Assembly: GCA_963850905.1 (NCBI GenBank) | Contig: CAWKMU010000003.1 | Span: forward strand, 928,001 to 992,000 | DNA length: 64,000 bases | Source of the DNA: an uncultured Gemmatimonadales bacterium | GTDB lineage: Bacteria; Gemmatimonadota; Gemmatimonadetes; Gemmatimonadales; Gemmatimonadaceae | Reading direction: 5' to 3' | Shown: piece by piece, positions 1 to 64,000 of the stretch | Layout of the letters: every line of letters begins with the position of its first letter | How positions within the stretch are numbered: position 1 is the first letter of the stretch | The notes under the pieces: generated by a model | Seen by the model: the letters and a program-made list of their open reading frames with translations, nothing else | What the model was told of the DNA's origin: nothing | Databases searched by the model: none | Program-made: the position numbers and the translations under genes

Positions 1-736
1 TGACGGCATCGTCGGCGAGGAGCTTGGGGTCGTGCGGCCAGCCGCGGCCCGTCGGTGGTTTATTGATCCGATTGATGGTACCAAGAGCTTCGTGCGCGGC
101 GTCCCGTTGTGGGGCACCCTCATCGCGGTGGCGGAGGGTGAGAGGGTTCTCGCCGGGGCCATCTACTGCGCTGCGGCGGGTGAGCTGGTGGCTGCCGCGA
201 CAGGATGCGGTACCTGGTGGAACGGCGCACGTTGCCGTGTCTCTCAGGAAGCGCGGCTCGAGCACGCGACCGTCCTGGCAACCGAGGCCGTGGCGAGCGC
301 CGGCTCGCCGACCGCGATCCGGCACCATTCGACTTCGGGACGCTCCTCGGGATCGACCCGCACCCGCACACCCGCCGGCGGAGCCGCGCCATCCAAGGTA
401 TCCCCTCGTCTCCAGGCCTGGCGCCGACTGGCCGAGCGCGCCGGTGTGGCCCGGACGTGGGGCGACGCCTACGGCTATCTGCTCGTGGCCACCGGCCGCG
501 CGGAGGCAATGGTCGACGCGATCATGCATCCCTGGGACACCGCGGCGCTCGCCCCCGTGATCACCGAGGCCGGCGGCGCATTTACCGACTGGGACGGCGC
601 CCCGACCGCTCTAGGGGGCAGCAGCGTCGCCACGAATGCCACGCTGGCAGAGCAGGTCCGCGAGGTACTGAGAAAAGCGGGAACAGGGAGAGCCGGGGCG
701 CGCCCGCGGACCCGCACTTCGGTGTCAAACACGTAA
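1..736 (+). CDS. Inositol monophosphatase family protein (histidinol-phosphate phosphatase HisN-like), 5'-truncated by window
   Basis: Frame open from window start (DGIVGEE), IDPIDGTKSF and HPWDTAA IMPase motifs, TWGDAYGY typical of HisN-like enzymes. Confidence 0.85.
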   Translation, partial: DGIVGEELGVVRPAAARRWFIDPIDGTKSFVRGVPLWGTLIAVAEGERVLAGAIYCAAAGELVAAATGCGTWWNGARCRVSQEARLEHATVLATEAVASAGSPTAIRHHSTSGRSSGSTRTRTPAGGAAPSKVSPRLQAWRRLAERAGVARTWGDAYGYLLVATGRAEAMVDAIMHPWDTAALAPVITEAGGAFTDWDGAPTALGGSSVATNATLAEQVREVLRKAGTGRAGARPRTRTSVSNT

Positions 737-757
737 CCTCACCCATAGGCTCATAGC

Positions 758-1659
758 GTGCCACACCAATTCATCATCGCCGACGTGTTCACATCGACCG
801 CCTTTGGTGGCAATCAGCTGGCGGTTTTTCTCGATGGGCAGGGCTTGTCGACTCGCGCAATGCAAGCGCTCGCCCGCGAAATCAACTTCTCCGAGTCGAC
901 GTTTCTGTTGCCGCCTGAAGATCCGGCGCACACCCGGCGGGTGCGCATCTTCACACCGCACCGAGAGGTACCGTTCGCCGGCCATCCGACGGTCGGGACC
1001 GCAGCAGTGATCGCTCATCGGGGACTGGTCCAGATGCGGGACGGCCAAACGACCATCATCCTCGGCGAAGGCATCGGGCCGGTTCCGGTCAATGTTGCCA
1101 CACGGGGTGGCGTGCTCTCCTGCCGATTCACGCTGGAACGGGGCCTCGAGCGTCCCGCAGGGGCGCCGTCGCTGACCGCGGCGGCCGCTGCATTATCGCT
1201 CCCGAACGAGGCGGTCGTGGACGCGTGGTTCGCAAGCGTGGGGCTACCCTTTTGCTTCGTTCGCCTCGGCAACCGCGACGCCGTCGATCGCGCGACGCTC
1301 GCGCGTGGCCCATGGGCAGCCCACTTCGCCCGCTCGTGGGCATCGGACATCTTCATCTTCGCTGGCGGGGGGGACTGGGGGAGCGCGTCTACGCCCGCAT
1401 GTTCGGCCCATCAGTCGGCGTCGAAGAGGATCCGGCCACGGGGTCCGCCGCCGCCGCGCTCGCGGCGTCCCTGGCCGATGCCGCCCCCGCTCGCGACGGC
1501 ACGTTCAACTGGCAGGTCGACCAGGGCGTGGCGATGGGTCGGCCGAGCATCATCGACATCTCGGCCGACAAACGGGACGGCCGCACCATCCGCGTCCGCG
1601 TCGGAGGCAATACTGTGATGACCGGCGAGGGGAGCATCAGTGTGCCGGCGGGATACTAG
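758..1659 (+). pseudogene. PhzF family epimerase/isomerase, split by a frameshift at a G7 run (1367-1373)
   Basis: N-half (DVFT..FGGNQLAV, EINFSESTF, PFAGHPTVG) in ORF 758-1618; C-half (ARMFGP, EDPATGSA, QGVAMGRPS) in ORF 1225-1659; one extra G joins them. Confidence 0.85.
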
Positions 1660-1682
1660 TAGGGGCGACGCCATGCGTCGCC
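1659..1682 (+). repeat. GTAG-type REP palindrome, family A
   Basis: GTAGGGGCGACGCCATGCGTCGCC; near-identical copies at 6843, 25547, 25652(-), 53186. Confidence 0.8.
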
Positions 1683-1741
1683 TTTACCGCCGGATCACAA
1701 ACGCCGTTGTAATCCCTGACCCCTGGCCACCTTTCAGCTCC

Positions 1742-2854
1742 TCACTTCTTTTCCGCCACCAACACCACGAAGCTGCCCGGCACGGGCTGAGGGCGCTGGT
1801 TGCCCTGCGCGGGCTGAAACTGCGCGGTGACCAGATAGATCGTATGCGTCTTGGTATCGAGCGCCATGGTGCGCGCGCCCAGCTCGGTCTTGAGGGTGCC
1901 CAACACGGTGTATTTGTCGGCCGCGTCTTCGTGAACGACGGTGAGCGTCCCATCACCGTTGGAGCTGAACGCCAGCCCTGTGCCGGCGTCGAAGCGATTG
2001 GCATCGACGCGGGCACCGATCGGGACCGTCGTGATGACCTTGCCAGCCTCCGCGTCGGAGATTGCCATCACCTGATTGTGGCACCCGCTGAACAAGCGAT
2101 GGTGCTCACGATCGATCGCGAGTCCGGATGGGCTCTCACAGGGAGCCAGGGACCACTGGCGAACGATCTTGAGCGTTTTCAGGTCGATCGCGACGAGCAG
2201 GCTCTTGTCCTCGATGTTCGCATACACCGTCCCGTGATTGTCTGACACGCCGAATTCCGGCCCGCCCGGAAGGGCGACGCGCCCCACGAGTTTGCCCGTG
2301 CGCCCGTCGACGACCGACGCCGAGTGTGCGTCGCCGTTCATGCTCACGGCGTAGTGGGTGGCAGGATCGTACAGCATCGCATCGTCGTCGGGGTCAGCTC
2401 GAACGGTGCCGATGGGCTGTAACGTCTTGAGATCGAAGATGTGGATGGCCGTATCCCCTGCGGCCGTGATGAATCCACGCCCAAGGTCGTAGGCCAGCGC
2501 GACGCCGTGTACGTGCGGTGTGTTCGGAATGTCGCCGATCACCGCCCCGTTGTCGGGATTCACGACCAGCACGTGGGTTCCGCGAGTAATGAACAGCCGG
2601 TGCGCCGCGGTATCGAACGCGAGATAGTCCCAGCCGCCATCCCCGCCGATCTGATACCGTTTCGTCACCGAGTACCCGGGGTCCTGCGCGAGCGCCGTCC
2701 GCGTGAGCGGCCCCGCGATCAGGCACGCCACGCCCGCGGCCAGCAGCACGAGGCGGCCCTGACGCGTGATCGTTGGTGTCACGGAGGAGTGGACGCAGCG
2801 CAGCAGCGCTTTGGACGTGAGGGCGAGGCGAGACGGTCGCGAGCGCATTGACAT
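1742..2854 (-). CDS. Secreted YncE/YVTN-type beta-propeller protein
   Basis: Signal-like segment ending ALAQ; GGDGGWDY, HGVA, PEF..DG-like and GARTMALD repeats; start uncertain (2854, 2848 or 2884). Confidence 0.8.
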   Translation of the reverse strand: MSMRSRPSRLALTSKALLRCVHSSVTPTITRQGRLVLLAAGVACLIAGPLTRTALAQDPGYSVTKRYQIGGDGGWDYLAFDTAAHRLFITRGTHVLVVNPDNGAVIGDIPNTPHVHGVALAYDLGRGFITAAGDTAIHIFDLKTLQPIGTVRADPDDDAMLYDPATHYAVSMNGDAHSASVVDGRTGKLVGRVALPGGPEFGVSDNHGTVYANIEDKSLLVAIDLKTLKIVRQWSLAPCESPSGLAIDREHHRLFSGCHNQVMAISDAEAGKVITTVPIGARVDANRFDAGTGLAFSSNGDGTLTVVHEDAADKYTVLGTLKTELGARTMALDTKTHTIYLVTAQFQPAQGNQRPQPVPGSFVVLVAEKK

Positions 2855-2929
2855 ACCCGGGCTTGAGGGAGGACGGAAACCCACGCCCCAGCCAAGATAG
2901 GGGGCCGACCTGACGGGGGGATTACAACC

Positions 2930-4246
2930 TCAAAACACCTCCACCGCCGTCTTCGACACTCGCGTCGTATCCCCGACGTACGCGAAGGCCACGTCCCGCA
3001 TGTACGTCTGCGCGACACGTTGGATGTCGGCCGGGGTGACGCGGCGAAGCTCGTCGACAAACCGATCGGCCTGGCGGTAGTCGCCCTGATAGAGCTCGGC
3101 ACGCGCCAGAAAATTGGCCTGATCGGCGTCGGTCTCGTTGTCGAGGAAGTACTCCGTGATGAACTGCTGGACGAGGTGATCCAGCGCCGCAGGATCGACG
3201 AGGTTCGCTTGGAGCAGAATGATGTTGCTCCGCATGAGATTCAGGACGGTGTCTGGCTCCGTCGTCGTGACGTACAAGCCGCCCGCGGACACCGCGCGGT
3301 CGAGAAATGGCGCGTTGACTGCGTAAGACAGATTCCGTCGAGTGCGGATCTCCGCGAAGAGCTGTCCTGAAAGCGCGGAAGTCGCCAGCCGCAACGCCTG
3401 GTAGTCCGCACTCGTCGCGGGCGGACCGTGAAAGTAGCCGAGGATGTAGTTCGTCGGCAGCGCGCGTGCGCGGACCACGAGGCTGGTTGCGATGGGCGGC
3501 AGCGCGGCAGGGATCGTCCAGTGATATGTGCCTGCTGGGAGTCGCGCGAGAGAGGCATGTACCAGTCGCTGGACGTGCGGCGCATCGATGTTGCCCACGA
3601 TCACGATCAGCATGCGCGAGCGCACCATCTGGGTCGCCAGATACTGCCGGAGACTCGATCGCGAGATCGCGTCGATCGAGCGCTCGGTACCGACGAGCGA
3701 CCGACCATAGGGGCTGCCCACGAAGGCCGAGCTGTCCGCGAGCCACTCGACGAGTGCATCGGCGTTGTCGTCGCGCTGTCGCACGGCGGACAGATACTGT
3801 TCTCGGATGATCTCGACGTCGGCCGAGTCGAGTCGCGGCGCCGTGAGGCGATCGGCCAGGATTGCCCAGGTGGAGTCGAAGGTGGCCGACGTGGCCCGGA
3901 CACCGACGACCGTCCAGTCGAGCTGCGGCTCGACCACGATGGTTGTGCCGAGGCGCGCCATCGTCCGCCGCAACACAGACCGCGGGTAGTGCACCGTTCC
4001 GCGCTCGGACACGTCCAGCAGGAAGGGCTCGATTCCCGCTGTCTCGTCCGTCACCTGGCGTGCACCGCCAAGCAGATAGACGTTGGCGGACACCACATCG
4101 TTGGTCACGACACGGCGGAGGATGACCGGGATGCCATCGACGACAAAGCGTGTCGTGTCCACGACCTCCCGCTGCGGTGTGCGCCCGGCGGACGGCCAGC
4201 CGATGAGCGCCGCCATGACAGTTCCCATGCGCCACGCCCGAGTCAT
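2930..4246 (-). CDS. M16 (pitrilysin/insulinase) family peptidase, non-catalytic subunit
   Basis: M16-like fold motifs (EIRTRRNLSYAV, VTPADIQRVA), no HXXEH; overlaps stop of catalytic partner. Confidence 0.8.
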   Translation of the reverse strand: MTRAWRMGTVMAALIGWPSAGRTPQREVVDTTRFVVDGIPVILRRVVTNDVVSANVYLLGGARQVTDETAGIEPFLLDVSERGTVHYPRSVLRRTMARLGTTIVVEPQLDWTVVGVRATSATFDSTWAILADRLTAPRLDSADVEIIREQYLSAVRQRDDNADALVEWLADSSAFVGSPYGRSLVGTERSIDAISRSSLRQYLATQMVRSRMLIVIVGNIDAPHVQRLVHASLARLPAGTYHWTIPAALPPIATSLVVRARALPTNYILGYFHGPPATSADYQALRLATSALSGQLFAEIRTRRNLSYAVNAPFLDRAVSAGGLYVTTTEPDTVLNLMRSNIILLQANLVDPAALDHLVQQFITEYFLDNETDADQANFLARAELYQGDYRQADRFVDELRRVTPADIQRVAQTYMRDVAFAYVGDTTRVSKTAVEVF

Positions 4247-5826
4247 TGGATCGCGCCTTTGAGCTCGGCTTCCGTGAGGCCGACCGCCGCTCGGTCGGCG
4301 GGCGCGATCAACACACCGGTCACGTGGGGCTGCCCCACGATGTACCGGCGAGCATACGCCGCGAGATCTTGTGGCGTGCGCGCCGCCATGTTGTCCACGT
4401 ATCCGAAGTAGTACTCAAGGTTCGCGACGCTCCACCAGAATCCGACGGTATGCGCATAGCCCGACCCCCGTTCACGCCCAAAGGCGGAGTTGACCGCACG
4501 CCTCGCCTTGACCTCCGCCAGTTCCTCTGTCGACACATACCCGACGCTGTCGAATCGCGCGATCTCGTGATCGAGGCCGGCGAGCGCGGCGCGCAGCTTG
4601 TCCGCGGTCGTCTGGCCGCTGATGGTGATGGGCCCCGTGTGGTTCAGCGTGTAGTAGTTGACGTCGATGGATTGGAACAACCCTGCATCGACGAGGCGCT
4701 GCTGAAACGTGGAGCCCGGCTGATTGAGTGCGTCGGAGAACACGTCCGCGGCATACGTTGCGCCCGGGTCAGCAGCGACGCTCGGGCCCTGCCACTGCAC
4801 GACGACGCTCACAGCGCCCACCGGGGACTCGATGATCACGGCGTCGTTGCCCGTGAGTGCCGGGATCGGCGGGATCGGGTGCGCGACGAACGGGTCTGGC
4901 GCACGCGGCCAATCGCCGTAGAGCTGCTGCGCCAGGGCGAACACCCGGGCTGTATCGACGTCGCCGGTCACGATCAACGCGGCGTTGTTCGGGACATAGT
5001 AGCGATGCTGGATCTCCCGCATCTGCTCGGGCGTGACGCGATGGACGACGTCGCGGTCGCCGATCACATTCTTCCGGCTCCAATTGCCTGGCCACAGCTT
5101 CTGGCCCATCGTTTGGATCAATGCGAAGAAGGGGTTCGCTTCCTGTCGATCGTACTCCCCGATCACCACTTCCTTCTCGCGCGCGAGCTCATCGGAGCGA
5201 AAGAGCGGCGTACGCAGGGCGGCCGCGATGAACCGCAGGCCCCCCGCGAGACTGTCAGACGGCAGGGTGAGGTAGTAGCTGACACTCTCTTCCTCGGTCC
5301 GTCCGTTGAAGACGGCTCCGAGCTCTGCGGTCCGATCGAGAAACGCCTCGGGCTGCGGGTAGCTCTCGTTAGCCTGGAAGAACATGTGCTCGTACATGTG
5401 TGCCAGGCCGGCGTAATCGGGCGTCTGCGTAAAGGATCCGTTCCGCACATCGATCTCGATCGTTGCCAGCGGCACACCACGGTTCTGGACCACGACCACC
5501 TCCAACCCGTTCCCTAGCTGGCGGCTGTGCGTCGCCCGCTCGAGCAGCGCCCGCTCCGTGGGCGGCGCCCCCGCCCCGCTGGCGCGCGTCGAGGCGGCGC
5601 CCGTGCCGTGCGGCGCGTGCGTCACGGTTGGTGCACCGCCGGAGGCCGGAGACAGCGTTCCTTGTGCGCGCAGTCCGTCAGCCATGAACGAGATGACGGC
5701 GACCGCCACGACGGCGGCGACGCCCGTGACCGCGACATACGCCCGCGCGTCGGCGCTTAGGCGGTCGAGCCGTACCCTCCAGTGTCCAGCCCGGCGCGTT
5801 GTGGGGGACTCGACGCCGCGGCACAT
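4243..5826 (-). CDS. M16 family zinc peptidase, catalytic subunit
   Basis: GLAHMYEHMFF (HXXEH), EKEVVIGE, YYVPNNAAL; start uncertain, ORF part beyond ~5830 overlaps murB. Confidence 0.88.
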   Translation of the reverse strand: MCRGVESPTTRRAGHWRVRLDRLSADARAYVAVTGVAAVVAVAVISFMADGLRAQGTLSPASGGAPTVTHAPHGTGAASTRASGAGAPPTERALLERATHSRQLGNGLEVVVVQNRGVPLATIEIDVRNGSFTQTPDYAGLAHMYEHMFFQANESYPQPEAFLDRTAELGAVFNGRTEEESVSYYLTLPSDSLAGGLRFIAAALRTPLFRSDELAREKEVVIGEYDRQEANPFFALIQTMGQKLWPGNWSRKNVIGDRDVVHRVTPEQMREIQHRYYVPNNAALIVTGDVDTARVFALAQQLYGDWPRAPDPFVAHPIPPIPALTGNDAVIIESPVGAVSVVVQWQGPSVAADPGATYAADVFSDALNQPGSTFQQRLVDAGLFQSIDVNYYTLNHTGPITISGQTTADKLRAALAGLDHEIARFDSVGYVSTEELAEVKARRAVNSAFGRERGSGYAHTVGFWWSVANLEYYFGYVDNMAARTPQDLAAYARRYIVGQPHVTGVLIAPADRAAVGLTEAELKGAIQ

Positions 5827-5839
5827 TCCCTTGCAGATC

Positions 5840-6790
5840 ATGGCGACAACTCTCTCGGAAGACGCGCTCGAAGCCCTGGCGGCGCGGTTGGGCCCCGGCC
5901 GGCTGCGGCGCGACGAGCCATTAGCGCCGTACACGACGTTCAAGATCGGTGGGCCGGCGGACCTCCTGTACGATGCCACATCGGCCGATGCGCTCGCAAA
6001 TGCGGTCGCCGCGGCGCGCGCGCTCGGCGTGCCCTTCTTCGTGCTCGGGCTCGGCGCGAACATCCTCGTCGGCGACCGCGGCGTCCGCGGGCTCGTCATA
6101 CGAAACACCGCAGGTCACTTCACGTTCCACGATGATGGACGATTGTGGGTCGAGAGCGGCGCGGTCGTGGCGCACCTCATCCGGGAAGCGGTGGCCCGTG
6201 GTTGGTCCGGGCTCGAGCATTACGTCGGCATTCCGAGCACAGTGGGAGGGGCCATTTGGCAGAATCTGCACTTCCTCTCCCCCGCACCCGCGCGCGAGCG
6301 TACGGTCTTCATCGAGGAAGTCTTTCATTCCTGCGTGCTGCTGACCGAATTCGGCTCACAGATCATTGCGGATCGGGCGGCCATGGCGTTCGCCTACGAT
6401 AGCAGCGCGTTGCACACGCGACCCGATATCGTGCTGAGCGTCGTTTTCCAGCTGACGCACGGTGACCCCGGCGAGATGCACCGCATCATGCAAGAGAACC
6501 TGAGTTGGCGCGGCGCCAAGCACCCATGGCTCGAGTACTACCCGAGCGCAGGCTCGATCTTCAAGAAGATCGCAGGGGTCGGCGCCGGCCGGCTGATCGA
6601 GCAAGCAGGTTTGAAGGGGCATCAACACGGCGGCGCGCAGATCTCACCGATCCACGCCAACATCATGGTCAACCTCGGCTTCGCCACCGCAGCCGACGTC
6701 CGCGCGCTCATCGGCATCGCGCAGGAAGCCGTCGCACAGAAGTTCGGGCAACAGCTCGAACCGGAGATCGGGTTCGTGGGAGAGTTCTAG
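5840..6790 (+). CDS. murB: UDP-N-acetylenolpyruvoylglucosamine reductase
   Basis: EPLAPYTTFKIGGPAD, GLGANILVGD, GIPSTVGGA, PSAGSIFK, HANIMVN, LEPEI. Confidence 0.93.
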   Translation: MATTLSEDALEALAARLGPGRLRRDEPLAPYTTFKIGGPADLLYDATSADALANAVAAARALGVPFFVLGLGANILVGDRGVRGLVIRNTAGHFTFHDDGRLWVESGAVVAHLIREAVARGWSGLEHYVGIPSTVGGAIWQNLHFLSPAPARERTVFIEEVFHSCVLLTEFGSQIIADRAAMAFAYDSSALHTRPDIVLSVVFQLTHGDPGEMHRIMQENLSWRGAKHPWLEYYPSAGSIFKKIAGVGAGRLIEQAGLKGHQHGGAQISPIHANIMVNLGFATAADVRALIGIAQEAVAQKFGQQLEPEIGFVGEF

Positions 6791-6842
6791 AGAGAGCTAA
6801 CCGGCAGGTGTCCGGTATGACCACGACGCTGGTTCGCGGCGG

Positions 6843-6867
6843 GTAGGGGCGACGCAATGCGTCGCCC
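6843..6867 (+). repeat. GTAG-type REP palindrome, family A
   Basis: GTAGGGGCGACGCAATGCGTCGCCC between convergent genes. Confidence 0.85.
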
Positions 6868-6898
6868 GTTGTTCGGCGAAACCGCACCGCGCCCGCGC

Positions 6899-9232
6899 CT
6901 ACAACGCTGCCCCCAACCGAAATACGGGCTCAAAACGGGCCCCCGGCGCCAGCGACCGGGTAATCCCGACCCCGGCGGCCCCGCCGAAGAAGCGGACCAG
7001 CACATTCAGCGAGGTCGGGATCCCCACTGTCGGTGACGAGACCGGGATCGTCATCCCGAATGGATTGACGAGGACGACGTCAGTCTTGGGATCGACGCGA
7101 TCGCCAAGCGCCACCAAAGCTCGCCGCGCCGCGAGTGTCGTCACATCTGTCCACCCGCTCTGCAGTCCGAGGGCCAACGCCGGCGACGGGCTCGGGAAGA
7201 AGAATCCGCCCACGCGAAGCGGGGCGTGCCAGAAGGGGAGCGCGAACTGGCCCTCGCCCTGCCAGATCGCTGCTTCGTTGCCGGCGAACTGTTTGTAGTC
7301 GTACGCAAGCAGCCCTTCGACCGAGCCGATCTCCAACAACTGCTGCGGCGGAATGACGGCCCCCTCCACGACGGCGGCATCGACGCGCCCGAGGAGGGTG
7401 AATGGCCCCCACGTGCGCCGGGCGGAGACCCGCGCTTCGCCACGATCCCAGGCGAGCTGGCCGACTGCGGCCTGAACGCGCAAGCGGGCGCCGATCCCTT
7501 CTCCGACGAAGCCGGCATCGATGCCCGGATTGAAGTCGAGGGTCACGGCACTCTGGAAATACGACCCGGGCAACACATTGCGATTCGGACGGAAGAGCGA
7601 ATCGCTCATGAAGACGGAAGGTGCAAAGATCCCGTGAGTCAGCAGCGCCCGCACGCCTGCGTCGTTACCCGGGCCCGCCTCGAGATGCACGAGGAACCGG
7701 CTGCCCCCGGCGGGCGTCAGCCACTCGCGCAGTGCATAGATGGTGGCGCTTCTCCGGTCGACGTAGTCGTAGTTGTCCTGCAGGAAGAGCGCTTCCAGGA
7801 ACGGGCCGCTCGTAAAGACGGTGGTGAAATCGTTTGTGATGTCCAGATACCGCGATGCCTGCACACCAACCAACCACGGCGAATGCTGCCACTCCGCGCT
7901 CGCGCCCCCGCGGGCCGTCCCCTCGGTCCACGCCCACCCCGCGTTGGCGCGGACCGTGAGTCCGGGGGCGGCATCCCGAAAGTGGATGCTCGCCCCAACG
8001 CCGGTAAACAGCCCTTCGACACGGTCGAAATGCACGAACTCGCCCAGTCGCTGGGTGCCGAATTCGACCTGTGGTGGCCCGCTCGTCCGCCACTGATTCG
8101 GCGCCACGTCGTTGAAGTCGGAGTCCTGTACGGCGCGAGTGGCGAGCCCAATGGGTCGTTGCCAGTCTGAGAAGCCGAGCAAACTGTCGCTCGGGGCGAT
8201 CGACAGGACATGGGGGAGCGCGCGCAGTGTGTCGGTCGCCAGCGCCGTATCGCTTGCCACACTGTCGATGCGCTGCCTCGATCCGGCTCCCGGATTCCCT
8301 GTGGCAGGCTGCCCACCACCGACCAACGCGGTGGCCGCCGTCGTATCGTTCAGGGTGTAGGGGCGGAAGTGGGTGACGATCCGGAAAATGGACCGCGCAT
8401 CGCCAAGGAACGGCGACGACACCTCACCCTCGATGCGCTGGACATCGGGCAGCCAGTAGTGGCCCGCGACCTGGCGATTCGTCAAGTCGATGAACGCCGC
8501 GGTGCGGTACGCGACACTCTGCAGGCTGGCGGAGAGACGTCGATGCCCACCGACCGTCTCGAAAGCACCACGCAATCGCACGATCGCGGCACCCTCCATG
8601 TCCACGTACACATCGCCGCGAAACACAACGGTGCGAGCAGGCAGTCCGGGGCGCGGCGTCACGTGTACCACGGCCACCGGGATTGTGCGTCCGAGGACGG
8701 ACAGTTTGAGCGCCGTGTCGCCACCCGCAAACCGGTACACCGAGTCCCGATCCACGGCAAACGGATGCACCACGCGGACCGCCGTGTCGCGCGCGATGGC
8801 CCGCCGAGCCGTGCGGGTGGAATCACGCCCAAGAAACAAACCGAGGCGATTGCCGTAGAGTACAGGGACGATCCACGCCTGCTTGATGAACGCGAGGGCC
8901 GAGATGTTGAGCCCGGAGAGTTGCGAGCGGTAGCCGATGAGGTGCTGCGCGAAGGCGCCCGTCCGCGCCCACCGGGCCCGACTCTCGATCTCCTCGACCT
9001 GCGTTGCCCCCTCGGTGCCATCAGGCTGGCGGACGACTAGTGACAGCTCGCTCTCGGCGATCACTTGATACGACTCGAGACCCGGCGGAACGACGGTATT
9101 TCGACGTGATGCTCGCTCAACCAATGCCTTCAGCGCGGGTGATGCATACGTCGGCACGGAATCGCGAGGCACCTGGCAGATGACTTGCCCCTGCACCGCG
9201 CAGATGAGCGGCAAGAGATACCGGAGACACAC
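6899..9232 (-). CDS. Hypothetical exported/outer-membrane protein
   Basis: 777 aa ORF, N-terminal signal-like segment, amphipathic beta-strand C-half (FDRVEGLFTG, YDYKQFAG). Confidence 0.65.
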   Translation of the reverse strand: MCLRYLLPLICAVQGQVICQVPRDSVPTYASPALKALVERASRRNTVVPPGLESYQVIAESELSLVVRQPDGTEGATQVEEIESRARWARTGAFAQHLIGYRSQLSGLNISALAFIKQAWIVPVLYGNRLGLFLGRDSTRTARRAIARDTAVRVVHPFAVDRDSVYRFAGGDTALKLSVLGRTIPVAVVHVTPRPGLPARTVVFRGDVYVDMEGAAIVRLRGAFETVGGHRRLSASLQSVAYRTAAFIDLTNRQVAGHYWLPDVQRIEGEVSSPFLGDARSIFRIVTHFRPYTLNDTTAATALVGGGQPATGNPGAGSRQRIDSVASDTALATDTLRALPHVLSIAPSDSLLGFSDWQRPIGLATRAVQDSDFNDVAPNQWRTSGPPQVEFGTQRLGEFVHFDRVEGLFTGVGASIHFRDAAPGLTVRANAGWAWTEGTARGGASAEWQHSPWLVGVQASRYLDITNDFTTVFTSGPFLEALFLQDNYDYVDRRSATIYALREWLTPAGGSRFLVHLEAGPGNDAGVRALLTHGIFAPSVFMSDSLFRPNRNVLPGSYFQSAVTLDFNPGIDAGFVGEGIGARLRVQAAVGQLAWDRGEARVSARRTWGPFTLLGRVDAAVVEGAVIPPQQLLEIGSVEGLLAYDYKQFAGNEAAIWQGEGQFALPFWHAPLRVGGFFFPSPSPALALGLQSGWTDVTTLAARRALVALGDRVDPKTDVVLVNPFGMTIPVSSPTVGIPTSLNVLVRFFGGAAGVGITRSLAPGARFEPVFRLGAAL

Positions 9233-9273
9233 GTCTGGTCAGAGTTGAGCGAGGCACATCATCTTTATCAAAT

Positions 9274-10140
9274 ATGGCTCGATCAGCCCGCCGGGTCTCA
9301 ACGCCCTCACAATTGACGACGTATTGGGAGGCGAGCCGAGCACCCCGGTATAGCGTTCTGATCGCGATCCCCCTCCTCATTGCGTACGAGGCGCTCGCGG
9401 CTTTTCTGTCAACGGGGCGGACGGCGGAGCTCCGAAACGGAGCCGACGTCCTCCTCCGCGAACTGTTCCTGACCGTCGCGGGTCGGACCTATGCCCCGCT
9501 GATCTTCGGGGTGAGCGTGATCGGCCTGAGTGCATGGTACATCGCGCGCGACCTTCGCGCCGCCCGGACGCCGCTCCGGGGTTGGGTGTTTGCCGCGATG
9601 TTGCTCGAGGCCGGCTTGCTTGCGCTCTGCTTCGGTACGGTGATTGGTTCGCTCGTGTCGCATTTGCTCGGCGTAGTCGCGTCCAGGAGCGCCGCAGATC
9701 TCATCGTCGGATACGCGAGCGGTGGACCGCTTTCGTGGGTCGTACCATGGGTGACCCATCACTTGGGCCCTGGCGGAGCGATACCACCCGGCGGATCGAT
9801 CGAGACTGCGCCAACCGCGACCAAAGTCATGCTCGCGCTCGGGGCCGGTGTGTACGAAGAGCTGGTCTTTCGAGTCTTGCTGGTCTCCCTGATCGCGGTC
9901 ATCGCCCGTCGCATCTTCAGTCTCCGTCCGGTCCTCTCTGCGACCGTCGCGGTCGTGTGCTCAGCCCTGATCTTCGCGACATTTCACTACGTTGGACCCT
10001 ACGGCGATCCGCTTCGGCTCGACTCGTTCATGTTTCGTTTCATCGGGGGCCTGGCTTTCAGCGCGCTCTATGTTACGCGTGGCTTCGGTATCACGGCGTG
10101 GACGCACGCGTTGTACGATTTGCTGACGCTTGTGGCGTGA
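9274..10140 (+). CDS. CPBP/CAAX (Abi) family intramembrane glutamic endopeptidase
   Basis: EELVFR, FATFH and HALYD motifs; multiple TM segments. Confidence 0.85.
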   Translation: MARSARRVSTPSQLTTYWEASRAPRYSVLIAIPLLIAYEALAAFLSTGRTAELRNGADVLLRELFLTVAGRTYAPLIFGVSVIGLSAWYIARDLRAARTPLRGWVFAAMLLEAGLLALCFGTVIGSLVSHLLGVVASRSAADLIVGYASGGPLSWVVPWVTHHLGPGGAIPPGGSIETAPTATKVMLALGAGVYEELVFRVLLVSLIAVIARRIFSLRPVLSATVAVVCSALIFATFHYVGPYGDPLRLDSFMFRFIGGLAFSALYVTRGFGITAWTHALYDLLTLVA

Positions 10141-10194
10141 CGGCGGGGGGGCACCCGCGACCGCACCGTTGACCCCTGGCCCGGGACCCGCCAG

Positions 10195-12134
<1,940 letters not shown>

Positions 12135-12138
<4 letters not shown>

Positions 12139-12503
12139 GGCCGCTCGCTCGCCTGATCAGTCGTGATCCAATCCTTCCAGGCAGACTCATCGAGACCGAG
12201 GGTCAAACGTTGCTGCCACCGCACCATGGGCGCACGCAACAACGCCGGTTCCTCGGCCAAGCGTGCCAACCAGCGCTCGTCGGACTGGCGCGCTGCGCCG
12301 AGCCCCAGCTCGGCGAATCGCTTGCCCTCCCGATCGATGAGCGCGCCCACCCCGAACTTCTGTGCGAAGCGTTTCAACTCCCCGAGCGATGCGGCCCGTT
12401 CGGCCAGGTCGACGAAATGCACCCGCACCCGGCGCTCGGCAAAGAACCGCAATGCTTTGCGCGTGTCCGCGCTCCGCTTCGTCCCGAAGATCTGCACTTC
12501 CAT
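12135..12503 (-). CDS. ArsC/Spx/MgsR family protein
   Basis: QIFGTK..DTRKALRFF, PALLRAPMV; CXXC absent; 4-bp overlap with ABC-F. Confidence 0.8.
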
Positions 12504-12526
12504 GCAGGGAAAATAGACGCTAGACG

Positions 12527-13405
12527 CTAGACGTTGGACGCCCGTGCTGGGGCCGACGTGCCCGTCAGCTCCTTGCTCATGACCTCGAGGTCATAGCCGT
12601 CCCGGCGAATCCGCAAATCGTAGTACAACAGCGTCACGAACACGGTGTAGACCGGATACACGAACACGTTAATGGTGCCGGTGAGGATGGTGTACGCGGT
12701 CATGAGACCGGGATACTGCACCGTCAGCGCGGCGCCCAGTCCCAACAGCAGGGCGAAGAGCGCGGCGAAGATAAAGAACACCAGTACGAACACCCCCATG
12801 ATGCGCCAGACCGCCCCCTCGGTCAGCGCCATCGACCGCGAGAAGGCATTACCTACGGTCGTGCCCTCCAACACAATCACCATGGGAACGGCGAAAATGC
12901 GCGCATATGTCGAGAGGAACCCCAGGACAACGCCCGCGAGCCCTACGGCGCCTCCCGCGATCGTAGCGGCCCCGCCAACGCGTCCGCCCATCGTCGCGGT
13001 CATACCGGTAGCGAGGAACGCGAACACCATGACCAGGACCAGCATGACGGCGAAAACGGTGATGATCGTGGCGAACGTGCCGCCGAGAATCGGCAGCAGG
13101 CGCGCGAGGACCCGCCGTATCGCGTACAGCACATCGACCCGGTCGTGCACATAGCTGTCCGACACGCCAACCGTTACAGCCGCCGTGCTGAGGAGAGCAA
13201 GAATGGCGACGACGAAGAAGGCAGCGAAGTAGCCGGGCGACGGCATGGTCGCGCGTTGCGGCGCCATCGCCGTTACCTCGAGGACGATCACGGGAATCAG
13301 AAACACGGCCGCGATCGACACGAATTGGAGGTAGTGCCGGCGCAGCAACTGAAACGCCGCATCGACGAGCTCCGTTGCCGTGCGGGGTCGAAGGACAGTC
13401 GGCAT
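12527..13405 (-). CDS. Integral membrane protein (glycerophosphodiester phosphodiesterase membrane-domain-like)
   Basis: LRPR..ELVDAAF N-terminus, TLLYYDLRIRRDGYDL C-terminus, several TM segments. Confidence 0.75.
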   Translation of the reverse strand: MPTVLRPRTATELVDAAFQLLRRHYLQFVSIAAVFLIPVIVLEVTAMAPQRATMPSPGYFAAFFVVAILALLSTAAVTVGVSDSYVHDRVDVLYAIRRVLARLLPILGGTFATIITVFAVMLVLVMVFAFLATGMTATMGGRVGGAATIAGGAVGLAGVVLGFLSTYARIFAVPMVIVLEGTTVGNAFSRSMALTEGAVWRIMGVFVLVFFIFAALFALLLGLGAALTVQYPGLMTAYTILTGTINVFVYPVYTVFVTLLYYDLRIRRDGYDLEVMSKELTGTSAPARASNV

Positions 13406-13549
13406 GACTCTCGTATCCCATCTGTGAAAGGCCGGCGCTAATACTAGCAGACTCGCGCGTGAGCGTGCGGGAACGGCAAGAAGCCGTCTGTTATCTAACT
13501 TCCCCTATCCCCCTGGTGACGCACTCCGTCTTCCTTCGTCTCGAGCCCC

Positions 13550-14539
13550 TTGCCGCCCTACCGCCCTTCCTGGTGGCTTCCCAATCGACATGCCCGCACG
13601 CTCTGGCCGCGGTTCGTCCGGCGCATCCCCGCAGTGGCTACGCGGACCGAGCAATGGGACACGCCGGACGGCGATGTGGTGGAAGTCCATCGGCTGACCG
13701 CGCACTCGCCCGAGGCGCCGCAGCTAGTCGTGCTCCACGGTCTTGAAGGGACTGCGCGGTCGCACTATGCCAGGGGTGCACTGGCTGAGGCGCGCCGACG
13801 TGGTTGGGGCGCGTACTTGCTGTTGTTCCGCTCGTGTGGCGATGCGCCGAACCGAACGCGCCAATTCTACCACTCGGGTGAGACGGGAGACCTGGGGTTC
13901 GTCGTCGAACGTGTCTTGGCAAATCATCCCCGGGCGCCGATAGTGCTGGTGGGCTACTCACTCGGCGGCAATGTCCTCCTCAAGTGGCTCGGCGAGCAGG
14001 GAGATGCCGCATCACCGCGCATTCGTGGAGCCGCTGCCGTGTCGGTGCCGTTCGATCTGGCGCGCGGATCCCGACACATCCAGCGCGGGTTCGCGCGGGT
14101 CTACCAAGCGCATTTTCTCCGCTCGCTGAAGCGGAAAACCTTCGAGAAGTTGTCGCGGTTTCCCGACATTGCCGACCCCGCACGCGTCGCCGGCGTGCGG
14201 ACATTGTACGATTTCGATGACCTGGTGACCGGGCCGTTGCATGGGTTCGCTGGAGCGGACGACTACTACGCGCGATCGAGCGCGCTGAGATTCCTGTCGC
14301 GAATTCGCGTGCCGACGCTGCTCCTGAGTGCCTTCGACGATCCCTTTCTCCCTGCGGCGGTGCTTGATGAAGTCCGCGCCATTGCAGAGCGGACACCAGC
14401 CCTCATGGTGGAATTCGTCTCGCGGGGCGGCCACGTGGGATTCATCAGCGGTCCGCCGTGGCGGCCGTTCTACTGGGGGGAGTGGGTGGTTGGCGAGTTT
14501 CTGGAGGAGAGTGTGAGAACGATAGACGCTGGACGCTGA
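13550..14539 (+). CDS. YheT family alpha/beta hydrolase
   Basis: LHGLEG, YHSGET, GYSLGG nucleophile elbow, DDPF, GGHVGF. Confidence 0.88.
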   Translation: MPPYRPSWWLPNRHARTLWPRFVRRIPAVATRTEQWDTPDGDVVEVHRLTAHSPEAPQLVVLHGLEGTARSHYARGALAEARRRGWGAYLLLFRSCGDAPNRTRQFYHSGETGDLGFVVERVLANHPRAPIVLVGYSLGGNVLLKWLGEQGDAASPRIRGAAAVSVPFDLARGSRHIQRGFARVYQAHFLRSLKRKTFEKLSRFPDIADPARVAGVRTLYDFDDLVTGPLHGFAGADDYYARSSALRFLSRIRVPTLLLSAFDDPFLPAAVLDEVRAIAERTPALMVEFVSRGGHVGFISGPPWRPFYWGEWVVGEFLEESVRTIDAGR

Positions 14540-14619
14540 CGCTGGAGACAAACCTTGAGTGCAGGCTAGTGCACAGTGGCAGGACCTGGAGGGTTGTTCT
14601 CCAGCGTCTAGCGTCTAGC
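14523..14619. repeat. Heptamer-armed inverted-repeat element (TAGACGC arms, ACAAACC core)
   Basis: TAGACGCTGGACGCTGACGCTGGAG-ACAAACC...GTTGT-TCTCCAGCGTCTAGCGTCTA. Confidence 0.8.
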
Positions 14620-15961
14620 CCCTAATCCTCACCACCGCCACGCACCCTCGCGCACCCCGCCTGTCCGCGAGCGTCAGTGTGCCGCCATGCGCCTCGGCGA
14701 TCTGGCGGCACAGGACGAGACCGATACCCGAGCCGTGCGGCTTGGTCGTGTAGAACGGCACGAACAGGTTCGCGGTCCCGGCGAGCCCCGGACCGTCGTC
14801 GACCACGCGGACCTCAGCGCCGTCATCGATTGCGGACCACGAGAGGGTGACGCCGCCACTAGTCTCCAGCGCAGCGTCGGCTGCATTGCGGACGAGGTTG
14901 ATGAGGAGCTGGTCGAGTTGATCGGCGTCCGCCGAGATGGTCAGCGGCGGACCCGGCGACAGGGCAACGCTCAGACGTGTCTCGAGTGTCGCGGTTCGGC
15001 GGACCCACGCCTCGACCTCGACTGGCGCGCGGTTTGGCGGCGGCAGCTTTGCGAGCCGCGCGTACGACGACATGAGTCGCCCCAGTGCCTCAGAGCGTGC
15101 CGCGATGACGCCGAGACCACGAGAGACATCGGCGCCCAGATCGGGCGGCGCGGGATCGCGCGCCACCAACGCACGCAGGGTTTGGGCGATGGATTGGATC
15201 GGCGCCATCGAGTTGTTGATCTCGTGGCTCAGCACACGCACGATGCGCTGCCACGCGACGAGTTGCTCCTCGCGTAGCGTTCGACTGAGATCCGTGAGGA
15301 CCAGGAGCGTGTGAGAGCGGCCGCCTTGTCGGACACGTGTGCGTCGCACGCCCCACCGGCCGCCGCCGCCAGGCCAGGTCACGTCCTCGACACGCGGCAC
15401 CTCGCCGGTCAGGACTGGCGCCAACTGCAGCGCGGCAGCCTCGCGCCCCAGAAGGCGTTCTCCCGGGAGTGCTAGCAGCCGTTCCCCCGCGCGGTTGATC
15501 AGGCGGAGCCGATCCTCCTCGTCGAAGACGAAGATCGCCACGTCGATTTCCGCCATCACCGTCCGCAAGAGAGCCGTCGCTTCCATCTCACCGAGGCGAT
15601 TGACCCGCAAGAGCTCACTGAGCATGTTCGTTTCGAGCAGTGCGAGTCCCAGTGGATCGTCCGGGCGAGCGCCAAAGACGCGAATCGTGTAGTCGCCCTC
15701 CCGCAGCGACGCGACAGCGTTGGCGAGAGTCTGGAGCGGGCGCACGACCGTCGACCGCACGAGCCACGCGCCGCCGATCCAGCATGCGCCGAGCGCCCCG
15801 AGTGTCACCCAGCGTACCGCGGGCGCGACCCCCGCTCGCTGTAATGCGATTGCCACGACGACCATGCTCGGCAGCGCGGGCACGAGCGCCAGTGCGACGA
15901 CGCGCTGCTCATGGCGCACCCGATCCCAGAGCCGCAGGCGTGGGCTGTCCGTCTCGTTCAT
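14615..15961 (-). CDS. Sensor histidine kinase (2 TM, HAMP/PAS-like, HATPase)
   Basis: VLSHEINNS H-box, NLVRNA, DDGPG, FYTTKPHGSGIGL. Confidence 0.9.
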   Translation of the reverse strand: MNETDSPRLRLWDRVRHEQRVVALALVPALPSMVVVAIALQRAGVAPAVRWVTLGALGACWIGGAWLVRSTVVRPLQTLANAVASLREGDYTIRVFGARPDDPLGLALLETNMLSELLRVNRLGEMEATALLRTVMAEIDVAIFVFDEEDRLRLINRAGERLLALPGERLLGREAAALQLAPVLTGEVPRVEDVTWPGGGGRWGVRRTRVRQGGRSHTLLVLTDLSRTLREEQLVAWQRIVRVLSHEINNSMAPIQSIAQTLRALVARDPAPPDLGADVSRGLGVIAARSEALGRLMSSYARLAKLPPPNRAPVEVEAWVRRTATLETRLSVALSPGPPLTISADADQLDQLLINLVRNAADAALETSGGVTLSWSAIDDGAEVRVVDDGPGLAGTANLFVPFYTTKPHGSGIGLVLCRQIAEAHGGTLTLADRRGARGCVAVVRIRG

Positions 15962-16008
15962 GACGCCCGATCGCTATTGGTCACAAAGGAGAAGGTAGTG
16001 CGGAGCAG

Positions 16009-16034
16009 GAACGGCGGGGTCACCCCCGCCGTTC
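16009..16034. terminator. GC-rich hairpin between regulator and kinase genes
   Basis: GAACGGCGGGG-TCAC-CCCCGCCGTTC inverted repeat; no adjacent U-tract. Confidence 0.45.
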
Positions 16035-16041
16035 GGCCCGT

Positions 16042-17417
16042 TCAAGTCTGATTGGTACCCTCGAGACGGCGATACAGCGCGCTGCGACTCAGACCGAGGG
16101 CCTTGGCAGCCTGACTGACGTTGCCGCCAAACCGCGCCAGCGCGCGCTCGATGATCGCACGCTCGGCTTCAGCGAGCGTGAGGTCTTCGAGACGGGCTGG
16201 AGGCCCCGGAGGCCGGAGACCCAAGTCACCCGCTCGCACGGTTGCGCCCTGCGCCAACAACACGCCGCGCTCCACTGCGTGATCGAGCTCCCGGACGTTG
16301 CCGGGCCAGCTGTGGGTGAGCAGGGCCTGTGCGGCGCCTGCCTCGAGGGTGAGGCCTCGCCGTCCGTAGCGCAACGCATGCCGCTCGAGGAAGTGGCGGG
16401 CGAGGGGCAGAATGTCCTCGCGCCGATCCCGCAGCGGCGGCAGTGGGATCTCGATGGTGTTGATGCGGAAGAGCAGATCTTCGCGGAACCGACCGCCGAC
16501 GACTTCGTCGCGGAGGTCGGCGTTAGTGGCCGCAAGGATGCGCACGTCCACACGCTTCATGCGCGACGATCCGACGCGTTCGACCTCGCGCGTCTGCAGC
16601 ACGCGCAGCAGCTTCGCTTGTTGCGAGAGCGAGATGTTGGCGATCTCGTCCAGGAAGAGCGAGCCGCCATCGGCCAGCTCGAAACGTCCGGCGCGGTCGG
16701 TCTTGGCGTCGGTGAATGCGCCGCGCACGTGGCCGAAGAGCTCACTCTCGAAGAGGCCTTCCGAAAGTCCGCCGAGGTTGACTGCGGTGAACGGCTTGGG
16801 CGCCCGTACGGACGCGGCGTGCAGCCACTGCGCGACCAGCTCCTTGCCAGTCCCGTGCTCGCCGGTGATCAGGACGTTGGCGTCCGACGGGCCGATGCGG
16901 GCCATGAGATCGAGCACCGGCCGCATGCGCGGCGACTCCGCGATCAGGAGCGGCCGGCCGGACGTCCCTTGCAAGCGTATCGATCTCGGTCTGCAGCTGC
17001 CGGCCCAGCACGCAGCGCCCGGCCCATCTCGATCTGCCGGCGCAGGGTGAGCAACAGTCGCGTGTTGTCCCACGGCTTCTCGACATAGTCGTACGCCCCA
17101 CGCCGCATCGCCTCGACGGCGCCGTCGACGCTGCCCCACGCCGTCATGACCGAAACGGGCAAGGTCGCATCGATCGCCCGAATCCGGGCGAGCAGGTCGA
17201 GCCCCTCCTGACCCGAGGTCGTGTCGCGCGCGTAGTTCAGATCGATGAGCGCGGCGTCGAAATCATGGTGCTGCACGGCGAGCAGGATTCCGGCCGGCGA
17301 GAGCGCCGTCTCGACGTCGTAGCCCTCGCCTTTGAGCAGGAGCTGCAGCGCCTCGAGGATGTCGGGCTGATCGTCCGCGACGAGAATCCGCGCTAGCCGC
17401 GTCATCGTCGTCGTCAT
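16042..17417 (-). pseudogene. NtrC-family sigma-54-dependent response regulator with two apparent +1 frameshifts (~17009, ~16975)
   Basis: Receiver (ILVADDQ, LIDLNY, EKPW) in ORF 16944-17417; AAA+ (GEHGTGKE, GAFTDA, WPGNVREL) and HTH in ORF 16042-17139; linker LGRQLQTEIDTL in third frame. Confidence 0.85.
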
Positions 17418-17598
17418 GGCGTTGGCGTCATTGGAAGTGTCGCGGTCATAGTCTGTCTACCTGTGCTGCTGTATGTCTACGTCTACGCCTGCTTCGCACT
17501 GTCTCGGGCGCGGCAGCGCGCGCGGCGCCATGCGTCGCCCGGCGTTGGCGTCGCCAAAATGTTCGACTTCGCGCCGCCGTTGCGTCGCGCGCACATGA

Positions 17599-20089
17599 TC
17601 ATTGGCCCCGTAGCGCGATGACGGGATCCACGCTGCCAGCGCGCCGCGCGGGGAGATAGCTGGCGAGCGCTGCCACCGTGCCTAGCAATAACGTGACTGC
17701 CGATGAACGTGACGGGGTCCAGCGGCGCTATGCCAAAGAGCAACGAGCGCATCGCCCTGGCGAGAATGACGGCTCCGGCGACGCCAATCACCACTCCAAT
17801 CGTCGCGAGTCCCAGCGCGTTCTGGACGATGAGGTGTACGATCTGGCGACGCTGTGCCCCGAGCGCCACGCGGATCCCAATTTCAGGCACGCGCTGTGAG
17901 ACCATGTATGCCAGGACGCCATACAGTCCAATGGAAGCAAGGAGCAGCGCCACCATCGAAAAGCTCCCCAGCACCGAGGTGGTGAATCGCTGGCGCGCAG
18001 TCTGGTCAGCCAGATCCTGCTGGGCAGTGACCATACCGGTGACCGTGACGTCGGGGTCGGCCGCTGCCACCGCTCGACGAATCGCCGGGATGAGAGCGGC
18101 TGGAGGCCCTGCGGTGCGGAGGATCACGTCTGCGGCGCCCCAAACCGGTCGTGTGTACGGCATGTAGATGAGCGGATCGGGTTGGTCGCTGGTCAGATTG
18201 CGTCTCACGTCGCCGACGATGCCAATGACCCTCACCGCGATTGGCTTTTGAAAATCGGGGTCGTATACGGAGCCGTTCAACACGGTGAGCGGATGGTCGA
18301 TCGGATCGGTGCCATCCGGCCAATAGCGGCGCGCCATGGCGCGCGTGATGACCGCGACTGCGGCGTCCGGGGTCATGTCCGCATCGGTGAAATCCCGTCC
18401 GCGTAGCAGCGGGATGTGCATCGTGGCGAAGTACCGCGGCGTGACCGTGACATACCCAACGCCCACGGTATCAGCGGCCGGATCCCTGCCATCGACCCCA
18501 ACCGAGGAGGGGACACCTGCGGGGCCGATCGGCGCGTGGTTCACCAACGCGCCGCCCACCACCCCAGGAACTCTCGCAGCAGCCAGTTCGCGCTTGAACC
18601 GCTCAAAGCGCTTGACCGGGTCCGCCATCTCGGGCGTTCGAGCGCCGCCCATACGCCAAACAACGAGATGGCCCGGATCGAATCCGACGTCGACGTGTCG
18701 GAGATTGCTGAAGCTCCGAACCAGCAGCCCGGCACCGACGATCAAGACCATCGAGATGGCCAGCTGACCTACGACGATGCCGCCTCGCAGACGAAGTCCC
18801 CGTGTCGTGCCGCTCGTCCCCCGACCCCCACTCTTGAGCGTGCCGACGAGTTGGGTCGGCCGCAGTGTCAGGAGAGGCACGAGGCCGCAAAGAATGACAG
18901 ACGTGACTGCGGCGACGACCGCGACCATGATGGCTGGATTGTCGACGGTTATTTCGTCCAAGCGAGGTATGTCACCGGGCGAGGTCGCGATGAACAGCCG
19001 AACGGCGGCGAACGCGACGGCGATACCGATGCCGGTTGCGACTGTCGCGATAATCACGCTCTCGGCGAGCAGGTAACGCATCAATCGCCCGTAGCCCGCC
19101 CCCATCGCGGTCCGGACTCCAAGCTCACGCGACCGCGCCAGCCCGCGTACGAGCGACAAGTTCGCGACGTCACTCGTGGCGAGGAGGAATATCAGCAATA
19201 CCGCACCGGCGAGTACGCCGAGCGCTGGTCGGACGTCGCCGACCACTGCATCGCGCATCGACGTCACGTTCCCCACAAGTCCCGAATCGGATGCGGGGTA
19301 CGCCGCCGCTAAACGAGCGGCGACCACGGTGAGACGGCGTCGTGCCTCCTCGATCGTCACGCCGGGGGGCAACCGCGCGATCGTGCGGGAATCAGCATGG
19401 TTCCCGCGTTTTTGGAGCGCACCCTGCATGTGCGCCACGGTGTTGAGCGGCAGATACACGTCCGAGCGTAGCCCTGGCAGCCACTCCGGGTATGCTTGCC
19501 CGCGATCGAGAACGCCCACTATGGAATAACTGCCAACATCGGAGTCGAGGCTGCGCCCTATGACATGCGTGTCGCTTCCGAAATTCGATGTCCACTCGCC
19601 ATAGCTCAGGACAGCGACCGGCTCAGCGCCCGGAACGAAGTCTCCCGCGACAAGCGTGCGCCCGAGAACCGGTCGCGCTCGCAACAGCGGGAAGAAATCC
19701 TCAGTGACCATCGCCGCAAGCAGTTGGAACGCACCATCGTGACGGCGCACCATCACCGGGCCACCGGTCTCGAAGGCCATGCCGGCGAAGGCACCGCTTT
19801 GCTCACGAAAGTCGACAAAGTCGGGGTACGACGGTGGGATCTTGTCGAATTGCGGCGCCGCGGACCATACGTTCACGAGCTGTGCGGGTCCGGCGTACGG
19901 CAGTGGCTTGAGCAATACGTTCCCGACGACGCTGTACGCGGCCGTAGTCGCCCCAATGCCCAGGGCGAGCGTCAGGATTGCCGTGACCGTATAGATCGGC
20001 GCGCGCGCCAGCGCCCGCACGGCGTGACGAAGGTCTGCCCCAATGCCGTCGCCCAGGCGACGCGCGGACCTTCGCGCGCCGGACACCAT
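17599..20089 (-). CDS. ADOP-type duplicated MacB/FtsX ABC permease, apparent frameshift near 17700
   Basis: LALGIGATTA, DVANL, VSQRVPEIGIRVALGA; canonical end SYLPARRAGSVDPVIALRGQ* is in another frame (stop at 17599); ATG overlaps upstream TGA. Confidence 0.85.
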
Positions 20090-20841
20090 CAGGTCATCCA
20101 CCCGTCACGCAGCTGTACGATGCGCTTGCCCACCGCGGCGTTTTCTTCCGAGTGAGTCACCTGGACGATGGTCGTCCCCTTGGCGTTGAGATCGCGGAAC
20201 ATGGTCATGATCTCGCGCCCCTGACTCGAGTGCAGATTGCCCGTCGGCTCATCGGCCAGAATCACGGCGGGTCGCGCAATCACAGCGCGCGCGATGCCGA
20301 CGAGTTGCTGTTGCCCACCCGAGAGCTGTCGAGGATACAGGTCTTTCTTCCCGACGATGCCAAATCGATCGAGCGCGTCCGCGACCAGTGCCTGGCGCTC
20401 CGCCTTGGGGACATCGCGATACGACAGCGGCACCTCGAGGTTCTCTGCCACCGTGAGCTCGTCCAGCAGATGGTACTGCTGGAAGACGAAGCCAATGTGC
20501 CGGCGACCGAGTGCGATCCGGCCCTTGTGGGGCAGGCGATGCACTGCCTGGCCGGCGAGTGTGTATTCACCGGTCCAGCCGCTGTCGAGCATGCCGAGCA
20601 CGTTGAGCAGCGTGGACTTCCCCGCGCCCGACGGACCCATGATCGAGACGAAGTCGCCGAGCGCAATGTCGAGCGTGATGTTGCGGAGTACGTACGTCCG
20701 CGTGCCCCCGGCTTCGTAAAACCGCTCGAGGTTCCGCATCGAGACGAGCGGACCATCGGTGACGAGCGGCGCGGCAGCCGGGCCGACGCCGACGGCGCCC
20801 TCCGGCACCTCGCGGGTTGCAGTTCGGCGGGAAAAAATCAT
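20089..20841 (-). CDS. ABC transporter ATP-binding protein (LolD/MacB-like)
   Basis: [26 protein letters not shown]. Confidence 0.92.
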
Positions 20842-23309
20842 TCGGTCCTCAGCGTCGTGACAGGATCGACGCGGGCCGCGCGCCGGGCGGGAACGTAGCA
20901 GGCAACCACAGACACCAGGGTCAGGAGGACCGCGACGCTCGCGAAGGTGAGCGGGTCGGTGGGACTCACGCCAAACAGCTGGCTCGCAACGAACCGTGTG
21001 ACGATGAATGCGCCCGCCAATCCCACTACCCCGCCAGCGACCGCGGGCATCACGCCCTGTTTGAGCATGAGGGCGATCACATCAGTGGCGTGTGCACCAA
21101 GCGCCAGTCGAATCCCGGCCTCGCGGCTGCGCTGCGCCACGACGTAGGAAACCACGCCGTACAGGCCAACCGCCGCGAGCGCCAGCGCGACGATCCCGAA
21201 GAGCGTGAACAGCACGGCCCCGATGCGATACGGCTTGAACTGCGGATCGAGCACATCGGCGAGCGCATGCACATCAATGTACGGAAGGTTTGGCGCGAGC
21301 TCGGCCAGCGTCCTCCGTACCTGCGGAATGACCTGGTGGGGATCGCCCGACGTACGAACGATGAGTGTCGGCGGCATACCGGGATTGCGCTGCGCGTACG
21401 GCACCACGAAGTACGCGGTCGGCGGTTCCGCGAGCTCCTCATACTTACCGTCGGCCATGATGCCCACCACGTACCTGCACGACGGCCGCCCCGATCCTCC
21501 CGGCCCAGAGATGAGGAAGCACTGGCCGATGGCGTTCTGTGTTGGCCACAGCCGTCGCGCCATGGTCTCGTTGACAACGGCGACCGGGAGCGTCCCCGCG
21601 CGATCTGCTGCCGAGAGGTCGCGGCCCTGCAGGAGACGGGCGCCATCGACGCGGACGATGTCCGGCGCCGCGAAGTTTATCATGAAGGGCCGACCGTCCT
21701 GGTGAGTCGTGTCTTGTCCCGGCAGGGATACATGCAATCCCATCATGCCCTGGAACGGCGGGAGGCCGACGTAGCTGGCGCCGACCACTCCCGGCAGCGC
21801 GGACAGACGCTCGACGGCCCGGTTGTAGAACTCCGCGCGAGCCGCCGAGTCGTAACCCGCCTGGTCCAGACCAATCGTCGTTACGACGATGTGCGTGGCA
21901 TCAATCCCCAGGTCGACTGCGCGCGCGTTGCGAAGCGAACGAACGAACAACCCCGCGCCGGCGAGCACCACGAGTGACAACGCCGCTTGCAACGCGAGCA
22001 GTCCGGCCTGGAGAATCGCCGGGCGCCGGCTCAGTCGACCAGTCGCACTGGCGAGTGAACCGAGGACGCTCGCGCGAGTTGTGAGCAATGCCGGTGCGAG
22101 ACCAGCCGCCAGAGCCGTGACAAGAGCGATCGCGCCTGTAAACGCGAGTGCGAAAAGATCGAGGCCGGCTGCCGGCAATGAAAGCAGCTTGACACTTCCC
22201 GCTCCCAACACGCTGAGCACCGCCCCCAGCACGGCGCCGACCGATGCGAGCAGGAAGCTCTCGATCAGGAGTTGCCGAACGAGCTGCGATCGGCGCGCGC
22301 CGAGCGACAGACGGACGGCGAACTCGCGCTCGCGGCTCGCGCCACGAGCGAGCAGGAGGTTTGCGACGTTCGCGCACGCAATGAGAAGAACAAAGGCAAC
22401 CGCACCAGAGACCCAGAGTGCAATGGTCGCAGACGGACCGCGCTGCGGTCCCAACGCAGCCAGCAACGGCGCCGCGATCACACGCACATTCGGGTCGAGA
22501 TCGCGAGCAGCGACCGCGTCCACCCGGCGTTTGATCCCGGTTGCCTCGAGCTCCGCGTCATGAGCCGCGACGCCCGGTGCCAGCCGAGCCACGAAGCTCA
22601 GCCAGATCGCGTGGCGCTCCGGCAAGATCTCCGGGCCGAAAAAGCCGTGTATCTGGGCGAACGGTAACCACACCTCGACCGGGTTGAGGTCGAAGCCCGA
22701 AAAGCCCCGCTGCGTTACGCCGACGATAGTGTAGGGACGCGCATCGAGCTGGATGGCTCGGCCGATAACCCGCGGGTCGCCGCCAAAATCGCGCTGCCAG
22801 CACCCGTAACTGATGACAGCGACCGGGTGTGCACCGGCGATGCTGTCCTCGTCGGCCAGGAAGAAGCGCCCGAGCTCCGGACGAGTACCGAGGATGCCGA
22901 AGTACCCCGCGGTGACGTACTGGCCGTCCCACTGGCGCGCCGTGGGCCCGACACCAAAACTGAACTCACCGGCGGTGTACGCCGCGACGTCCTTGAGCGT
23001 GCGCTTGGTCGCACCGCGGAGGTCCGTGTAGTCCGGGTATGATCCCGGCGCCGCCACCGGAGACGGAGCGCCAGGCATGCGCCGCTCCAGATACAATCGG
23101 ACGACGCGACCCGGGTCCTGAATGCCCGCTGGCGGCTTGAGAAAGAGATGCTCGGCCACGCCGAACATCGTTGTGTTCGCACCGATGCCGATCGCCAGAC
23201 ACAAAAGGGCGATCGTGGTGAACGCCGGCGCGTTGCGCAACGACCGCACTGCATACCGTACGTCGCCCCAGGCACCATCCCAGAGCGTCGACCGGTCCTT
23301 CCGGATCAT
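20838..23309 (-). CDS. ADOP-type duplicated MacB/FtsX ABC permease
   Basis: [44 protein letters not shown]. Confidence 0.92.
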   Translation of the reverse strand: MIRKDRSTLWDGAWGDVRYAVRSLRNAPAFTTIALLCLAIGIGANTTMFGVAEHLFLKPPAGIQDPGRVVRLYLERRMPGAPSPVAAPGSYPDYTDLRGATKRTLKDVAAYTAGEFSFGVGPTARQWDGQYVTAGYFGILGTRPELGRFFLADEDSIAGAHPVAVISYGCWQRDFGGDPRVIGRAIQLDARPYTIVGVTQRGFSGFDLNPVEVWLPFAQIHGFFGPEILPERHAIWLSFVARLAPGVAAHDAELEATGIKRRVDAVAARDLDPNVRVIAAPLLAALGPQRGPSATIALWVSGAVAFVLLIACANVANLLLARGASREREFAVRLSLGARRSQLVRQLLIESFLLASVGAVLGAVLSVLGAGSVKLLSLPAAGLDLFALAFTGAIALVTALAAGLAPALLTTRASVLGSLASATGRLSRRPAILQAGLLALQAALSLVVLAGAGLFVRSLRNARAVDLGIDATHIVVTTIGLDQAGYDSAARAEFYNRAVERLSALPGVVGASYVGLPPFQGMMGLHVSLPGQDTTHQDGRPFMINFAAPDIVRVDGARLLQGRDLSAADRAGTLPVAVVNETMARRLWPTQNAIGQCFLISGPGGSGRPSCRYVVGIMADGKYEELAEPPTAYFVVPYAQRNPGMPPTLIVRTSGDPHQVIPQVRRTLAELAPNLPYIDVHALADVLDPQFKPYRIGAVLFTLFGIVALALAAVGLYGVVSYVVAQRSREAGIRLALGAHATDVIALMLKQGVMPAVAGGVVGLAGAFIVTRFVASQLFGVSPTDPLTFASVAVLLTLVSVVACYVPARRAARVDPVTTLRTE

Positions 23310-24094
23310 GCGACCCCGAATCCGCTCTGTCCCAGTGTGGCGGAATCAGCTGCGCGCCGCGCGCCTTCCTCCTCCTCGACGACGCGGCCGTCGAAGAGAT
23401 GGATCGTGCGTTCCGCATGGCGGGCGAAACGCGGATCGTGCGTCACCATGCAGATCGTCGCACCGCCCTCGTGCAACTCACGGAGGAGGCCCATGACCGC
23501 CTCTCCGTTCTGCGAGTCGAGGTTTCCAGTGGGCTCGTCTGCGAGGAGGATCAACGGATCACCGGCCACGGCCCTCGCCACTGCGACGCGCTGCTGCTGA
23601 CCACCCGAGAGCTGGGCCGGGTAGTGTTTCGTGCGGTGCGCCATCCCGACACGCTCGAGCGCTTTTTGCACACGCTCCCGACGCTCTGCCGATGGCATGC
23701 CGCGATAGGTCAGCGGCAACTCGACGTTCTCGTAGACCGTGAGGTCGCCGATCAGATTGAACGCTTGAAAGATGAAACCGATCTGTCGATTGCGAACGCG
23801 CGCACGATCGGCCGCCGACAGCGTCCCGACGCCCTGACCCGCGAGTGTATACACCCCGCCGGTCGGCGTGTCGAGCAACCCGAGAATCGACAGCAGCGTC
23901 GTCTTGCCACATCCCGACGGACCGCCGATGGCGACGTATTCGCCTTCGCGGATCTCGAGATGCACCTCGTCCAATGCATGTGTCTCCATCTCGTCGGTGT
24001 AGAACACCTTGGTAATTCCGTCGAGGCGGATGAGGGGAGCGGCGCCGCTGCTCGGTGTGAGCGGCGACGGAGTCCGTGATGTTGCGGTCGTCAT
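23306..24094 (-). CDS. ABC transporter ATP-binding protein (LolD/MacB-like)
   Basis: [30 protein letters not shown] at 24094 overlaps upstream stop. Confidence 0.92.
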   Translation of the reverse strand: MTTATSRTPSPLTPSSGAAPLIRLDGITKVFYTDEMETHALDEVHLEIREGEYVAIGGPSGCGKTTLLSILGLLDTPTGGVYTLAGQGVGTLSAADRARVRNRQIGFIFQAFNLIGDLTVYENVELPLTYRGMPSAERRERVQKALERVGMAHRTKHYPAQLSGGQQQRVAVARAVAGDPLILLADEPTGNLDSQNGEAVMGLLRELHEGGATICMVTHDPRFARHAERTIHLFDGRVVEEEEGARRAADSATLGQSGFGVA

Positions 24095-25335
24095 TCGATA
24101 CGCACCTTGTTGACGTTGTCCCACGCAGACATGTCTGAGATGATCACCTTGTCTCCAACCTTCAACCCGCCGCGGACCTCGATCGTCGTGACCGATGCGC
24201 GGCCAAAGTTCACAGGCTGGCGGACAGCGGTGTGACCATCCGCCTCTACCTTAAACAACCCGACGGTCGCATCGGTTTGCGCGAACGCAGGTCGTCCTAC
24301 ATAGAGGACATCGTCCAGGCGCTCAATCTGGATCGTTCCGTCGACACTCAGGTCGGGCCGAGCCCCTGGTGGGAGCGCGGCCGGTAGGGTCACATCGACG
24401 TTCACGGTACCATTGAGCACCACCGGGTCGATGCGCATCACCTTCCCCGTCACCACCCCGTTCCGGGTGTCTACGTCGACCGACTGCCCAATCGTCACGT
24501 CCTTTGCCTGGGTCTCAGGCACCTTGAGCACCGCCTTGAGGTGCCCTGGCTGCGCGACCTTGGCCAGCACCTGACCTGGCGTCACCCACTGCCCGAGCTC
24601 CCACGGCAGCTCTTGAAGTATTCCGCTGTCGCCCGCGACCACGTGCATTGAAGCGACGCGCTGGTTCTGAAACTCGACAATCGCCTTCAGACGGTCGATT
24701 TGCCGTTTCTGCACCTCGACCTGCTGGTCGATGCCATTCGTGAGCATCTTGACTTGGTCGCGTGCCGCGGCGACACGCGCATTCGCCTCGCGAATGCGGT
24801 CCGCCGAGCTGTCGACTTCCATCCGCGACGAAAATCCCTTCTTGTCGAGCGCCGCCAGTGCCACTGACTGGCGAGCCGCATTCGCCGAGTCTCGCACTGC
24901 CGTGGCGAGTGTGCTTTGCGCAGTCAGCTGCTCGTTGGAGAGCTGGGTCCCATTCGTGATCAGCTGCGATTGCGCGGCCGCGAGCTGCTGCTGTGCGGTC
25001 AGCGCCTCGAGCTGCACGTCGGGATTGCTCAGCACCAACAGCTCGGTGCTAGGCATGACCCTCGCACCAGGCCTGAGCGGCAACGCCTCGATGCGCCCCG
25101 CCGTCAGGGCAGAGATGAATCGGACCTGCTCCGGCTCGAGAGTGCCCGGTGCGCGCACCTGTCGCAGCATCGTGCCGCGGCGCACCGTGTCGACCATAAG
25201 CGTGCCTGCTTCGACGGAGGGCGGCCGCGACTCGAGTCGGCTGACGGCGATCGTGACGAAGACGAGCGCCACGAGGCCCGCTCCGGCGAGCACGTAGCGC
25301 TTCGTGCGTTTGGGTCGTTCTCTGGCAATGTCCAC
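24091..25335 (-). CDS. Efflux periplasmic adaptor (HlyD/MacA-type membrane fusion protein)
   Basis: N-terminal TM, VRAPGTL, coiled coil, ARPDLSVDG, GDKVIISDM; heads the ABC operon. Confidence 0.88.
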   Translation of the reverse strand: MDIARERPKRTKRYVLAGAGLVALVFVTIAVSRLESRPPSVEAGTLMVDTVRRGTMLRQVRAPGTLEPEQVRFISALTAGRIEALPLRPGARVMPSTELLVLSNPDVQLEALTAQQQLAAAQSQLITNGTQLSNEQLTAQSTLATAVRDSANAARQSVALAALDKKGFSSRMEVDSSADRIREANARVAAARDQVKMLTNGIDQQVEVQKRQIDRLKAIVEFQNQRVASMHVVAGDSGILQELPWELGQWVTPGQVLAKVAQPGHLKAVLKVPETQAKDVTIGQSVDVDTRNGVVTGKVMRIDPVVLNGTVNVDVTLPAALPPGARPDLSVDGTIQIERLDDVLYVGRPAFAQTDATVGLFKVEADGHTAVRQPVNFGRASVTTIEVRGGLKVGDKVIISDMSAWDNVNKVRIE

Positions 25336-25348
25336 GACTGTAGTATAG

Positions 25349-25363
25349 GGAAAAGGCAGGCCA
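25349..25363 (-). promoter_or_regulatory. Candidate sigma-54 promoter (-24/-12), with a candidate enhancer palindrome at 25459-25475
   Basis: TGGC-N7-TTCC (correct spacing, GC to CC mismatch at -12); imperfect palindrome TGTCCGATTTTGGGACG ~100 bp upstream; sigma-54 activator gene downstream of the operon. Confidence 0.4.
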
Positions 25364-25540
25364 GCCCGATACTGCTTTGCAAGCGTTTGCCGCCGAAGGC
25401 TTTATGCAACGGCAGCGGCCGCTCCAGCGGGTCGATTTTGTGCGTGACCGGGACCCCTCGTCCCAAAATCGGACAGGGTGGGCTGGGACGTTGGAGGGGC
25501 GGGTGACGCATGACGGGCGACGGCAACTACGCCTGCCATT

Positions 25541-25682
25541 CGGCGGGTAGGGGCGACGCAATGCGTCGCCCGTCGTTGGCGAACGGCGAACGCCGCCCGC
25601 GCGTGCATTTTGGGGCGTCCGACGGATTGTGGGTCGCATCGCCGCACCGTAGGGCGACGCACTGCGTCGCCCCTACCCGCCG
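25541..25682. repeat. Inverted pair of family-A GTAG REPs (REPIN-like)
   Basis: CGGCGGGTAGGGGCGACGCAATGCGTCGCCC (25541-25571) and reverse copy GGGCGACGCACTGCGTCGCCCCTACCCGCCG (25652-25682). Confidence 0.85.
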
Positions 25683-25782
25683 TTGTTAAGGGTCGTGGCC
25701 GTTTCCACCCGGCCCTATCTAGCGGCTGGGGCCGGGCTGGGGAATCTTTCGCTTCTCACGACAAACACTGGAGCATGAGACC

Positions 25783-26208
25783 ATGCCGACGCGTCGCGCG
25801 ACTGCCGTATGGGAAGGGGGGCTACAGCAGGGCAAGGGGACGGTGAAAACGGAGAGTGGGGCGCTCGACGTGCCATACTCCTTCAGCACGCGCTTTGGAA
25901 CGGTGAAGGGATCGAATCCAGAGGAACTGCTCGCCGCCGCAGAGGCCGCGTGCTACGCAATGGCGTTGAGCGCTGGCCTGGAGCGGGCAGGGACACCGGC
26001 AACGCGCATCGAGGCGGCCAGCTCGTGTACGATTGACAAGGTCGGTGATGCGTTCAAGATCACGACCTTGAAGCTGACGGTGCGCGCGTCCGTACCGGGC
26101 ATTGCGGCAGACGCGTTCCAGAAAGCTGCCCAGACCACGAAGGAGACCTGTCCAGTGTCAGGCGCACTCAAGAGCGTTCCGATCGAATTGGACGCGGCAC
26201 TCGTCTGA
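25783..26208 (+). CDS. osmC: OsmC family peroxiredoxin
   Basis: AVWEGGLQQGKG, YSFSTRF, SNPEELLAAAEAAC, CPVS; GGAG SD. Confidence 0.9.
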   Translation: MPTRRATAVWEGGLQQGKGTVKTESGALDVPYSFSTRFGTVKGSNPEELLAAAEAACYAMALSAGLERAGTPATRIEAASSCTIDKVGDAFKITTLKLTVRASVPGIAADAFQKAAQTTKETCPVSGALKSVPIELDAALV

Positions 26209-26268
26209 GCACACGCGTCGCGGGTCGTCAGTCGCTTTCGCCTTCCCAACATCTCATCGAGGGTCCGA

Positions 26269-26763
26269 ATGAGTCGTCGCATCGTCGGTAGCGTCGTGCT
26301 GTCGCTCGTCGTTGGAGTCGGGTCAGCCCGCGCGCAAACTCCATCGGGCGCGACGCCCGATCAGCAGCTTCTGCAGGGTGTGGCCAATCTCAATCAGGGC
26401 GTCGCGCTCCTCGCACACGAGACGATGCATCGGCCGGGGACGTTCCCGTCCAAGACCGACGCGCAGGGCGTCGATAAGCTGCACGACGATCAAATGGACC
26501 ACATCCACGCCGCACTCGGCATGCTCAACGACGCGTACACGCCGAAGGCGTCGCACGCCGACTCGGCCCGCGCGGCGGCGCTCGGCAAGCAATCAGGTGC
26601 GGCCTACGACAGCGCCTTCCGCGCCAATGTGGTGCAGCTCGATGACCAGGCGATTCAGATGATCGACAAGTACATGTCGCAGCTCACAAACGCCCAGATC
26701 AAGACGATGGCCCAGCGGCTGCGCGACGCGGACGCCGCGGAGGTGAAGAAGCTGGGCGGCTAG
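26269..26763 (+). CDS. Secreted DUF305-like (ferritin-like) protein
   Basis: Signal peptide ending ARAQ; AYDSAF..QAIQMID..IKTMAQRL..AEV pattern. Confidence 0.55.
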   Translation: MSRRIVGSVVLSLVVGVGSARAQTPSGATPDQQLLQGVANLNQGVALLAHETMHRPGTFPSKTDAQGVDKLHDDQMDHIHAALGMLNDAYTPKASHADSARAAALGKQSGAAYDSAFRANVVQLDDQAIQMIDKYMSQLTNAQIKTMAQRLRDADAAEVKKLGG

Positions 26764-27398
26764 TCGCCGAGCCCGTGTTGCAGCGTCGCCGCCTTGCTCC
26801 GCATCACTAGCGCCAACCCTGCGATCACGCACACCAGGATCACTCCCCAAATCACGACCCACTCGGCCGCCGTGGTGGTATGCGCGATCGACATAGCGGC
26901 GGGATTCGCACGCTCGTCTGAGCCGCCACCCATGCCCGGCATACCGGCCATGCCGGTGTCCTTCGCGGAACCCCCGGCGGTGGTAGCCGCCGTCGTGACA
27001 GCGCCCACGACGAGATCGGCACGCGCGGTGACGTCACCGTCCGACGCGATCACGACGAGTGTGTAGGGACCGGCTGGCACGTTCTTCGGCACCATCAGCG
27101 ACATCTGGAACGCGCCCGCAGTGTCCGTATGCACGGCGCCCACGGGGAAGTTGTCCAGTACCCCCCGCAACTCGAGGTTGAGCGCAGAGCTCTTGGGCAG
27201 TTTTTCGCCGCGCACATCGACGGAACCGCCGATGGCCACCTGATGACTCGATACGTGAATAGCTCCCGTTTCGTGCGCCGACGCGGGAGACGTGGGCGAG
27301 AGAACTAGTCCAACGCCGGCTGCGGCGACAGCGGCAACGAGATGGGGAAGGCGCATAGAAGGGCGAGCTGGAGTCGAGGATCGGGAGATGTGAGACAT
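26760..27398 (-). CDS. Hypothetical exported protein with N-terminal His, Met/Gly linker and C-terminal TM anchor
   Basis: Signal peptide ending ASA-HE, Ig-like beta segment, GMAGMPGMG, terminal TM helix; start may be 27356. Confidence 0.65.
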   Translation of the reverse strand: MSHISRSSTPARPSMRLPHLVAAVAAAGVGLVLSPTSPASAHETGAIHVSSHQVAIGGSVDVRGEKLPKSSALNLELRGVLDNFPVGAVHTDTAGAFQMSLMVPKNVPAGPYTLVVIASDGDVTARADLVVGAVTTAATTAGGSAKDTGMAGMPGMGGGSDERANPAAMSIAHTTTAAEWVVIWGVILVCVIAGLALVMRSKAATLQHGLGD

Positions 27399-27491
27399 TG
27401 GAGGTTAGACGCTGGATAACAAACCTCGGGGCGAGCTAAACGCGCCGTGGCTGGCCTTTTGTCTCCAGCGTCCAACGTCTAACGTCTCATC
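27385..27491. repeat. Heptamer-armed inverted-repeat element (TAGACGC-type)
   Basis: GAGATGT GAGACAT TGGAGGT TAGACGC TGGATA-ACAAACC...TTTGT-CTCCAGCGTCCAACGTCTAACGTCTC. Confidence 0.75.
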
Positions 27492-27499
27492 CGTTGCAC

Positions 27500-28558
27500 T
27501 CACATTTTCATTCCAAGATGGGACATCTGCGGGGCGAAGAATCCGTAGATGATGCCGCCGACATAGAAGACGAGAATGAGCAGCGCGAAGGCCGTGACGA
27601 GGCGGGGGCGGGGTCGACCCTCTCGAGGCCGGTCGATGAGCGGCACGAGAAAGAGAAAACCGAATATCACGATGGGAGCGAAGATCATGCCCGTCATCCC
27701 CATGGTGTTTTCGACGACATAGATCCAGAGGAACGGCCAGTACGGTTTGGTGACTTCGTAGCCCGCCACTGCCGGATACCCGATGTGCGGAGGGAACACG
27801 ACCGCGAGGATGCCGGCGAGTCCCACGAGGAGCAGTGCATAGCCCGTGAGTTTGGGCAAGTGCTCGGAGAAGCGGCTCGTCTTCGGCTGCGGCGAATTGA
27901 TGCCGATCATGCGGATGAGCCAGAAGTGCAGCGCGACGAGCGCGAGCAGCAGGATCGGCAACAAGCTCACGTGCGCGCTGTGCATCCGGCTGATGAGGTT
28001 CGTGCTCTGGGCAAAGTCGGGACTCATGGGTGCGCCGAGCGGCCCCGAGATCTTCGCACCCGCCACAGCGTGCGCCAACGCCTCAGCCCCCTCCTCATCC
28101 CCTCGCAGCACGGTGCCGGTGAAAGCCATGGCGAACAGCACAATCGCGAGGGCGACCCCGGCCCACCAAGTCATCTCGCGCGGTTTGACGTAGCTGCGAC
28201 GCCAGAACACCCAGCACAGGTGAAAGAACACAGTCACCAACACAATGCTGGCGCCCCAGTAGTGGAGACCGCGGATCCAGTACCCCAGCGGCACCTTCGT
28301 CATGATGTACACGACGCTGTCGTGCGCAGCGACCGGATCGGGGTTGTAGAACTGGTCCAGCACGATCCCGGTGGCGATGAGCAGCAGGATACCGGCAAGC
28401 GTGAGCCCGCCCAGCATGTAGGCGAGCCGGTTCGCCTCGGGCGCGATCGGGTAGTCGAGCCCCTCGAGCGCGAGACGCTCCCGCGCTACACTGGAGACCG
28501 CATTGGCCGGCGGCGTGCCGGATGTGCGCGTGCCGACGGGCAGCTCGGCGATGGACAA
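27500..28558 (-). CDS. Cytochrome b (QcrB/PetB-like), no Rieske or cytochrome c partner nearby
   Basis: YMLGG, RGLHYWGAS..VFFHL, PREMTWWAG, SAHVSLLP..ALHFWL heme ligands. Confidence 0.85.
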   Translation of the reverse strand: MSIAELPVGTRTSGTPPANAVSSVARERLALEGLDYPIAPEANRLAYMLGGLTLAGILLLIATGIVLDQFYNPDPVAAHDSVVYIMTKVPLGYWIRGLHYWGASIVLVTVFFHLCWVFWRRSYVKPREMTWWAGVALAIVLFAMAFTGTVLRGDEEGAEALAHAVAGAKISGPLGAPMSPDFAQSTNLISRMHSAHVSLLPILLLALVALHFWLIRMIGINSPQPKTSRFSEHLPKLTGYALLLVGLAGILAVVFPPHIGYPAVAGYEVTKPYWPFLWIYVVENTMGMTGMIFAPIVIFGFLFLVPLIDRPREGRPRPRLVTAFALLILVFYVGGIIYGFFAPQMSHLGMKM

Positions 28559-28630
28559 GGTCGCTCCGGATGAAACGGTGGAGCGGAAAAATCTAGTGTC
28601 GGGCGCTTCTCACACGAGAGGTGGAAACGA

Positions 28631-28737
28631 CCGGGTTCCGGGTTCCGGGTTCCGGGTGGCACAAACCGCTAAGGCCAGTCGCAGCGGTGTGACTGGCCTT
28701 TCGATTTTGTTCCGGAACCCGAGACCCGGAACCCGGC
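28631..28737. repeat. Heptamer-armed inverted-repeat element (CCGGGTT arms)
   Basis: (CCGGGTT)x3 CCGGGTGGC-ACAAACC..AAGGCCAGTC/GACTGGCCTT..TTTGT-TCCGGAACCCGAGACCCGGAACCCGG. Confidence 0.85.
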
Positions 28738-28740
28738 CGT

Positions 28741-29361
28741 TCAGACCTTCGTCTCTCCCCCCACCTTCTCCACCTCACTGGCCGCTTTTTCGAGTATCTC
28801 CCGGATGCGGTGCAGCTGCACCGGATCTTTTAGCCGCGTCGCGGTGGCGTAGGTCGCACGAGCAACCGACTTGAACGCCTGATGGACCTCGACCATCTGC
28901 GGTCCGAAAAAGCTCGTCGCAAAGCCGGCAATGCGGTCGAAGATCTCGTCGACGGCACCCTTGTTTGCCTCGAGGTAGGCTCGGCCCTCCGCTGTGATCT
29001 CGTAGATCTTCTTCCCACCCTCCTCCGCGGTCCCATGGGCGTAGCCTAGATCCTCCAGCATCGTGAGCGTCGGATACACCGCGCCCGGGCTGGGCGAGTA
29101 GGCGCCGCCCAACCGATCTTCGAGTGCCTTGATGATCTCATAGCCGTGGCGCGGCTTCTCGCTGAGGAGCTGCAGAATCACGTACTTGAGATCGCCCTGC
29201 TCGAACATGCGCGAGCGGAACCCGCCCCACCGTCCGCCCCCTTTCCCACCAGGTCCGCCCCAGAATCCGGCGCCCCACGGGCCGCCTCCTCCAAAGCCCC
29301 AACCCCACGAGTCCCGACTCCCGCGCGGTGAGCATCCTTGCCGTTCCCAGTCTCTGAACAT
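28741..29361 (-). CDS. PadR family transcriptional regulator with Gly-rich N-terminus
   Basis: GDLKYVIL..PRHGYEIIK..YSPSPGAVYPTL..KKIYEIT; GGAGGGG SD before ATG 29361. Confidence 0.92.
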   Translation of the reverse strand: MFRDWERQGCSPRGSRDSWGWGFGGGGPWGAGFWGGPGGKGGGRWGGFRSRMFEQGDLKYVILQLLSEKPRHGYEIIKALEDRLGGAYSPSPGAVYPTLTMLEDLGYAHGTAEEGGKKIYEITAEGRAYLEANKGAVDEIFDRIAGFATSFFGPQMVEVHQAFKSVARATYATATRLKDPVQLHRIREILEKAASEVEKVGGETKV

Positions 29362-29391
29362 CGCCCGTCCCCTCCGTAAAGTAATTACGTG

Positions 29392-29413
29392 CGATATATC
29401 TTCGATATATCTT
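29392..29413. promoter_or_regulatory. Candidate PadR operator
   Basis: CGATATATCTT x2 tandem, each containing palindrome GATATATC, 30 bp upstream of padR start. Confidence 0.65.
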
Positions 29414-29508
29414 AGGGCCGGCGAAGAGGCATTGCAAGGGTTGGACGCGTCTAACTTCTCACCCCCGCTTTTGGCTATCCTTACTGCCCAACCCCTTACC
29501 CGTACACT

Positions 29509-30438
29509 ATGCGCACCACGCTCGCGGTCATCCTTGCTGTTGTGGCGGGCGGAGCCGTCGCTCGACGCCACGTGCTCGTCACCGAACTCGACGCCGTCCG
29601 ACATGTCGGACCAGCCGCCACGAGCTCGAGTGGCATCGGGACCGTTGCCGCGCTTCCACCATCGGCGGCCAGCGCAGCTGAGCAACTCGCCAAATCACCG
29701 CGGCATCGCGAGTACGTGATGATTCCGACACCCGGCGTGCCGGGCGACAGCATCCGGGCGTGGGTGTTCTATCCACAAGTAAACCACAAGGTGCCCGTGG
29801 TCGTGGTTATCCACGAGATTTTCGGGATGAGTACATGGATCAAAGCGGTCGGTGATCAGATCGCGGCAGATGGCTATATCGCGATCGTCCCCGACCTCAT
29901 TCACCGCAACCTGCCGCCACAGGCCCCGGACACGATGATTCCCGATGAGGGGGTGCGCGCGGTGCGCGCGCTTCAAGCGGCCGACGTCCAACGCGATCTC
30001 GATGCCGCCGCCGCCTACGCCACGCGCCTGCCGAGTGCGCTCCCCGTCTACGCAACGGTCGGATTCTGCTGGGGCGGGGGCACCTCCTTCGCCCACGCCG
30101 TCCACCAGCCCGCGGTCGCCGGCGGTCCCGCACTCAAGGCCACGGTCGTCTACTACGGACCGACTCCGGACTCGACGCAGTTGGGCAGTGCGCGTGATCC
30201 CGTGCTCGGCCTGTATGGCGGCAACGACGCCCGCATCTCATCAACGGTCCCCGGCACGGATTCGGCCATGGAGCGCCTGCACAAGACGTACGCGTTCAAG
30301 ATCTACGACGGCGCCGGTCACGGCTTCCTCCGCGCGCAGGACGACGCCCACGACACGCAGGGGACGGCAAACGCCGACGCCGCGCGCGACGCATGGCCGC
30401 GTACGTTGCAGTGGTTCCACCAATACCTGGGCGCCTGA
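29509..30438 (+). CDS. Dienelactone hydrolase family protein
   Basis: VIHEIFG, GFCWGG, YGGNDARI, GAGHGF. Confidence 0.9.
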   Translation: MRTTLAVILAVVAGGAVARRHVLVTELDAVRHVGPAATSSSGIGTVAALPPSAASAAEQLAKSPRHREYVMIPTPGVPGDSIRAWVFYPQVNHKVPVVVVIHEIFGMSTWIKAVGDQIAADGYIAIVPDLIHRNLPPQAPDTMIPDEGVRAVRALQAADVQRDLDAAAAYATRLPSALPVYATVGFCWGGGTSFAHAVHQPAVAGGPALKATVVYYGPTPDSTQLGSARDPVLGLYGGNDARISSTVPGTDSAMERLHKTYAFKIYDGAGHGFLRAQDDAHDTQGTANADAARDAWPRTLQWFHQYLGA

Positions 30439-30986
30439 TGCGATACGCCTATGCTGCCTCGTTCTTGCTCGGGTTGTTGCTTGGCGTCCGCGCCATGCTG
30501 CACGGCGTGGAACGCCCGGCGAAGTCGCGCTCTCCGCTCGATCCGAACGCGACCTCCGGGCGGCGCTTCGCCCTCAATCTCCCGACCGCCGCCGGGTTCG
30601 CCACAGCGTTTGGATTGACCGGCTACCTCCTCGCGCGACTCACCGGGCTGGGCGTGGCGGTCGATCTGGTGATCGCCTCCGTCGCCGGGGCGGCCGGGGC
30701 CGTCGGGATCCTGCTGCTGATTGCGGCGTGGGCAATTCCCGCAGCGAAGGCAGAGGTGACCGATGAACGGTATCTCATGCAGGGTGCACTCGCCCGCGTG
30801 ATCGGCGTCACCGATCGGGGCGCGTCTGGCACGGTAACCTATGCGTCGGGTGGCGTCTCGTTCACGACCGGCGCGACTGCCCTGGACGGGACTCGTCTGG
30901 AAGTCGGCAGCGAGGTCGTCATCGAACGCATTGAGAATGGGGTGGCGTTCGTCGAGCCATGGGCTCACGTGGAAGCGCGCCTATAG
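30438..30986 (+). CDS. NfeD-like membrane protein
   Basis: 3-4 TM segments plus C-terminal OB-fold-like GSEVVIERIENGVAFVEPW; TGATG coupling. Confidence 0.7.
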   Translation: MRYAYAASFLLGLLLGVRAMLHGVERPAKSRSPLDPNATSGRRFALNLPTAAGFATAFGLTGYLLARLTGLGVAVDLVIASVAGAAGAVGILLLIAAWAIPAAKAEVTDERYLMQGALARVIGVTDRGASGTVTYASGGVSFTTGATALDGTRLEVGSEVVIERIENGVAFVEPWAHVEARL

Positions 30987-31130
30987 ATTGATTGGTGTGC
31001 GGCCGCACCAGCGCGGCACGGCACATGCCGGTGCAGGTGCAGGGCGGCTTGTAGGAGCGAGGCATGTCTCGCCCTCTGCCGCCCGCGTCGTCGGGGGGTG
31101 TTGGATCGGTCGATGCCCCGGGAGGAGCAG

Positions 31131-31427
31131 ATGTCCGACGCTACCATCTTCATCCTGGTGTTCGGCGGGCTGTTCCTGCTCCGCGCCCTCGCCGCGACGG
31201 TTGTGTTTTTCTACATCATCCCCCGCGGCGACCGTTGCCCCAATTGCGACGCCGCTACGGCGCGGGTGCAGACCGGACGCTGGAATCGCCTCATCCCATC
31301 ACTTCGCTCGAGCTGGTGCATGGAGTGCGGCTGGAGCGGAATGCTGCGCCATGGCCCACTCACGCCGAGGGATGAGGGCCTGCTGGCCGAGACCGCGCGG
31401 ACGAAGGGCCTGGGTGTGAGGGAGTGA
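31131..31427 (+). CDS. Small membrane-anchored zinc-ribbon protein
   Basis: GGAGG SD; N-terminal TM; CPNC...CMEC. Confidence 0.7.
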   Translation: MSDATIFILVFGGLFLLRALAATVVFFYIIPRGDRCPNCDAATARVQTGRWNRLIPSLRSSWCMECGWSGMLRHGPLTPRDEGLLAETARTKGLGVRE

Positions 31428-31514
31428 AAGAGATCGGGTGACGGGCGGCGGGCGCTAAAGCGTCCGCCGCCCGCCACACCGTAACCCGTAACCCGGCTCT
31501 TTAGTCCCTCCAGT

Positions 31515-32762
31515 GTGCGCACCAGCCCAACCCGCATTCGCCAACTCGACGTGCTGCGAGGCGTAGCCGTTGTGCTCGTGCTCGGCCGCCACATGGGCGG
31601 AGTGCCGCTCGACGTTCCCTTTGTGGCACAGAGTGCGCTCGTTCTCTGGCTTCGAACAGGCTGGATCGGCGTCGATCTCTTTTTCGTCTTGAGCGGCTTT
31701 CTCGTCTCGGGCCTGTTATTCCGCGAGTACGGCCGCCTGGGCGAGGTCCACGCGGGGCGGTTCCTCGTCCGACGGGGACTTCGGATTTACCCCGCCTTTT
31801 ACATCTTCCTGATCTCGACCTCGATCGCGACTGGTACGGTTGGCACCCGCCAGTTCCTCGCTGACGCCTCGTTCGTGCAGAACTACATCCCCGGGTTGTG
31901 GGACCACACCTGGACGCTGGCGGTGGAAGAGCACTTCTATCTCCTCCTCGCGCTGCTCGTTGCGGTCCTCGTGCGGCGCGACGCCGCCCGCTCGACCCGG
32001 GGGACCGAGTCCCGGGGCGGGCGAGATCCATTCTTCGTAATCGTCCCGATATTCGCGGCGGTCGCGCTCACGGAGCTTGTATTGCGCATCGCGACGGCGC
32101 GATACGGCAAGCCCTACTTTGCCCATCATCTCTACCCGACACATCTGAGACTCGACAGCCTGCTCTTCGGCGTGCTACTCGAGTACCTGGTCTGGTCGCG
32201 CGGTCAGTCGGTGTGGGCGTGGGTGCGCGCACATCAACCGCTCCTCGTGCTCACGAGCATCGTCTGCCTCGCACCGCCCTGCTTCCTGCCAGCGACCGAT
32301 CCCTTCATGGAAACGGCGGGGTTCACACTCCTCTATATCGGCTTCGGCGCGGTCCTGATGCTGGCACTGCGCCCGGCCCCGGAGGCGAACGCGCATGCCA
32401 CGCACGACGCGAAAGCCCAGCCCAGGACGGTTGGATCTTGGCGACGGGTCGTTGACGGTTGCACGCCCGTCCCGCACCGGGCTGCCTCCGTGCTGGCGTG
32501 GATCGGCGTCTACTCCTATTCGATTTATCTCTGGCACCTCGCCGTCAAGAAGTGGGCGGTCCCCGCCATTGTCCGGACGCTGGGCGCTCACGAGGGCGGC
32601 ATCGTAGCGTTGCTCGTGTACCTGGGCGCGTCGCTGCTCACGGGTGTCGCCATGGCCCGCCTGATCGAGATCCCGACGCTGGCCCTGCGGGACCGCTGGC
32701 TCCCTGGTGTCGCGACACTGCAGGTCCCGCCCGCGGAGCGCCGTGACGACTTGGCTGCATAA
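31515..32762 (+). CDS. Acyltransferase family 3 (OafA-like O-acyltransferase)
   Basis: LDVLRGVAV, GVDLFFVLSGFL, HTWTLAVEEHFY, SYSIYLWH. Confidence 0.92.
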   Translation: MRTSPTRIRQLDVLRGVAVVLVLGRHMGGVPLDVPFVAQSALVLWLRTGWIGVDLFFVLSGFLVSGLLFREYGRLGEVHAGRFLVRRGLRIYPAFYIFLISTSIATGTVGTRQFLADASFVQNYIPGLWDHTWTLAVEEHFYLLLALLVAVLVRRDAARSTRGTESRGGRDPFFVIVPIFAAVALTELVLRIATARYGKPYFAHHLYPTHLRLDSLLFGVLLEYLVWSRGQSVWAWVRAHQPLLVLTSIVCLAPPCFLPATDPFMETAGFTLLYIGFGAVLMLALRPAPEANAHATHDAKAQPRTVGSWRRVVDGCTPVPHRAASVLAWIGVYSYSIYLWHLAVKKWAVPAIVRTLGAHEGGIVALLVYLGASLLTGVAMARLIEIPTLALRDRWLPGVATLQVPPAERRDDLAA

Positions 32763-32767
32763 AGGCG

Positions 32768-35158
32768 CTACACACCGAGCGTCACTCTGAACTGCACGGT
32801 GAATGGCCGGCCGATGGCTTCGCTGCTGAAGAACGCGCCCTTCAAGATGTAGTTGTTGTTGAAGAGGTTGGTGAAATAGACCTCGGGCTTGACGCTCGTG
32901 CGGCCAGCGTAGAAGAAGTAGCCCAGGCTCAGGTTCTGGATGTAGCTGGGTGCCACTTTGAACGCGCGGTTGAAACAGAAGAGGCCTGTGCAGTAGGTGT
33001 TGTACCCAGGCTGAAAGTTCGGTGACCCCGGCGTGTCGGAGTTGTAGGCGTGCACCGTGTCGGGCGCGTAACCATTCGTCAGCCCACTTCCGTAGATGCC
33101 GGTCGCGCTGACGACGAAGCGGTGTTGGCTGTACATCAGATTCCACACCGACGACAGCCGCTGGTCGTGATCCAGGTCGAAATAGGTCTGCGGTGTCTGA
33201 ATCGGGAAGAACCCGCCAGTGATTGGACCGATCCCGTACGCGTGGTTGAGTGCGAGATTCACGTAGCCGGTGAGTGGCCCGCTTGGCCGCACCTCGATCA
33301 CGCCCTCGATGCCCGTCACCCAGATGTGGCCGATGTTGACGTCGGTCGTGATCGTCGATCCCGGGACCGTGTTATCGTCGATACCGGGCGTGCTTTCCTT
33401 GTGGAAGGCCGACAGCTTGGTGACGATCCCCAGCGGGAAGCGATGCAGAAACGCTCCCTCGATGAATGAGTCACGCTCCGGGAGCGTCGGGCTCGTCGCA
33501 ATGCCGTCCTGGGACGCCGAGGTGATGTCTCGGAGGTCCTCAATGTTCGTCGGCATGAAGAGCCGACCGAAATAGAGGTAGAAGGTGTTCGCCTCATCAG
33601 GGTAGAAGTTGAGGCGAATTCTTGGACTGACCTGGGTCTGGTTTGGCGCGAAGGGCTCCACATGGCTATCGAAGCGCAACCCGGTCCGAAGCTCGAACCA
33701 CTCGACCGGCCGTGCGTTCATCTCTGCGTACGTTCCGAAGTCGTATCCGTCGAGCCCTGAGTTCGATGCAATCGGAGCCTCGGCACCTCGTGGATCGAGG
33801 AGCTCGAAGTCCTCGTGGCCGAAGGTGTGTGAGTACGTCGTGCCGACCTTCCCGTCCATCTTCCCGGTAATCATCGGGAAGGAGAAGTCAGCCTTCACAC
33901 CCAGAATGTCGAAGTTCCGGTCCTCGGAGACATCGCGCGGCGTGTGCGTGGGGTCATTCGCATCGATAAACGATGGCGAGTCCGACTCGCCAGGTCGATA
34001 GGTCAGTGAACCGGTGCGGAAGTACGGCCCGATGAACAACTCCGGCGACTGGCTTGCTTCGTCGGTGCCTACGCCTTCGCCGAAGCGGTGATGGTAGGCG
34101 AAGTTGAGGAAGCCGTTGACGTCGGTCTGATGATCGTTCAGAGTCTGGACTGCCGAGTCATACGGCACGTCGAAGTGCGTCATCGAGTAGTTGGCGTCGA
34201 GCGAGATGAGATCCCGCGGCCCCGCCGAGTACTGCAGCTTGCCGAACCCGTAGTAATCCTGGCCGCTGTTGTGATAATTCACTGGTGCGTCACCGCCGGC
34301 GTCGCCAACGATCGGATCCTGGCGCATGTCGCTGCCTTGCGCTTGCCCCGAGATGAACATCCCGAGCCGTCCGGAATTCCCGCTCATGGTGAGCGCCTGT
34401 CCGAGTGAGCCGTAGGAGCCGCCGTACGTCGAGAGCTCCCCGTGGAACGGGCCTGATGGAATTCGCGTCTCGATGTTGATGATCGCTGCCTGGCGCCCGC
34501 CGTACTCCGCGTCCCAGCCGCCGGTTTGGAAATCGATCTGTTGTACGACCTCGGGACTGAACAGCTCATTGAGCGAACCCGCGATGCCCGGTGGGACCGG
34601 CACGTTGTCGATGTAGTACGTGTATTCCGCGTGCTGACCGCGGATGTGCACTTCGCCAGTGGGCGCACGGGCGGCGCCGGCAATCGACTGCTGGATCAGC
34701 GCCGACGTGGTGGTGGACGGGGCGGCGGTCGCTTCGTTCTGGCTATACGTCTGATCGCCGGTCTGGGTGTTGACCGCCACCGGCGCCTGCGCCGTTACTT
34801 GAACCGCCTCGAGCGCGGCTGCCGCCGGGAAGAGCTTGAAGTTCACGTGTACGGTGGCACTCGCAACCGTCACCTCCGTGCCTTTCGCCCGGTAGCCGAT
34901 AAAGTGGGCGGTGACGGTGTAGGTGCCTGCTGGCACGCTGTGCATGATGTAGCGACCGAACGCGTCGGTCGTGGTGTTCGCGACAATGGTCGTCGCGTGC
35001 TGGACAGCGATTTCCACCCCCGGGAGCGGGGCGCCATTGGTGCTGTCGGTGACGGTGCCAGCGAGGTCGGCCGACACGGCGGTCGTCGATACAGGAGAGC
35101 GTGCGCCATCGATGTGTGGCGTGCCTAGCAGCGCGAGCGCGATGCCAATATGAAACAC
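32768..35158 (-). CDS. TonB-dependent receptor with N-terminal carboxypeptidase-regulatory-like domain
   Basis: GTVTD..G.PL.G N-domain, HIRGQH plug, TGGWDAEYGGR, SPRIRL, NLFN; GTG 35158 with GAGGA SD. Confidence 0.88.
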   Translation of the reverse strand: MFHIGIALALLGTPHIDGARSPVSTTAVSADLAGTVTDSTNGAPLPGVEIAVQHATTIVANTTTDAFGRYIMHSVPAGTYTVTAHFIGYRAKGTEVTVASATVHVNFKLFPAAAALEAVQVTAQAPVAVNTQTGDQTYSQNEATAAPSTTTSALIQQSIAGAARAPTGEVHIRGQHAEYTYYIDNVPVPPGIAGSLNELFSPEVVQQIDFQTGGWDAEYGGRQAAIINIETRIPSGPFHGELSTYGGSYGSLGQALTMSGNSGRLGMFISGQAQGSDMRQDPIVGDAGGDAPVNYHNSGQDYYGFGKLQYSAGPRDLISLDANYSMTHFDVPYDSAVQTLNDHQTDVNGFLNFAYHHRFGEGVGTDEASQSPELFIGPYFRTGSLTYRPGESDSPSFIDANDPTHTPRDVSEDRNFDILGVKADFSFPMITGKMDGKVGTTYSHTFGHEDFELLDPRGAEAPIASNSGLDGYDFGTYAEMNARPVEWFELRTGLRFDSHVEPFAPNQTQVSPRIRLNFYPDEANTFYLYFGRLFMPTNIEDLRDITSASQDGIATSPTLPERDSFIEGAFLHRFPLGIVTKLSAFHKESTPGIDDNTVPGSTITTDVNIGHIWVTGIEGVIEVRPSGPLTGYVNLALNHAYGIGPITGGFFPIQTPQTYFDLDHDQRLSSVWNLMYSQHRFVVSATGIYGSGLTNGYAPDTVHAYNSDTPGSPNFQPGYNTYCTGLFCFNRAFKVAPSYIQNLSLGYFFYAGRTSVKPEVYFTNLFNNNYILKGAFFSSEAIGRPFTVQFRVTLGV

Positions 35159-35365
35159 GGTTGCGTCCTCGTCAGAAAGGAGGGCGAGTCGAGAAACATC
35201 CCCGATGCCTCGAAGCGGGCGTGGCACGGCAAAACGCCGTGCGCCAGCGGTGAACTCCGCCTTTCCGGAGGGGGCGGGCGCCTGGCGGCGCCCGAGAGAG
35301 TAGAAAATCTGAAAGTAGAGAGTAGAGAACGACTGGCGACCGTTCGGTCGACGCGCCCGTACCGT

Positions 35366-35779
35366 CTACGTCTGCTTCCTACTTCTGAAGGTCTGCTCTC
35401 CTGGCCGTGATAGCGCCCGCGCCTCCGGCGACGCAAACGCCGGTGGTGCTCGGGTGCGGGGGAGCGCGCCGATCCACGTTGGCGCGGGCGTGTCTGCCGG
35501 CGCTGGAGCGGGAACGCCCGCGGCGGCTGCGGGCGCTGGAATCGTTGGAGGAGTTGGCTCCTTTCCGCCAGCCGATAAGTACTGACAGAGCGCGCAATCG
35601 TCCGGGTGTACGTGCGCGCACTCCGGACGGCGGTGTGACTCGATGTGCGACGCGGCCTGTGGTGCGACTGACGCCGCTTCCAGCTCCGCGTCGGCGAGCG
35701 ACGCCGCCGCCGGTCCAATCAGCTGGACCAGCGCGACAACGAGCGCTAAGAACCGGAGGCGGAGCGGACGGACAGGCAT
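35366..35779 (-). CDS. DUF2946-like leader protein (signal/TM, HxxxCxxC, RAPP)
   Basis: MPVRP..TM..HIESH..CAHVHPDDCALC..Pro/Ala linker..RTRAPP; directly upstream of TonB receptor. Confidence 0.75.
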   Translation of the reverse strand: MPVRPLRLRFLALVVALVQLIGPAAASLADAELEAASVAPQAASHIESHRRPECAHVHPDDCALCQYLSAGGKEPTPPTIPAPAAAAGVPAPAPADTPAPTWIGALPRTRAPPAFASPEARALSRPGEQTFRSRKQT

Positions 35780-35963
35780 CGAGCGCATTGTAACGAGTAG
35801 GGGCGCCACGCGCACGCGGGCCAACGCGGTACTGACGCGCCGCACGAGACGAACGTTGCGGCCGGACCGGGCAGAGAACGGGGTTCGGCTCGCCGGCATG
35901 TGTCGCCGTTTCGGAATCCCGTCCTCCTCTGTTCCCTCGACGGTCCGGTGTTACATTCGACCC

Positions 35964-36386
35964 ATGCAATCACGGTGGCGGCGCGCGGTAGCGACGGTGA
36001 TCGGGGTATGGTTCACCTTGTCGGTGTCCGGCGTTGCTTTGCAGCTGTGCCCCCTGCACGGGATGCAGATGGCCGCTGGGGCGCACCAGGCCGGAACGGA
36101 TTGCGACCGGACTAGCACGCATGGCCCCGGCTACGCGGGCTCACCCGCTCAGCACGGCAGCCAGCACGGCAGCCAGCACGGCAACTCGCACGACGACTGC
36201 ACCTGCACCGGGATGTGCTGCGTCACGGCGACTGTGACGCTGGCGGCAGCCCCGATCGTGCCGGCGCCGGTCGTGGTGGCCGAAGCGCCGGTAATGGCGC
36301 CCGTGGCCACACGCGAGCTCGCGCCACGCGCGGCGCCTGACGTCACCCTCCCACCTCCGCTGGGCCCGCCAACACTCCGCGCCTGA
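35964..36386 (+). CDS. Cys/His-rich leader protein with C-terminal LPPPLGPP motif (DUF2946-like)
   Basis: TM, CPLHG, (QHGS)2QHGNSH, CTCTGMCC, terminal PPPLGPP; directly upstream of TonB receptor. Confidence 0.75.
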   Translation: MQSRWRRAVATVIGVWFTLSVSGVALQLCPLHGMQMAAGAHQAGTDCDRTSTHGPGYAGSPAQHGSQHGSQHGNSHDDCTCTGMCCVTATVTLAAAPIVPAPVVVAEAPVMAPVATRELAPRAAPDVTLPPPLGPPTLRA

Positions 36387-36486
36387 CCCCGACCCAGGGG
36401 TCTCTGCGACTGAGGCGCGCCGATCCGGCCGCCCCCGAGCCAGGCAAAGTGCCTGCGCTCGTTTCACTCGCGCGGAGGATACCACA

Positions 36487-38730
36487 GTGCAAGGCAATTG
36501 GGGGCGCCCCAGCCGTGGCGGCGCCACGGCTGGACATAGAAGCAGACTACTGGCGTTGATCCTCGTCGCGGGGACGGCAGGCACATTGCGCGCGCAGGCC
36601 ACGACGACGGCCGACACCGGTCGCCACACCGGCGGCGGCGGTGTGACGACGTCGGCAGACAGCGCCGCGGCCGCAGCGTACGTCGACTCGATGGCCGGCA
36701 CGCCAGCTCATCGACGGATGACGCACGCCGACAGCGTCCGCGCCGCCCGGCGCGATTCGCTGGCGCGCATCGCCGTCCGACTCGGCGCCGTCACGATCAC
36801 GTCGACTCCGGTCCAGGCCTCCGAGCCGATCGACGTCGTACGCGTGACGCCCTCGGTAATCGCGCAGACGCCATCGAACTCTCCATGGGAATTGCTGCGA
36901 GAGACAGCGGGGCTGGAAGCGCATGAGCAGGGACAGGGACCAGGGTTCGCATCCGACATGTCGATCCGCGGCTTCAGCTCTGACCACTCGACCGACATTG
37001 CGTTGTGGGTGGACGGGGTTCCAATCAACGAGCCCGTGAATGGCCATGCGGAAGGCTATAACGATTTCACAACGATCTTTCCGGAAGCTGTGAGCGGCAT
37101 CGACGTGATCAAAGGTCCGACGAGTGCGTTATATGGCAACTTCGCCTTCTCAGGCGTCGTCAACGTCCGCACGCTGGATCGGATCGACAACACGCAACTC
37201 GATGTTTCCGCCGGCAGCTACGGCAATTATGAGGGTGTGCTGCTCACGGGGTTCGACCACGGCAACACGACGGGGATGCTCGGCATCCGTGCGACCCACG
37301 AGGACGGGTGGCGGCCGCACGGCGAGAATCAGATCGGCCAGCTCCACGGACGACTCGAGCACGAGATCTCGCGAAACACGACCCTGGACTTTGGGTTGGA
37401 GTTGTATGCCACGACGTACAACTCGCCGGGTTTCCTCGACACGGCATCGTACCTGGCCCGCCACTACAACATCGTGTCGAACTTCGGGGACGGTGGCTTC
37501 AAACGTCGCGGGCAGGAGCGCGCGAGCATGCGCACCCTGTTCAACCCCGACCTCGAGTGGCGCACAACCCTCTACGGGATCGAGGATACGTGGAACTTCT
37601 GGCTCAGCACGCCGCCGGGACTGGGCGGACTGTTGGAGGGGAGCGGTGTCGAGACGAGGGAGTACGATGGTCGCTACGGTGGCGGTGCGACGTCCGCCAT
37701 AACGTACACGACGACCCACGTCAACATCACCGCTGGCGGCGAAGGACGCTACGACTATTCGGACTACGAGAACTGGGGCGAATACGGCAGCAAGTTTCGG
37801 ACGGACTCGGTGCCATTCGGCTTGACGCAGGCGCACCAATCATCCGGCGGCCTTTTCGTGCAGTCGAGTTTCGATCTCACACGATATCTTCGCTTCGACC
37901 TCGGAGGGCGCGTCGACCAGTTATCGAGCTACGCACACACGCCGTCCGCCTATAACTACGACTCTCTGCCGGCCGCGCCGTACTACTCGCTCGGTCCATA
38001 CGCCAATGTCCAGCGCAGCAAGGGGATCTTCTCACCAAAGACCGGTGTCTTGCTGCGCCTCACGCCATGGATGGGCGTCTACGCGAATATCTCACGCGGA
38101 TGGCGTCAGGCCGATGGCGTCATATTCGACCCGACTGTCCCCTTCATCACGCTCTGGGACTACGAAGCGGGAGTCAAAATGGGGCGCGGCCCATGGGCGC
38201 TCGAAGCGGCGGTCTTCCGCATGGACCTGAGCAATACGCAGACGTACAACGGCGTGACGACGATCAGCGGCGGACCCAGCAAGCGGCGCGGTGTGGATCT
38301 GACCGGACACCTCGTCGTCACCCCCGCCGTATTGCTGACGAGCAGTCTCACTGTCGTCGATGCCAAGTACACGAAGTACTACGATTCGGACGTTGGGATC
38401 GACTACTCGGGCCAGCCCGTGTTCAATACGTCGACGTACGTTGGCGACGTAGCCATCCAGGTCGCTCCACCACACGCGATCTGGCAGTGGCGGTTGGGCA
38501 CGAACCTCCAAGGACGATACACACCGTTCGAGGAGACACCCGGGCTCACCCGGCCCGCCTTCGCCCTCTTCTACACCAGCGGCGGCGTGCGTGTCGCGGA
38601 TAACGCCCACCTCGAGGTGGGTATCCGCAACCTGCTGAACACCCAGTATCGCGAGTTGGAATCCGGGTACTTCATCACCCCCGGCCAGCCCCTCTCCGTC
38701 TTCGTAACGATGCATTATGACATTTTTTAA
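36487..38730 (+). CDS. TonB-dependent receptor (His-containing plug, possible metal uptake)
   Basis: GGAGG SD; IRGF..DH..D, NGHAEGY, IDVIKGPTSALYG, SPK, RNLLN, C-terminal F. Confidence 0.9.
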   Translation: MQGNWGRPSRGGATAGHRSRLLALILVAGTAGTLRAQATTTADTGRHTGGGGVTTSADSAAAAAYVDSMAGTPAHRRMTHADSVRAARRDSLARIAVRLGAVTITSTPVQASEPIDVVRVTPSVIAQTPSNSPWELLRETAGLEAHEQGQGPGFASDMSIRGFSSDHSTDIALWVDGVPINEPVNGHAEGYNDFTTIFPEAVSGIDVIKGPTSALYGNFAFSGVVNVRTLDRIDNTQLDVSAGSYGNYEGVLLTGFDHGNTTGMLGIRATHEDGWRPHGENQIGQLHGRLEHEISRNTTLDFGLELYATTYNSPGFLDTASYLARHYNIVSNFGDGGFKRRGQERASMRTLFNPDLEWRTTLYGIEDTWNFWLSTPPGLGGLLEGSGVETREYDGRYGGGATSAITYTTTHVNITAGGEGRYDYSDYENWGEYGSKFRTDSVPFGLTQAHQSSGGLFVQSSFDLTRYLRFDLGGRVDQLSSYAHTPSAYNYDSLPAAPYYSLGPYANVQRSKGIFSPKTGVLLRLTPWMGVYANISRGWRQADGVIFDPTVPFITLWDYEAGVKMGRGPWALEAAVFRMDLSNTQTYNGVTTISGGPSKRRGVDLTGHLVVTPAVLLTSSLTVVDAKYTKYYDSDVGIDYSGQPVFNTSTYVGDVAIQVAPPHAIWQWRLGTNLQGRYTPFEETPGLTRPAFALFYTSGGVRVADNAHLEVGIRNLLNTQYRELESGYFITPGQPLSVFVTMHYDIF

Positions 38731-38735
38731 CGGCC

Positions 38736-38851
38736 GGGTGACGGGTAGCGGGTGACGGGTGAACAAACCAGAAGGCCAGTGGCTGGCGATCCGTCAGTGG
38801 CCTTCGAGGTAAATTGCCGTCACCCGTCACCCGTCACCCGCCCGTCACCCG
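38736..38851. repeat. Heptamer-armed inverted-repeat element (GGGTGAC arms)
   Basis: GGGTGAC GGGTAGC GGGTGAC GGGTGA-ACAAACC..GAAGGCCA/TGGCCTTC..(CCGTCAC)n. Confidence 0.85.
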
Positions 38852-38853
38852 CT

Positions 38854-40821
38854 TTGTCTAGCTCCTCCCCTCACCTCGAAGCCTCCTTCGACGTCATCGT
38901 CGTCGGTGGCGGTCACGCAGGGACCGAAGCGGCTGTCGCGGCGGCCCGGCTTGGGGCGCGGGTCGGGCTCATCACGAGCGCACTCGAGAGCATCGGGCAG
39001 ATGTCGTGCAACCCCGCGATCGGCGGGGTAGCCAAAGGCACAGTGGTTCGCGAAGTCGATGCTCTTGGTGGCATCATGGGACGCGCCACGGATCTCGCGA
39101 TGCTGCAGTTCCGGATGCTCAATCGCAGCAAGGGGCCGGCCGTATGGGCCCCGCGAGGTCAATGCGATCGCGGCCTTTATCGACGCGCCGTGCGCTCGCT
39201 CATCGAGCAGCGTGCAGGTCTCTCGCCCATTCAGGGAACCGTCGCGCGACTGATCCTCGACGAGTCGGGCGACAACGGGCGTCCGCGGGTTGCTGGCATC
39301 GAGACGATCGAGGGACGTCGCTTCGGTGCGCGCGCCGTGGTGGTGACGTCGGGGACATTCGGTCGGGGACGAATTCACATCGGCGTCGACCGACAGATGG
39401 GAGGGGGACGAGCGGGCGAGGCGCCGACGACCCATTTGTCCGAGCAGCTCGAGGCGCTTGGTCTCACGGTGAGCCGATTCAAGACCGGAACGCCCCCGCG
39501 CATCGATGGACGGTCGGTCGACTTTCGCTCGCTCGACCGGCAGCAGAGCGAGATCGAGCAGTTCGACTACTCGTGGTCGCATTTCTGGCCGACGCCGCGC
39601 TCAGGGGCAACGGGGACTCGTCATCCCGCACAGCTCCCGTGCTGGATCACGTTTCTCGAGGAGGAAGGCAAGCACATCATCGCCGATCACATCGGCGAGT
39701 CCGCGATGTATGGGGGTGCGATTGCCTCACGCGGCCCGCGGTACTGCCCGTCCGTCGAGGACAAGATCGTCAAGTTTCCTGCGGCCGAGCGACACCAGAT
39801 CTTCCTGGAGCCCGAGGGACACGACACCGCGGAACTCTACGTGAACGGCCTCTCGACGTCACTCCCCGCGCCGGTGCAGCTATCGATTCTGCGAACGATT
39901 CGCGGCCTCGAGAACGTCCGTATGACACGCGCCGGGTACGCGATCGAGTACGATTACTATCCGCCGACGCAGCTCGACGCGACCCTCGCCGTTCGTGCAA
40001 TTCAGGGACTGTATTTCGCGGGTCAGATCAACGGAACGACTGGCTACGAGGAAGCCGCTGGCCAGGGTGCCATCGCGGGGTTGAATGCGGCACTCGCTGT
40101 GCAGGGACGAACGCCGATAGTGCTGGGGCGCGAGACGTCCTACATTGGGGTGCTGGTCGACGACCTCGTCACGCGCGGCGTTGACGAGCCCTACCGGTTG
40201 TTCACATCACGCTCCGAATTTCGCCTGACGGTCCGACAGGACAATGCAATCGCGCGCCTCGCGCCGACGGCGACGTCGCTCGGCCTGTACGATGCCGGCG
40301 AGTCCGCAGTGGTCGACCGACGGCTCGCCGCCGAAGGCGAAGCCCGGGCGCTGGCCCGGGCGACATCGGTGCGGCCGGATCAGGTGTCGGCTCTGCTCGA
40401 TGCGGCGAAGAGCGCGCCGGTCGCGCAGTCGGTCCGCATCGTGGATCTCGCCCGTCGCCAGGGTGTCGCCCTCGATGCACTCTTCGCTGCCGCGGGTGTC
40501 GGTGTCGCGCTGCCGCGAGACGCCGTCGTCACCGCGGAGCTGGAGATCAAATACGAGGGCTATTTCGAGCGAGAACGTATCCAAGCCGACCGGATGCGGC
40601 GGATGGGCGAGTTGACACTCGCAGATGACCTGCCGTACGCCGAGATGCAGTCGCTGACCTACGAGGCCCGCCAGAAGCTGTTGGCGCGGCGCCCCGCGAG
40701 TCTCGCCCAAGCATCACGCATTCCAGGCGTGAGCCCGAGTGATTTGCAGAATTTGGTGGTCGAGGTGGAAAGGTCCAGAAAGGCGGGGTCGGGGATCAGG
40801 GGTCAGGGGTCAGGGGACTAA
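38854..40821 (+). CDS. mnmG: tRNA U34 5-carboxymethylaminomethyl modification enzyme MnmG
   Basis: VVGGGHAGTEAA, MSCNPAIGG, RFKTGTPPR, GPRYCPS, GQINGTTGYEEA, EPYRLFTSR; start uncertain. Confidence 0.97.
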   Translation: MSSSSPHLEASFDVIVVGGGHAGTEAAVAAARLGARVGLITSALESIGQMSCNPAIGGVAKGTVVREVDALGGIMGRATDLAMLQFRMLNRSKGPAVWAPRGQCDRGLYRRAVRSLIEQRAGLSPIQGTVARLILDESGDNGRPRVAGIETIEGRRFGARAVVVTSGTFGRGRIHIGVDRQMGGGRAGEAPTTHLSEQLEALGLTVSRFKTGTPPRIDGRSVDFRSLDRQQSEIEQFDYSWSHFWPTPRSGATGTRHPAQLPCWITFLEEEGKHIIADHIGESAMYGGAIASRGPRYCPSVEDKIVKFPAAERHQIFLEPEGHDTAELYVNGLSTSLPAPVQLSILRTIRGLENVRMTRAGYAIEYDYYPPTQLDATLAVRAIQGLYFAGQINGTTGYEEAAGQGAIAGLNAALAVQGRTPIVLGRETSYIGVLVDDLVTRGVDEPYRLFTSRSEFRLTVRQDNAIARLAPTATSLGLYDAGESAVVDRRLAAEGEARALARATSVRPDQVSALLDAAKSAPVAQSVRIVDLARRQGVALDALFAAAGVGVALPRDAVVTAELEIKYEGYFERERIQADRMRRMGELTLADDLPYAEMQSLTYEARQKLLARRPASLAQASRIPGVSPSDLQNLVVEVERSRKAGSGIRGQGSGD

Positions 40822-40899
40822 CCCGTCGGCCGGTTGCGCGCGCCATGTGCAACCTTGCGGTTTGTTTCCCTGATCCCTGACCCCCGATCCCCGACCCCG
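40785..40899. repeat. Heptamer-armed inverted-repeat element (GGGGTCA arms; core ACAAACC on minus strand)
   Basis: GGGGTCGGGGATCAGGGGTCAGGGGTCAGGGGA..GGTTTGT-TTCCCTGATCCCTGACCCCCGATCCCCGACCCC. Confidence 0.85.
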
Positions 40900-40911
40900 C
40901 CGTTCAGTCGT

Positions 40912-42216
40912 CTACCGTCTAACGTCTGCTCGGGCGCTCGCGCGCCCGAGCCGCACATAGTACAACTGCTCTCGCACTGAGTGCGCCTTGTAGCGCCGGG
41001 TTGGACTTGGATTGTCTGAGCGGTAGCGCTGATACTCACGGGCCACACGCGCGAAGGAGCGCGGGCGGCCCGCGCGGCGGAAAATGCGCTCGATGTCGGC
41101 GTCGGGAATGATGCCCTCGCTGTTGTAGCTCAGAACCACGTGGTCTGCATCGACGGTCTCGATCAACTGTTCGAGTGCCGCGACGCATTGGCCACGCGTG
41201 GACCACGCCGACTTGATGTTGCCGTCGAGCGGCAGACCGGTCTTGCCGCGCAGCACGACCGGTCCGTCGAACCAGCCACGCGCAACGAGCTCGGGGATGT
41301 GGTAGTAGCCGCTGTATTGACGTGTGTTGTACGGCGGGTCCAGGTACAGCAGATCGAACCGACCGGCTCGCGGCGCGATCTCGGAGACATCGCCTCGATA
41401 GGCCTCGCACGGTCGGTTGGAACGAGCTCCAGGTCGATGCGCGCATGACACGATCCAGGGCACACGCAGCTTGAGGTCGCGGAGCGCGTTGGGCTGCCAC
41501 TGCTTGATGTACGCGGCGTAGATCCCCGCGGTGTTGGCGACCGCGTCAGCTGCTTCCAGCAACGCGGCCAGCAAGAGATAGAACTCTTCGTCGGACACCG
41601 CTCCAGTACCCCGCCACTCATGCAGCCGCTCGCGGATCGCGTCGATGCGACGGGCGACGCGCAAAGTGAAGTACATGCGCTGTACTGTCGCGTGACTGTC
41701 CGTATGATGGCGTAATGTCGCGGGTTCACAGTTGGCAGAGGCTGGCAGCTCATCGGGCCCACTTGAGCCATCCGGGGCCGCGAAATGGCGCGAGATGAAG
41801 GACTCGTGCGGATCGAGATAGCTATCGAGGTACACCAGGACCTCGTCCATCGGCCGCGTCACTGACGGTGGTGCGGTGCTCGCGGCGGCCGCTGCGGCGG
41901 CGGCCATCCGGGTACCGACTCGCTGGGCGACGCGCGCTTTGAAATCCGGTCGCGCGCGAACGCGTCTCACGTCGGGATCATCCGCGAGCGCGCCGAACCG
42001 CGGATAAGCATCGGCGACGACGTACGCGCGCTGAAACGCGTAGCTGAATCCCATGAGGTCACAGCTCGCGACGCAGGCCCCGCGCGCCTTGAGGAATCGA
42101 CCAACAGCCGCCGTCCCCGAGAACGCGTCGAAGGCTCGCACCGGCTGGATCCGTTTGCGATCCAGCAGTTCTGCGATGAAGGGGAGGAGCTTGGTCTTGT
42201 TGCCTATGTAGCGCAG
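40912..42216 (-). CDS. Orphan N6-adenine DNA methyltransferase (D12 class); CTG at the expected Met
   Basis: (L)RYIGNKTKLL, DAFSGTAAVG motif I, LYLDPPYN..QY..YYH motif IV, LSYNSEG. Confidence 0.88.
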   Translation of the reverse strand: MRYIGNKTKLLPFIAELLDRKRIQPVRAFDAFSGTAAVGRFLKARGACVASCDLMGFSYAFQRAYVVADAYPRFGALADDPDVRRVRARPDFKARVAQRVGTRMAAAAAAAASTAPPSVTRPMDEVLVYLDSYLDPHESFISRHFAAPDGSSGPDELPASANCEPATLRHHTDSHATVQRMYFTLRVARRIDAIRERLHEWRGTGAVSDEEFYLLLAALLEAADAVANTAGIYAAYIKQWQPNALRDLKLRVPWIVSCAHRPGARSNRPCEAYRGDVSEIAPRAGRFDLLYLDPPYNTRQYSGYYHIPELVARGWFDGPVVLRGKTGLPLDGNIKSAWSTRGQCVAALEQLIETVDADHVVLSYNSEGIIPDADIERIFRRAGRPRSFARVAREYQRYRSDNPSPTRRYKAHSVREQLYYVRLGRASARADVRR

Positions 42217-42221
42217 AACGA

Positions 42222-42328
42222 CAGGGGTCAGGGGTCAGGGGTCGGGGACCCGGGAATAAATCATGAGGCAGCCCGCTATTCGCCGCTACTGGCAGAGCGG
42301 TTTTTTCCCTGAACCCCAGCCCCTGACA
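42222..42328. repeat. Heptamer-armed inverted-repeat element (GGGGTCA arms)
   Basis: CAGGGGTCAGGGGTCAGGGGTCGGGGA..ATAAATC..GGTTTTTT-CCCTGAACCCCAGCCCCTGA. Confidence 0.75.
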
Positions 42329-42460
42329 CCGCGTTGAACATTAGTTTGTAACAGCAACTAATCACACGCCCGCCTATATTCACCCGGACGCGCACGAAGG
42401 CCGGCGCTCCCGCCCTCGTGTCTGGCGTCCCTCGTCCCTCGGCCCCTGGTCCCCCGAGAC

Positions 42461-43585
42461 GTGACACACATTCTTGCCATCGCGAACCAAAAGGGCGGCG
42501 TCGGCAAGACGACGACCGCGGTCAACCTCGCGGCCAGCCTGGCTGTCGCCGAGCAACGTACACTGTTGATCGACGGCGACCCACAGGGCAACGCGACCAG
42601 CGGGATTGGCCTCGCGCGTGACGCATTCGACGCGACCGTCTACGACCTGCTGCTCGGCGGCGCCGCCGCCACCGACGTCAGACACCGCAGCGTGCAGTTT
42701 CGGCACCTCGACGTGCTGCCCGCCACCCCTGACCTCGCGGGGGCGGAGGTTGAGCTGATTACGCGTCCGCGGCGCGACCAGGCGATGCGCGATGCCCTCG
42801 TACCGGTCGCGGCCGAATACGACTACATCCTCATCGACTGCCCGCCTTCACTGGGGCTCATCACCGTCAACATGCTCGCCGCAGCGGACGCGCTCATCAT
42901 TCCGCTGCAATGCGAGTACTACGCCCTCGAGGGTCTCTCCCAGCTCCTCAACACCGTCCATCTCGTGCAGCAAAGCGTGAATCCGCAGCTGTCGATCGAT
43001 GGGGTGCTGCTCACGATGTACGACGCCCGGTTGAACCTGTCTCGCCAGGTCGCCGCGGACGCGCGCGAATACTTCGGGCCGAAAGTCTACGACGCCGTCA
43101 TCCCCCGCAACGTCCGCCTCGCCGAGGCGCCGAGCTTCGGGAAACCGATCATCCTGTACGACGTCACGTCGGCCGGCGCCCAAGCGTACATGAGCGTCGC
43201 CCAAGAGCTCCTCGGCCGGCACCGCGCCGCTGCACGCACCACACGGCGGATCCGCCCGGAGCCAAGCGCCGCGCCTGTCATTGCACGCGACGAGGCGACC
43301 CACTTTGGGACCAGGCCAACCGACGACTCGACCTCGCTCCCGGTGGCGGCCGACAGCCTGGCGCTCCCGGCGGACACGACCATGCCGTCAGCAACCGCCG
43401 ATCACAGGGACAGCGCCGCATCCGCCGCGGCTGACCACATGGCCAACAACCCGGCCCAAGAAATGACCGCAGACCACGCTGCGGTGGAGACCCTCGAGGC
43501 GCCGAGCGCGAGCACCCCCGACGGGGAGATGTTTCACGTGAAACACGGAGTCAACGCTCCCCCGACGGCCGACCAATCCACGTGA
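42461..43585 (+). CDS. parA: Chromosome partitioning ATPase ParA/Soj with long C-terminal extension
   Basis: NQKGGVGKTTT, DPQGNA, IDCPPSLG, QCEYYALEG, IPRNVRLAEAPSFG. Confidence 0.95.
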   Translation: MTHILAIANQKGGVGKTTTAVNLAASLAVAEQRTLLIDGDPQGNATSGIGLARDAFDATVYDLLLGGAAATDVRHRSVQFRHLDVLPATPDLAGAEVELITRPRRDQAMRDALVPVAAEYDYILIDCPPSLGLITVNMLAAADALIIPLQCEYYALEGLSQLLNTVHLVQQSVNPQLSIDGVLLTMYDARLNLSRQVAADAREYFGPKVYDAVIPRNVRLAEAPSFGKPIILYDVTSAGAQAYMSVAQELLGRHRAAARTTRRIRPEPSAAPVIARDEATHFGTRPTDDSTSLPVAADSLALPADTTMPSATADHRDSAASAAADHMANNPAQEMTADHAAVETLEAPSASTPDGEMFHVKHGVNAPPTADQST

Positions 43586-43696
43586 ACCGCCGTCGCCAAG
43601 TCGGCGACACGTTTCACGTGAAACACAGCAACCGACCCTCACTCAGTTTGGCGTGGAACCTCCGCGACCGGACGCCACAATGTTTCACGTGAAACA
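43530..43696. promoter_or_regulatory. parS centromere cluster
   Basis: TGTTTCACGTGAAACA at 43530 and 43681, CGTTTCACGTGAAACA at 43610; degenerate copies at 43574 and 43645. Confidence 0.93.
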
Positions 43697-43786
43697 TTGC
43701 AGCACGCTTCCCCCGTCTGGACCGAGTCGGCACTCCGCTCGCTCCGAGTCTTCGCAGATCTCGTGTCCCCGACGCAGAGCATCAGC

Positions 43787-44722
43787 ATGACTCCGCCAGA
43801 CCCGTCGAGACGCCTGGGCCGCGGCCTGGGAGCCCTGCTCTCGCAGACCGCTCCAGTCACGACAGTAGCCGATCCCACCGCGGAATCCGTCCAGCGGATC
43901 CCGATCGCACATATTCAGCCGAGCACGTTCCAGCCGCGCAAGGCGTTCGATCCCGCTGAGCTCGCCGAACTGGCGGCCAGCCTCAAGGCATCGGGACTCC
44001 TGCAGCCGATTGCGGTGCGTCCCTTCCGCGACGGTGCGCGACCCGGCGCGACTGGCGCGGGAGCACGCTATGAGCTCCTGGCTGGCGAGCGGCGCCTGCG
44101 CGCGGCGACCCACCTGGGGTGGTCCGAGATCCCGGCGATTGTCCGGGATGTGGATGACCGGACCGCCCTCACCCTCGCGCTCGTTGAGAATTTGCAGCGG
44201 AGCGACCTCAACCCGATCGAGGAGGCGGAGGGTTACGCGCAGCTGCTCCAGTCCTTTGCCCTGACGCAGCAAGAAATCGCCGACGCCGTTGGCAAAGACC
44301 GGTCGACGATCGCGAATACGCTCCGACTGCTCAACCTCCCCGCCCCTGTGCGCGGCATGATTCGCGACGGCCAACTCTCCGTTGGCCACGGCCGAGCACT
44401 CCTTGCCCTGGGGCCCACGAACGATACGACGTCCCTCGCACGCGAAATCCTCAGCAAAGGCCTCACGGTTCGCGAAGTTGAGGCACTTTCTGAGGACACC
44501 AGCGCGCCAGCAAAGCGACGTAAGCGCGCCACTAAGGCCTCTAAGCGACTGGATGCCCATGGCAAGGGGATCGAGGACCAACTCCGGCGGTATCTGCAGA
44601 CCGATGTGCGGCTCTCGCTGACCGCGCGTGACCGAGGACACCTCTCGATACTCTTTTATTCCAACGAGGATCTCGAGCGCGTACTCGAGCTCATTCTAGG
44701 ACGGACCGGAGAGAGGTTATGA
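43787..44722 (+). CDS. parB: Chromosome partitioning protein ParB
   Basis: RRLGRGLGALL, QPRKAF, GLLQPI, AGERRLRA, ENLQRSDL, GKDRSTIANTLRLL. Confidence 0.95.
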   Translation: MTPPDPSRRLGRGLGALLSQTAPVTTVADPTAESVQRIPIAHIQPSTFQPRKAFDPAELAELAASLKASGLLQPIAVRPFRDGARPGATGAGARYELLAGERRLRAATHLGWSEIPAIVRDVDDRTALTLALVENLQRSDLNPIEEAEGYAQLLQSFALTQQEIADAVGKDRSTIANTLRLLNLPAPVRGMIRDGQLSVGHGRALLALGPTNDTTSLAREILSKGLTVREVEALSEDTSAPAKRRKRATKASKRLDAHGKGIEDQLRRYLQTDVRLSLTARDRGHLSILFYSNEDLERVLELILGRTGERL

Positions 44723-45477
44723 CCGAAAGCGACGCGGGCGAACAACGCGACACAACGAAAGGGCCCGCGTCGCCGAGTGACAGTCCAACACTCGAATCAC
44801 ACGGGCCACCCGCGCTCGGCTACGGAAATATCTATACGCCGCACGCGGGGTCGATGATCATCCACGTGCAGCGTGAGAGCGGGCTGCAGAGTCGCATGAT
44901 CGTGTTGGGGCCGCGGCGTGTCCGACTGCTGCGCTTTCTGGTTTCCCGCGCCGGCAAGATTACGCTGGCGACCTCGCTCGCCGTATTGTTGGTCCTCGTC
45001 ACCCAAGCCGCACGCGTGCCCGCGTTGATGCGGCGCGTGTCGCGCATGGAACACGCCGCGGCGCGACTCGATTCACTCGAGCGCTCGCTCGGACAGTTGC
45101 AGCAGCGGTACGACCAGGTGCGCGCGATGATGGGCGCTGACTCGAACGCACAAGTCGGCGCGGCAACGATACCGCGATCGCTTACGCCGATGCCGGCGAC
45201 GACACCGCGGCTCGGCACCCCGGTTTCGCCGGACATGGATGCTCCGGGCGTCGGCGTGGCAGGCGCGCGCGCTGCTGTCGGTCCCGAGACGACCGGTGGC
45301 GTCGAGGTCGCACCGGACGCGGCGACCGCCGTCGCAGATCCGACGCAACCTGATGCCCCAGCCCCTCCGCTGCACCGCCGACGTCGCCGTCCGGTCGCCG
45401 ACACCACCACCGATTCGGCGCACGCGAACCCCCCCGACTCCGGCGCCTCACCAAGCACGCAAGCGGAACCACAGTAA
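44719..45477 (+). CDS. Hypothetical TM/coiled-coil protein with low-complexity tail
   Basis: ATGA overlap with parB; TM then RLDSLERSLGQLQQRYDQVR; Pro/Ala/Thr tail. Confidence 0.65.
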   Translation: MTESDAGEQRDTTKGPASPSDSPTLESHGPPALGYGNIYTPHAGSMIIHVQRESGLQSRMIVLGPRRVRLLRFLVSRAGKITLATSLAVLLVLVTQAARVPALMRRVSRMEHAAARLDSLERSLGQLQQRYDQVRAMMGADSNAQVGAATIPRSLTPMPATTPRLGTPVSPDMDAPGVGVAGARAAVGPETTGGVEVAPDAATAVADPTQPDAPAPPLHRRRRRPVADTTTDSAHANPPDSGASPSTQAEPQ

Positions 45478-45728
45478 GGCGCGCGCGGGCGCTAAAGCGC
45501 GCGCCCCTCACACCTGGTTGCGCCGCTTCGACCGCGCGAGTCCTGACGGCAGAAACGTGTGTGTTTGATTGGTCACAGGCCAGGCGTGATCGCCTTCTCG
45601 CCCCACACCACCAACCTGCCAATCCATTGAGCACTATCGCGACACTGATCACAGACACACGCGTCTGTGACGATCTGGGGACGCCCCGCTGCTCGCCTAT
45701 AGCGGTCCGACACGACACCGCGCTCGCG

Positions 45729-47078
45729 GTGCCGCGCCACAGAGGGGCACAATGCGTCGCCCACGGCGCGCGTGTTTTGCTGTGGGTCGCCGTCGCGTGC
45801 GTCGGCCTCGCCTGCTCGAGCACGACGGCACCGAGCGGTGGCGGCGGGGGCGGTGGCAACACGACGGGAAGCCTCGCGATCGCAGTGACGGTCCCGACTG
45901 GCGTCACGCCGACGGTCACGATCACCGGACCGTCCGGGTACAGCAAGACACTGAGCTCGTCGCAAACGCTCACGAGTCTCGCGACGGGAAGCTACACGAT
46001 CACCGCGAGTACTGGCCTTACTGTCGACTCCATCGTGAGTATCGCCTATGCCGGAACTGTCACTGGCAGTCCCGCTTCGGTTACCGCTAATGGCGCTGCG
46101 ACCGCCACCGTGACCTACGCACAGCCATGGAGCAGCTCGGGCGTGCTCTGGGTTGCGAGCACACTCGGCTACTCGATCAGCGGCTACACCTCGGCGCAGC
46201 TGCGCACGACCGGTGCGCCCGCACCCAGTGTCATCGTCGGCACGGACAGCTCGGTCGGGCCAATCCAGGGAGCCACCACGCTCGTCGTCGATCAGACGGG
46301 TGGCATCTGGTTCGCGGACGGCGGCGACACGCTCTACTACTATTCGTCCGCGCAGATCGCCCACAGCACCAAAGCGGCGCCGTCGGTCAAGCTCACGAGC
46401 AGTGCGCTGTCCGAGGCGTCGGCGCTTGCACTCGACAACAGCGGCAATCTCTGGGTCTCTGACCAGACCAACGGGACGATCCTCGAGTTCACGGCGGCAG
46501 AGCTCTTGGCCAGCGGCAGTGTCACGCCCCCCGTCGTTTTGAGTTCCGCGTTCGGCTCGATCAGCCGCCCCTTCTCGATGACGTTCGACACGCACGGAAA
46601 TCTCTGGGTCGCGAATTACGGCGATAGCACCGTCGCCGCGTTCAGCCCGAGTCAACTCCAGGCGACCGGTCGGCCAATCCCCTTCGCGGGGCTGACGGGC
46701 GCGAGGGGCACGACCAACAACCTCGGGATCGCGTTCGACGCGCAGGGCGATCTCTGGGTCGCCAACCTGACGGACACACTGACGGAATACACACCCAGCC
46801 AGCTGACGTCGATCGGCGCGCCGACTCCCGCAGTCGTCATCGTACCCTCTGCCATCCAGGAGCCAGGGCCGATGGCGTTCGACAACAGCGGCGCGCTCTG
46901 GATGGCTGACGTGCAGAGGAGCCGCTTGCTCCGCTTCATGCCCAATCAGCTGGCCACGAGTGGGTCACCGACGGCCGCGGTCACTATCAGCGCGACGGGG
47001 ACCGGCACCCATACATCGATGTACCTCCCGAACTGGATCACTTTCTCGCCACACGCGCCCGGGCTGCCGTCGAACTGA
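45729..47078 (+). CDS. NHL/Vgb-like beta-propeller lipoprotein
   Basis: Lipobox LAC; repeats FD..GNLWV.N / FTPSQL; start uncertain. Confidence 0.78.
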   Translation: MPRHRGAQCVAHGARVLLWVAVACVGLACSSTTAPSGGGGGGGNTTGSLAIAVTVPTGVTPTVTITGPSGYSKTLSSSQTLTSLATGSYTITASTGLTVDSIVSIAYAGTVTGSPASVTANGAATATVTYAQPWSSSGVLWVASTLGYSISGYTSAQLRTTGAPAPSVIVGTDSSVGPIQGATTLVVDQTGGIWFADGGDTLYYYSSAQIAHSTKAAPSVKLTSSALSEASALALDNSGNLWVSDQTNGTILEFTAAELLASGSVTPPVVLSSAFGSISRPFSMTFDTHGNLWVANYGDSTVAAFSPSQLQATGRPIPFAGLTGARGTTNNLGIAFDAQGDLWVANLTDTLTEYTPSQLTSIGAPTPAVVIVPSAIQEPGPMAFDNSGALWMADVQRSRLLRFMPNQLATSGSPTAAVTISATGTGTHTSMYLPNWITFSPHAPGLPSN

Positions 47079-47286
47079 TATGTCGAGGCGGCGCGACGAC
47101 CGGCAGCCTGAGCGTGGCGATCACTGGTCAAGGCGGGCGCCTGCCCCACCCCGACGACGACACTGACCAATCACGAACTCTCACTCGCTCTCCCGACCGG
47201 CATAGCCTTCCCGCCACAAGCTCCCTGGCTCCCGTTGCATTGATCTTGCTCATGCGGCATGTTCTGGGAGTACTCGAGAGGTCGTT

Positions 47287-48669
47287 ATGCGCTGGCTTTA
47301 CCAGTTGGCCAGTCGATTGATCGCCGGCGGTACCGTGACGTACGCGCTTCTCGCGTGCGGCAGCAGTAACCATTCGACTACGGGCCCGAGCACCGGCAGT
47401 CTCACCGTCGCCATCACCGCCCCGGCGGGGATCAAGCCGTCGGTGACGGTTTCCGGCCCAAACAGCTATGTGAAGGTGTTGTCGGCGACTACCACGCTCA
47501 CCGATCTGCCGACTGGCACCTATACCGTCGCGGGCGCCAAGGTCCCCACCACCGCGCCGATCGTGAGCATCCTGTACACACCGACGATCACCGGTAGTCC
47601 GGTGCCGGTGTCTGCGAACGTGACGGTCGAAGTGAAGGTGAGCTACGCTCAGGCACCCGGCTCGGGTCACCTATGGGCGACAAATGCGACAACTGATTTC
47701 TCGGTCGTGGCCTTCGACTCCTCGGTTCTTGGCGTGAGTGGGACTCCAGCGCCAGCTATCACGATCTCGCCGAACAACGGTTCGCTGTTTCTGCCAGAGT
47801 ACGCGGCGTTTGACACGGCCGGCGTGATGTGGGTGCTCAACCAGGACACTCTCGTGGGCTTCAGTCCGGCGCAAATCGGGACGAGCGGTGCGCCGTCGCC
47901 TGCTATCACGATCCAACCGGTCGACAGCTCGCTCAACCTGGCATTCTCGATGGCGTTCGACGCATCCGGGTACCTGTGGATCGTGAACGTAGGCAACGCC
48001 AATGTGGTCGCTTACAGCCCTCAGCAACTGGCCGCCAGTGGGGCCCCGGCACCAGCGATCAAGCTGACGTCAACCATGGCATTCTTTCAGCCGGAAGGCA
48101 TCGCCTTCGATGCACACGGCAATATGTGGGTGAGCAGCTGGACCGGTTCCATCCCGCACGTCGATACGCTGCCCGGCAACCTGCAAGAGTTCACGCCGAG
48201 TCAAATCTCCAAGGGTGGCGCACAGACTCCCGCCGTCACTCTCACAGGTCCGGGCCTTCAGTTCGTATCGTCGATCGCGTTCGACGTCACCGGGAATCTT
48301 TGGCTCACCAACGACGCGGACACGATCGCCGAGTACACGGCCGCCCAACTTGCCGCGGGCGGTGCGCAGACACCCAATGTCATCATCCTCGACGGCGCCA
48401 CACCCTGCATATTTCCGAACCAGGGACCTCCGCCCTTTTGCAACGGTCCGGACGGGCTGGCGTTCGACAACAGCAGCAATTTGTGGGTGGCCCATGGTGT
48501 GGCTACGAGCTCCGAGACAATCGTTCAGTACACAGCGAGCCAGTTGACCGCGAGTGGCTCACCGACCCCGGCGGTCAGCCTCACGACAAATGGTACGTCG
48601 ATCATCGGGGCAGTCGGGCTGACGTTCTACCCGCACGCGGCAGGGTTGCCGATCTACCCGCATCCCTGA
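47287..48669 (+). CDS. NHL/Vgb-like beta-propeller lipoprotein (paralog of upstream gene)
   Basis: Lipobox LLAC; TGSL.VAI..P.G..PSVTVSGP; AFD..GNLW repeats; PHA.GLP end shared with paralog. Confidence 0.82.
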   Translation: MRWLYQLASRLIAGGTVTYALLACGSSNHSTTGPSTGSLTVAITAPAGIKPSVTVSGPNSYVKVLSATTTLTDLPTGTYTVAGAKVPTTAPIVSILYTPTITGSPVPVSANVTVEVKVSYAQAPGSGHLWATNATTDFSVVAFDSSVLGVSGTPAPAITISPNNGSLFLPEYAAFDTAGVMWVLNQDTLVGFSPAQIGTSGAPSPAITIQPVDSSLNLAFSMAFDASGYLWIVNVGNANVVAYSPQQLAASGAPAPAIKLTSTMAFFQPEGIAFDAHGNMWVSSWTGSIPHVDTLPGNLQEFTPSQISKGGAQTPAVTLTGPGLQFVSSIAFDVTGNLWLTNDADTIAEYTAAQLAAGGAQTPNVIILDGATPCIFPNQGPPPFCNGPDGLAFDNSSNLWVAHGVATSSETIVQYTASQLTASGSPTPAVSLTTNGTSIIGAVGLTFYPHAAGLPIYPHP

Positions 48670-48779
48670 GGGTTGCCGATCCGCTGACCCCGCGTCACGG
48701 CTGTGCTCACCGGATCGTATCGCGTCCCGGTGGTGCTTCGTCTTTCCCACGACCATTATTCGCCGAGGATTGGACTGCC

Positions 48780-49223
48780 ATGGCCATGTTCACCAAAGAC
48801 TCTCCCGAGAAGCCCGAGCAGCCCAAGGGCAACTCACCGGCAGAAGCCGCCCTCTCGATCATCGCGTTCGGAATGAAGGTGCAAGGCGACATCGAGACCA
48901 GCGGTGTGATCAAGATCGAGGGCAGCATCGAAGGGACGATCCGCGGCGCGCGCCAGGTCCTCGTAGGACGCCAAGGCGAGGTCAAGGGTGATGTGAACGC
49001 GCGGGAAGTTGTGGTGGGCGGGAGGATCGACGGAACGATCACCGCGTCGGAGCGCGTGGAGGTCCAGGGGACCTCGGCCGTAAACGGCGACATCTACACG
49101 AAGTCGATCATCGTTCTCGAAGGCGGCCGGATCAACGGCTCCGTCCGAATGGACGAGACCGGACGGCAGCCAGCCGGCACTAGACAGGAGCAGAAACCTG
49201 CACAAGTTGCGATGGTGCGCTGA
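48780..49223 (+). CDS. Bactofilin (polymer-forming cytoskeletal protein)
   Basis: SIIA.GMKVQGDI..IKIEG..VKGDV.A..VGG.I.G.I beta-helix repeats; GAGGA SD. Confidence 0.9.
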   Translation: MAMFTKDSPEKPEQPKGNSPAEAALSIIAFGMKVQGDIETSGVIKIEGSIEGTIRGARQVLVGRQGEVKGDVNAREVVVGGRIDGTITASERVEVQGTSAVNGDIYTKSIIVLEGGRINGSVRMDETGRQPAGTRQEQKPAQVAMVR

Positions 49224-49424
49224 TAGTGTTGCATTTCTGGCGCCAAATTACCAAGCAACGATCGCCATTGGACCGCACGCTCTGGAGCCAGACTATCGGC
49301 GGATGCGGTTCTGCAACTCGCGGGTAACGCCGAAAGGCGTTCGGGCATCGAACGCGCGATGCCTCGTGTGCACCTTCCGCCGCTGGTAAGGCCGTCGGTC
49401 GCGGGCCGCAGTTCGCCGATTCGC

Positions 49425-50582
49425 ATGCGCCTGACCAGGGTTCTCCACATTGTGGTGTGCATAACGCTGTGCGGATGTGGAGAAGCGCCGGGTGCGCATT
49501 CGCATCGGCTGCGCAGTGACCGAGCTCCAGCGGCCGTTGGCCCGCAGTTCAAGGTCGCGCTCCTCACGCCAGGGCCCATCACGGACCAGGCGTGGAACGC
49601 GGCGGCCTATCAGGGGCTGCTGCGGATCAAGGACAGTCTCGCGGCGGACGTGAGTAACGTGCAGACCAAGACGCCGGCCGAATTCGACGAGAATTTTCGG
49701 CAGTACGGGGCCGAGGCGTATAACGTCGTCTTTGCGAACGGCTTTGAGTATCAAGACGCGGTCAGGCGCGTCGCTCCGGACTATCCGCGCACGGTGTTCA
49801 TCACCACGTCGGGCGACAAGACCGGCGCGAACTGGGCCGGCATCGACTTTCAGTTCGAAGACGGGGCCTACATCGCCGGGATTCTGGCAGGCATGATGAC
49901 GAAGACCAATGTCATCGGCACGATTGGTGGCACCGAGCTGCCGCCCGTGCGGCGCGGGTTTGCCGGCTTCGTCGCGGGGGCGCGCTCAGTCAACTCGGGT
50001 ATTCGAGTCTTGAGCTCGTACGTCGGGAACTGGGACGATGCCAGCGCGGCGAAAGAGCAGGCGCTCGCGCAGATCAATCAGGGTGCCGACGTCATCTTCC
50101 AGAACGCGGACGCCGCTGGATTGGGCGTGTTTCAGGCGGCCAAGGACTCGAAGGGCGTATGGGTCATAGGCTCCAACTCAGATCAGAACAGTGTCGCGCC
50201 GGCCGTCACGCTGGGCAGCGTCGTGATCGACTTGCCGCACGCGCTGTTGACGGTCGCCGCAGAGATTCGCGACGGACTCTTCATTCCCCGCGTGATCAAG
50301 CTCGGCGTGCAGCAGCAAGTGATCAAGCTCGTGATTAACCCGGCGATCGGGCCCGGTATCCCCTCTGCGGCGCGTGTCGCGGTGGACTCCGTGCAACGGA
50401 GTTTCGTGATGGGTCACACCCCGCACATCGATCTCGGACCGGACACGACGGTTGCCGCAACGGCGCCCGCGGCCGACACTGGTACGCGCGGAGCCGCCGT
50501 GCACGACTCGGCGGTGCCGGCGAGTGCCGGAGCGCAACAACCAAGCGCGCAGACGCACGACTCGGCGGCGGTCAAGCAGTGA
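49425..50582 (+). CDS. BMP family (purine nucleoside) ABC substrate-binding lipoprotein
   Basis: LCGC lipobox; PGPITDQAWN, GADVIFQNADAAGLGVF. Confidence 0.88.
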   Translation: MRLTRVLHIVVCITLCGCGEAPGAHSHRLRSDRAPAAVGPQFKVALLTPGPITDQAWNAAAYQGLLRIKDSLAADVSNVQTKTPAEFDENFRQYGAEAYNVVFANGFEYQDAVRRVAPDYPRTVFITTSGDKTGANWAGIDFQFEDGAYIAGILAGMMTKTNVIGTIGGTELPPVRRGFAGFVAGARSVNSGIRVLSSYVGNWDDASAAKEQALAQINQGADVIFQNADAAGLGVFQAAKDSKGVWVIGSNSDQNSVAPAVTLGSVVIDLPHALLTVAAEIRDGLFIPRVIKLGVQQQVIKLVINPAIGPGIPSAARVAVDSVQRSFVMGHTPHIDLGPDTTVAATAPAADTGTRGAAVHDSAVPASAGAQQPSAQTHDSAAVKQ

Positions 50583-50608
50583 CCCCTGACCCCTAGTCTC
50601 TCGCACTT

Positions 50609-51382
50609 GTGCCGCCACTCTCCGCGATCGTCGACTATCTCAACGATCTGCTCGACACGCAGCACACGCCGGACTATCCGCCGGCGCTGAACGGGTTGCA
50701 GTTCGAGAACAGCGGGCAGGTCGCGCGCGTGGCCGCGGCCGTCGACGCATCGCAACGTGCGATCGATGGGGCCGCCGCGGCGGGCGCGCAACTACTTCTC
50801 GTCCATCATGGGTTGTTCTGGAGCGGCCTGCAACCGGTGGTTGGGCGCTTCTTTCGGCGCGCTCGCACGTTGATCGCACACGACCTCGCCGTGTATTCCT
50901 CCCATCTCCCGCTCGACCGGCACCCGACACTGGGCAACAATGTGCTGTTGGCGCAGGAGCTCGGCCTGCAGCCGACCGGTGAGTTTGCGCGATTCGAAAC
51001 CGTGCCGATCGGCGTGCGGGGGACCGCGGACGTCGCGACGGCCGACCTCGTCGCGCGCGCGCGAGCGTTTGCGCAGCAGCAAGGTGGCGACACGCGCGCG
51101 AGCGCGTTCGAGGACGGTCGACGCACGCGCACGTGGGGCGTCTGCACCGGCGCGGGCGCCAGCGCCGACACACTTGACCAGGCGGCACGCCTCGCGCTCG
51201 ACACGCTCATCGTGGGCGAAGGGCCGCATTGGACGGCCGTGGATGCCCCGGAACGCGGACTCGTGATCATCTACGCCGGACACTACGCGACCGAAACACT
51301 CGGCGTTCGCGCGTTGGCGGAACGTGTGGGGCAACAGTTTGGCATTCCGTGGGATTTCATCGCGGCACCGACGGGGACGTGA
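50609..51382 (+). CDS. Nif3-like dinuclear metal center hexameric protein
   Basis: NGLQ, VHHGLFW, HLPLD.HP..GNN, AGHYATE. Confidence 0.92.
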   Translation: MPPLSAIVDYLNDLLDTQHTPDYPPALNGLQFENSGQVARVAAAVDASQRAIDGAAAAGAQLLLVHHGLFWSGLQPVVGRFFRRARTLIAHDLAVYSSHLPLDRHPTLGNNVLLAQELGLQPTGEFARFETVPIGVRGTADVATADLVARARAFAQQQGGDTRASAFEDGRRTRTWGVCTGAGASADTLDQAARLALDTLIVGEGPHWTAVDAPERGLVIIYAGHYATETLGVRALAERVGQQFGIPWDFIAAPTGT

Positions 51383-51441
51383 GAGCCGGGGGGTGGGTGA
51401 CGGTCCGGGTGACGGGAACTGCAACGTCCTCGGCGAGACCC

Positions 51442-51582
51442 GGGCGGGCTGAAGCCCGCCCCTACATGTTGCTGCGGGCGGCGTCAAATCAGGGTTCGTC
51501 GACCGGCACCTGCAATCGTCGGCACAGCGCTCTGGAGCGTCACCATCCACACCGACATGTAGGGGCGGCCTTCAGGCCGCCC
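51442..51582. repeat. Inverted pair of family-B GTAG REPs, nested inside GGGTGAC/GTCACC heptamer arms (~51395-51644)
   Basis: GGGCGGGCTGAAGCCCGCCCCTAC (51442-51465) and GTAGGGGCGGCCTTCAGGCCGCCC (51559-51582). Confidence 0.8.
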
Positions 51583-51656
51583 AGCGTTGTCGTCCCGATT
51601 GATGCGTAGTTCCCGTTACCCCTCACCCGTCACCTGTCGCCCGGCCTTTTGAAGCC

Positions 51657-53189
51657 ATGAACCATCGCGAGAGCGTCGCCGACGTGCTCTCATTGCAACA
51701 CATTGTCAAACGCTTCCGCGGCGTGCTTGCACTAGATGGTGCGAGCATCGTCGTCCGGCGCGGCACCGTGCACGCGTTGCTCGGCGAAAATGGCGCGGGG
51801 AAGACCACCCTCATGCGCGTCGCGTACGGGATGCTGCGACCGGACGCTGGACGGGTGCTTGTCGATGGACCCCAACGCCGGTTCCGTTCGAGCGCCAATG
51901 CGATCCGGGTTGGGATCGGCATGGTGCATCAGCACTACGCGCTCGTGCCGGCGATGACGGTCACGGAAAATGTGGCGCTCGGCGGGCGGGGTCGGTACGA
52001 CGCGCGTGCGAGTGCCGCGCGCGTACGTGCACTCGCCAACGACACGGGCCTGGCACTCGATCCGGACGCTCGGGTGGACGACCTTTCAGTCGAGGCGCAG
52101 CAGCGCGTCGAGATCGTCAAGGCACTCGCCCGCGACGTGCGCACGCTCATACTCGACGAGCCAACCGCCGTGCTTGCGCCGTCTACGGCTGCCACACTGC
52201 TGGCGTGGCTCCGGCAATTTGCAGACGCTGGGCACGCCGTCGTGCTCATCACGCACAAGTTGCGCGAGGCACTGGGCGTCGCCGACGACATCACGGTCCT
52301 GCGCCACGGTCGCACCGTTCTCGCGACGGCTGCCCGATCGACAACCGAAGCAGATCTCGCGAGCGCCATGTTGGGGACGCCGGCGGGCGGCGGGCGACTC
52401 GCATCCGAGCTCCCGGGTCGGCCGCCCGGAGAGCCCAACGATTCGACTCGCCCAGCGCTTGTCGGTGCCCAGCGTCGGCTGGCACCGGAGGACGCATCGG
52501 CGGCCGTCGTGAGGGCCGACCATCTATCGGTCGCGGACACTCGCGGCACAACGCGGATCACGGACGCCTCCTTCGCGATCCGGGCCGGCGAGATCGTCGG
52601 GATTGCCGCTGTCGAAGGCCAGGGTCAGCATGAGCTGTTGCGCGCGATCGCCGGCCGGCTCCCCATCGCGAGCGGCCGACTCGTCGCACCGGAGAACGTC
52701 GGCTTCATTCCGGAGGATCGGCAACGGGACGGGTTGATCCTCGATTTCGCCATCTTTGAGAACGTCGGGTTGCGCGATGTCGGCACTCGCCGCGGCTTGA
52801 TGCCCTGGCGCGCAGTGCGCGAGCGGACGCGTGGGGACTTGGCCGACTACGATATTCGCGCCGAGAGCGGCGGCACCCCCGTGGGCACGCTGTCGGGGGG
52901 GAACCAGCAAAAGGTCGTGCTCGCGCGCGAGCTGTCTGGCGCCGACCGGGGTGCCGCGGTCGCCCTCGTCGCCGAGAACCCAACGCGGGGCCTCGATATC
53001 CAGGCGACGGCGGCCGTGCACCTGCGTCTTCGCGCGGCCCGCAACGGTGGGACGGCGATCGCGCTGTACGCCAGCGACCTCGACGAGGTGCTGTCGCTCG
53101 CCGACCGCGTCCTGGTCGTCAGCCAGGGGACCGTGCGCGAGGTGGCCGGCGATCGAGAGGCCATCGGCCGCGCAATGTTGGGACTGTAG
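51657..53189 (+). CDS. Nucleoside/sugar ABC transporter ATP-binding protein (duplicated NBD)
   Basis: GENGAGKTT, LILDEPTAVL, ITHKL, IPEDR, LSGGNQQK, PTRGLD. Confidence 0.92.
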   Translation: MNHRESVADVLSLQHIVKRFRGVLALDGASIVVRRGTVHALLGENGAGKTTLMRVAYGMLRPDAGRVLVDGPQRRFRSSANAIRVGIGMVHQHYALVPAMTVTENVALGGRGRYDARASAARVRALANDTGLALDPDARVDDLSVEAQQRVEIVKALARDVRTLILDEPTAVLAPSTAATLLAWLRQFADAGHAVVLITHKLREALGVADDITVLRHGRTVLATAARSTTEADLASAMLGTPAGGGRLASELPGRPPGEPNDSTRPALVGAQRRLAPEDASAAVVRADHLSVADTRGTTRITDASFAIRAGEIVGIAAVEGQGQHELLRAIAGRLPIASGRLVAPENVGFIPEDRQRDGLILDFAIFENVGLRDVGTRRGLMPWRAVRERTRGDLADYDIRAESGGTPVGTLSGGNQQKVVLARELSGADRGAAVALVAENPTRGLDIQATAAVHLRLRAARNGGTAIALYASDLDEVLSLADRVLVVSQGTVREVAGDREAIGRAMLGL

Positions 53190-53210
53190 GGGCGACGCAA
53201 TGCGTCGCCC
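53186..53210 (+). repeat. GTAG-type REP palindrome, family A
   Basis: GTAGGGGCGACGCAATGCGTCGCCC; its TAG is the stop codon of the ATPase. Confidence 0.85.
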
Positions 53211-53316
53211 TCCATCCCGCGCGCCCAATGCACCGGCGTCGGCGTGGGTGCATTGCCGTGGATCCGGCACGATGTGGTCGATGGCCACCCAACCGTCATC
53301 CGGGTCCGAGTGCAGT

Positions 53317-53354
53317 TCGAGGGCCTGTCACGGTACACTGTGACAGGCCCTCGA
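53317..53354. terminator. Long hairpin between convergent ATPase and susD (likely terminator)
   Basis: TCGAGGGCCTGTCAC-GGTACACT-GTGACAGGCCCTCGA 15-bp stem, followed by GGTTCTTCT. Confidence 0.65.
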
Positions 53355-53400
53355 GGTTCTTCTCCTAACGTCCAACGTCTAGCGTCTAACCCCTAGCCGT

Positions 53401-54942
53401 TCACGTTCCCAACGGGCTGCACACCTGCCCGAGGTTGCGTGCTTCACACTCGGTGTACGGAATCGGCATCCGTGACGGAACTACTGGCGGCGGGAATCCC
53501 GTGTAGTTCGCCGGGTTCCAACCAGGCTCGATCGTGCCGAGCTGGCCGAAACGACGCGCGTCGATCCATCGGGCGCCTTGCTCCCAAAGTAGAGAGTAGC
53601 GGCGGTTGTACAGGAGTTCCGTCGTCAGCCCCGCTTGGGTCATCGGCCCCGAGTATGCCGGGAGGCCACCGACGCCTTGGCGGACGCTGTTTAAGTCGGC
53701 TATCGCGTCGGCAAAGTCGCCCGTGCCGATTTCCGCCTCTGCCTTGAGCAGCGCCAACTCTTCGTTCTTGATGATCGGAATCTGCGCTGCCGTATTCACC
53801 GAGCCGTTGTTCAAATAGATCGTGAACTTCAACCAGCCTGGCAGCTGCGGGATGCCGCCCAGAATCTGCGGCGTCGCGCCAGTGACGGTCGAGATCGACA
53901 CGATCTTGTTGAGCGCACGCTGGTCGAGCACTCCGGGCTTCTGCAGCTGCGCATCCGTGAGGTTGAACGTGTCCGCGAAGAACGTCACGCCGGTGATCGG
54001 GTCAGACAGTGTATTCGGCGAGTCACCAGGGTTGCTGCTGTAGTCGAACAAGACCGAAGGCTGACCAGCACCAAAACTGTTGGCCACGTAGAACGACTTC
54101 TTGATATCGGCCAGCGCAGCGGTGTAATAACCCGGTGCAGCCCCCGGACTGCCGCCGCCCTTCGCATCGGTGATCGCCGCCGTTGCCCGGAGGCACAGCG
54201 CCTTGGCCTCTAACGCTTCGACAAACTGCGCGAAGCCCGCGGGAGTCGACGCAACAGTGCTAAAGCCCGGCGGCATGGGGAATGTGAAGTTCGTCGACGA
54301 GCCGCTCGCGAGATTGGCAAGTGATGAGTCGAGCGTCGCCAGAATCGTCGCGTACACTGCGTCTTCGTTCACGAAGTCCGGAACTGGTGCGTTGGCGGGA
54401 CGGTCCACATCGACCGGCGCGCCCAGATCGGCGTGGGTCTCGACGACGTACATGAACATCAACGCCTTGAGCGCCTGCGCGACACCTATGGCCAGCGACT
54501 GTTGCGCGGTCGACATGTCGGGGGCCTTGGGCGCTGCGTCGATGACGATGTTGGCGTCACGGATCGCGGCGTAGTACGCGCCCCATTCCCCGGCGGCATC
54601 CCCGCCACCGGAGAGCGGTCCGTAATAGGGTTCGGAGTAATCCGGCTGGTTGTTGCCAGACAGATTGATGCCTTCGCGCCCCATCGAGCCAACAAACCAA
54701 ATGAGCGATGGCGTGTTGGCGCGCGCACGGGCGAACGCACCCGTGACCGCCGCGTCGACGCTGATCATTGTGGGGGCGCCCGTCAGCCCCTGGAGCGTAG
54801 GGCCGTTGGGATCGCTGATGTTGAAGTTGTAACACGCAGTCGCTCCAACTCCTGCCGCGAGGGACGCGGCCAGAACGAGGCGCGGGGTGAGACGCAGGCC
54901 GGCTCTCTCGATGCCGCGCGTCCGAATTTCATTGCGCGACAT
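53401..54942 (-). CDS. RagB/SusD family outer-membrane lipoprotein
   Basis: Lipobox ATAC; PIIKNEELALLKAEA, LNSVR, RRYSLLWEQGARWIDARR. Confidence 0.88.
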   Translation of the reverse strand: MSRNEIRTRGIERAGLRLTPRLVLAASLAAGVGATACYNFNISDPNGPTLQGLTGAPTMISVDAAVTGAFARARANTPSLIWFVGSMGREGINLSGNNQPDYSEPYYGPLSGGGDAAGEWGAYYAAIRDANIVIDAAPKAPDMSTAQQSLAIGVAQALKALMFMYVVETHADLGAPVDVDRPANAPVPDFVNEDAVYATILATLDSSLANLASGSSTNFTFPMPPGFSTVASTPAGFAQFVEALEAKALCLRATAAITDAKGGGSPGAAPGYYTAALADIKKSFYVANSFGAGQPSVLFDYSSNPGDSPNTLSDPITGVTFFADTFNLTDAQLQKPGVLDQRALNKIVSISTVTGATPQILGGIPQLPGWLKFTIYLNNGSVNTAAQIPIIKNEELALLKAEAEIGTGDFADAIADLNSVRQGVGGLPAYSGPMTQAGLTTELLYNRRYSLLWEQGARWIDARRFGQLGTIEPGWNPANYTGFPPPVVPSRMPIPYTECEARNLGQVCSPLGT

Positions 54943-54944
54943 GA

Positions 54945-57941
54945 TTAAAACCTCGCCGAGACGGTGAAGAGGAAGGTGCGGGACGGCGGGTACTGGCCGA
55001 GATCGACTCCACGCGTGATGGCCTCCTGCCCATAGTTGCTGACCTCTGGATCGTAGCCGAAGTACGGCGTCCACATGATCAGATTTCTGCCTGACACGCT
55101 GAGTCGCAGTGACTCGGAACCGAAGAACGAGTGTGCTGCGGCGAGGGGCAGGTCGTATGAAATGCGGAGCTCGCGCAGCTTGACGAATGTCATGCTCGTC
55201 ACGAACGGCGTGGCGATACCAGTGCCGCAGTCCACAAACGCCTGCTGGCCGCCAGCGTTGTTCATGTTCGGATCGAGACCATTGCACGAGTAAAGCGAGT
55301 ATGTCTGGTTCTCCTCCACGCCACCCTTCGACCAGTCCCAGAGCATGTAGGCGTTGAGGTGGAGAGGAAGCTGGAACGTATTGCCGAACGACCAGCGGTA
55401 GTCCGGGTTGTACTGGCCCATCTCGGTGACGACAGGGTTCCCGCTGGCGTCGAAGCTGGTCTGCCCGATGATCTGGGTGATCGGCCGGCCGGTCTGCACG
55501 AGGAACTCGCCGTATGCCAGGCCGAATCCAGCCCCGAAGGGACGGAAGCTCGTGATACCCGCTGGCAATGAGAGCACTGTGTTGTGCAGCGTCTGGAAGT
55601 TGGTGGTGAAGGTCCAGCTGAAGTTCCGCATCCGTATCGGCGTGATGTTGCCGCCGATCTCGATGCCCTCGTTCATGAAGTCGCCGCCGTTAGCGATGAT
55701 CTCGGCGTAACCAGTGGACGGCGCCGGCGTGCGGGGGAGAAGCAGGTCGCTCGTGATACGGTGATAATAGGTGAACTCCATGTCGGCTCGGTCACCCCAG
55801 AAGGTGAGGTCCGTGCCGAGCTCTGTCTCACGAGTCGTTTCAGGCCGGATCTCGGGGTTCCCAAAGATGGCCGTCCCGGTGCCACCGTCGACCGCGGTAC
55901 CACACGCCCCCGCGATACACGGCACGTTGAGCAACGTGAATTTCTGGCCGAACAACGGTTGGTTGCCGGTCATCCCGTAGGCGGCGCGCAGCTTCATCGT
56001 GGTGCCGCCCAGCCATCCGTCGGGGATGGGCATCTGATAGGACGCCGCATACTTCGGATAGTAGAAGAACTTGTCCGCATTGCCGTTCGAACTACTGCGC
56101 TCAGCGCGCACGCCCAGCTCGAACAGGAGCCTGTCCTTGAGCGTCGTAAACTGCTCCTGCCCGTACGCCGCCTCCGTTCGCTCGTGCGCGTTGTTCTGGT
56201 ACGGTGTCGTGGCGACACCGTTGTCGATCTCGGTCGTCGAGCCGACCAGTCCAGTCGTCGACGTCGAGTTGAGGTTGAGAATTCGGTCCTCGACGGACGT
56301 TCCCAGTGACGTCGTGGCCTTGAATAGCGGATCCGTGTAGGTGTGGATCGCGTTCAGGTTCCAGTTGTACTGTTGACTGATGCCCGAGCCGACCGTCGAG
56401 ACGCCTGGTAGTGTCTGCGCCTGCTCGAAGTACAAGAACGAGGGAGCAATGGCAGTCGTCGCATCATTGAAGTAGTCGATACCAGCCGCCCCGACGAACT
56501 GCAGGCTGTTGCGATCGGTCTGCAGCGCATCGTACGTGGCGTGGCCGCCGCCAGTGAAACGGCTGATCTCTTCACGATTGGTCACGTACTGTTCCGTCTG
56601 CAGCGGATTGGCGCCAATGTACGTCAGTGCCGGGTGCGGGTACACGCCGTTGAGCGGATTGATCGGAATGAAGCTCGGGATATACGCCAGCGCATATGGC
56701 ACGCTCGCGCCCGAGTTGTCGTTGTTGGCGACGCCGCGATCCTCAATGTTGTGCGTGTAATTGACGTTGAAATTCGCCTCCAGGTGCTTCGCAATGTGCT
56801 GGTCGAGGTTGACGCGGCCTGACTGACGGGTCGCATCGGTGTTCTTCATGATCCCGCCGTCGGAGTTGACGTCCACCGAGCCGTAGTAGCGCGTGCTCTC
56901 GTTCCCACCGTTCACATCGAGGGTCGTCTGATAGTTGATCGGCGTCTCGCCAGCGACCTCGTCGAGGTGGTTGAAGTACTGCAACCCGCCACCCGGCGTT
57001 ATGTACGGAGCGACAACGCCGGCACCAAACGCCGAGTCGGCACTCGCGACGGTGAAGGCACGCTCGCCGGGTCCCCGCAGGAGGTGCGAGAAGCCCGTGC
57101 CCTGGGTGATGTCGAATTTCGGCTTGCCAGCCGCGCCACGCTTCGTCGTAATGATGACCACGCCATTGGCCGCCTTCGATCCGTAGATCGAGGAAGCCGC
57201 CGCGCTCTTCAAGATTTCGATCGACGCAATGTCCGCCGGATCGAGATCGGCCATGCGGTTGGCTGCGTCGTCCTGGGCCGGTCCCGATCCGCTGACGCTA
57301 CCGCTCTTGGAGATCGTATAGAGACCGCTCGGCACCGTCGCGTTGCTGTAGATGACGCCGTCGACGACGAACAATGGGTCGGAGGCACCGATCACGGTGT
57401 TCACGCCGCGGATTTGCACCTGCACGCCACCGCCGGGGGCGCCCGAGTTGGTCTCGATCTGCGCGCCGGGCACCTTGCCCTGAAGCGCCATGTCCACTGT
57501 CGGGGACGCTGCGCGGGCGATCGACTGGCTGTCGACAGCGACCGTCGACGTCGGCGCCGCACGCTTCTCGACGCCGGTCGCGAGACCCGTCACGACGACC
57601 TGCTCGAGCTTCGCCGGATCGTCGACCAGCGCGATCGAGAGCTTCTCGTCGGTCGCGCCTACCGTGACGTTCTTCGGCAGGAACCCGATCGATCGGATGG
57701 TGATCGCGGTCGGCGTGCCTGGCATGGACAGCTTGAAATAGCCGTCATTGTCCGTCTGGGTCCCGCGCTGCGTGCCTGTAATGAGCACGGTCGCCGCCGG
57801 GATGCCGTCGCCCGAGGCGCGCGTTACGCGGCCGGTCACGAGGTGGTTGCCGCCTCCCTGCGCAGCGGCGCGGGTCGGGGGCCAGAGCCCGACCGCGATC
57901 GCCAGCAGCCATAGATACCTTCGTACGAAATTCGTTCTCAC
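54945..57941 (-). CDS. SusC/RagA family TonB-linked outer-membrane protein
   Basis: VVVTG TonB box, LQGKVPG, DPLFVVDG, IEILK.AAASSIYGSKAANGVVIITTKRG, YDPEVS, YPPSR, terminal F. Confidence 0.93.
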   Translation of the reverse strand: MRTNFVRRYLWLLAIAVGLWPPTRAAAQGGGNHLVTGRVTRASGDGIPAATVLITGTQRGTQTDNDGYFKLSMPGTPTAITIRSIGFLPKNVTVGATDEKLSIALVDDPAKLEQVVVTGLATGVEKRAAPTSTVAVDSQSIARAASPTVDMALQGKVPGAQIETNSGAPGGGVQVQIRGVNTVIGASDPLFVVDGVIYSNATVPSGLYTISKSGSVSGSGPAQDDAANRMADLDPADIASIEILKSAAASSIYGSKAANGVVIITTKRGAAGKPKFDITQGTGFSHLLRGPGERAFTVASADSAFGAGVVAPYITPGGGLQYFNHLDEVAGETPINYQTTLDVNGGNESTRYYGSVDVNSDGGIMKNTDATRQSGRVNLDQHIAKHLEANFNVNYTHNIEDRGVANNDNSGASVPYALAYIPSFIPINPLNGVYPHPALTYIGANPLQTEQYVTNREEISRFTGGGHATYDALQTDRNSLQFVGAAGIDYFNDATTAIAPSFLYFEQAQTLPGVSTVGSGISQQYNWNLNAIHTYTDPLFKATTSLGTSVEDRILNLNSTSTTGLVGSTTEIDNGVATTPYQNNAHERTEAAYGQEQFTTLKDRLLFELGVRAERSSSNGNADKFFYYPKYAASYQMPIPDGWLGGTTMKLRAAYGMTGNQPLFGQKFTLLNVPCIAGACGTAVDGGTGTAIFGNPEIRPETTRETELGTDLTFWGDRADMEFTYYHRITSDLLLPRTPAPSTGYAEIIANGGDFMNEGIEIGGNITPIRMRNFSWTFTTNFQTLHNTVLSLPAGITSFRPFGAGFGLAYGEFLVQTGRPITQIIGQTSFDASGNPVVTEMGQYNPDYRWSFGNTFQLPLHLNAYMLWDWSKGGVEENQTYSLYSCNGLDPNMNNAGGQQAFVDCGTGIATPFVTSMTFVKLRELRISYDLPLAAAHSFFGSESLRLSVSGRNLIMWTPYFGYDPEVSNYGQEAITRGVDLGQYPPSRTFLFTVSARF

Positions 57942-58152
57942 GAGGCCCTCCCCCCATGTCCGGGGTCCAAGAATACGCCTCGTCGATCCCGGAGGACCGA
58001 CGACAGCCCGCGCCCACGCGCGTGCGACTCGTAGCACACCGTCGCAGCGCCCTCCATCCGAAGAGCGCCGGCCGTACGCGTCCCGATCCCGGATACCAGT
58101 GCCACACGCTTGATGCGGGCGAGCGGACGTCTGATACCGGTGATGGGGGGCT

Positions 58153-58180
58153 ATAGTCTCACTTTTCCACGCGTTGTCAA
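58153..58180 (-). promoter_or_regulatory. Candidate sigma-70 promoter for susCD
   Basis: Perfect TTGACA, 16 nt spacer, TGnGACTAT; ~210 bp upstream of susC. Confidence 0.45.
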
Positions 58181-58228
58181 GAGAAGCGCTCTTGTCTTTT
58201 CCGTCCTCTCGCCCCTCTTTTCCGCCCC

Positions 58229-59200
58229 ATGCTCCTCCACGCCCTCGCCGCGTTCTGGCGCGGGTCGCTCGGATCCGAATACGCAATCGTGTCTGCGACG
58301 CTCGTCCGCGCGACGCCACTTGTGCTGACGGGTCTCGCGGTCGCACTGGCGTTTCGCGCCGGCGTTTTCAACATCGGGGCGGATGGCCAGTTTCTCGCCG
58401 GTGCGACCGCCGCAGCTACCATTGGGTGGCTCGGTGCCGCGTGGCCAGACACGGCCCAACGGTTCGTGGGCATTCCGTTGACGCTCGCCGCGGGTGCGGG
58501 GGTGGGCGCCGCCTGGGCGGGGATCGCCGCCTGGTTGCGACGTCGATTTGGCGTCCTCGAAGTGATCAGCACGCTGATGCTCAACTTCATCGCGTTGGAT
58601 GCGGTCGCGTACCTCGTTCGCGGGCCGCTTCAGGAGCCATCGCGTATCTATCCGCAGAGCTCTGAGCTGGCCGCGGGCTGGCGCCTCCCCAAACTCGTCC
58701 CCGGGAGTCGCCTCCATGCCGGGTTCGCGCTCGCGCTGCTGCTGGCGATCGCCGCCGCATGGATCGTCCGCGCGACCGCAGGCGGCTTTCGTATGCGCGC
58801 CGTCGGCGCCAATCCGTGGGCCGCAGCCAGCGCCGGCCGCATCGACGTCCCCGCAGTCACGACGCGCGTGTTTCTCGTGAGTGGTGCGCTCGCCGGCATC
58901 GCTGGCGCGGTCGAGGTCACCGGCGTGACGTTCTCGCTCTTCGACAACATCTCCCCGGGGTACGGCTACACGGCAATTGCTGTCGCCCTCCTCGCCGGCC
59001 TCAGGCCACTTGGCGTCATTGCGACCAGCATTCTTTTCGGTGCGCTCGAAGCTGGGGCAGCTGGCATGCAGCGGGACGCCGGCGTACCGGCGGTCGTCGC
59101 CACGCTCGTCGAGGCAACGCTGGTCCTCGCCGTGCTGGCCGCACAAGCCAGGCGCCGCGTGACCGCCGAGAGCGCGGCGCGGGACGGAAGTCCCCGATAA
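58229..59200 (+). CDS. Nucleoside ABC transporter permease (possibly N-terminally short)
   Basis: ATPLVLTGLAVA.AFRAGVFNIGADGQ, EVISTLMLN, GYGYTAIAVALL. Confidence 0.88.
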   Translation: MLLHALAAFWRGSLGSEYAIVSATLVRATPLVLTGLAVALAFRAGVFNIGADGQFLAGATAAATIGWLGAAWPDTAQRFVGIPLTLAAGAGVGAAWAGIAAWLRRRFGVLEVISTLMLNFIALDAVAYLVRGPLQEPSRIYPQSSELAAGWRLPKLVPGSRLHAGFALALLLAIAAAWIVRATAGGFRMRAVGANPWAAASAGRIDVPAVTTRVFLVSGALAGIAGAVEVTGVTFSLFDNISPGYGYTAIAVALLAGLRPLGVIATSILFGALEAGAAGMQRDAGVPAVVATLVEATLVLAVLAAQARRRVTAESAARDGSPR

Positions 59201-59202
59201 GA

Positions 59203-60105
59203 ATGTCGTTCGCGACCGAGTTCCTCGCGGCCACGATTCGGACAGCCACTCCGCTGCTGCTCGCTGCACTGGGAGAGACGCTGGCCGAGCAGGCCGGCGT
59301 CATCAACGTGGGCCTCGAGGGCATCATGATCGTGGGCGCGCTCGGAGCGCTACTGGGCGCGGGAGTGGGCGGCGTGAGCGGCGGCTTCGTCGTCGCCGCT
59401 GTCTCAGGAGCCGCCCTCGCTGCCCTGTTTGCGGTGTTCGCCTCGGTGATGCGCGCCGATCAAATCGTGACGGGCACGGCGATCACGCTCTTTGGATTGG
59501 GACTGACCGGCACCGTTTATCAATGGGTGTACGGTCCAACAGGTACGGCGTTGTCGATCCCGACAATGCATCCGACCGCACTCCCCGGACTCTCACGCAT
59601 CCCAGTTCTGGGCCCAGCGCTCTTCGACCAGCCGGCCGTGACCTACGCAGCCTATCTGCTGGTACCGATCCTCTGGTGGTGGATGTACCGGACGCACGCG
59701 GGCCTCGCTCTCCGAGCCGTGGGGCAAAACCCGGACGCGGCACGCGCCGCCGGCATTTCGCCCCGCACCACGCAGGTCGCCGCCAGCATCGTGGGCGGCA
59801 TCCTCGGCGGCATTGCCGGCGGCATGCTGGTACTCGCCCAGGTCGGCACCTTCGCCGAAGGTATGACCGCGGGCCGCGGCTTCATCGCGATCGCGATCGT
59901 GGCACTTGGTCACTGGCACCCGCTCGGTGCTGCCATCGCCGCACTCGCCTTCGGTTCCGTGAGCGCTTTGCAGTACGCCTTTCAAGCGATGGGCTGGCAT
60001 GCCCCCTACCAGGTCTTCCTCGCCATGCCCTACGCGGCGACGTTGATCGCCCTAGCGCTCATGCGCAGGGGGCAGGCGCCGGCCGCGCTTGGGAGAGCGA
60101 TATGA
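59203..60105 (+). CDS. Nucleoside ABC transporter permease
   Basis: ATPLLLAALGE..EQAGVINVGLEG, GRGFIAIA, PAALG. Confidence 0.9.
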   Translation: MSFATEFLAATIRTATPLLLAALGETLAEQAGVINVGLEGIMIVGALGALLGAGVGGVSGGFVVAAVSGAALAALFAVFASVMRADQIVTGTAITLFGLGLTGTVYQWVYGPTGTALSIPTMHPTALPGLSRIPVLGPALFDQPAVTYAAYLLVPILWWWMYRTHAGLALRAVGQNPDAARAAGISPRTTQVAASIVGGILGGIAGGMLVLAQVGTFAEGMTAGRGFIAIAIVALGHWHPLGAAIAALAFGSVSALQYAFQAMGWHAPYQVFLAMPYAATLIALALMRRGQAPAALGRAI

Positions 60106-60117
60106 AAGGCTAGACGT

Positions 60118-61080
60118 CTAACACCCCACGTATGCACTACTCCATCGCGCCCGCCACTGATGCGGCGCGGTTCGCTGGATGAGGGTGTACGAGTTGCCGT
60201 CCCCATAGTCGCGTGCGAGTACGATCGTCGGAACGGCGCGCGGGCCGCGACCCAGGAGCACTCCGGCAAGGACTTCATCGGTTTCCACGTCATCCTCGGG
60301 GCCGGAGGTACGCTCGGAGTACACGGCCACGTACGGCGGAGGACCGCGATTCGGTCCTGGTGCGGTATCGCGCTCCATGACGATCAGAATGTGCTCCTCC
60401 TCCGGGTTCGCCTCCTGGTTGAGCCGCCGGACCACTTCCGCCGCGATCACGGTGTCCCCGGAGGGGAGGGTAAATCGGTGCGCGTCGCGCAGGGAAAACG
60501 GGACACCACGAAATGACTGCGCGGTGTCGTTGGCCAGGGCCGACGCGACACGCGCAACGTCCGCCGCACGCTTGGCCGAGTCCGCCTCGCTCAGTACGGG
60601 CACGGAATCCATCGGCAACGCCGTCGCATGGCCAACGGTGAAGGCAACCGACCAGTCCGGCGGGGGCCCATCCGTCGTGTTGACGTGCGCCGTCGGCCAC
60701 GTGGTGCAGCTACCGGAGAAATTGCCGTCAGCCTGCGCGGACAGCTTTGCCGTCCCCACCCGTCCGTGCCGCGCGAACAAGTCGACATCGGGATGGCCGG
60801 TCAGAACCGTGTCCACGGCCGGCGCCTCGACGACCGTGCTATCGGTAAACCGTGGCATGACGTCGATCGCTTCCGTCGGATTCGCACCGGCAACAAACAG
60901 GTTTCGTCCAGCGATCGTGTCGTTCCAACGGACGGTCGTGCGACCGGCTGCCGCGGGCGCCGGCGAGTTTCCTCCCCCAGGCGTCGCGGTCGACGATTGC
61001 GGCCCGGAACGTGTCCGCTCACAGGCCGTCGCCGCACACGCGACGATCGCGAAAAGGACAACAGCATGCCGGCTTCGCAT
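60118..61080 (-). CDS. Hypothetical lipoprotein
   Basis: 320 aa ORF with ATAC lipobox and Pro/Ala linker. Confidence 0.65.
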   Translation of the reverse strand: MRSRHAVVLFAIVACAATACERTRSGPQSSTATPGGGNSPAPAAAGRTTVRWNDTIAGRNLFVAGANPTEAIDVMPRFTDSTVVEAPAVDTVLTGHPDVDLFARHGRVGTAKLSAQADGNFSGSCTTWPTAHVNTTDGPPPDWSVAFTVGHATALPMDSVPVLSEADSAKRAADVARVASALANDTAQSFRGVPFSLRDAHRFTLPSGDTVIAAEVVRRLNQEANPEEEHILIVMERDTAPGPNRGPPPYVAVYSERTSGPEDDVETDEVLAGVLLGRGPRAVPTIVLARDYGDGNSYTLIQRTAPHQWRARWSSAYVGC

Positions 61081-61115
61081 GGGGAATTAAGCTACGAAAC
61101 TACTGGGGTCAGAGG

Positions 61116-61242
61116 TTAGATGCTAAGAAGCTAGACGCTGGACGCTAGACGCTGGACGTTAGAAACAAATCTTGACAGCCAGCTAAATGCAGCGTGTCCG
61201 GCCCTCGAGGTGTGTTCCAGCGTCCAGCGTCCGGCCTCTAGC
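61116..61242. repeat. Heptamer-armed inverted-repeat element (TAGACGC/TGGACGC arms)
   Basis: TAGATGC TAAGAAGC TAGACGC TGGACGC TAGACGC TGGACGT TAGAA-ACAAATC...TGTG-TTCCAGCGTCCAGCGTCC. Confidence 0.85.
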
Positions 61243-61245
61243 CCT

Positions 61246-64000
61246 TCATCCCTTCGTCTCGAGCCAATCCCGACCGATGCCCACGTCAACGAGAAGGGGA
61301 ACAGAGAGCTCCGCGGCATTTTCCATCTCGCTTACGACGAGGTGACGCAGCGGTTCGAGCTCCTCTGGAGGCGCCTCGAAGACCAACTCGTCGTGCACCT
61401 GCAGGAGCATGCGGCCGGAGAAGCGCTCTTCGCGCAAGCGGTCTGCAATGCGGATCATGGCGATCTTGATGAGGTCCGCAGCCGAACCCTGGATCGGCGA
61501 GTTCTGCGCCGTCCGCTCCCCAAATGCCCGAATGTTGAAGTTGCGGTCGCGCAGCTCGGGGATGTAGCGGCGGCGCCCAAAAATGGTTTGCACGTAGCCA
61601 CGCTCTCGCCCCTGGTCGATCATCGCATCGAGAAACGCGCGCACCCCTTGAAACCGCTCGAAGTACGTCGCGATGAATGCGCGGGCCTCGGCGTACTCGA
61701 TCTTGAGCTGCCGCGACAGCGCGTGCGCGCCTTGCCCATAGATCGTGGCGAAGTTGATGGTTTTTGCCAACGCACGCATCTCGGGCGTCACGTCCTCGAC
61801 GGGAGTCCCGAAGATAATCGACGCGGTCTGCCGGTGGATGTCGCCGCCCGACCGGAACGCGTCGACGAAGACCGGATCGCCCGACAGGTGCGCCAGTAGG
61901 CGAAGTTCGATCTGCGAGTAGTCGGCCGCGAGCAGATGCCATCCGCCGCGCGGGATGAAGCCGCGCCGGATGTCACGGCCCAGCTCTCGACGGATCGGGA
62001 TGTTCTGCAGGTTCGGGTCGCTCGACGACAAGCGACCCGTCGAGGCGACCGTTTGATTGAAGGACGTATGCACTCGCCCGTCTGCAGGCAGGATCAGCGC
62101 CGGCAATGCATCGAGATACGTCCCTTCCAGCTTGAACAGCTCGCGATACTCGAGCAGCAGCTCCGGCAGCGGGTGCCCCGCCTCCGCCAACTCTTGCAGC
62201 ACACTCGCGTCGGTCGAGGGCCCGCTTGCGGTCCGCTTGCGCACCGGAAGCTGGAGCTTGTCGAAGAGGATGGTTCGGAGTTGCGGGTTGGAGTTGATGT
62301 TGAATTCCTCACCGGCGGCGGCGTAGATCTCGCGCTCGACGCGCTCGCGCTCGCGCTGGAACCGCGCCTTGAGCGATCGGAACCACTCCACGTCGATCGC
62401 CACACCGGTCCACTCCATCTCGGCCAGCACATCCATCAGCGGCACCTCGATGTCGCGAAAGAGAGGCATCAGCGCGTGAGCCTCGAGCTCCGGCTCGAAG
62501 ACGGCGCGGAGACGAAGCGCCATGTCGGCGTTCTCGCACGAGTAGTCTCGCGCGCAATCGACGGGGACCTGATCGTACGGGATCTCTCCCCTCCCCTTGC
62601 CGCAGAGGTCGGCGTATGTCGTCACCCGATGGTCCAGAAACTCGAGCGCCAGCACATCCAGCCCATGCGAGCGGCGCCCCGGGTTGAGCACATAGCTCGC
62701 AACCATCGGATCGAAGTCGAGCCCCGCCAGCCGGACCCCCGCACGCCGCAGCGCCAGCACATCGAACTTCGAATTCTGCGCCGTCTTGCGGACCGAGCGA
62801 TCCTCGAGCAGTTCGCGCAGAGGCCGCATCTCCGGCTCAGCCAAGGACGGCAGGTTGCGAACGGGGGCAAGCCCGCCCCTCGCGATCCTCTCGGCAGCGA
62901 CCGAGACACCAGCTGCACGCGCGGGCGCCGCGCCGCCCCGATCGTCATCGTCGTCCGCATCCGACACCTCGCCAGCATCCGCGGACGCCGGACGTCCTCG
63001 GCGCCGCGAAGGTGCCGGCGCGGGACCTGACCCCACCCCCAGGTCCAGCTCTCCCGTGCCGGCGACGACCCCGACTCTGGCTTCCGGATCGCCGTCCTCT
63101 TCGAAGGCGAGCCCCTCGGGCCCCTCGATTAATCGAGCGGCCGCAATTGGCTCGACCTCGCTCCCGACGATCGAGGTCGGGTCGCGATGCGCCAATGGCA
63201 GGTAGTAGGCCTCACCTGGTGCAAGGGCAATCGACAGCCCGACAAGCGACGAGCGAAGGGGATCGACCGCGAGTGGAGAGTCGGGCTCGACGACGACTTG
63301 AGTATCGAGGGCGAAATGGCCGAGCCCGCGCGCCCGTCGCACCAGGGCCTGCACGTCGGCGACCGTGTCAACAGTACGATACTTAGTCTCGATAGGCGCT
63401 TTTGTTTGGACCTCGGTAACGGCGAGGTCCCGTGCCAGGGTGTGGAACTCCAGCTCGATGTAGATCTCACGAAGCTGGAGTGTGTCAGGCTCGCGGACGC
63501 GCAGGGACTCGAGATCGAGTGTGACGGGCAGATCGTCTCGTATAGTCACTAATTCCTTGGAAAGCACCGCGCGGTCAGCGTACTGCTGCAGGGCCTCCCG
63601 CGGGCGCTTCTTGGTGAGCTCAGCGGCGTGCGCGATGATCGATTCGAGTGGGCCGTACGTCTGAACGAGCTCGCGTGCTGTCTTCTCGCCGACACCCGGG
63701 ACGCCCGGCACGTTGTCCGAGCTGTCGCCTACCATCGCCAGGTAGTCGGTTACGAGTTGAGGCGGGACGCCGAGTCGTTCCTCAGCGTTCTCCACGCTGA
63801 CCCAATGCTCTTCGACATTGGCCGGACCGCCGCGGCCGGGGTTGAGGAGCCAGATGCCCGGCCGGACGAGTTGCTGGAAATCCTTGTCGCCCGAGACGAT
63901 GATCACGTTCACCCCGCGTTCGACCGCCTGGCGCGCCAACGTCCCGATCACATCGTCGGCCTCATAGCCCTCGAGCGTGATGTTGGGGATCCGGCTCGCT
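61246..64000 (-). CDS. polA: DNA polymerase I, 5'-truncated by window
   Basis: EADDVIGT, SGDKD, GDSSDNVPG, TGRLSSSDPNLQNIP, DYSQIELR, KTINFATIYG, QVHDE. Confidence 0.97.
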   Translation of the reverse strand, partial: ASRIPNITLEGYEADDVIGTLARQAVERGVNVIIVSGDKDFQQLVRPGIWLLNPGRGGPANVEEHWVSVENAEERLGVPPQLVTDYLAMVGDSSDNVPGVPGVGEKTARELVQTYGPLESIIAHAAELTKKRPREALQQYADRAVLSKELVTIRDDLPVTLDLESLRVREPDTLQLREIYIELEFHTLARDLAVTEVQTKAPIETKYRTVDTVADVQALVRRARGLGHFALDTQVVVEPDSPLAVDPLRSSLVGLSIALAPGEAYYLPLAHRDPTSIVGSEVEPIAAARLIEGPEGLAFEEDGDPEARVGVVAGTGELDLGVGSGPAPAPSRRRGRPASADAGEVSDADDDDDRGGAAPARAAGVSVAAERIARGGLAPVRNLPSLAEPEMRPLRELLEDRSVRKTAQNSKFDVLALRRAGVRLAGLDFDPMVASYVLNPGRRSHGLDVLALEFLDHRVTTYADLCGKGRGEIPYDQVPVDCARDYSCENADMALRLRAVFEPELEAHALMPLFRDIEVPLMDVLAEMEWTGVAIDVEWFRSLKARFQRERERVEREIYAAAGEEFNINSNPQLRTILFDKLQLPVRKRTASGPSTDASVLQELAEAGHPLPELLLEYRELFKLEGTYLDALPALILPADGRVHTSFNQTVASTGRLSSSDPNLQNIPIRRELGRDIRRGFIPRGGWHLLAADYSQIELRLLAHLSGDPVFVDAFRSGGDIHRQTASIIFGTPVEDVTPEMRALAKTINFATIYGQGAHALSRQLKIEYAEARAFIATYFERFQGVRAFLDAMIDQGRERGYVQTIFGRRRYIPELRDRNFNIRAFGERTAQNSPIQGSAADLIKIAMIRIADRLREERFSGRMLLQVHDELVFEAPPEELEPLRHLVVSEMENAAELSVPLLVDVGIGRDWLETKG

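Follow-up and report, generated by a model that had tools for sequence, protein, structure and literature searches.

A lineage-restricted family of gene-less palindromes with heptamer arms at gene ends of a soil Gemmatimonadales bacterium

Palindromes that hold no gene, are restricted to one lineage and lie behind stop codons have been found to form a large repeat family in the genome of a soil bacterium of the Gemmatimonadales (G000, 82% complete). The family is confirmed, with about 200 cores genome-wide, and it is characterized by its copy number, position, hairpin shape, turnover between relatives, genome-specific arm units and one amplified subfamily bearing REP sequences. Based on genome comparison, we favor with moderate confidence the reading that these palindromes probably spread by DNA-level copying onto gene-end sites, often over an older element. 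On our best reading they would at the same time double as 3'-end hairpins, and we infer the mechanism from the sequences.

Seven elements of ~100–125 bp had been described in a first-pass annotation of the window, i.e., the whole 64-kb stretch of DNA analyzed, and all seven have been recovered at their places with inverted period-7 arrays, together with further members and remnants that had been missed (at 53318, 51395, 35295, 12514, 40909, and 50580). Genes in G000 have been called with a simple custom caller. The arms have been grouped into families A (TRGACGY), B (AGGGGTC), D (CCGGGTT), E (GGGTGAC) and a further family C, and a separate family F has AGAAAGK arms and an interior that differs from the A–E core. 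The features, none of them assigned to a strand, are as follows:

14523..14620, family A element: left arm 14523-14546, degenerate core 14547-14599, right arm 14600-14620
27385..27486, family A element: degenerate left arm, core 27418-27463, right arm 27464-27486
28631..28741, family D (CCGGGTT) element: arms 28631-28657 and 28712-28736, core 28661-28710
38731..38852, family E (GGGTGAC) element: arms 38735-38762 and 38817-38852, core 38762-38816
40785..40904, family B (AGGGGTC) element: right arm 40867-40899, outer GCCGTT
42222..42330, degenerate member of family B, located in the divergent spacer ahead of parA, fold z -3.0
61117..61240, family A element: left arm 61117-61163, core 61165-61215, right arm from 61216
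53186..53401, additional member: core 53318-53361, family A right arm 53365-53397
51395..51645, additional member: no core, a second GTAG-type REP present as a doublet between family E arms
35290..35400, degenerate family F element: AGAAAGK arms, other interior
40909..40927, leftover family A right arm outside the family B element at 40785
12514..12541, isolated left arm of family A that overlaps a stop codon and is missing from five relatives
50580..50594, isolated right-arm remnant of family B that contains the stop of a bmp-like gene

The contact with coding sequence is close. The arms of the 14523 element hold the stops of two convergent genes (hydrolase TGA, 14537-14539; histidine kinase TAG, 14615-14617, minus strand), the 27385 element lies 14 nt from the cytochrome b stop, the outer GCCGTT of the 28631 element abuts the PadR stop, the 38731 element starts at the TonB-receptor stop (TAA-CGGC), and that at 61117 adjoins the polA stop. 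At 40785 the left arm is translated as the last MnmG codons, and the mnmG/gidA stop (TAA, 40819-40821) is located inside the start of the core. The corresponding junctions have been compared with G004, a relative at 92% identity to G000, and with the further relatives G001 and G002. The 14523 element occurs in G001 with TTCGACG arms and is missing from the matching place in G004; the 27385 element is found with other arm units in G004 and G001 and is absent from G002 (a public contig that skips 27416-27463, the core of this element, has not been counted, as its short side has only 21 letters at 88% likeness). At the 28631 junction, G004 has a family B element, G001 no arms, and G002 other arms plus a REP. 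A family B element occupies the 38731 junction in both G004 and G001, family A arms occupy the 40785 junction in the same two genomes, and the family A arm at 40909..40927 is likely a remnant of the element replaced by the family B element. F-type elements have been seen at the 42222 junction in G001 and G002, and at the 61117 site of G002 the arms are fused without a core. The 53186 member, in which GTAG-REP-derived sequence takes the place of the left arm, corresponds to a RAYT gene in G004, to a core with TAGGGGC arms in G002 and to an arm-less core in the same neighborhood of the distant G007, and the 51395 site holds a family A element with core in G004 and G001 and is empty in G002, G005, and G009.

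Each element is a single long imperfect palindrome, composed of a 7-mer arm, AACAAAC, a GGCCAG...CTGGCC stem, GTTTGTT and the mirror arm, and hairpin folding of all seven window elements has given z = -3.0 to -11.4. The core had been described as variable and its start, ACAAACC in five copies, as the conserved part. Only four cores start this way (14548, 27419, 28661, 38763), as the one at 40817 reads ACTAACC, and the core is instead itself a hairpin, of which GGCCAG/CTGGCC is the most invariant part; ACAAAC at its start pairs with GTTTGT at its end, and compensatory changes have been found at 13 of 16 pairs. Five of the seven cores are matched as one family by the core HMM (cut-off E<=1, with the reversed genome as control), and those at 14548 and 42255 are too degenerate for the cut-off. 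The terminal inverted repeats by which MITEs are recognized are present in the form of the inverted arms, and no flanking direct repeat (target-site duplication) has been seen by eye in 14 filled/empty alignments and 23 three-way views. The element ends are ragged rather than fixed, and many begin at a stop codon. Families B and C have the outer end AACGGC/GCCGTT in common (37/110 and 17/48 ends) and contain GGGG; no G-tract is found in A, the commonest family (59/144 A–E pairs).

Genome-wide, 443 period-7 arrays have been counted in G000, as opposed to 7–50 for periods 5, 6, 8, 9, and 10, and 108 of the 210 inverted array pairs within 3 kb enclose 50–69 nt. The core HMM has returned 197 matches at the cut-off in the genome and 0 in its reversed version. 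Matching arm units on both flanks accompany 116 of these 197 and 12 of 5000 random positions, which bears out the expected enrichment of the core beside heptamer arms. Based on the array counts, the enclosed lengths and the flanking of core matches by arms, the family is not a product of chance. It is not an assembly artefact either, because separately assembled relatives carry it and a public DNA contig covers the 42222 element with 0 differences (the run may be the source sample; among the matches listed, 32/485 pieces). Nearly all cores lie between called genes (193/197), in convergent (79/326), co-directional (102/1246) and divergent (12/516) spacers, and an arm end is located at most 12 nt from a stop in 130/186 cases and from a start in 15/102. 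The core is abundant in four of ten genomes of the genus (38–74 pattern matches each), and the six sister genomes have only 1–3 arm-less cores each, which sit at gene ends, one of them at a site common with G000. A strict core pattern, which finds 8 loci in G000, has yielded 0 in 150 other genomes of the class, a sample without any other member of the genus.

Among 297 orthologous junctions of G000 and G004, from which the turnover counts have been taken, 62 carry a core in at least one genome, with the same arm family at 22, a different family at 10 and a call in one genome only at 30, the last class including degenerate copies under the HMM cut-off. The direction of gain or loss has been resolved for few sites, and arm-pattern (regex) calls over 543 junctions, too strict and leaving many as "half", have been used for no counts. 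Family B or C in G000 corresponds to family A in G004 and G001 between the same flanking genes at C3:742681, 760550, 608266, and 615163, and several "empty" sites are collapsed arm-to-arm scars and thus likely losses. Despite 92% flank identity, only 4 cores are reciprocal best matches at the 18 junctions with family A in both G000 and G004, and an unusual core seen at one site of G004 is found again at another of its sites, where the G000 core differs. The arm units have shifted as well: C-type units at shared family A junctions make up 90/128 in G000 and 10/152 in G004, and a third unit makes up 26/45 at 7 shared sites in G001. Context mutation and motif avoidance have been rejected as causes, since the corresponding C>T change in genes amounts to 26/556 and GACGC is not depleted. 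The interchangeability claimed for the arms holds in part, as 57 of 83 cores have an arm family in common with their nearest neighbor (expectation about 46%), and mixed left and right arms occur in 2/9 callable core+REP copies and 0/83 plain ones. Given that cores are enriched next to arms, that elements are gained and lost, and that the arm family changes at orthologous junctions, neither of the two findings named in advance as contradicting a non-autonomous mobile element with swapped arms (no enrichment beside arrays, or fixed positions explained by plain terminators) has been obtained. That proposal is upheld, and the first-pass interpretation as a whole is partly supported.

One could regard the elements as ordinary bidirectional intrinsic terminators, fixed in place, with heptamers grown by slippage and mirrored by template switching while nothing moves. 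Their hugging of stops and bias to convergent spacers, the GC stem with its compensatory changes between A-rich and T-rich sides, the arm-less cores at gene ends of sister species and a loose resemblance to the rrnB terminator region of E. coli (mean local score 19.9, compared with 15.1 in mirrored shuffles) would agree with this. However, orthologous junctions differ by the replacement or absence of whole elements, most cores at shared sites are non-orthologous, a single lineage has amplified a derived module whose strand bias does not depend on transcription, and local slippage cannot yield a single genome-wide unit per species. Moreover, the core HMM does not match rrnB, and homology to its terminators has been rejected. 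Fixed terminators are largely refuted as the full explanation and appear quite improbable; the elements are not fixed, and their terminator-like position and shape preserve the terminator reading in part. A terminator scan of 26000-43500 has called 3 of 5 elements and shown no enrichment relative to shuffles (10 sites vs 8.2 expected), the T-rich core end is paired within the long stem, and at the rRNA operon end the core is absent in the four genomes examined, with family F right arms there instead. The suggestion of a structured RNA has found a weak strand-specific signal, G.T over A.C mismatches on the transcribed strand being significant in only one of six zones (39 vs 19), and no Rfam 15 match in the window at gathering score. 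It is extremely unlikely that the arms are host-protein binding sites or G-quadruplex formers selected as regulators, with units tracking protein specificity. The arm units are indeed genome-specific, the B and C arms, rich in G, are similar to the G4-forming repeats of Xanthomonas, and Geobacter pairs have been annotated as putative regulator sites (excerpts of PMC4692102 and PMC2700814), but a single genome holds five unrelated arm families side by side, the most frequent of them is devoid of G-tracts, and families replace one another at the same gene.

A transposase-driven spread has been considered in view of the core+REP subfamily, whose 43 copies with diagnostic changes contain a single internal REP each and lie on one strand in 42 cases, whatever the gene direction. 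A stricter pattern matches 13 times over 800 kb of G000, once over 500 kb of G001 and not at all over 780 kb of G004, and the REP strand bias tracks GC skew at C3 0–1.0 Mb and in G004, not at C3 2.2–3.0 Mb. Two RAYT-like genes are present in G000 (C3:704 kb and 875 kb), and the RAYT ORF at C3:704.4–705.0 kb is uninterrupted and flanked by the REP variant of this subfamily, which has 92 copies in G000 and 5 in the G004 stretch. These genes, the REPs inside many elements, and the density of the subfamily, highest within about 300 kb of the RAYT gene whose own REP variant it bears, would be expected if a resident RAYT (REP-associated Y1 transposase) mobilized the whole family as giant REPIN-like hairpins. 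Yet most copies, including all plain A–E elements, are without GTAG-REP and hence without the inverted doublet of GTAG-tagged REPs that ends a REPIN, plain-core loop variants show no strand bias, and family A, the commonest in G004, consists mostly of REP-free copies. We give this reading for the whole family little credence. Neither arms nor core have been found to flank a RAYT. An autonomous partner had also been anticipated, but none encloses this core, and among the long pairs of G000 (82% complete) no transposase is enclosed by A–E arms; IS5-type copies in G004 are insertions into family A arms, and GxxExxY/PF13366 has been rejected as a partner (0 in G000).

Similar arms have been observed around genes for a four-helix-bundle protein (TIGR02436/PF05635), with period-7 arrays on both sides, by eye, at 16/29 loci in relatives, and inverted period-7 arms at 37/74 scorable loci of many phyla vs 13/220 swapped-flank controls. 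An intact G001 gene (L023) lies between family A arms where the same junction in G000 (C3:2817426) has a gene-less family A element, and all four element-rich genomes contain 1–4 such genes. The elements may accordingly be seen as miniatures of this cassette, the protein being needed in trans for spread or exchange, which we consider unlikely: the core is found at 0/109 four-helix loci, the interior of the C3:2817426 element does not align with the G001 cassette, and 0 four-helix genes lie within A–E arms in G000, whose four genes all follow family F elements at tRNA-Ile fragments, three of them looking truncated or broken. The element-poor G006 and G009 have the gene as well. The protein is not known to have catalytic activity, and reverse transcriptase (PF00078) was found in none of the five genomes searched, two of them over 90% complete. 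The PDB lists the protein (2GSC, XCC0516) as uncharacterized, and no paper linking heptamer arms to four-helix genes has been found, with subscription journals sparsely covered. It is likewise doubtful that the arms are docking ends of a so far undescribed cassette-exchange system at gene ends, in which a trans factor (the four-helix-bundle protein or another partner) would rewrite both arms to the unit current in the genome and swap the cargo between loci, i.e., a terminator-like core, a REP or a small gene. If true, elements would have a new way to spread that needs no transposase, reverse transcriptase or target duplication, and the period-7 excess of bacterial genomes would be accounted for.

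For the favored DNA-level copying, the following course may be envisaged. An old arm-less gene-end hairpin of the genus would have been enclosed by inverted heptamer arms of the four-helix-cassette kind. The resulting long palindrome is likely extruded on single-stranded DNA and then nicked or broken, and repair likely copies another genomic copy (ectopic conversion), while template switching within the hairpin would mirror a new arm onto the opposite side. Conversion and template switching together would account for the match of left and right arms and for the convergence of each genome on its own unit. For the subfamily bearing GTAG-REPs, the resident RAYT has likely provided an additional means of movement. 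Retention of copies is likely where they serve as 3'-end hairpins (barriers to exonucleases, or terminators) or do not disturb them, which would explain the bias to convergent spacers, and interior deletion would leave the arm-to-arm scars. The steps from extrusion to persistence are inferred from genome comparison, in which no event of breakage, conversion or transposition has been seen. Counting against the scheme, conversion cannot readily account for how an element first reaches a site without homology, or for the replacement of A by B with differing arms; one-sided invasion plus microhomology would be needed, which have been seen by eye at only one or two sites. Bacterial genomes have long been noted to hold a puzzling excess of heptamer repeats, for which G-quadruplexes or slippage have been proposed (PMC4692102). 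The genus offers a natural experiment in this respect, with one hairpin core, ten or more arm units and hundreds of sites in four species, near absence from six sister species, site-by-site replacement and genome-wide arm homogenization. Heptamer repeats can thus act not as G4 motifs or products of local slippage but as modules that are copied and evolve in concert, and the family offers a testable handle on why 7-base repeats are common in bacteria. The elements also rewrite the last codons and stops of genes, mnmG being an example.

Compared with known systems, the elements have the GC stem between A-rich and T-rich tracts just after stops in common with intrinsic terminators (E. coli rrnB), and differ in that they are part of a palindrome of 100 nt, occur in many copies and are exchanged between loci. 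The four-helix cassettes have the same arm architecture, with family A arms common to the G001 cassette and the G000 element; here, in contrast, no gene lies inside, and the core is missing from the 109 cassette loci. Small dispersed repeats of cyanobacteria, tiny and mobile, were reportedly described by Elhai et al. in 2008 in association with STRR heptamer arrays. Such STRRs, which had been put forward as the precedent, share the heptamer tandem arrays (set side by side by description only; cited in PMC4692102), and the nearest published cases are instead the inverted heptamer pairs of Xanthomonas and Geobacter. With REPINs and RAYTs (Bertels and Rainey, 2011, PMC3116915; Di Nocera et al., 2013, PMC3733652; excerpts), the elements share an extragenic, hairpin-forming, non-autonomous nature and lineage-specific bursts, and true GTAG REPs and RAYT genes are present, with REPs nested in elements. 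Unlike in REPINs, the ends are tandem heptamer arrays rather than REP doublets, and most copies are without a GTAG tag. The paired tandem hepta- and octanucleotide arrays of Geobacter metallireducens (Aklujkar et al., 2009, PMC2700814) likewise comprise several species-specific classes of 7–8-mers on opposite strands, struck by insertion sequences; they have been annotated as putative global regulator sites with variable spacing, and the excerpted text reports no cross-class core or site turnover. No paper on a shared-core multi-arm family or on site replacement of heptamer elements has been found, subscription journals being sparsely covered. In the GGGAATC repeats of Xanthomonas and the GGGGA(C/T)T repeats of Nostoc (Rehm et al., 2015, PMC4692102, excerpts), as here, intergenic heptamer arrays of about four units often form inverted pairs (70 and 75 cases there), lie within 50 bp of stops or overlap them, are rare between divergent genes and mostly have the G-rich strand first. 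A single unit per genome is used in those systems, 90% of the repeats lie between the same genes in two species, and the excerpts describe neither a conserved interior nor mobility. In the present case, unlike in those systems, each genome has at least five arm families, which replace each other at a junction and of which family A is unable to form a G-quadruplex, and one conserved hairpin core is surrounded by ten or more units over four species.

The inverted-repeat elements belong to a real family that extends through the genome. All seven elements placed in the window by the first-pass annotation (starting at 14523, 27385, 28631, 38736, 40785, 42222 and 61116) have been recovered with inverted heptamer arms, and each yields a long single hairpin (z −3.0 to −11.4 against 200 shuffles). 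The core start ACAAACC, proposed for five of them, holds in four, while the fifth core, at 40817, reads ACTAACC, its TAA terminating the MnmG ORF, which crosses the left arm. In the genome under study (G000; 4.49 Mb, 82% complete) we have counted 443 period-7 arrays, and 11, 47, 7, 50 and 7 arrays of periods 5, 6, 8, 9 and 10, respectively; 108 of the 210 inverted pairs lying up to 3 kb apart have an interior of 50–69 nt. A core profile trained on 90 interiors of inverted pairs enclosing 50–69 nt (cut-off E ≤ 1) has retrieved 197 cores in G000 and none in the reversed G000 taken as control. The suggested enrichment of the core beside heptamer arrays has been borne out genome-wide, as an identical arm unit stands on both sides of 116/197 cores vs 12/5000 random positions, and none of the 197 cores lies between two different well-formed arms.

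The palindrome consists of three to six heptamers, AACAAAC, a stem with GGCCAG/CTGGCC as its invariant part, a short central segment that is self-complementary, GTTTGTT and the mirrored arm. Among 60 cores from 11 genomes of the genus, both-side changes occur at 13 of the 16 stem pairs, and 87.8% of cells are paired vs 72.6% in shuffles and 27–48% when slid. Such covariation is compatible with an RNA function but does not prove it, because the cores were selected with a palindrome profile and template switching on DNA yields the same signal; a strand-specific test (G.T vs A.C on the transcribed strand) was significant in one of six zones. Five arm families surround the core in G000, namely A (TRGACGY, 59 pairs), B (AGGGGTC, 55), C (24), E (GGGTGAC, 4) and D (CCGGGTT, 2), of which B and C have the outer end AACGGC in common; a sixth, F (AGAAAGK, 30 pairs), encloses interiors other than the core. 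Since the relatives G001 and G002 carry further units beyond these (TTCGACG, TAGGGGC, TAGGGAC, TAGTGAC, GGGATCC and TGGTGGT among others), ten or more arm units exist across the genomes. Arm family and core are partly linked, the nearest core having the matching family in 57 of 83 cases, with ∼46% expected from class sizes.

Scored against our own gene calls for G000, 193 of the 197 cores are intergenic, and their position is terminator-like: a core is held by 79/326 convergent, 102/1246 co-directional and 12/516 divergent spacers of at least 90 nt (chi-square p 2e-26), and the arm ends no more than 12 nt from a stop codon in 130/186 cases but from a start in 15/102. A terminator scan of 26000–43500, however, has called only three of five elements, with 10 sites in total vs 8.2 expected, hence no enrichment. 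Core density is highest at 0.75–1.0 Mb of contig C3 (39 per 250 kb). The replication origin probably lies near the window, because the latter holds mnmG/gidA, parA and a gene for a D12-class adenine methyltransferase (38854–43585) as well as polA (from 61246), and the GC skew reverses near C3 1.0 Mb. The window also contains a ∼200-bp repeat (25500–25710) that recurs many times in G000, G004 and G001, and a 27-bp tandem duplication (2.1 copies) at an ORF end (48626–48681).

Comparison with relatives of the same genus, covering ∼0.8 Mb of G004 (flanking genes at 92% identity), 0.5 Mb of G001 (84%) and shorter segments of G002, G003 and G005–G009, has revealed turnover. The elements are not positionally fixed, a possibility that the first-pass annotation had coupled to plain terminators, and their families differ at orthologous junctions:

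28631: family D in G000, B at the same junction in G004
38736: family E in G000, B in G004 and G001
40785: family B with a trailing A remnant in G000, A arms in G004 and G001
51395: E, A or empty, depending on the genome

Among 297 orthologous junctions of G000 and G004, 235 have a core in neither genome, 22 carry the same family, 10 different families, and 30 a core in one genome only, a class that takes in degenerate copies. At four junctions G004 and G001 both carry A whereas G000 has a B or C element that starts at or near the stop codon. No target duplication is visible in aligned filled/empty and three-way junctions of the relatives; at several empty sites the left arm is joined directly to the right arm, the core being missing, and these sites look like deletion scars. 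Eighteen junctions have family A in both G000 and G004, with reciprocal best-match cores at only four, and the C-type variant of the family A unit accounts for 90/128 arm units at shared junctions in G000 vs 10/152 in G004, a third unit for 26/45 in G001; within genes, the same substitution is found in 26/556, and GACGC shows no depletion. Homogenisation of the elements inside each genome is thus much faster than divergence of the flanks. Separately, an IS5-type element has inserted twice in family A left arms of G004 (junctions orthologous to C3:909682 and C3:1023569), with a TTAG duplication by eye.

With a looser core pattern, both strands counted, 38–74 matches have been obtained in G000, G001, G002 and G004 and 1–3 in six sister genomes, and period-7 arrays reach 12–27 per 100 kb in the former group vs 0–3 in three sisters; the strict pattern is found in 0/150 other genomes of the class. 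Eight of nine profile-scored sister cores are without arms, one of the arm-less cores lying at a site common to G000, and the ninth, from G007, carries a family F array on its left. Given few, mostly arm-less cores in sisters vs many armed ones in four genomes, the core likely represents an ancient hairpin at gene ends in this genus, amplified after gaining arms.

One subfamily is set apart by 43 copies of a diagnostic core followed by one GTAG-tagged REP, their arms belonging to family B, C, E, A or F; 42 of these copies lie on one strand, independent of gene direction. A stricter pattern occurs 13 times in 800 kb of G000, never in 780 kb of G004 and once in 500 kb of G001, and mixed arms are seen in 2/9 callable copies vs 0/83 plain ones. 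The REP variant (92 copies in G000) is that of the array around an uninterrupted reading frame of a REP-associated Y1 transposase (RAYT) at C3:704.4–705.0 kb, which gives no PF01797 match and was recovered by tblastn with the G004 RAYT (56% identity); the intact gene lies within ∼150-bp REP units (C3:703.7–705.3 kb). The strand bias agrees with GC skew over the first megabase and in G004, not at 2.2–3.0 Mb. GTAG REPs on C3 number ∼125+/6− at 0–1.0 Mb, 8+/15− at 1.0–2.2 Mb and 54+/11− beyond, with a second switch near 2.2 Mb whereas the skew stays positive until ∼3.0 Mb, a mismatch possibly caused by an inversion or misjoin. A second RAYT-like gene (locus L005, C3:875.1–875.5 kb) is flanked by a different GTAG-type REP, doublets of which lie inside several armed elements, e.g., 51395–51645. 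The junction at 53186–53317 (locus L043, 8600–10600) has a RAYT gene and REP array in G004 and only REP-derived remnants in G000.

Copy number, position, shape, turnover, concerted arm change and one amplified subfamily are shown, and we incline, guardedly, to DNA-level copy-and-overwrite as their best reading. Palindromes are cleaved by SbcCD, and quasi-palindromes are subject to correction. The hairpin would provoke breaks, repair would copy from other element copies, and intramolecular template switching would hold both arms alike, while RAYT would likely move the REP-bearing subfamily in addition and selection would likely tolerate or favour copies as 3′-end hairpins. The weak point is the first arrival at a site without homology. 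That the elements are plain terminators agrees with their gene-end position and is improbable given the family differences at orthologous junctions; we give similarly little credence to mobilisation of the whole family by RAYT, most copies lacking a GTAG REP. A role of the arms as protein-binding or G4 sites is most improbable.

Spread driven by a four-helix-bundle protein (TIGR02436/PF05635) appears rather unlikely, although inverted heptamer arms commonly bracket its genes, at 16/29 loci in relatives (by eye) and 37/74 scorable loci (80 fetched, many phyla) vs 13/220 controls, and one G001 gene in family A arms occupies the junction of a gene-less family A element of G000. However, the interiors of these two do not align, the core is found at 0/109 four-helix loci, and all four such genes of G000 come after family F elements at tRNA-Ile fragments. 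At C3:13.5, 34.8, 37.3, 46.2 and 63.7 kb, outside the window (loci L001–L004), a tRNA-Ile 3′ fragment, a small hairpin and a family F element precede the four-helix gene, of which one is intact and the rest truncated or broken. Family F also lies downstream of other tRNAs, with right arms after the 5S rRNA terminator in four genomes, and a tRNA-Asn(GTT) between F elements (C3:2004271–2004575; ARAGORN intron mode) has a 232-nt anticodon-arm insertion that by eye looks like a group I intron. The sole solved relative of the protein, XCC0516 (PDB 2GSC), is uncharacterized. No gene-bearing partner enclosing the core has been found, nor a reverse transcriptase in five genomes searched.

Inverted heptamer pairs as such are already known: published accounts describe them near stop codons in Xanthomonas (PMC4692102) and as paired arrays in Geobacter (PMC2700814), and the TAACTGA repeats of Beggiatoaceae as almost all in direct orientation (PMC4679880). 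For a core common to many arm units, or for site replacement of such elements, the literature searched has yielded no account. With neither target duplication nor partner, the family departs from MITEs on both counts, and it lacks the REP ends required of a REPIN; REPINs (PMC3116915, PMC3733652) are its functional analogue.

Follow-up and report, generated by a model that had tools for sequence, protein, structure and literature searches.

The window analysed here is a stretch of 64,000 nt from an uncultured Gemmatimonadales bacterium (GenBank assembly GCA_963850905.1, contig CAWKMU010000003.1, positions 928,001 to 992,000). As listed in Table 1, two ORFs of about 140 codons diverge from a 184-bp spacer, and each is followed on its own strand by a gene for a TonB-dependent receptor; this layout, described in a sequence-only reading of the same DNA, was confirmed. 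The left ORF most likely starts at ATG 35779 (137 aa), the other candidate start at 35788 giving 140 aa. The probable start of receptor L is GTG 35158 and not 35227, as relatives keep the arrangement GAGGA-7 nt-RTG there. In the left module 282 nt lie between the Pro-Pro motif and the start of receptor L; in the right module the Pro-Pro is found 4 residues before the C-terminus, with 100 nt to receptor R.

Table 1. Features of the divergent leader-receptor locus, in window coordinates.
Feature	Position	Strand	Remarks
TonB-dependent receptor L	32768-35158	-	CarboxypepD_reg, plug, presumed barrel; rich in invariant His; probably imports zinc
Shine-Dalgarno arm of receptor L (GAGGA)	35163-35173	-	predicted partner of the left-leader tail
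Left leader, 137 aa	35366-35779	-	hydrophobic N-terminus, HxExH..C..H..CxxC, RAPP
Left post-RAPP codons	35430-35440	-	predicted anti-SD for receptor L
RAPP codons	35441-35452	-	predicted stall site of left leader
-10-like hexamer TACAAT	35787-35792	-	7 nt ahead of left ATG; leaderless-type start
Conserved AAC-N16-CGTC element	35834-35857	-	faces left leader
-10-like hexamer TACATT	35952-35957	+	6-7 nt ahead of right ATG; leaderless-type start
Right leader, 140 aa	35964-36386	+	hydrophobic N-terminus, CPxH, CxCxGMCC, Arg-less LPPPLGPP end
LPPPLGPP codons	36348-36371	+	predicted stall site of right leader
Right tail codons (Leu-Arg-Ala)	36375-36382	+	predicted to pair with receptor R SD arm
Shine-Dalgarno arm of receptor R (GGAGGA)	36470-36480	+	
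TonB-dependent receptor R	36487-38730	+	copper by neighbourhood, nickel/cobalt by distant homology

Three further elements were recorded in and around the locus. The left intergenic region holds a short hairpin-like sequence (35287-35326) that also occurs in unrelated contigs and is probably a small dispersed repeat. A long hairpin with spurious miRNA matches directly follows receptor R (38731-38847), and the genuine start of mnmG is probably located past this hairpin. Between mnmG and parA, a D12-class adenine methyltransferase gene occupies 40912-42141 on the minus strand.

Both ORFs are more than chance products, because they encode conserved proteins with invariant Cys/His and a terminal Pro-Pro, and because a genome-wide scan for a hydrophobic segment, a Cys cluster and a C-terminal Pro-Pro motif picked just 4 of 63,087 ORFs, namely the two leaders plus a pair of right-leader paralogs. 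The mean hydropathy of their hydrophobic segments is 1.97 and 2.33, and in each leader a Cys/His cluster precedes the terminal [AG]PP motif by 44-46 residues. Close relatives come from Gemmatimonadales MAGs. Against DUF2946 (PF11162) the left leader scored 19.8 and 22.3 bits and the right leader 21.9 bits; thus both match the family, as had been suggested, yet stay below its gathering cut-off of 23.7. These weak matches, together with a CxxC-to-RAPP spacing of 44 residues in the left leader against 45 in CruR, uphold the proposed kinship to CruR. Judged from their sequences, the two ORFs are real, conserved leaders of a CruR/CutF-like kind, and DUF2946-like at a level below the Pfam cut-off.

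The left family was found in 115 of 251 sampled genomes of the phylum, and PF11162 matches 12 of 25 aligned family rows at E<=0.01 (best 2.1e-6). Its motif is R[AG]PP, with Arg and Pro-Pro invariant and A/G exchanging in 29/29 and 25/25 aligned rows. The HxxxCxxC ligand set first proposed holds for its CxxC (C62-x-x-C65), but the full metal site reads HxExH-x4-C-x3-H-x3-CxxC. Among the 70 members listed, HxE is present in 62 and CxxC in 49, and all 49 with CxxC keep it 43-46 residues from the Arg. After RAPP the window leader carries 24 residues, compared with about 3-11 in close relatives. A long-read indel error was considered as the origin of this tail and rejected, since a short-read contig, which may derive from the source sample, is identical over 35329-35479.

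The right family is unannotated and comprises 1,900 representatives (50% identity clusters) at E<=0.001; it was found in 84 of the 251 phylum genomes. Among the best 150 members, 148 end in [AG]PP, 147 have Pro at -7 and one has Arg at -4. Hence the motif is not of the RAPP type, Arg being missing in 147 of 148 relatives and in all 78 leaders listed. The commonest ends in the best 150 are LPFANGPP (51), LPFATAPP (17) and LPPPLGPP (10). Of the proposed ligands, CxCxGMCC and C29 are conserved and the poly-His stretch is not. CxCxxxC occurs in 65/78 and CxxC in 6/78 of the listed leaders, and the distance from Cys cluster to motif is 44-47 residues in 129 of 134 scored. The right leader also matches CopL weakly (20.4 bits, cut-off 40), and its paralogs in the same genome head copC (contig C3) and copC-copD (contig C4).

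The earlier idea of a single dual switch driven from one promoter region was not borne out. The left and right family profiles do not align (HHalign probability 17.9). Of 9 same-genus genomes, 7 keep the pair at the nfeD-mnmG site and 2 have the right module there on its own. For 76 right-type and 69 left-type loci the 750 nt upstream could be inspected, and only 8, all from this genus, have an opposite leader there. A TAnnnT box precedes the start codon by 5-8 nt in 54/78 right-type and 28/70 left-type listed leaders, compared with about 0.7% of start-like codons in the downstream genes, with 432 and 253 candidate codons tried. We infer two separate leaderless transcripts; as each leader has its own -10 box, no single shared switch is indicated, and the two appear to be autonomous.

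No conserved shared operator or palindrome was found in the 184-bp spacer, the length of which varies among relatives. A strict sigma-70 promoter scan gave no match, neither intergenic region holds a convincing intrinsic terminator, and an Rfam scan of 31000-40000 returned no riboswitch and no other credible family. The AAC-N16-CGTC element resembles an ECF sigma promoter. It is present in 7 of 8 genus spacers, the eighth holding a near match, and is absent from all other left-type upstream regions; taken alone it is weak, because 73 looser matches occur genome-wide. Other Gemmatimonadota clusters also carry two leaders, in tandem or convergent and mostly of one family (L185, L187, L193, L212, L279, L045, L201); in L201 the tandem consists of a right-type and a left-type leader.

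The leader tails are predicted to be coupled to the receptor ribosome-binding sites (RBS) through RNA pairing. For the right module, all 8 pairs of a tail:SD helix hold in all 12 aligned sequences, a set without the two copC paralogs and a relative carrying an insertion. The predicted helix forms in two registers, A in 8 sequences (tail xLRA) and B, shifted by 7 nt, in 4 (tail AQ[SN]V), and each subgroup pairs just 3-5 of the 8 positions in the other register. The predicted pairing of its codons with the SD arm in these two registers accounts for the conservation of the tail peptide. The computed cost of opening the right RBS falls from 11.7 to 6.1 kcal/mol when a ribosome blocks the Pro-Pro footprint; with the ribosome placed at the stop codon instead, the cost is not lowered (12.8). 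A hidden Shine-Dalgarno freed by a stalled ribosome is therefore predicted for the right module.

For the left module, consensus folds pair the post-Pro-Pro codons with the Shine-Dalgarno of receptor L. The single-sequence fold of the window gave no gain on stalling (8.3 vs 8.2; 8.2 vs 8.4), since a local hairpin can take over. Its relatives were mixed, with gains of 2.9, 6.6 and 3.3 in some, 0.6, -0.1 and -1.3 in others and one without a parsed start; a gain of at least 2.9 was seen in 3 of the 7 left-type sequences having a value. Across the families, the window most complementary to the RBS lies under the stall footprint in 16/49 right-type (expected 5.0) and 25/58 left-type loci (expected 5.9), in counts that drop loci without a clear SD from the 78 and 70, use automatically picked starts, and include Pro codons that are C-rich by nature and kin that are not independent. 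Under the same limits, a block on the Pro-Pro opens the RBS by at least 2 kcal/mol in 19/48 right-type and 25/53 left-type loci, compared with 5 and 7 for a control block 60 nt further upstream.

Instead of unmasking a Shine-Dalgarno, the left leader could act through Rho-dependent termination in its long intergenic region. The lack of an equilibrium gain in the window and the C-rich stretches that flank both Pro-Pro motifs are consistent with this route, which CruR is described as using (PMC9426467), but left-type tails pair with the SD both in the consensus folds and family-wide. Alone or combined with the inverted polarity weighed below, it is an improbable alternative. Less likely still, the ORFs could encode small exported metal binders that have an independent function, their Pro-Pro tails and SD pairing being incidental. 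A signal-like N-terminus and conserved Cys/His would fit such proteins. Against this speak the invariant terminal Pro-Pro at a fixed distance from the Cys cluster with low conservation between, the helix with its two registers, and codon usage at the first Pro, where the rare CCT stands in 34/78 and 22/70 leaders compared with 6-7% for downstream genes and 5-9% at other positions of the leaders.

The genes behind the leaders point to the metals. We surveyed the upper parts of the match lists, namely 79 right-type and 70 left-type leaders with 5 kb downstream. Copper markers lie behind 29/79 listed right-type leaders (CopC 15, CopD 7, SCO1 9, PCuAC 9, MbnP/H 9, YcnI 5, CtaG 2) and on the same strand behind 0/70 left-type leaders, where a single opposite-strand oxidase was seen. 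ZnuA with ABC-3 follows 11/70 listed left-type leaders on the same strand (15 on both strands) and 0/79 right-type ones. No marker was found at 50/79 right-type and 54/70 left-type listed loci. The ZnuA/ABC-3 families carry Mn and other ions too. The suggestion that the two modules serve different metals is supported by the segregation of zinc and copper markers, from which we infer the metals themselves: the left module most likely answers to zinc and the right module most likely to copper. Right-type operons repeatedly carry a gene for a fatty-acid hydroxylase/desaturase downstream of copC/copD or of SCO/PCuAC (C3:283826, C4:28466; L042, L045).

The first genes of the 70 listed left-type loci include 25 of the receptor L type, 24 of a cluster best matching ZnuD and 7 of a related cluster; the ZnuD scores in NCBIfam, 175.7 bits (for the representative of the ZnuD-best cluster) and 141, are both far below the cut-off of 950. 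Receptor L shows a CarboxypepD_reg match, a Plug match below cut-off and no barrel match in Pfam, and its barrel is presumed from paralogs and relatives with Pfam barrel matches; a PDB sequence search found no match for it. Of 3 regions read around distant plasmid kin of receptor L, 2 place them in a ZigA/Fur-family/Zn-ABC cluster or beside a metal ABC binding protein. Receptor L is a probable zinc importer. Elsewhere in this genome, C3:2971148-2978762 (L320) holds a tandem pair of receptor L paralogs that no leader gene precedes, with a same-strand ZIP gene 1.8 kb downstream. At C4:19171-25163 (L321), Nramp, a DtxR/MntR-family regulator and a Cys-rich ORF of 106 aa, which has CxxC repeats but no Pfam match, precede a distant receptor L paralog.

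Receptor R gave Pfam Plug and barrel matches, plug-level matches alone in a PDB sequence search, and a predicted plug-and-barrel TonB receptor fold (pLDDT 83.1) that gives no substrate. This fold is nearest to PqqU, Fiu and YncD at 15-19% identity, with OprC at rank 26, and neither window receptor matches the ZnuD or TonB-copper family profiles. First genes of its type stand at 32/79 listed right-type loci, and 7 of the 13 copper-marked loci with it come from one genus. Behind it lies mnmG, not copCD, in the window; copC follows the receptor R type in 6 of 9 same-genus genomes.

The same stalling switches could serve other metals, with nickel or cobalt for the right module or further ions (Mn, Co) for both, a reading that we consider unlikely though somewhat ahead of the other alternatives. 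Its grounds lie in the distant kin and in the genus. The nearest annotated plasmid kin of receptor R (23-26% identity) adjoin NiCoT, NikR, hydrogenase and cob genes, with HoxN/NixA Ni/Co transporters next to them in 3 of 4 regions read and cobalamin genes near the fourth; NiCoT is present in 10/10 genus genomes and NiFe hydrogenase in 3/10, this one included; receptor R has invariant His but no invariant Met/Cys; and Nramp and a DtxR-family gene precede one of the receptor L paralogs. But 23-26% is a low identity to Ni receptors, no NicO, HupE or hydrogenase domain was found downstream (cluster representatives and most singletons of 643 ORFs), and the copper markers at 29/79 listed right-type loci argue for copper.

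We thus favour, at a probability of about 55%, two independent metal-sensing leader switches of the CruR/CutF kind set back to back, the left for zinc and the right for copper, which stall when their metal is scarce. By analogy with CruR, CutF and RAPP biology, the ribosome would stall in metal scarcity, its P and A sites occupied by the two prolines, and cover the tail codons, so that the Shine-Dalgarno would be free and the receptor translated. Binding of metal to the cluster, by then just beyond the exit tunnel, would let the nascent chain fold and release the stall; the tail:SD helix would then re-form and the importer be switched off. Against this reading, plain PP/PPP stalls can be rescued by EF-P, the gene for which is present in this genome. 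Also against it, Arg is described as required for RAPP arrest (PMC9426467, PMC12992588).

The polarity might instead be that of CutF, with a metal-induced stall turning the right operon on; as said, we hold this improbable, alone or joined with the Rho route. CopCD can belong to resistance operons, and the right leader has CxxxC and PPP like CutF along with its weak CopL match. Against it, the downstream genes are importers and cuproenzyme assembly factors (SCO1, PCuAC, MbnPH, CtaG), and multicopper oxidase or RND efflux is rare among them.

No FUR-family protein (PF01475) was found in the 10 genus genomes (66-98% complete), compared with matches in 224 of the 251 phylum-sample genomes, 212 of them over the cut-off. 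ZnuA has no match in this genome, and CsoR/RcnR-family genes are present in 10/10 genus genomes. It is tempting, if doubtful, to see here a genus apparently without Fur/Zur in which a RAPP-leader zinc sensor and an Arg-less LPxxx[GA]PP copper/nickel leader, both carried by leaderless mRNAs and wired through their tails to the SD, would stand in for Zur and provide the first zinc-sensing arrest peptide. Left-type leaders are not a strict Fur substitute, because many genomes with Fur also have them. Only copper has so far been shown to control such leaders (CruR, CutF). With two families of the same geometry and different ligands, arrest motifs and target genes, the locus offers a pair for testing metal selectivity; it also suits the questions of whether arrest by an Arg-less [GA]PP occurs in the presence of EF-P and whether Zur can be replaced by a leader.

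Among known systems, CruR (Bp2923, DUF2946/PF11162) of Bordetella pertussis is the leader of cruR-crtA(bfrG)-bp2921 (PMC9426467; CrtA, PMC12914433); its CxxC-to-RAPP spacing is 45 (PMC9426467) and its arrest at RAPP is shown in vitro (PMC12992588). The left leader resembles it as a small, putatively exported uORF with CxxC 44-45 residues before RAPP and a TonB receptor downstream. It differs by its additional HxExH..C..H site, its score below the Pfam cut-off, a 24-residue tail longer than that of CruR, and an apparent action through an SD-masking helix rather than Rho termination; it is likewise the first gene, but heads zinc-type genes (same-strand copper markers 0/70, ZnuA with ABC-3 11/70 listed). 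The right leader differs from CruR in having neither CxxC nor Arg.

RAPP/RGPP uORFs before TonB receptors have been reported as general in Gram-negative bacteria, and the arrest peptides ApdA, ApdP, SecM and uA_LPPP as monitors of Sec/YidC (10.1101/2023.09.02.556018 and PMC12992588). The left family shares their R[AG]PP end, and LPPP occurs in the right leader. The right family differs, as its Arg-less x[GA]PP would escape a RAPP/RGPP search and most of its members have LPFA, not LPPP. The term 'Gemmati' is absent from the text and 3 supplements of the CruR paper (PMC9426467), from the accessible passages of PMC12992588 and 10.1101/2023.09.02.556018, and from 3 small supplements of PMC9973294, of which the File S1 list may contain members of both families; NGPP, TAPP and LGPP are absent from the accessible text of PMC12992588. 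A literature search returned nothing on these Gemmatimonadota families, on LPxxx[GA]PP motifs lacking Arg or on leaders that respond to zinc, and supplementary lists may contain members.

CutF of Rhodobacter capsulatus, CutF-like clusters and CopL are treated in two reports (bioRxiv 10.1101/2022.11.11.516240 = PMC9973294, and 10.1101/2025.02.05.636593). The survey proposed that not all such leaders are copper-specific, and its rules were a length below 150 aa, PP within 15 residues of the C-terminus and a same-strand gene within 1000 nt, together with a cleavable Sec signal peptide, in whose place both leaders show a hydrophobic segment, and a downstream SD masked until a stalled ribosome frees it (PMC9973294). 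The right leader falls within the rules on length and position (140 aa, PP 4 residues from the end, receptor at 100 nt); the left one falls outside the 15-residue rule through its 24-residue tail, and its close relatives fall within it. With CutF the right leader shares CxxxC, a C-terminal PPP without RAPP and a stall predicted to free the SD, and its hydrophobic N-terminus may correspond to the signal peptide of CutF. It differs in its LP-x-x-x-[GA]PP motif with invariant Pro at -7 and in an anti-SD located in its own tail codons; moreover, Cu turns CutF on and the gene under its control encodes a detoxifying oxidase, whereas the target here is an importer. The general scheme is already in print; the present analysis adds the two-register helix, the tail pairing and the Fur gap.
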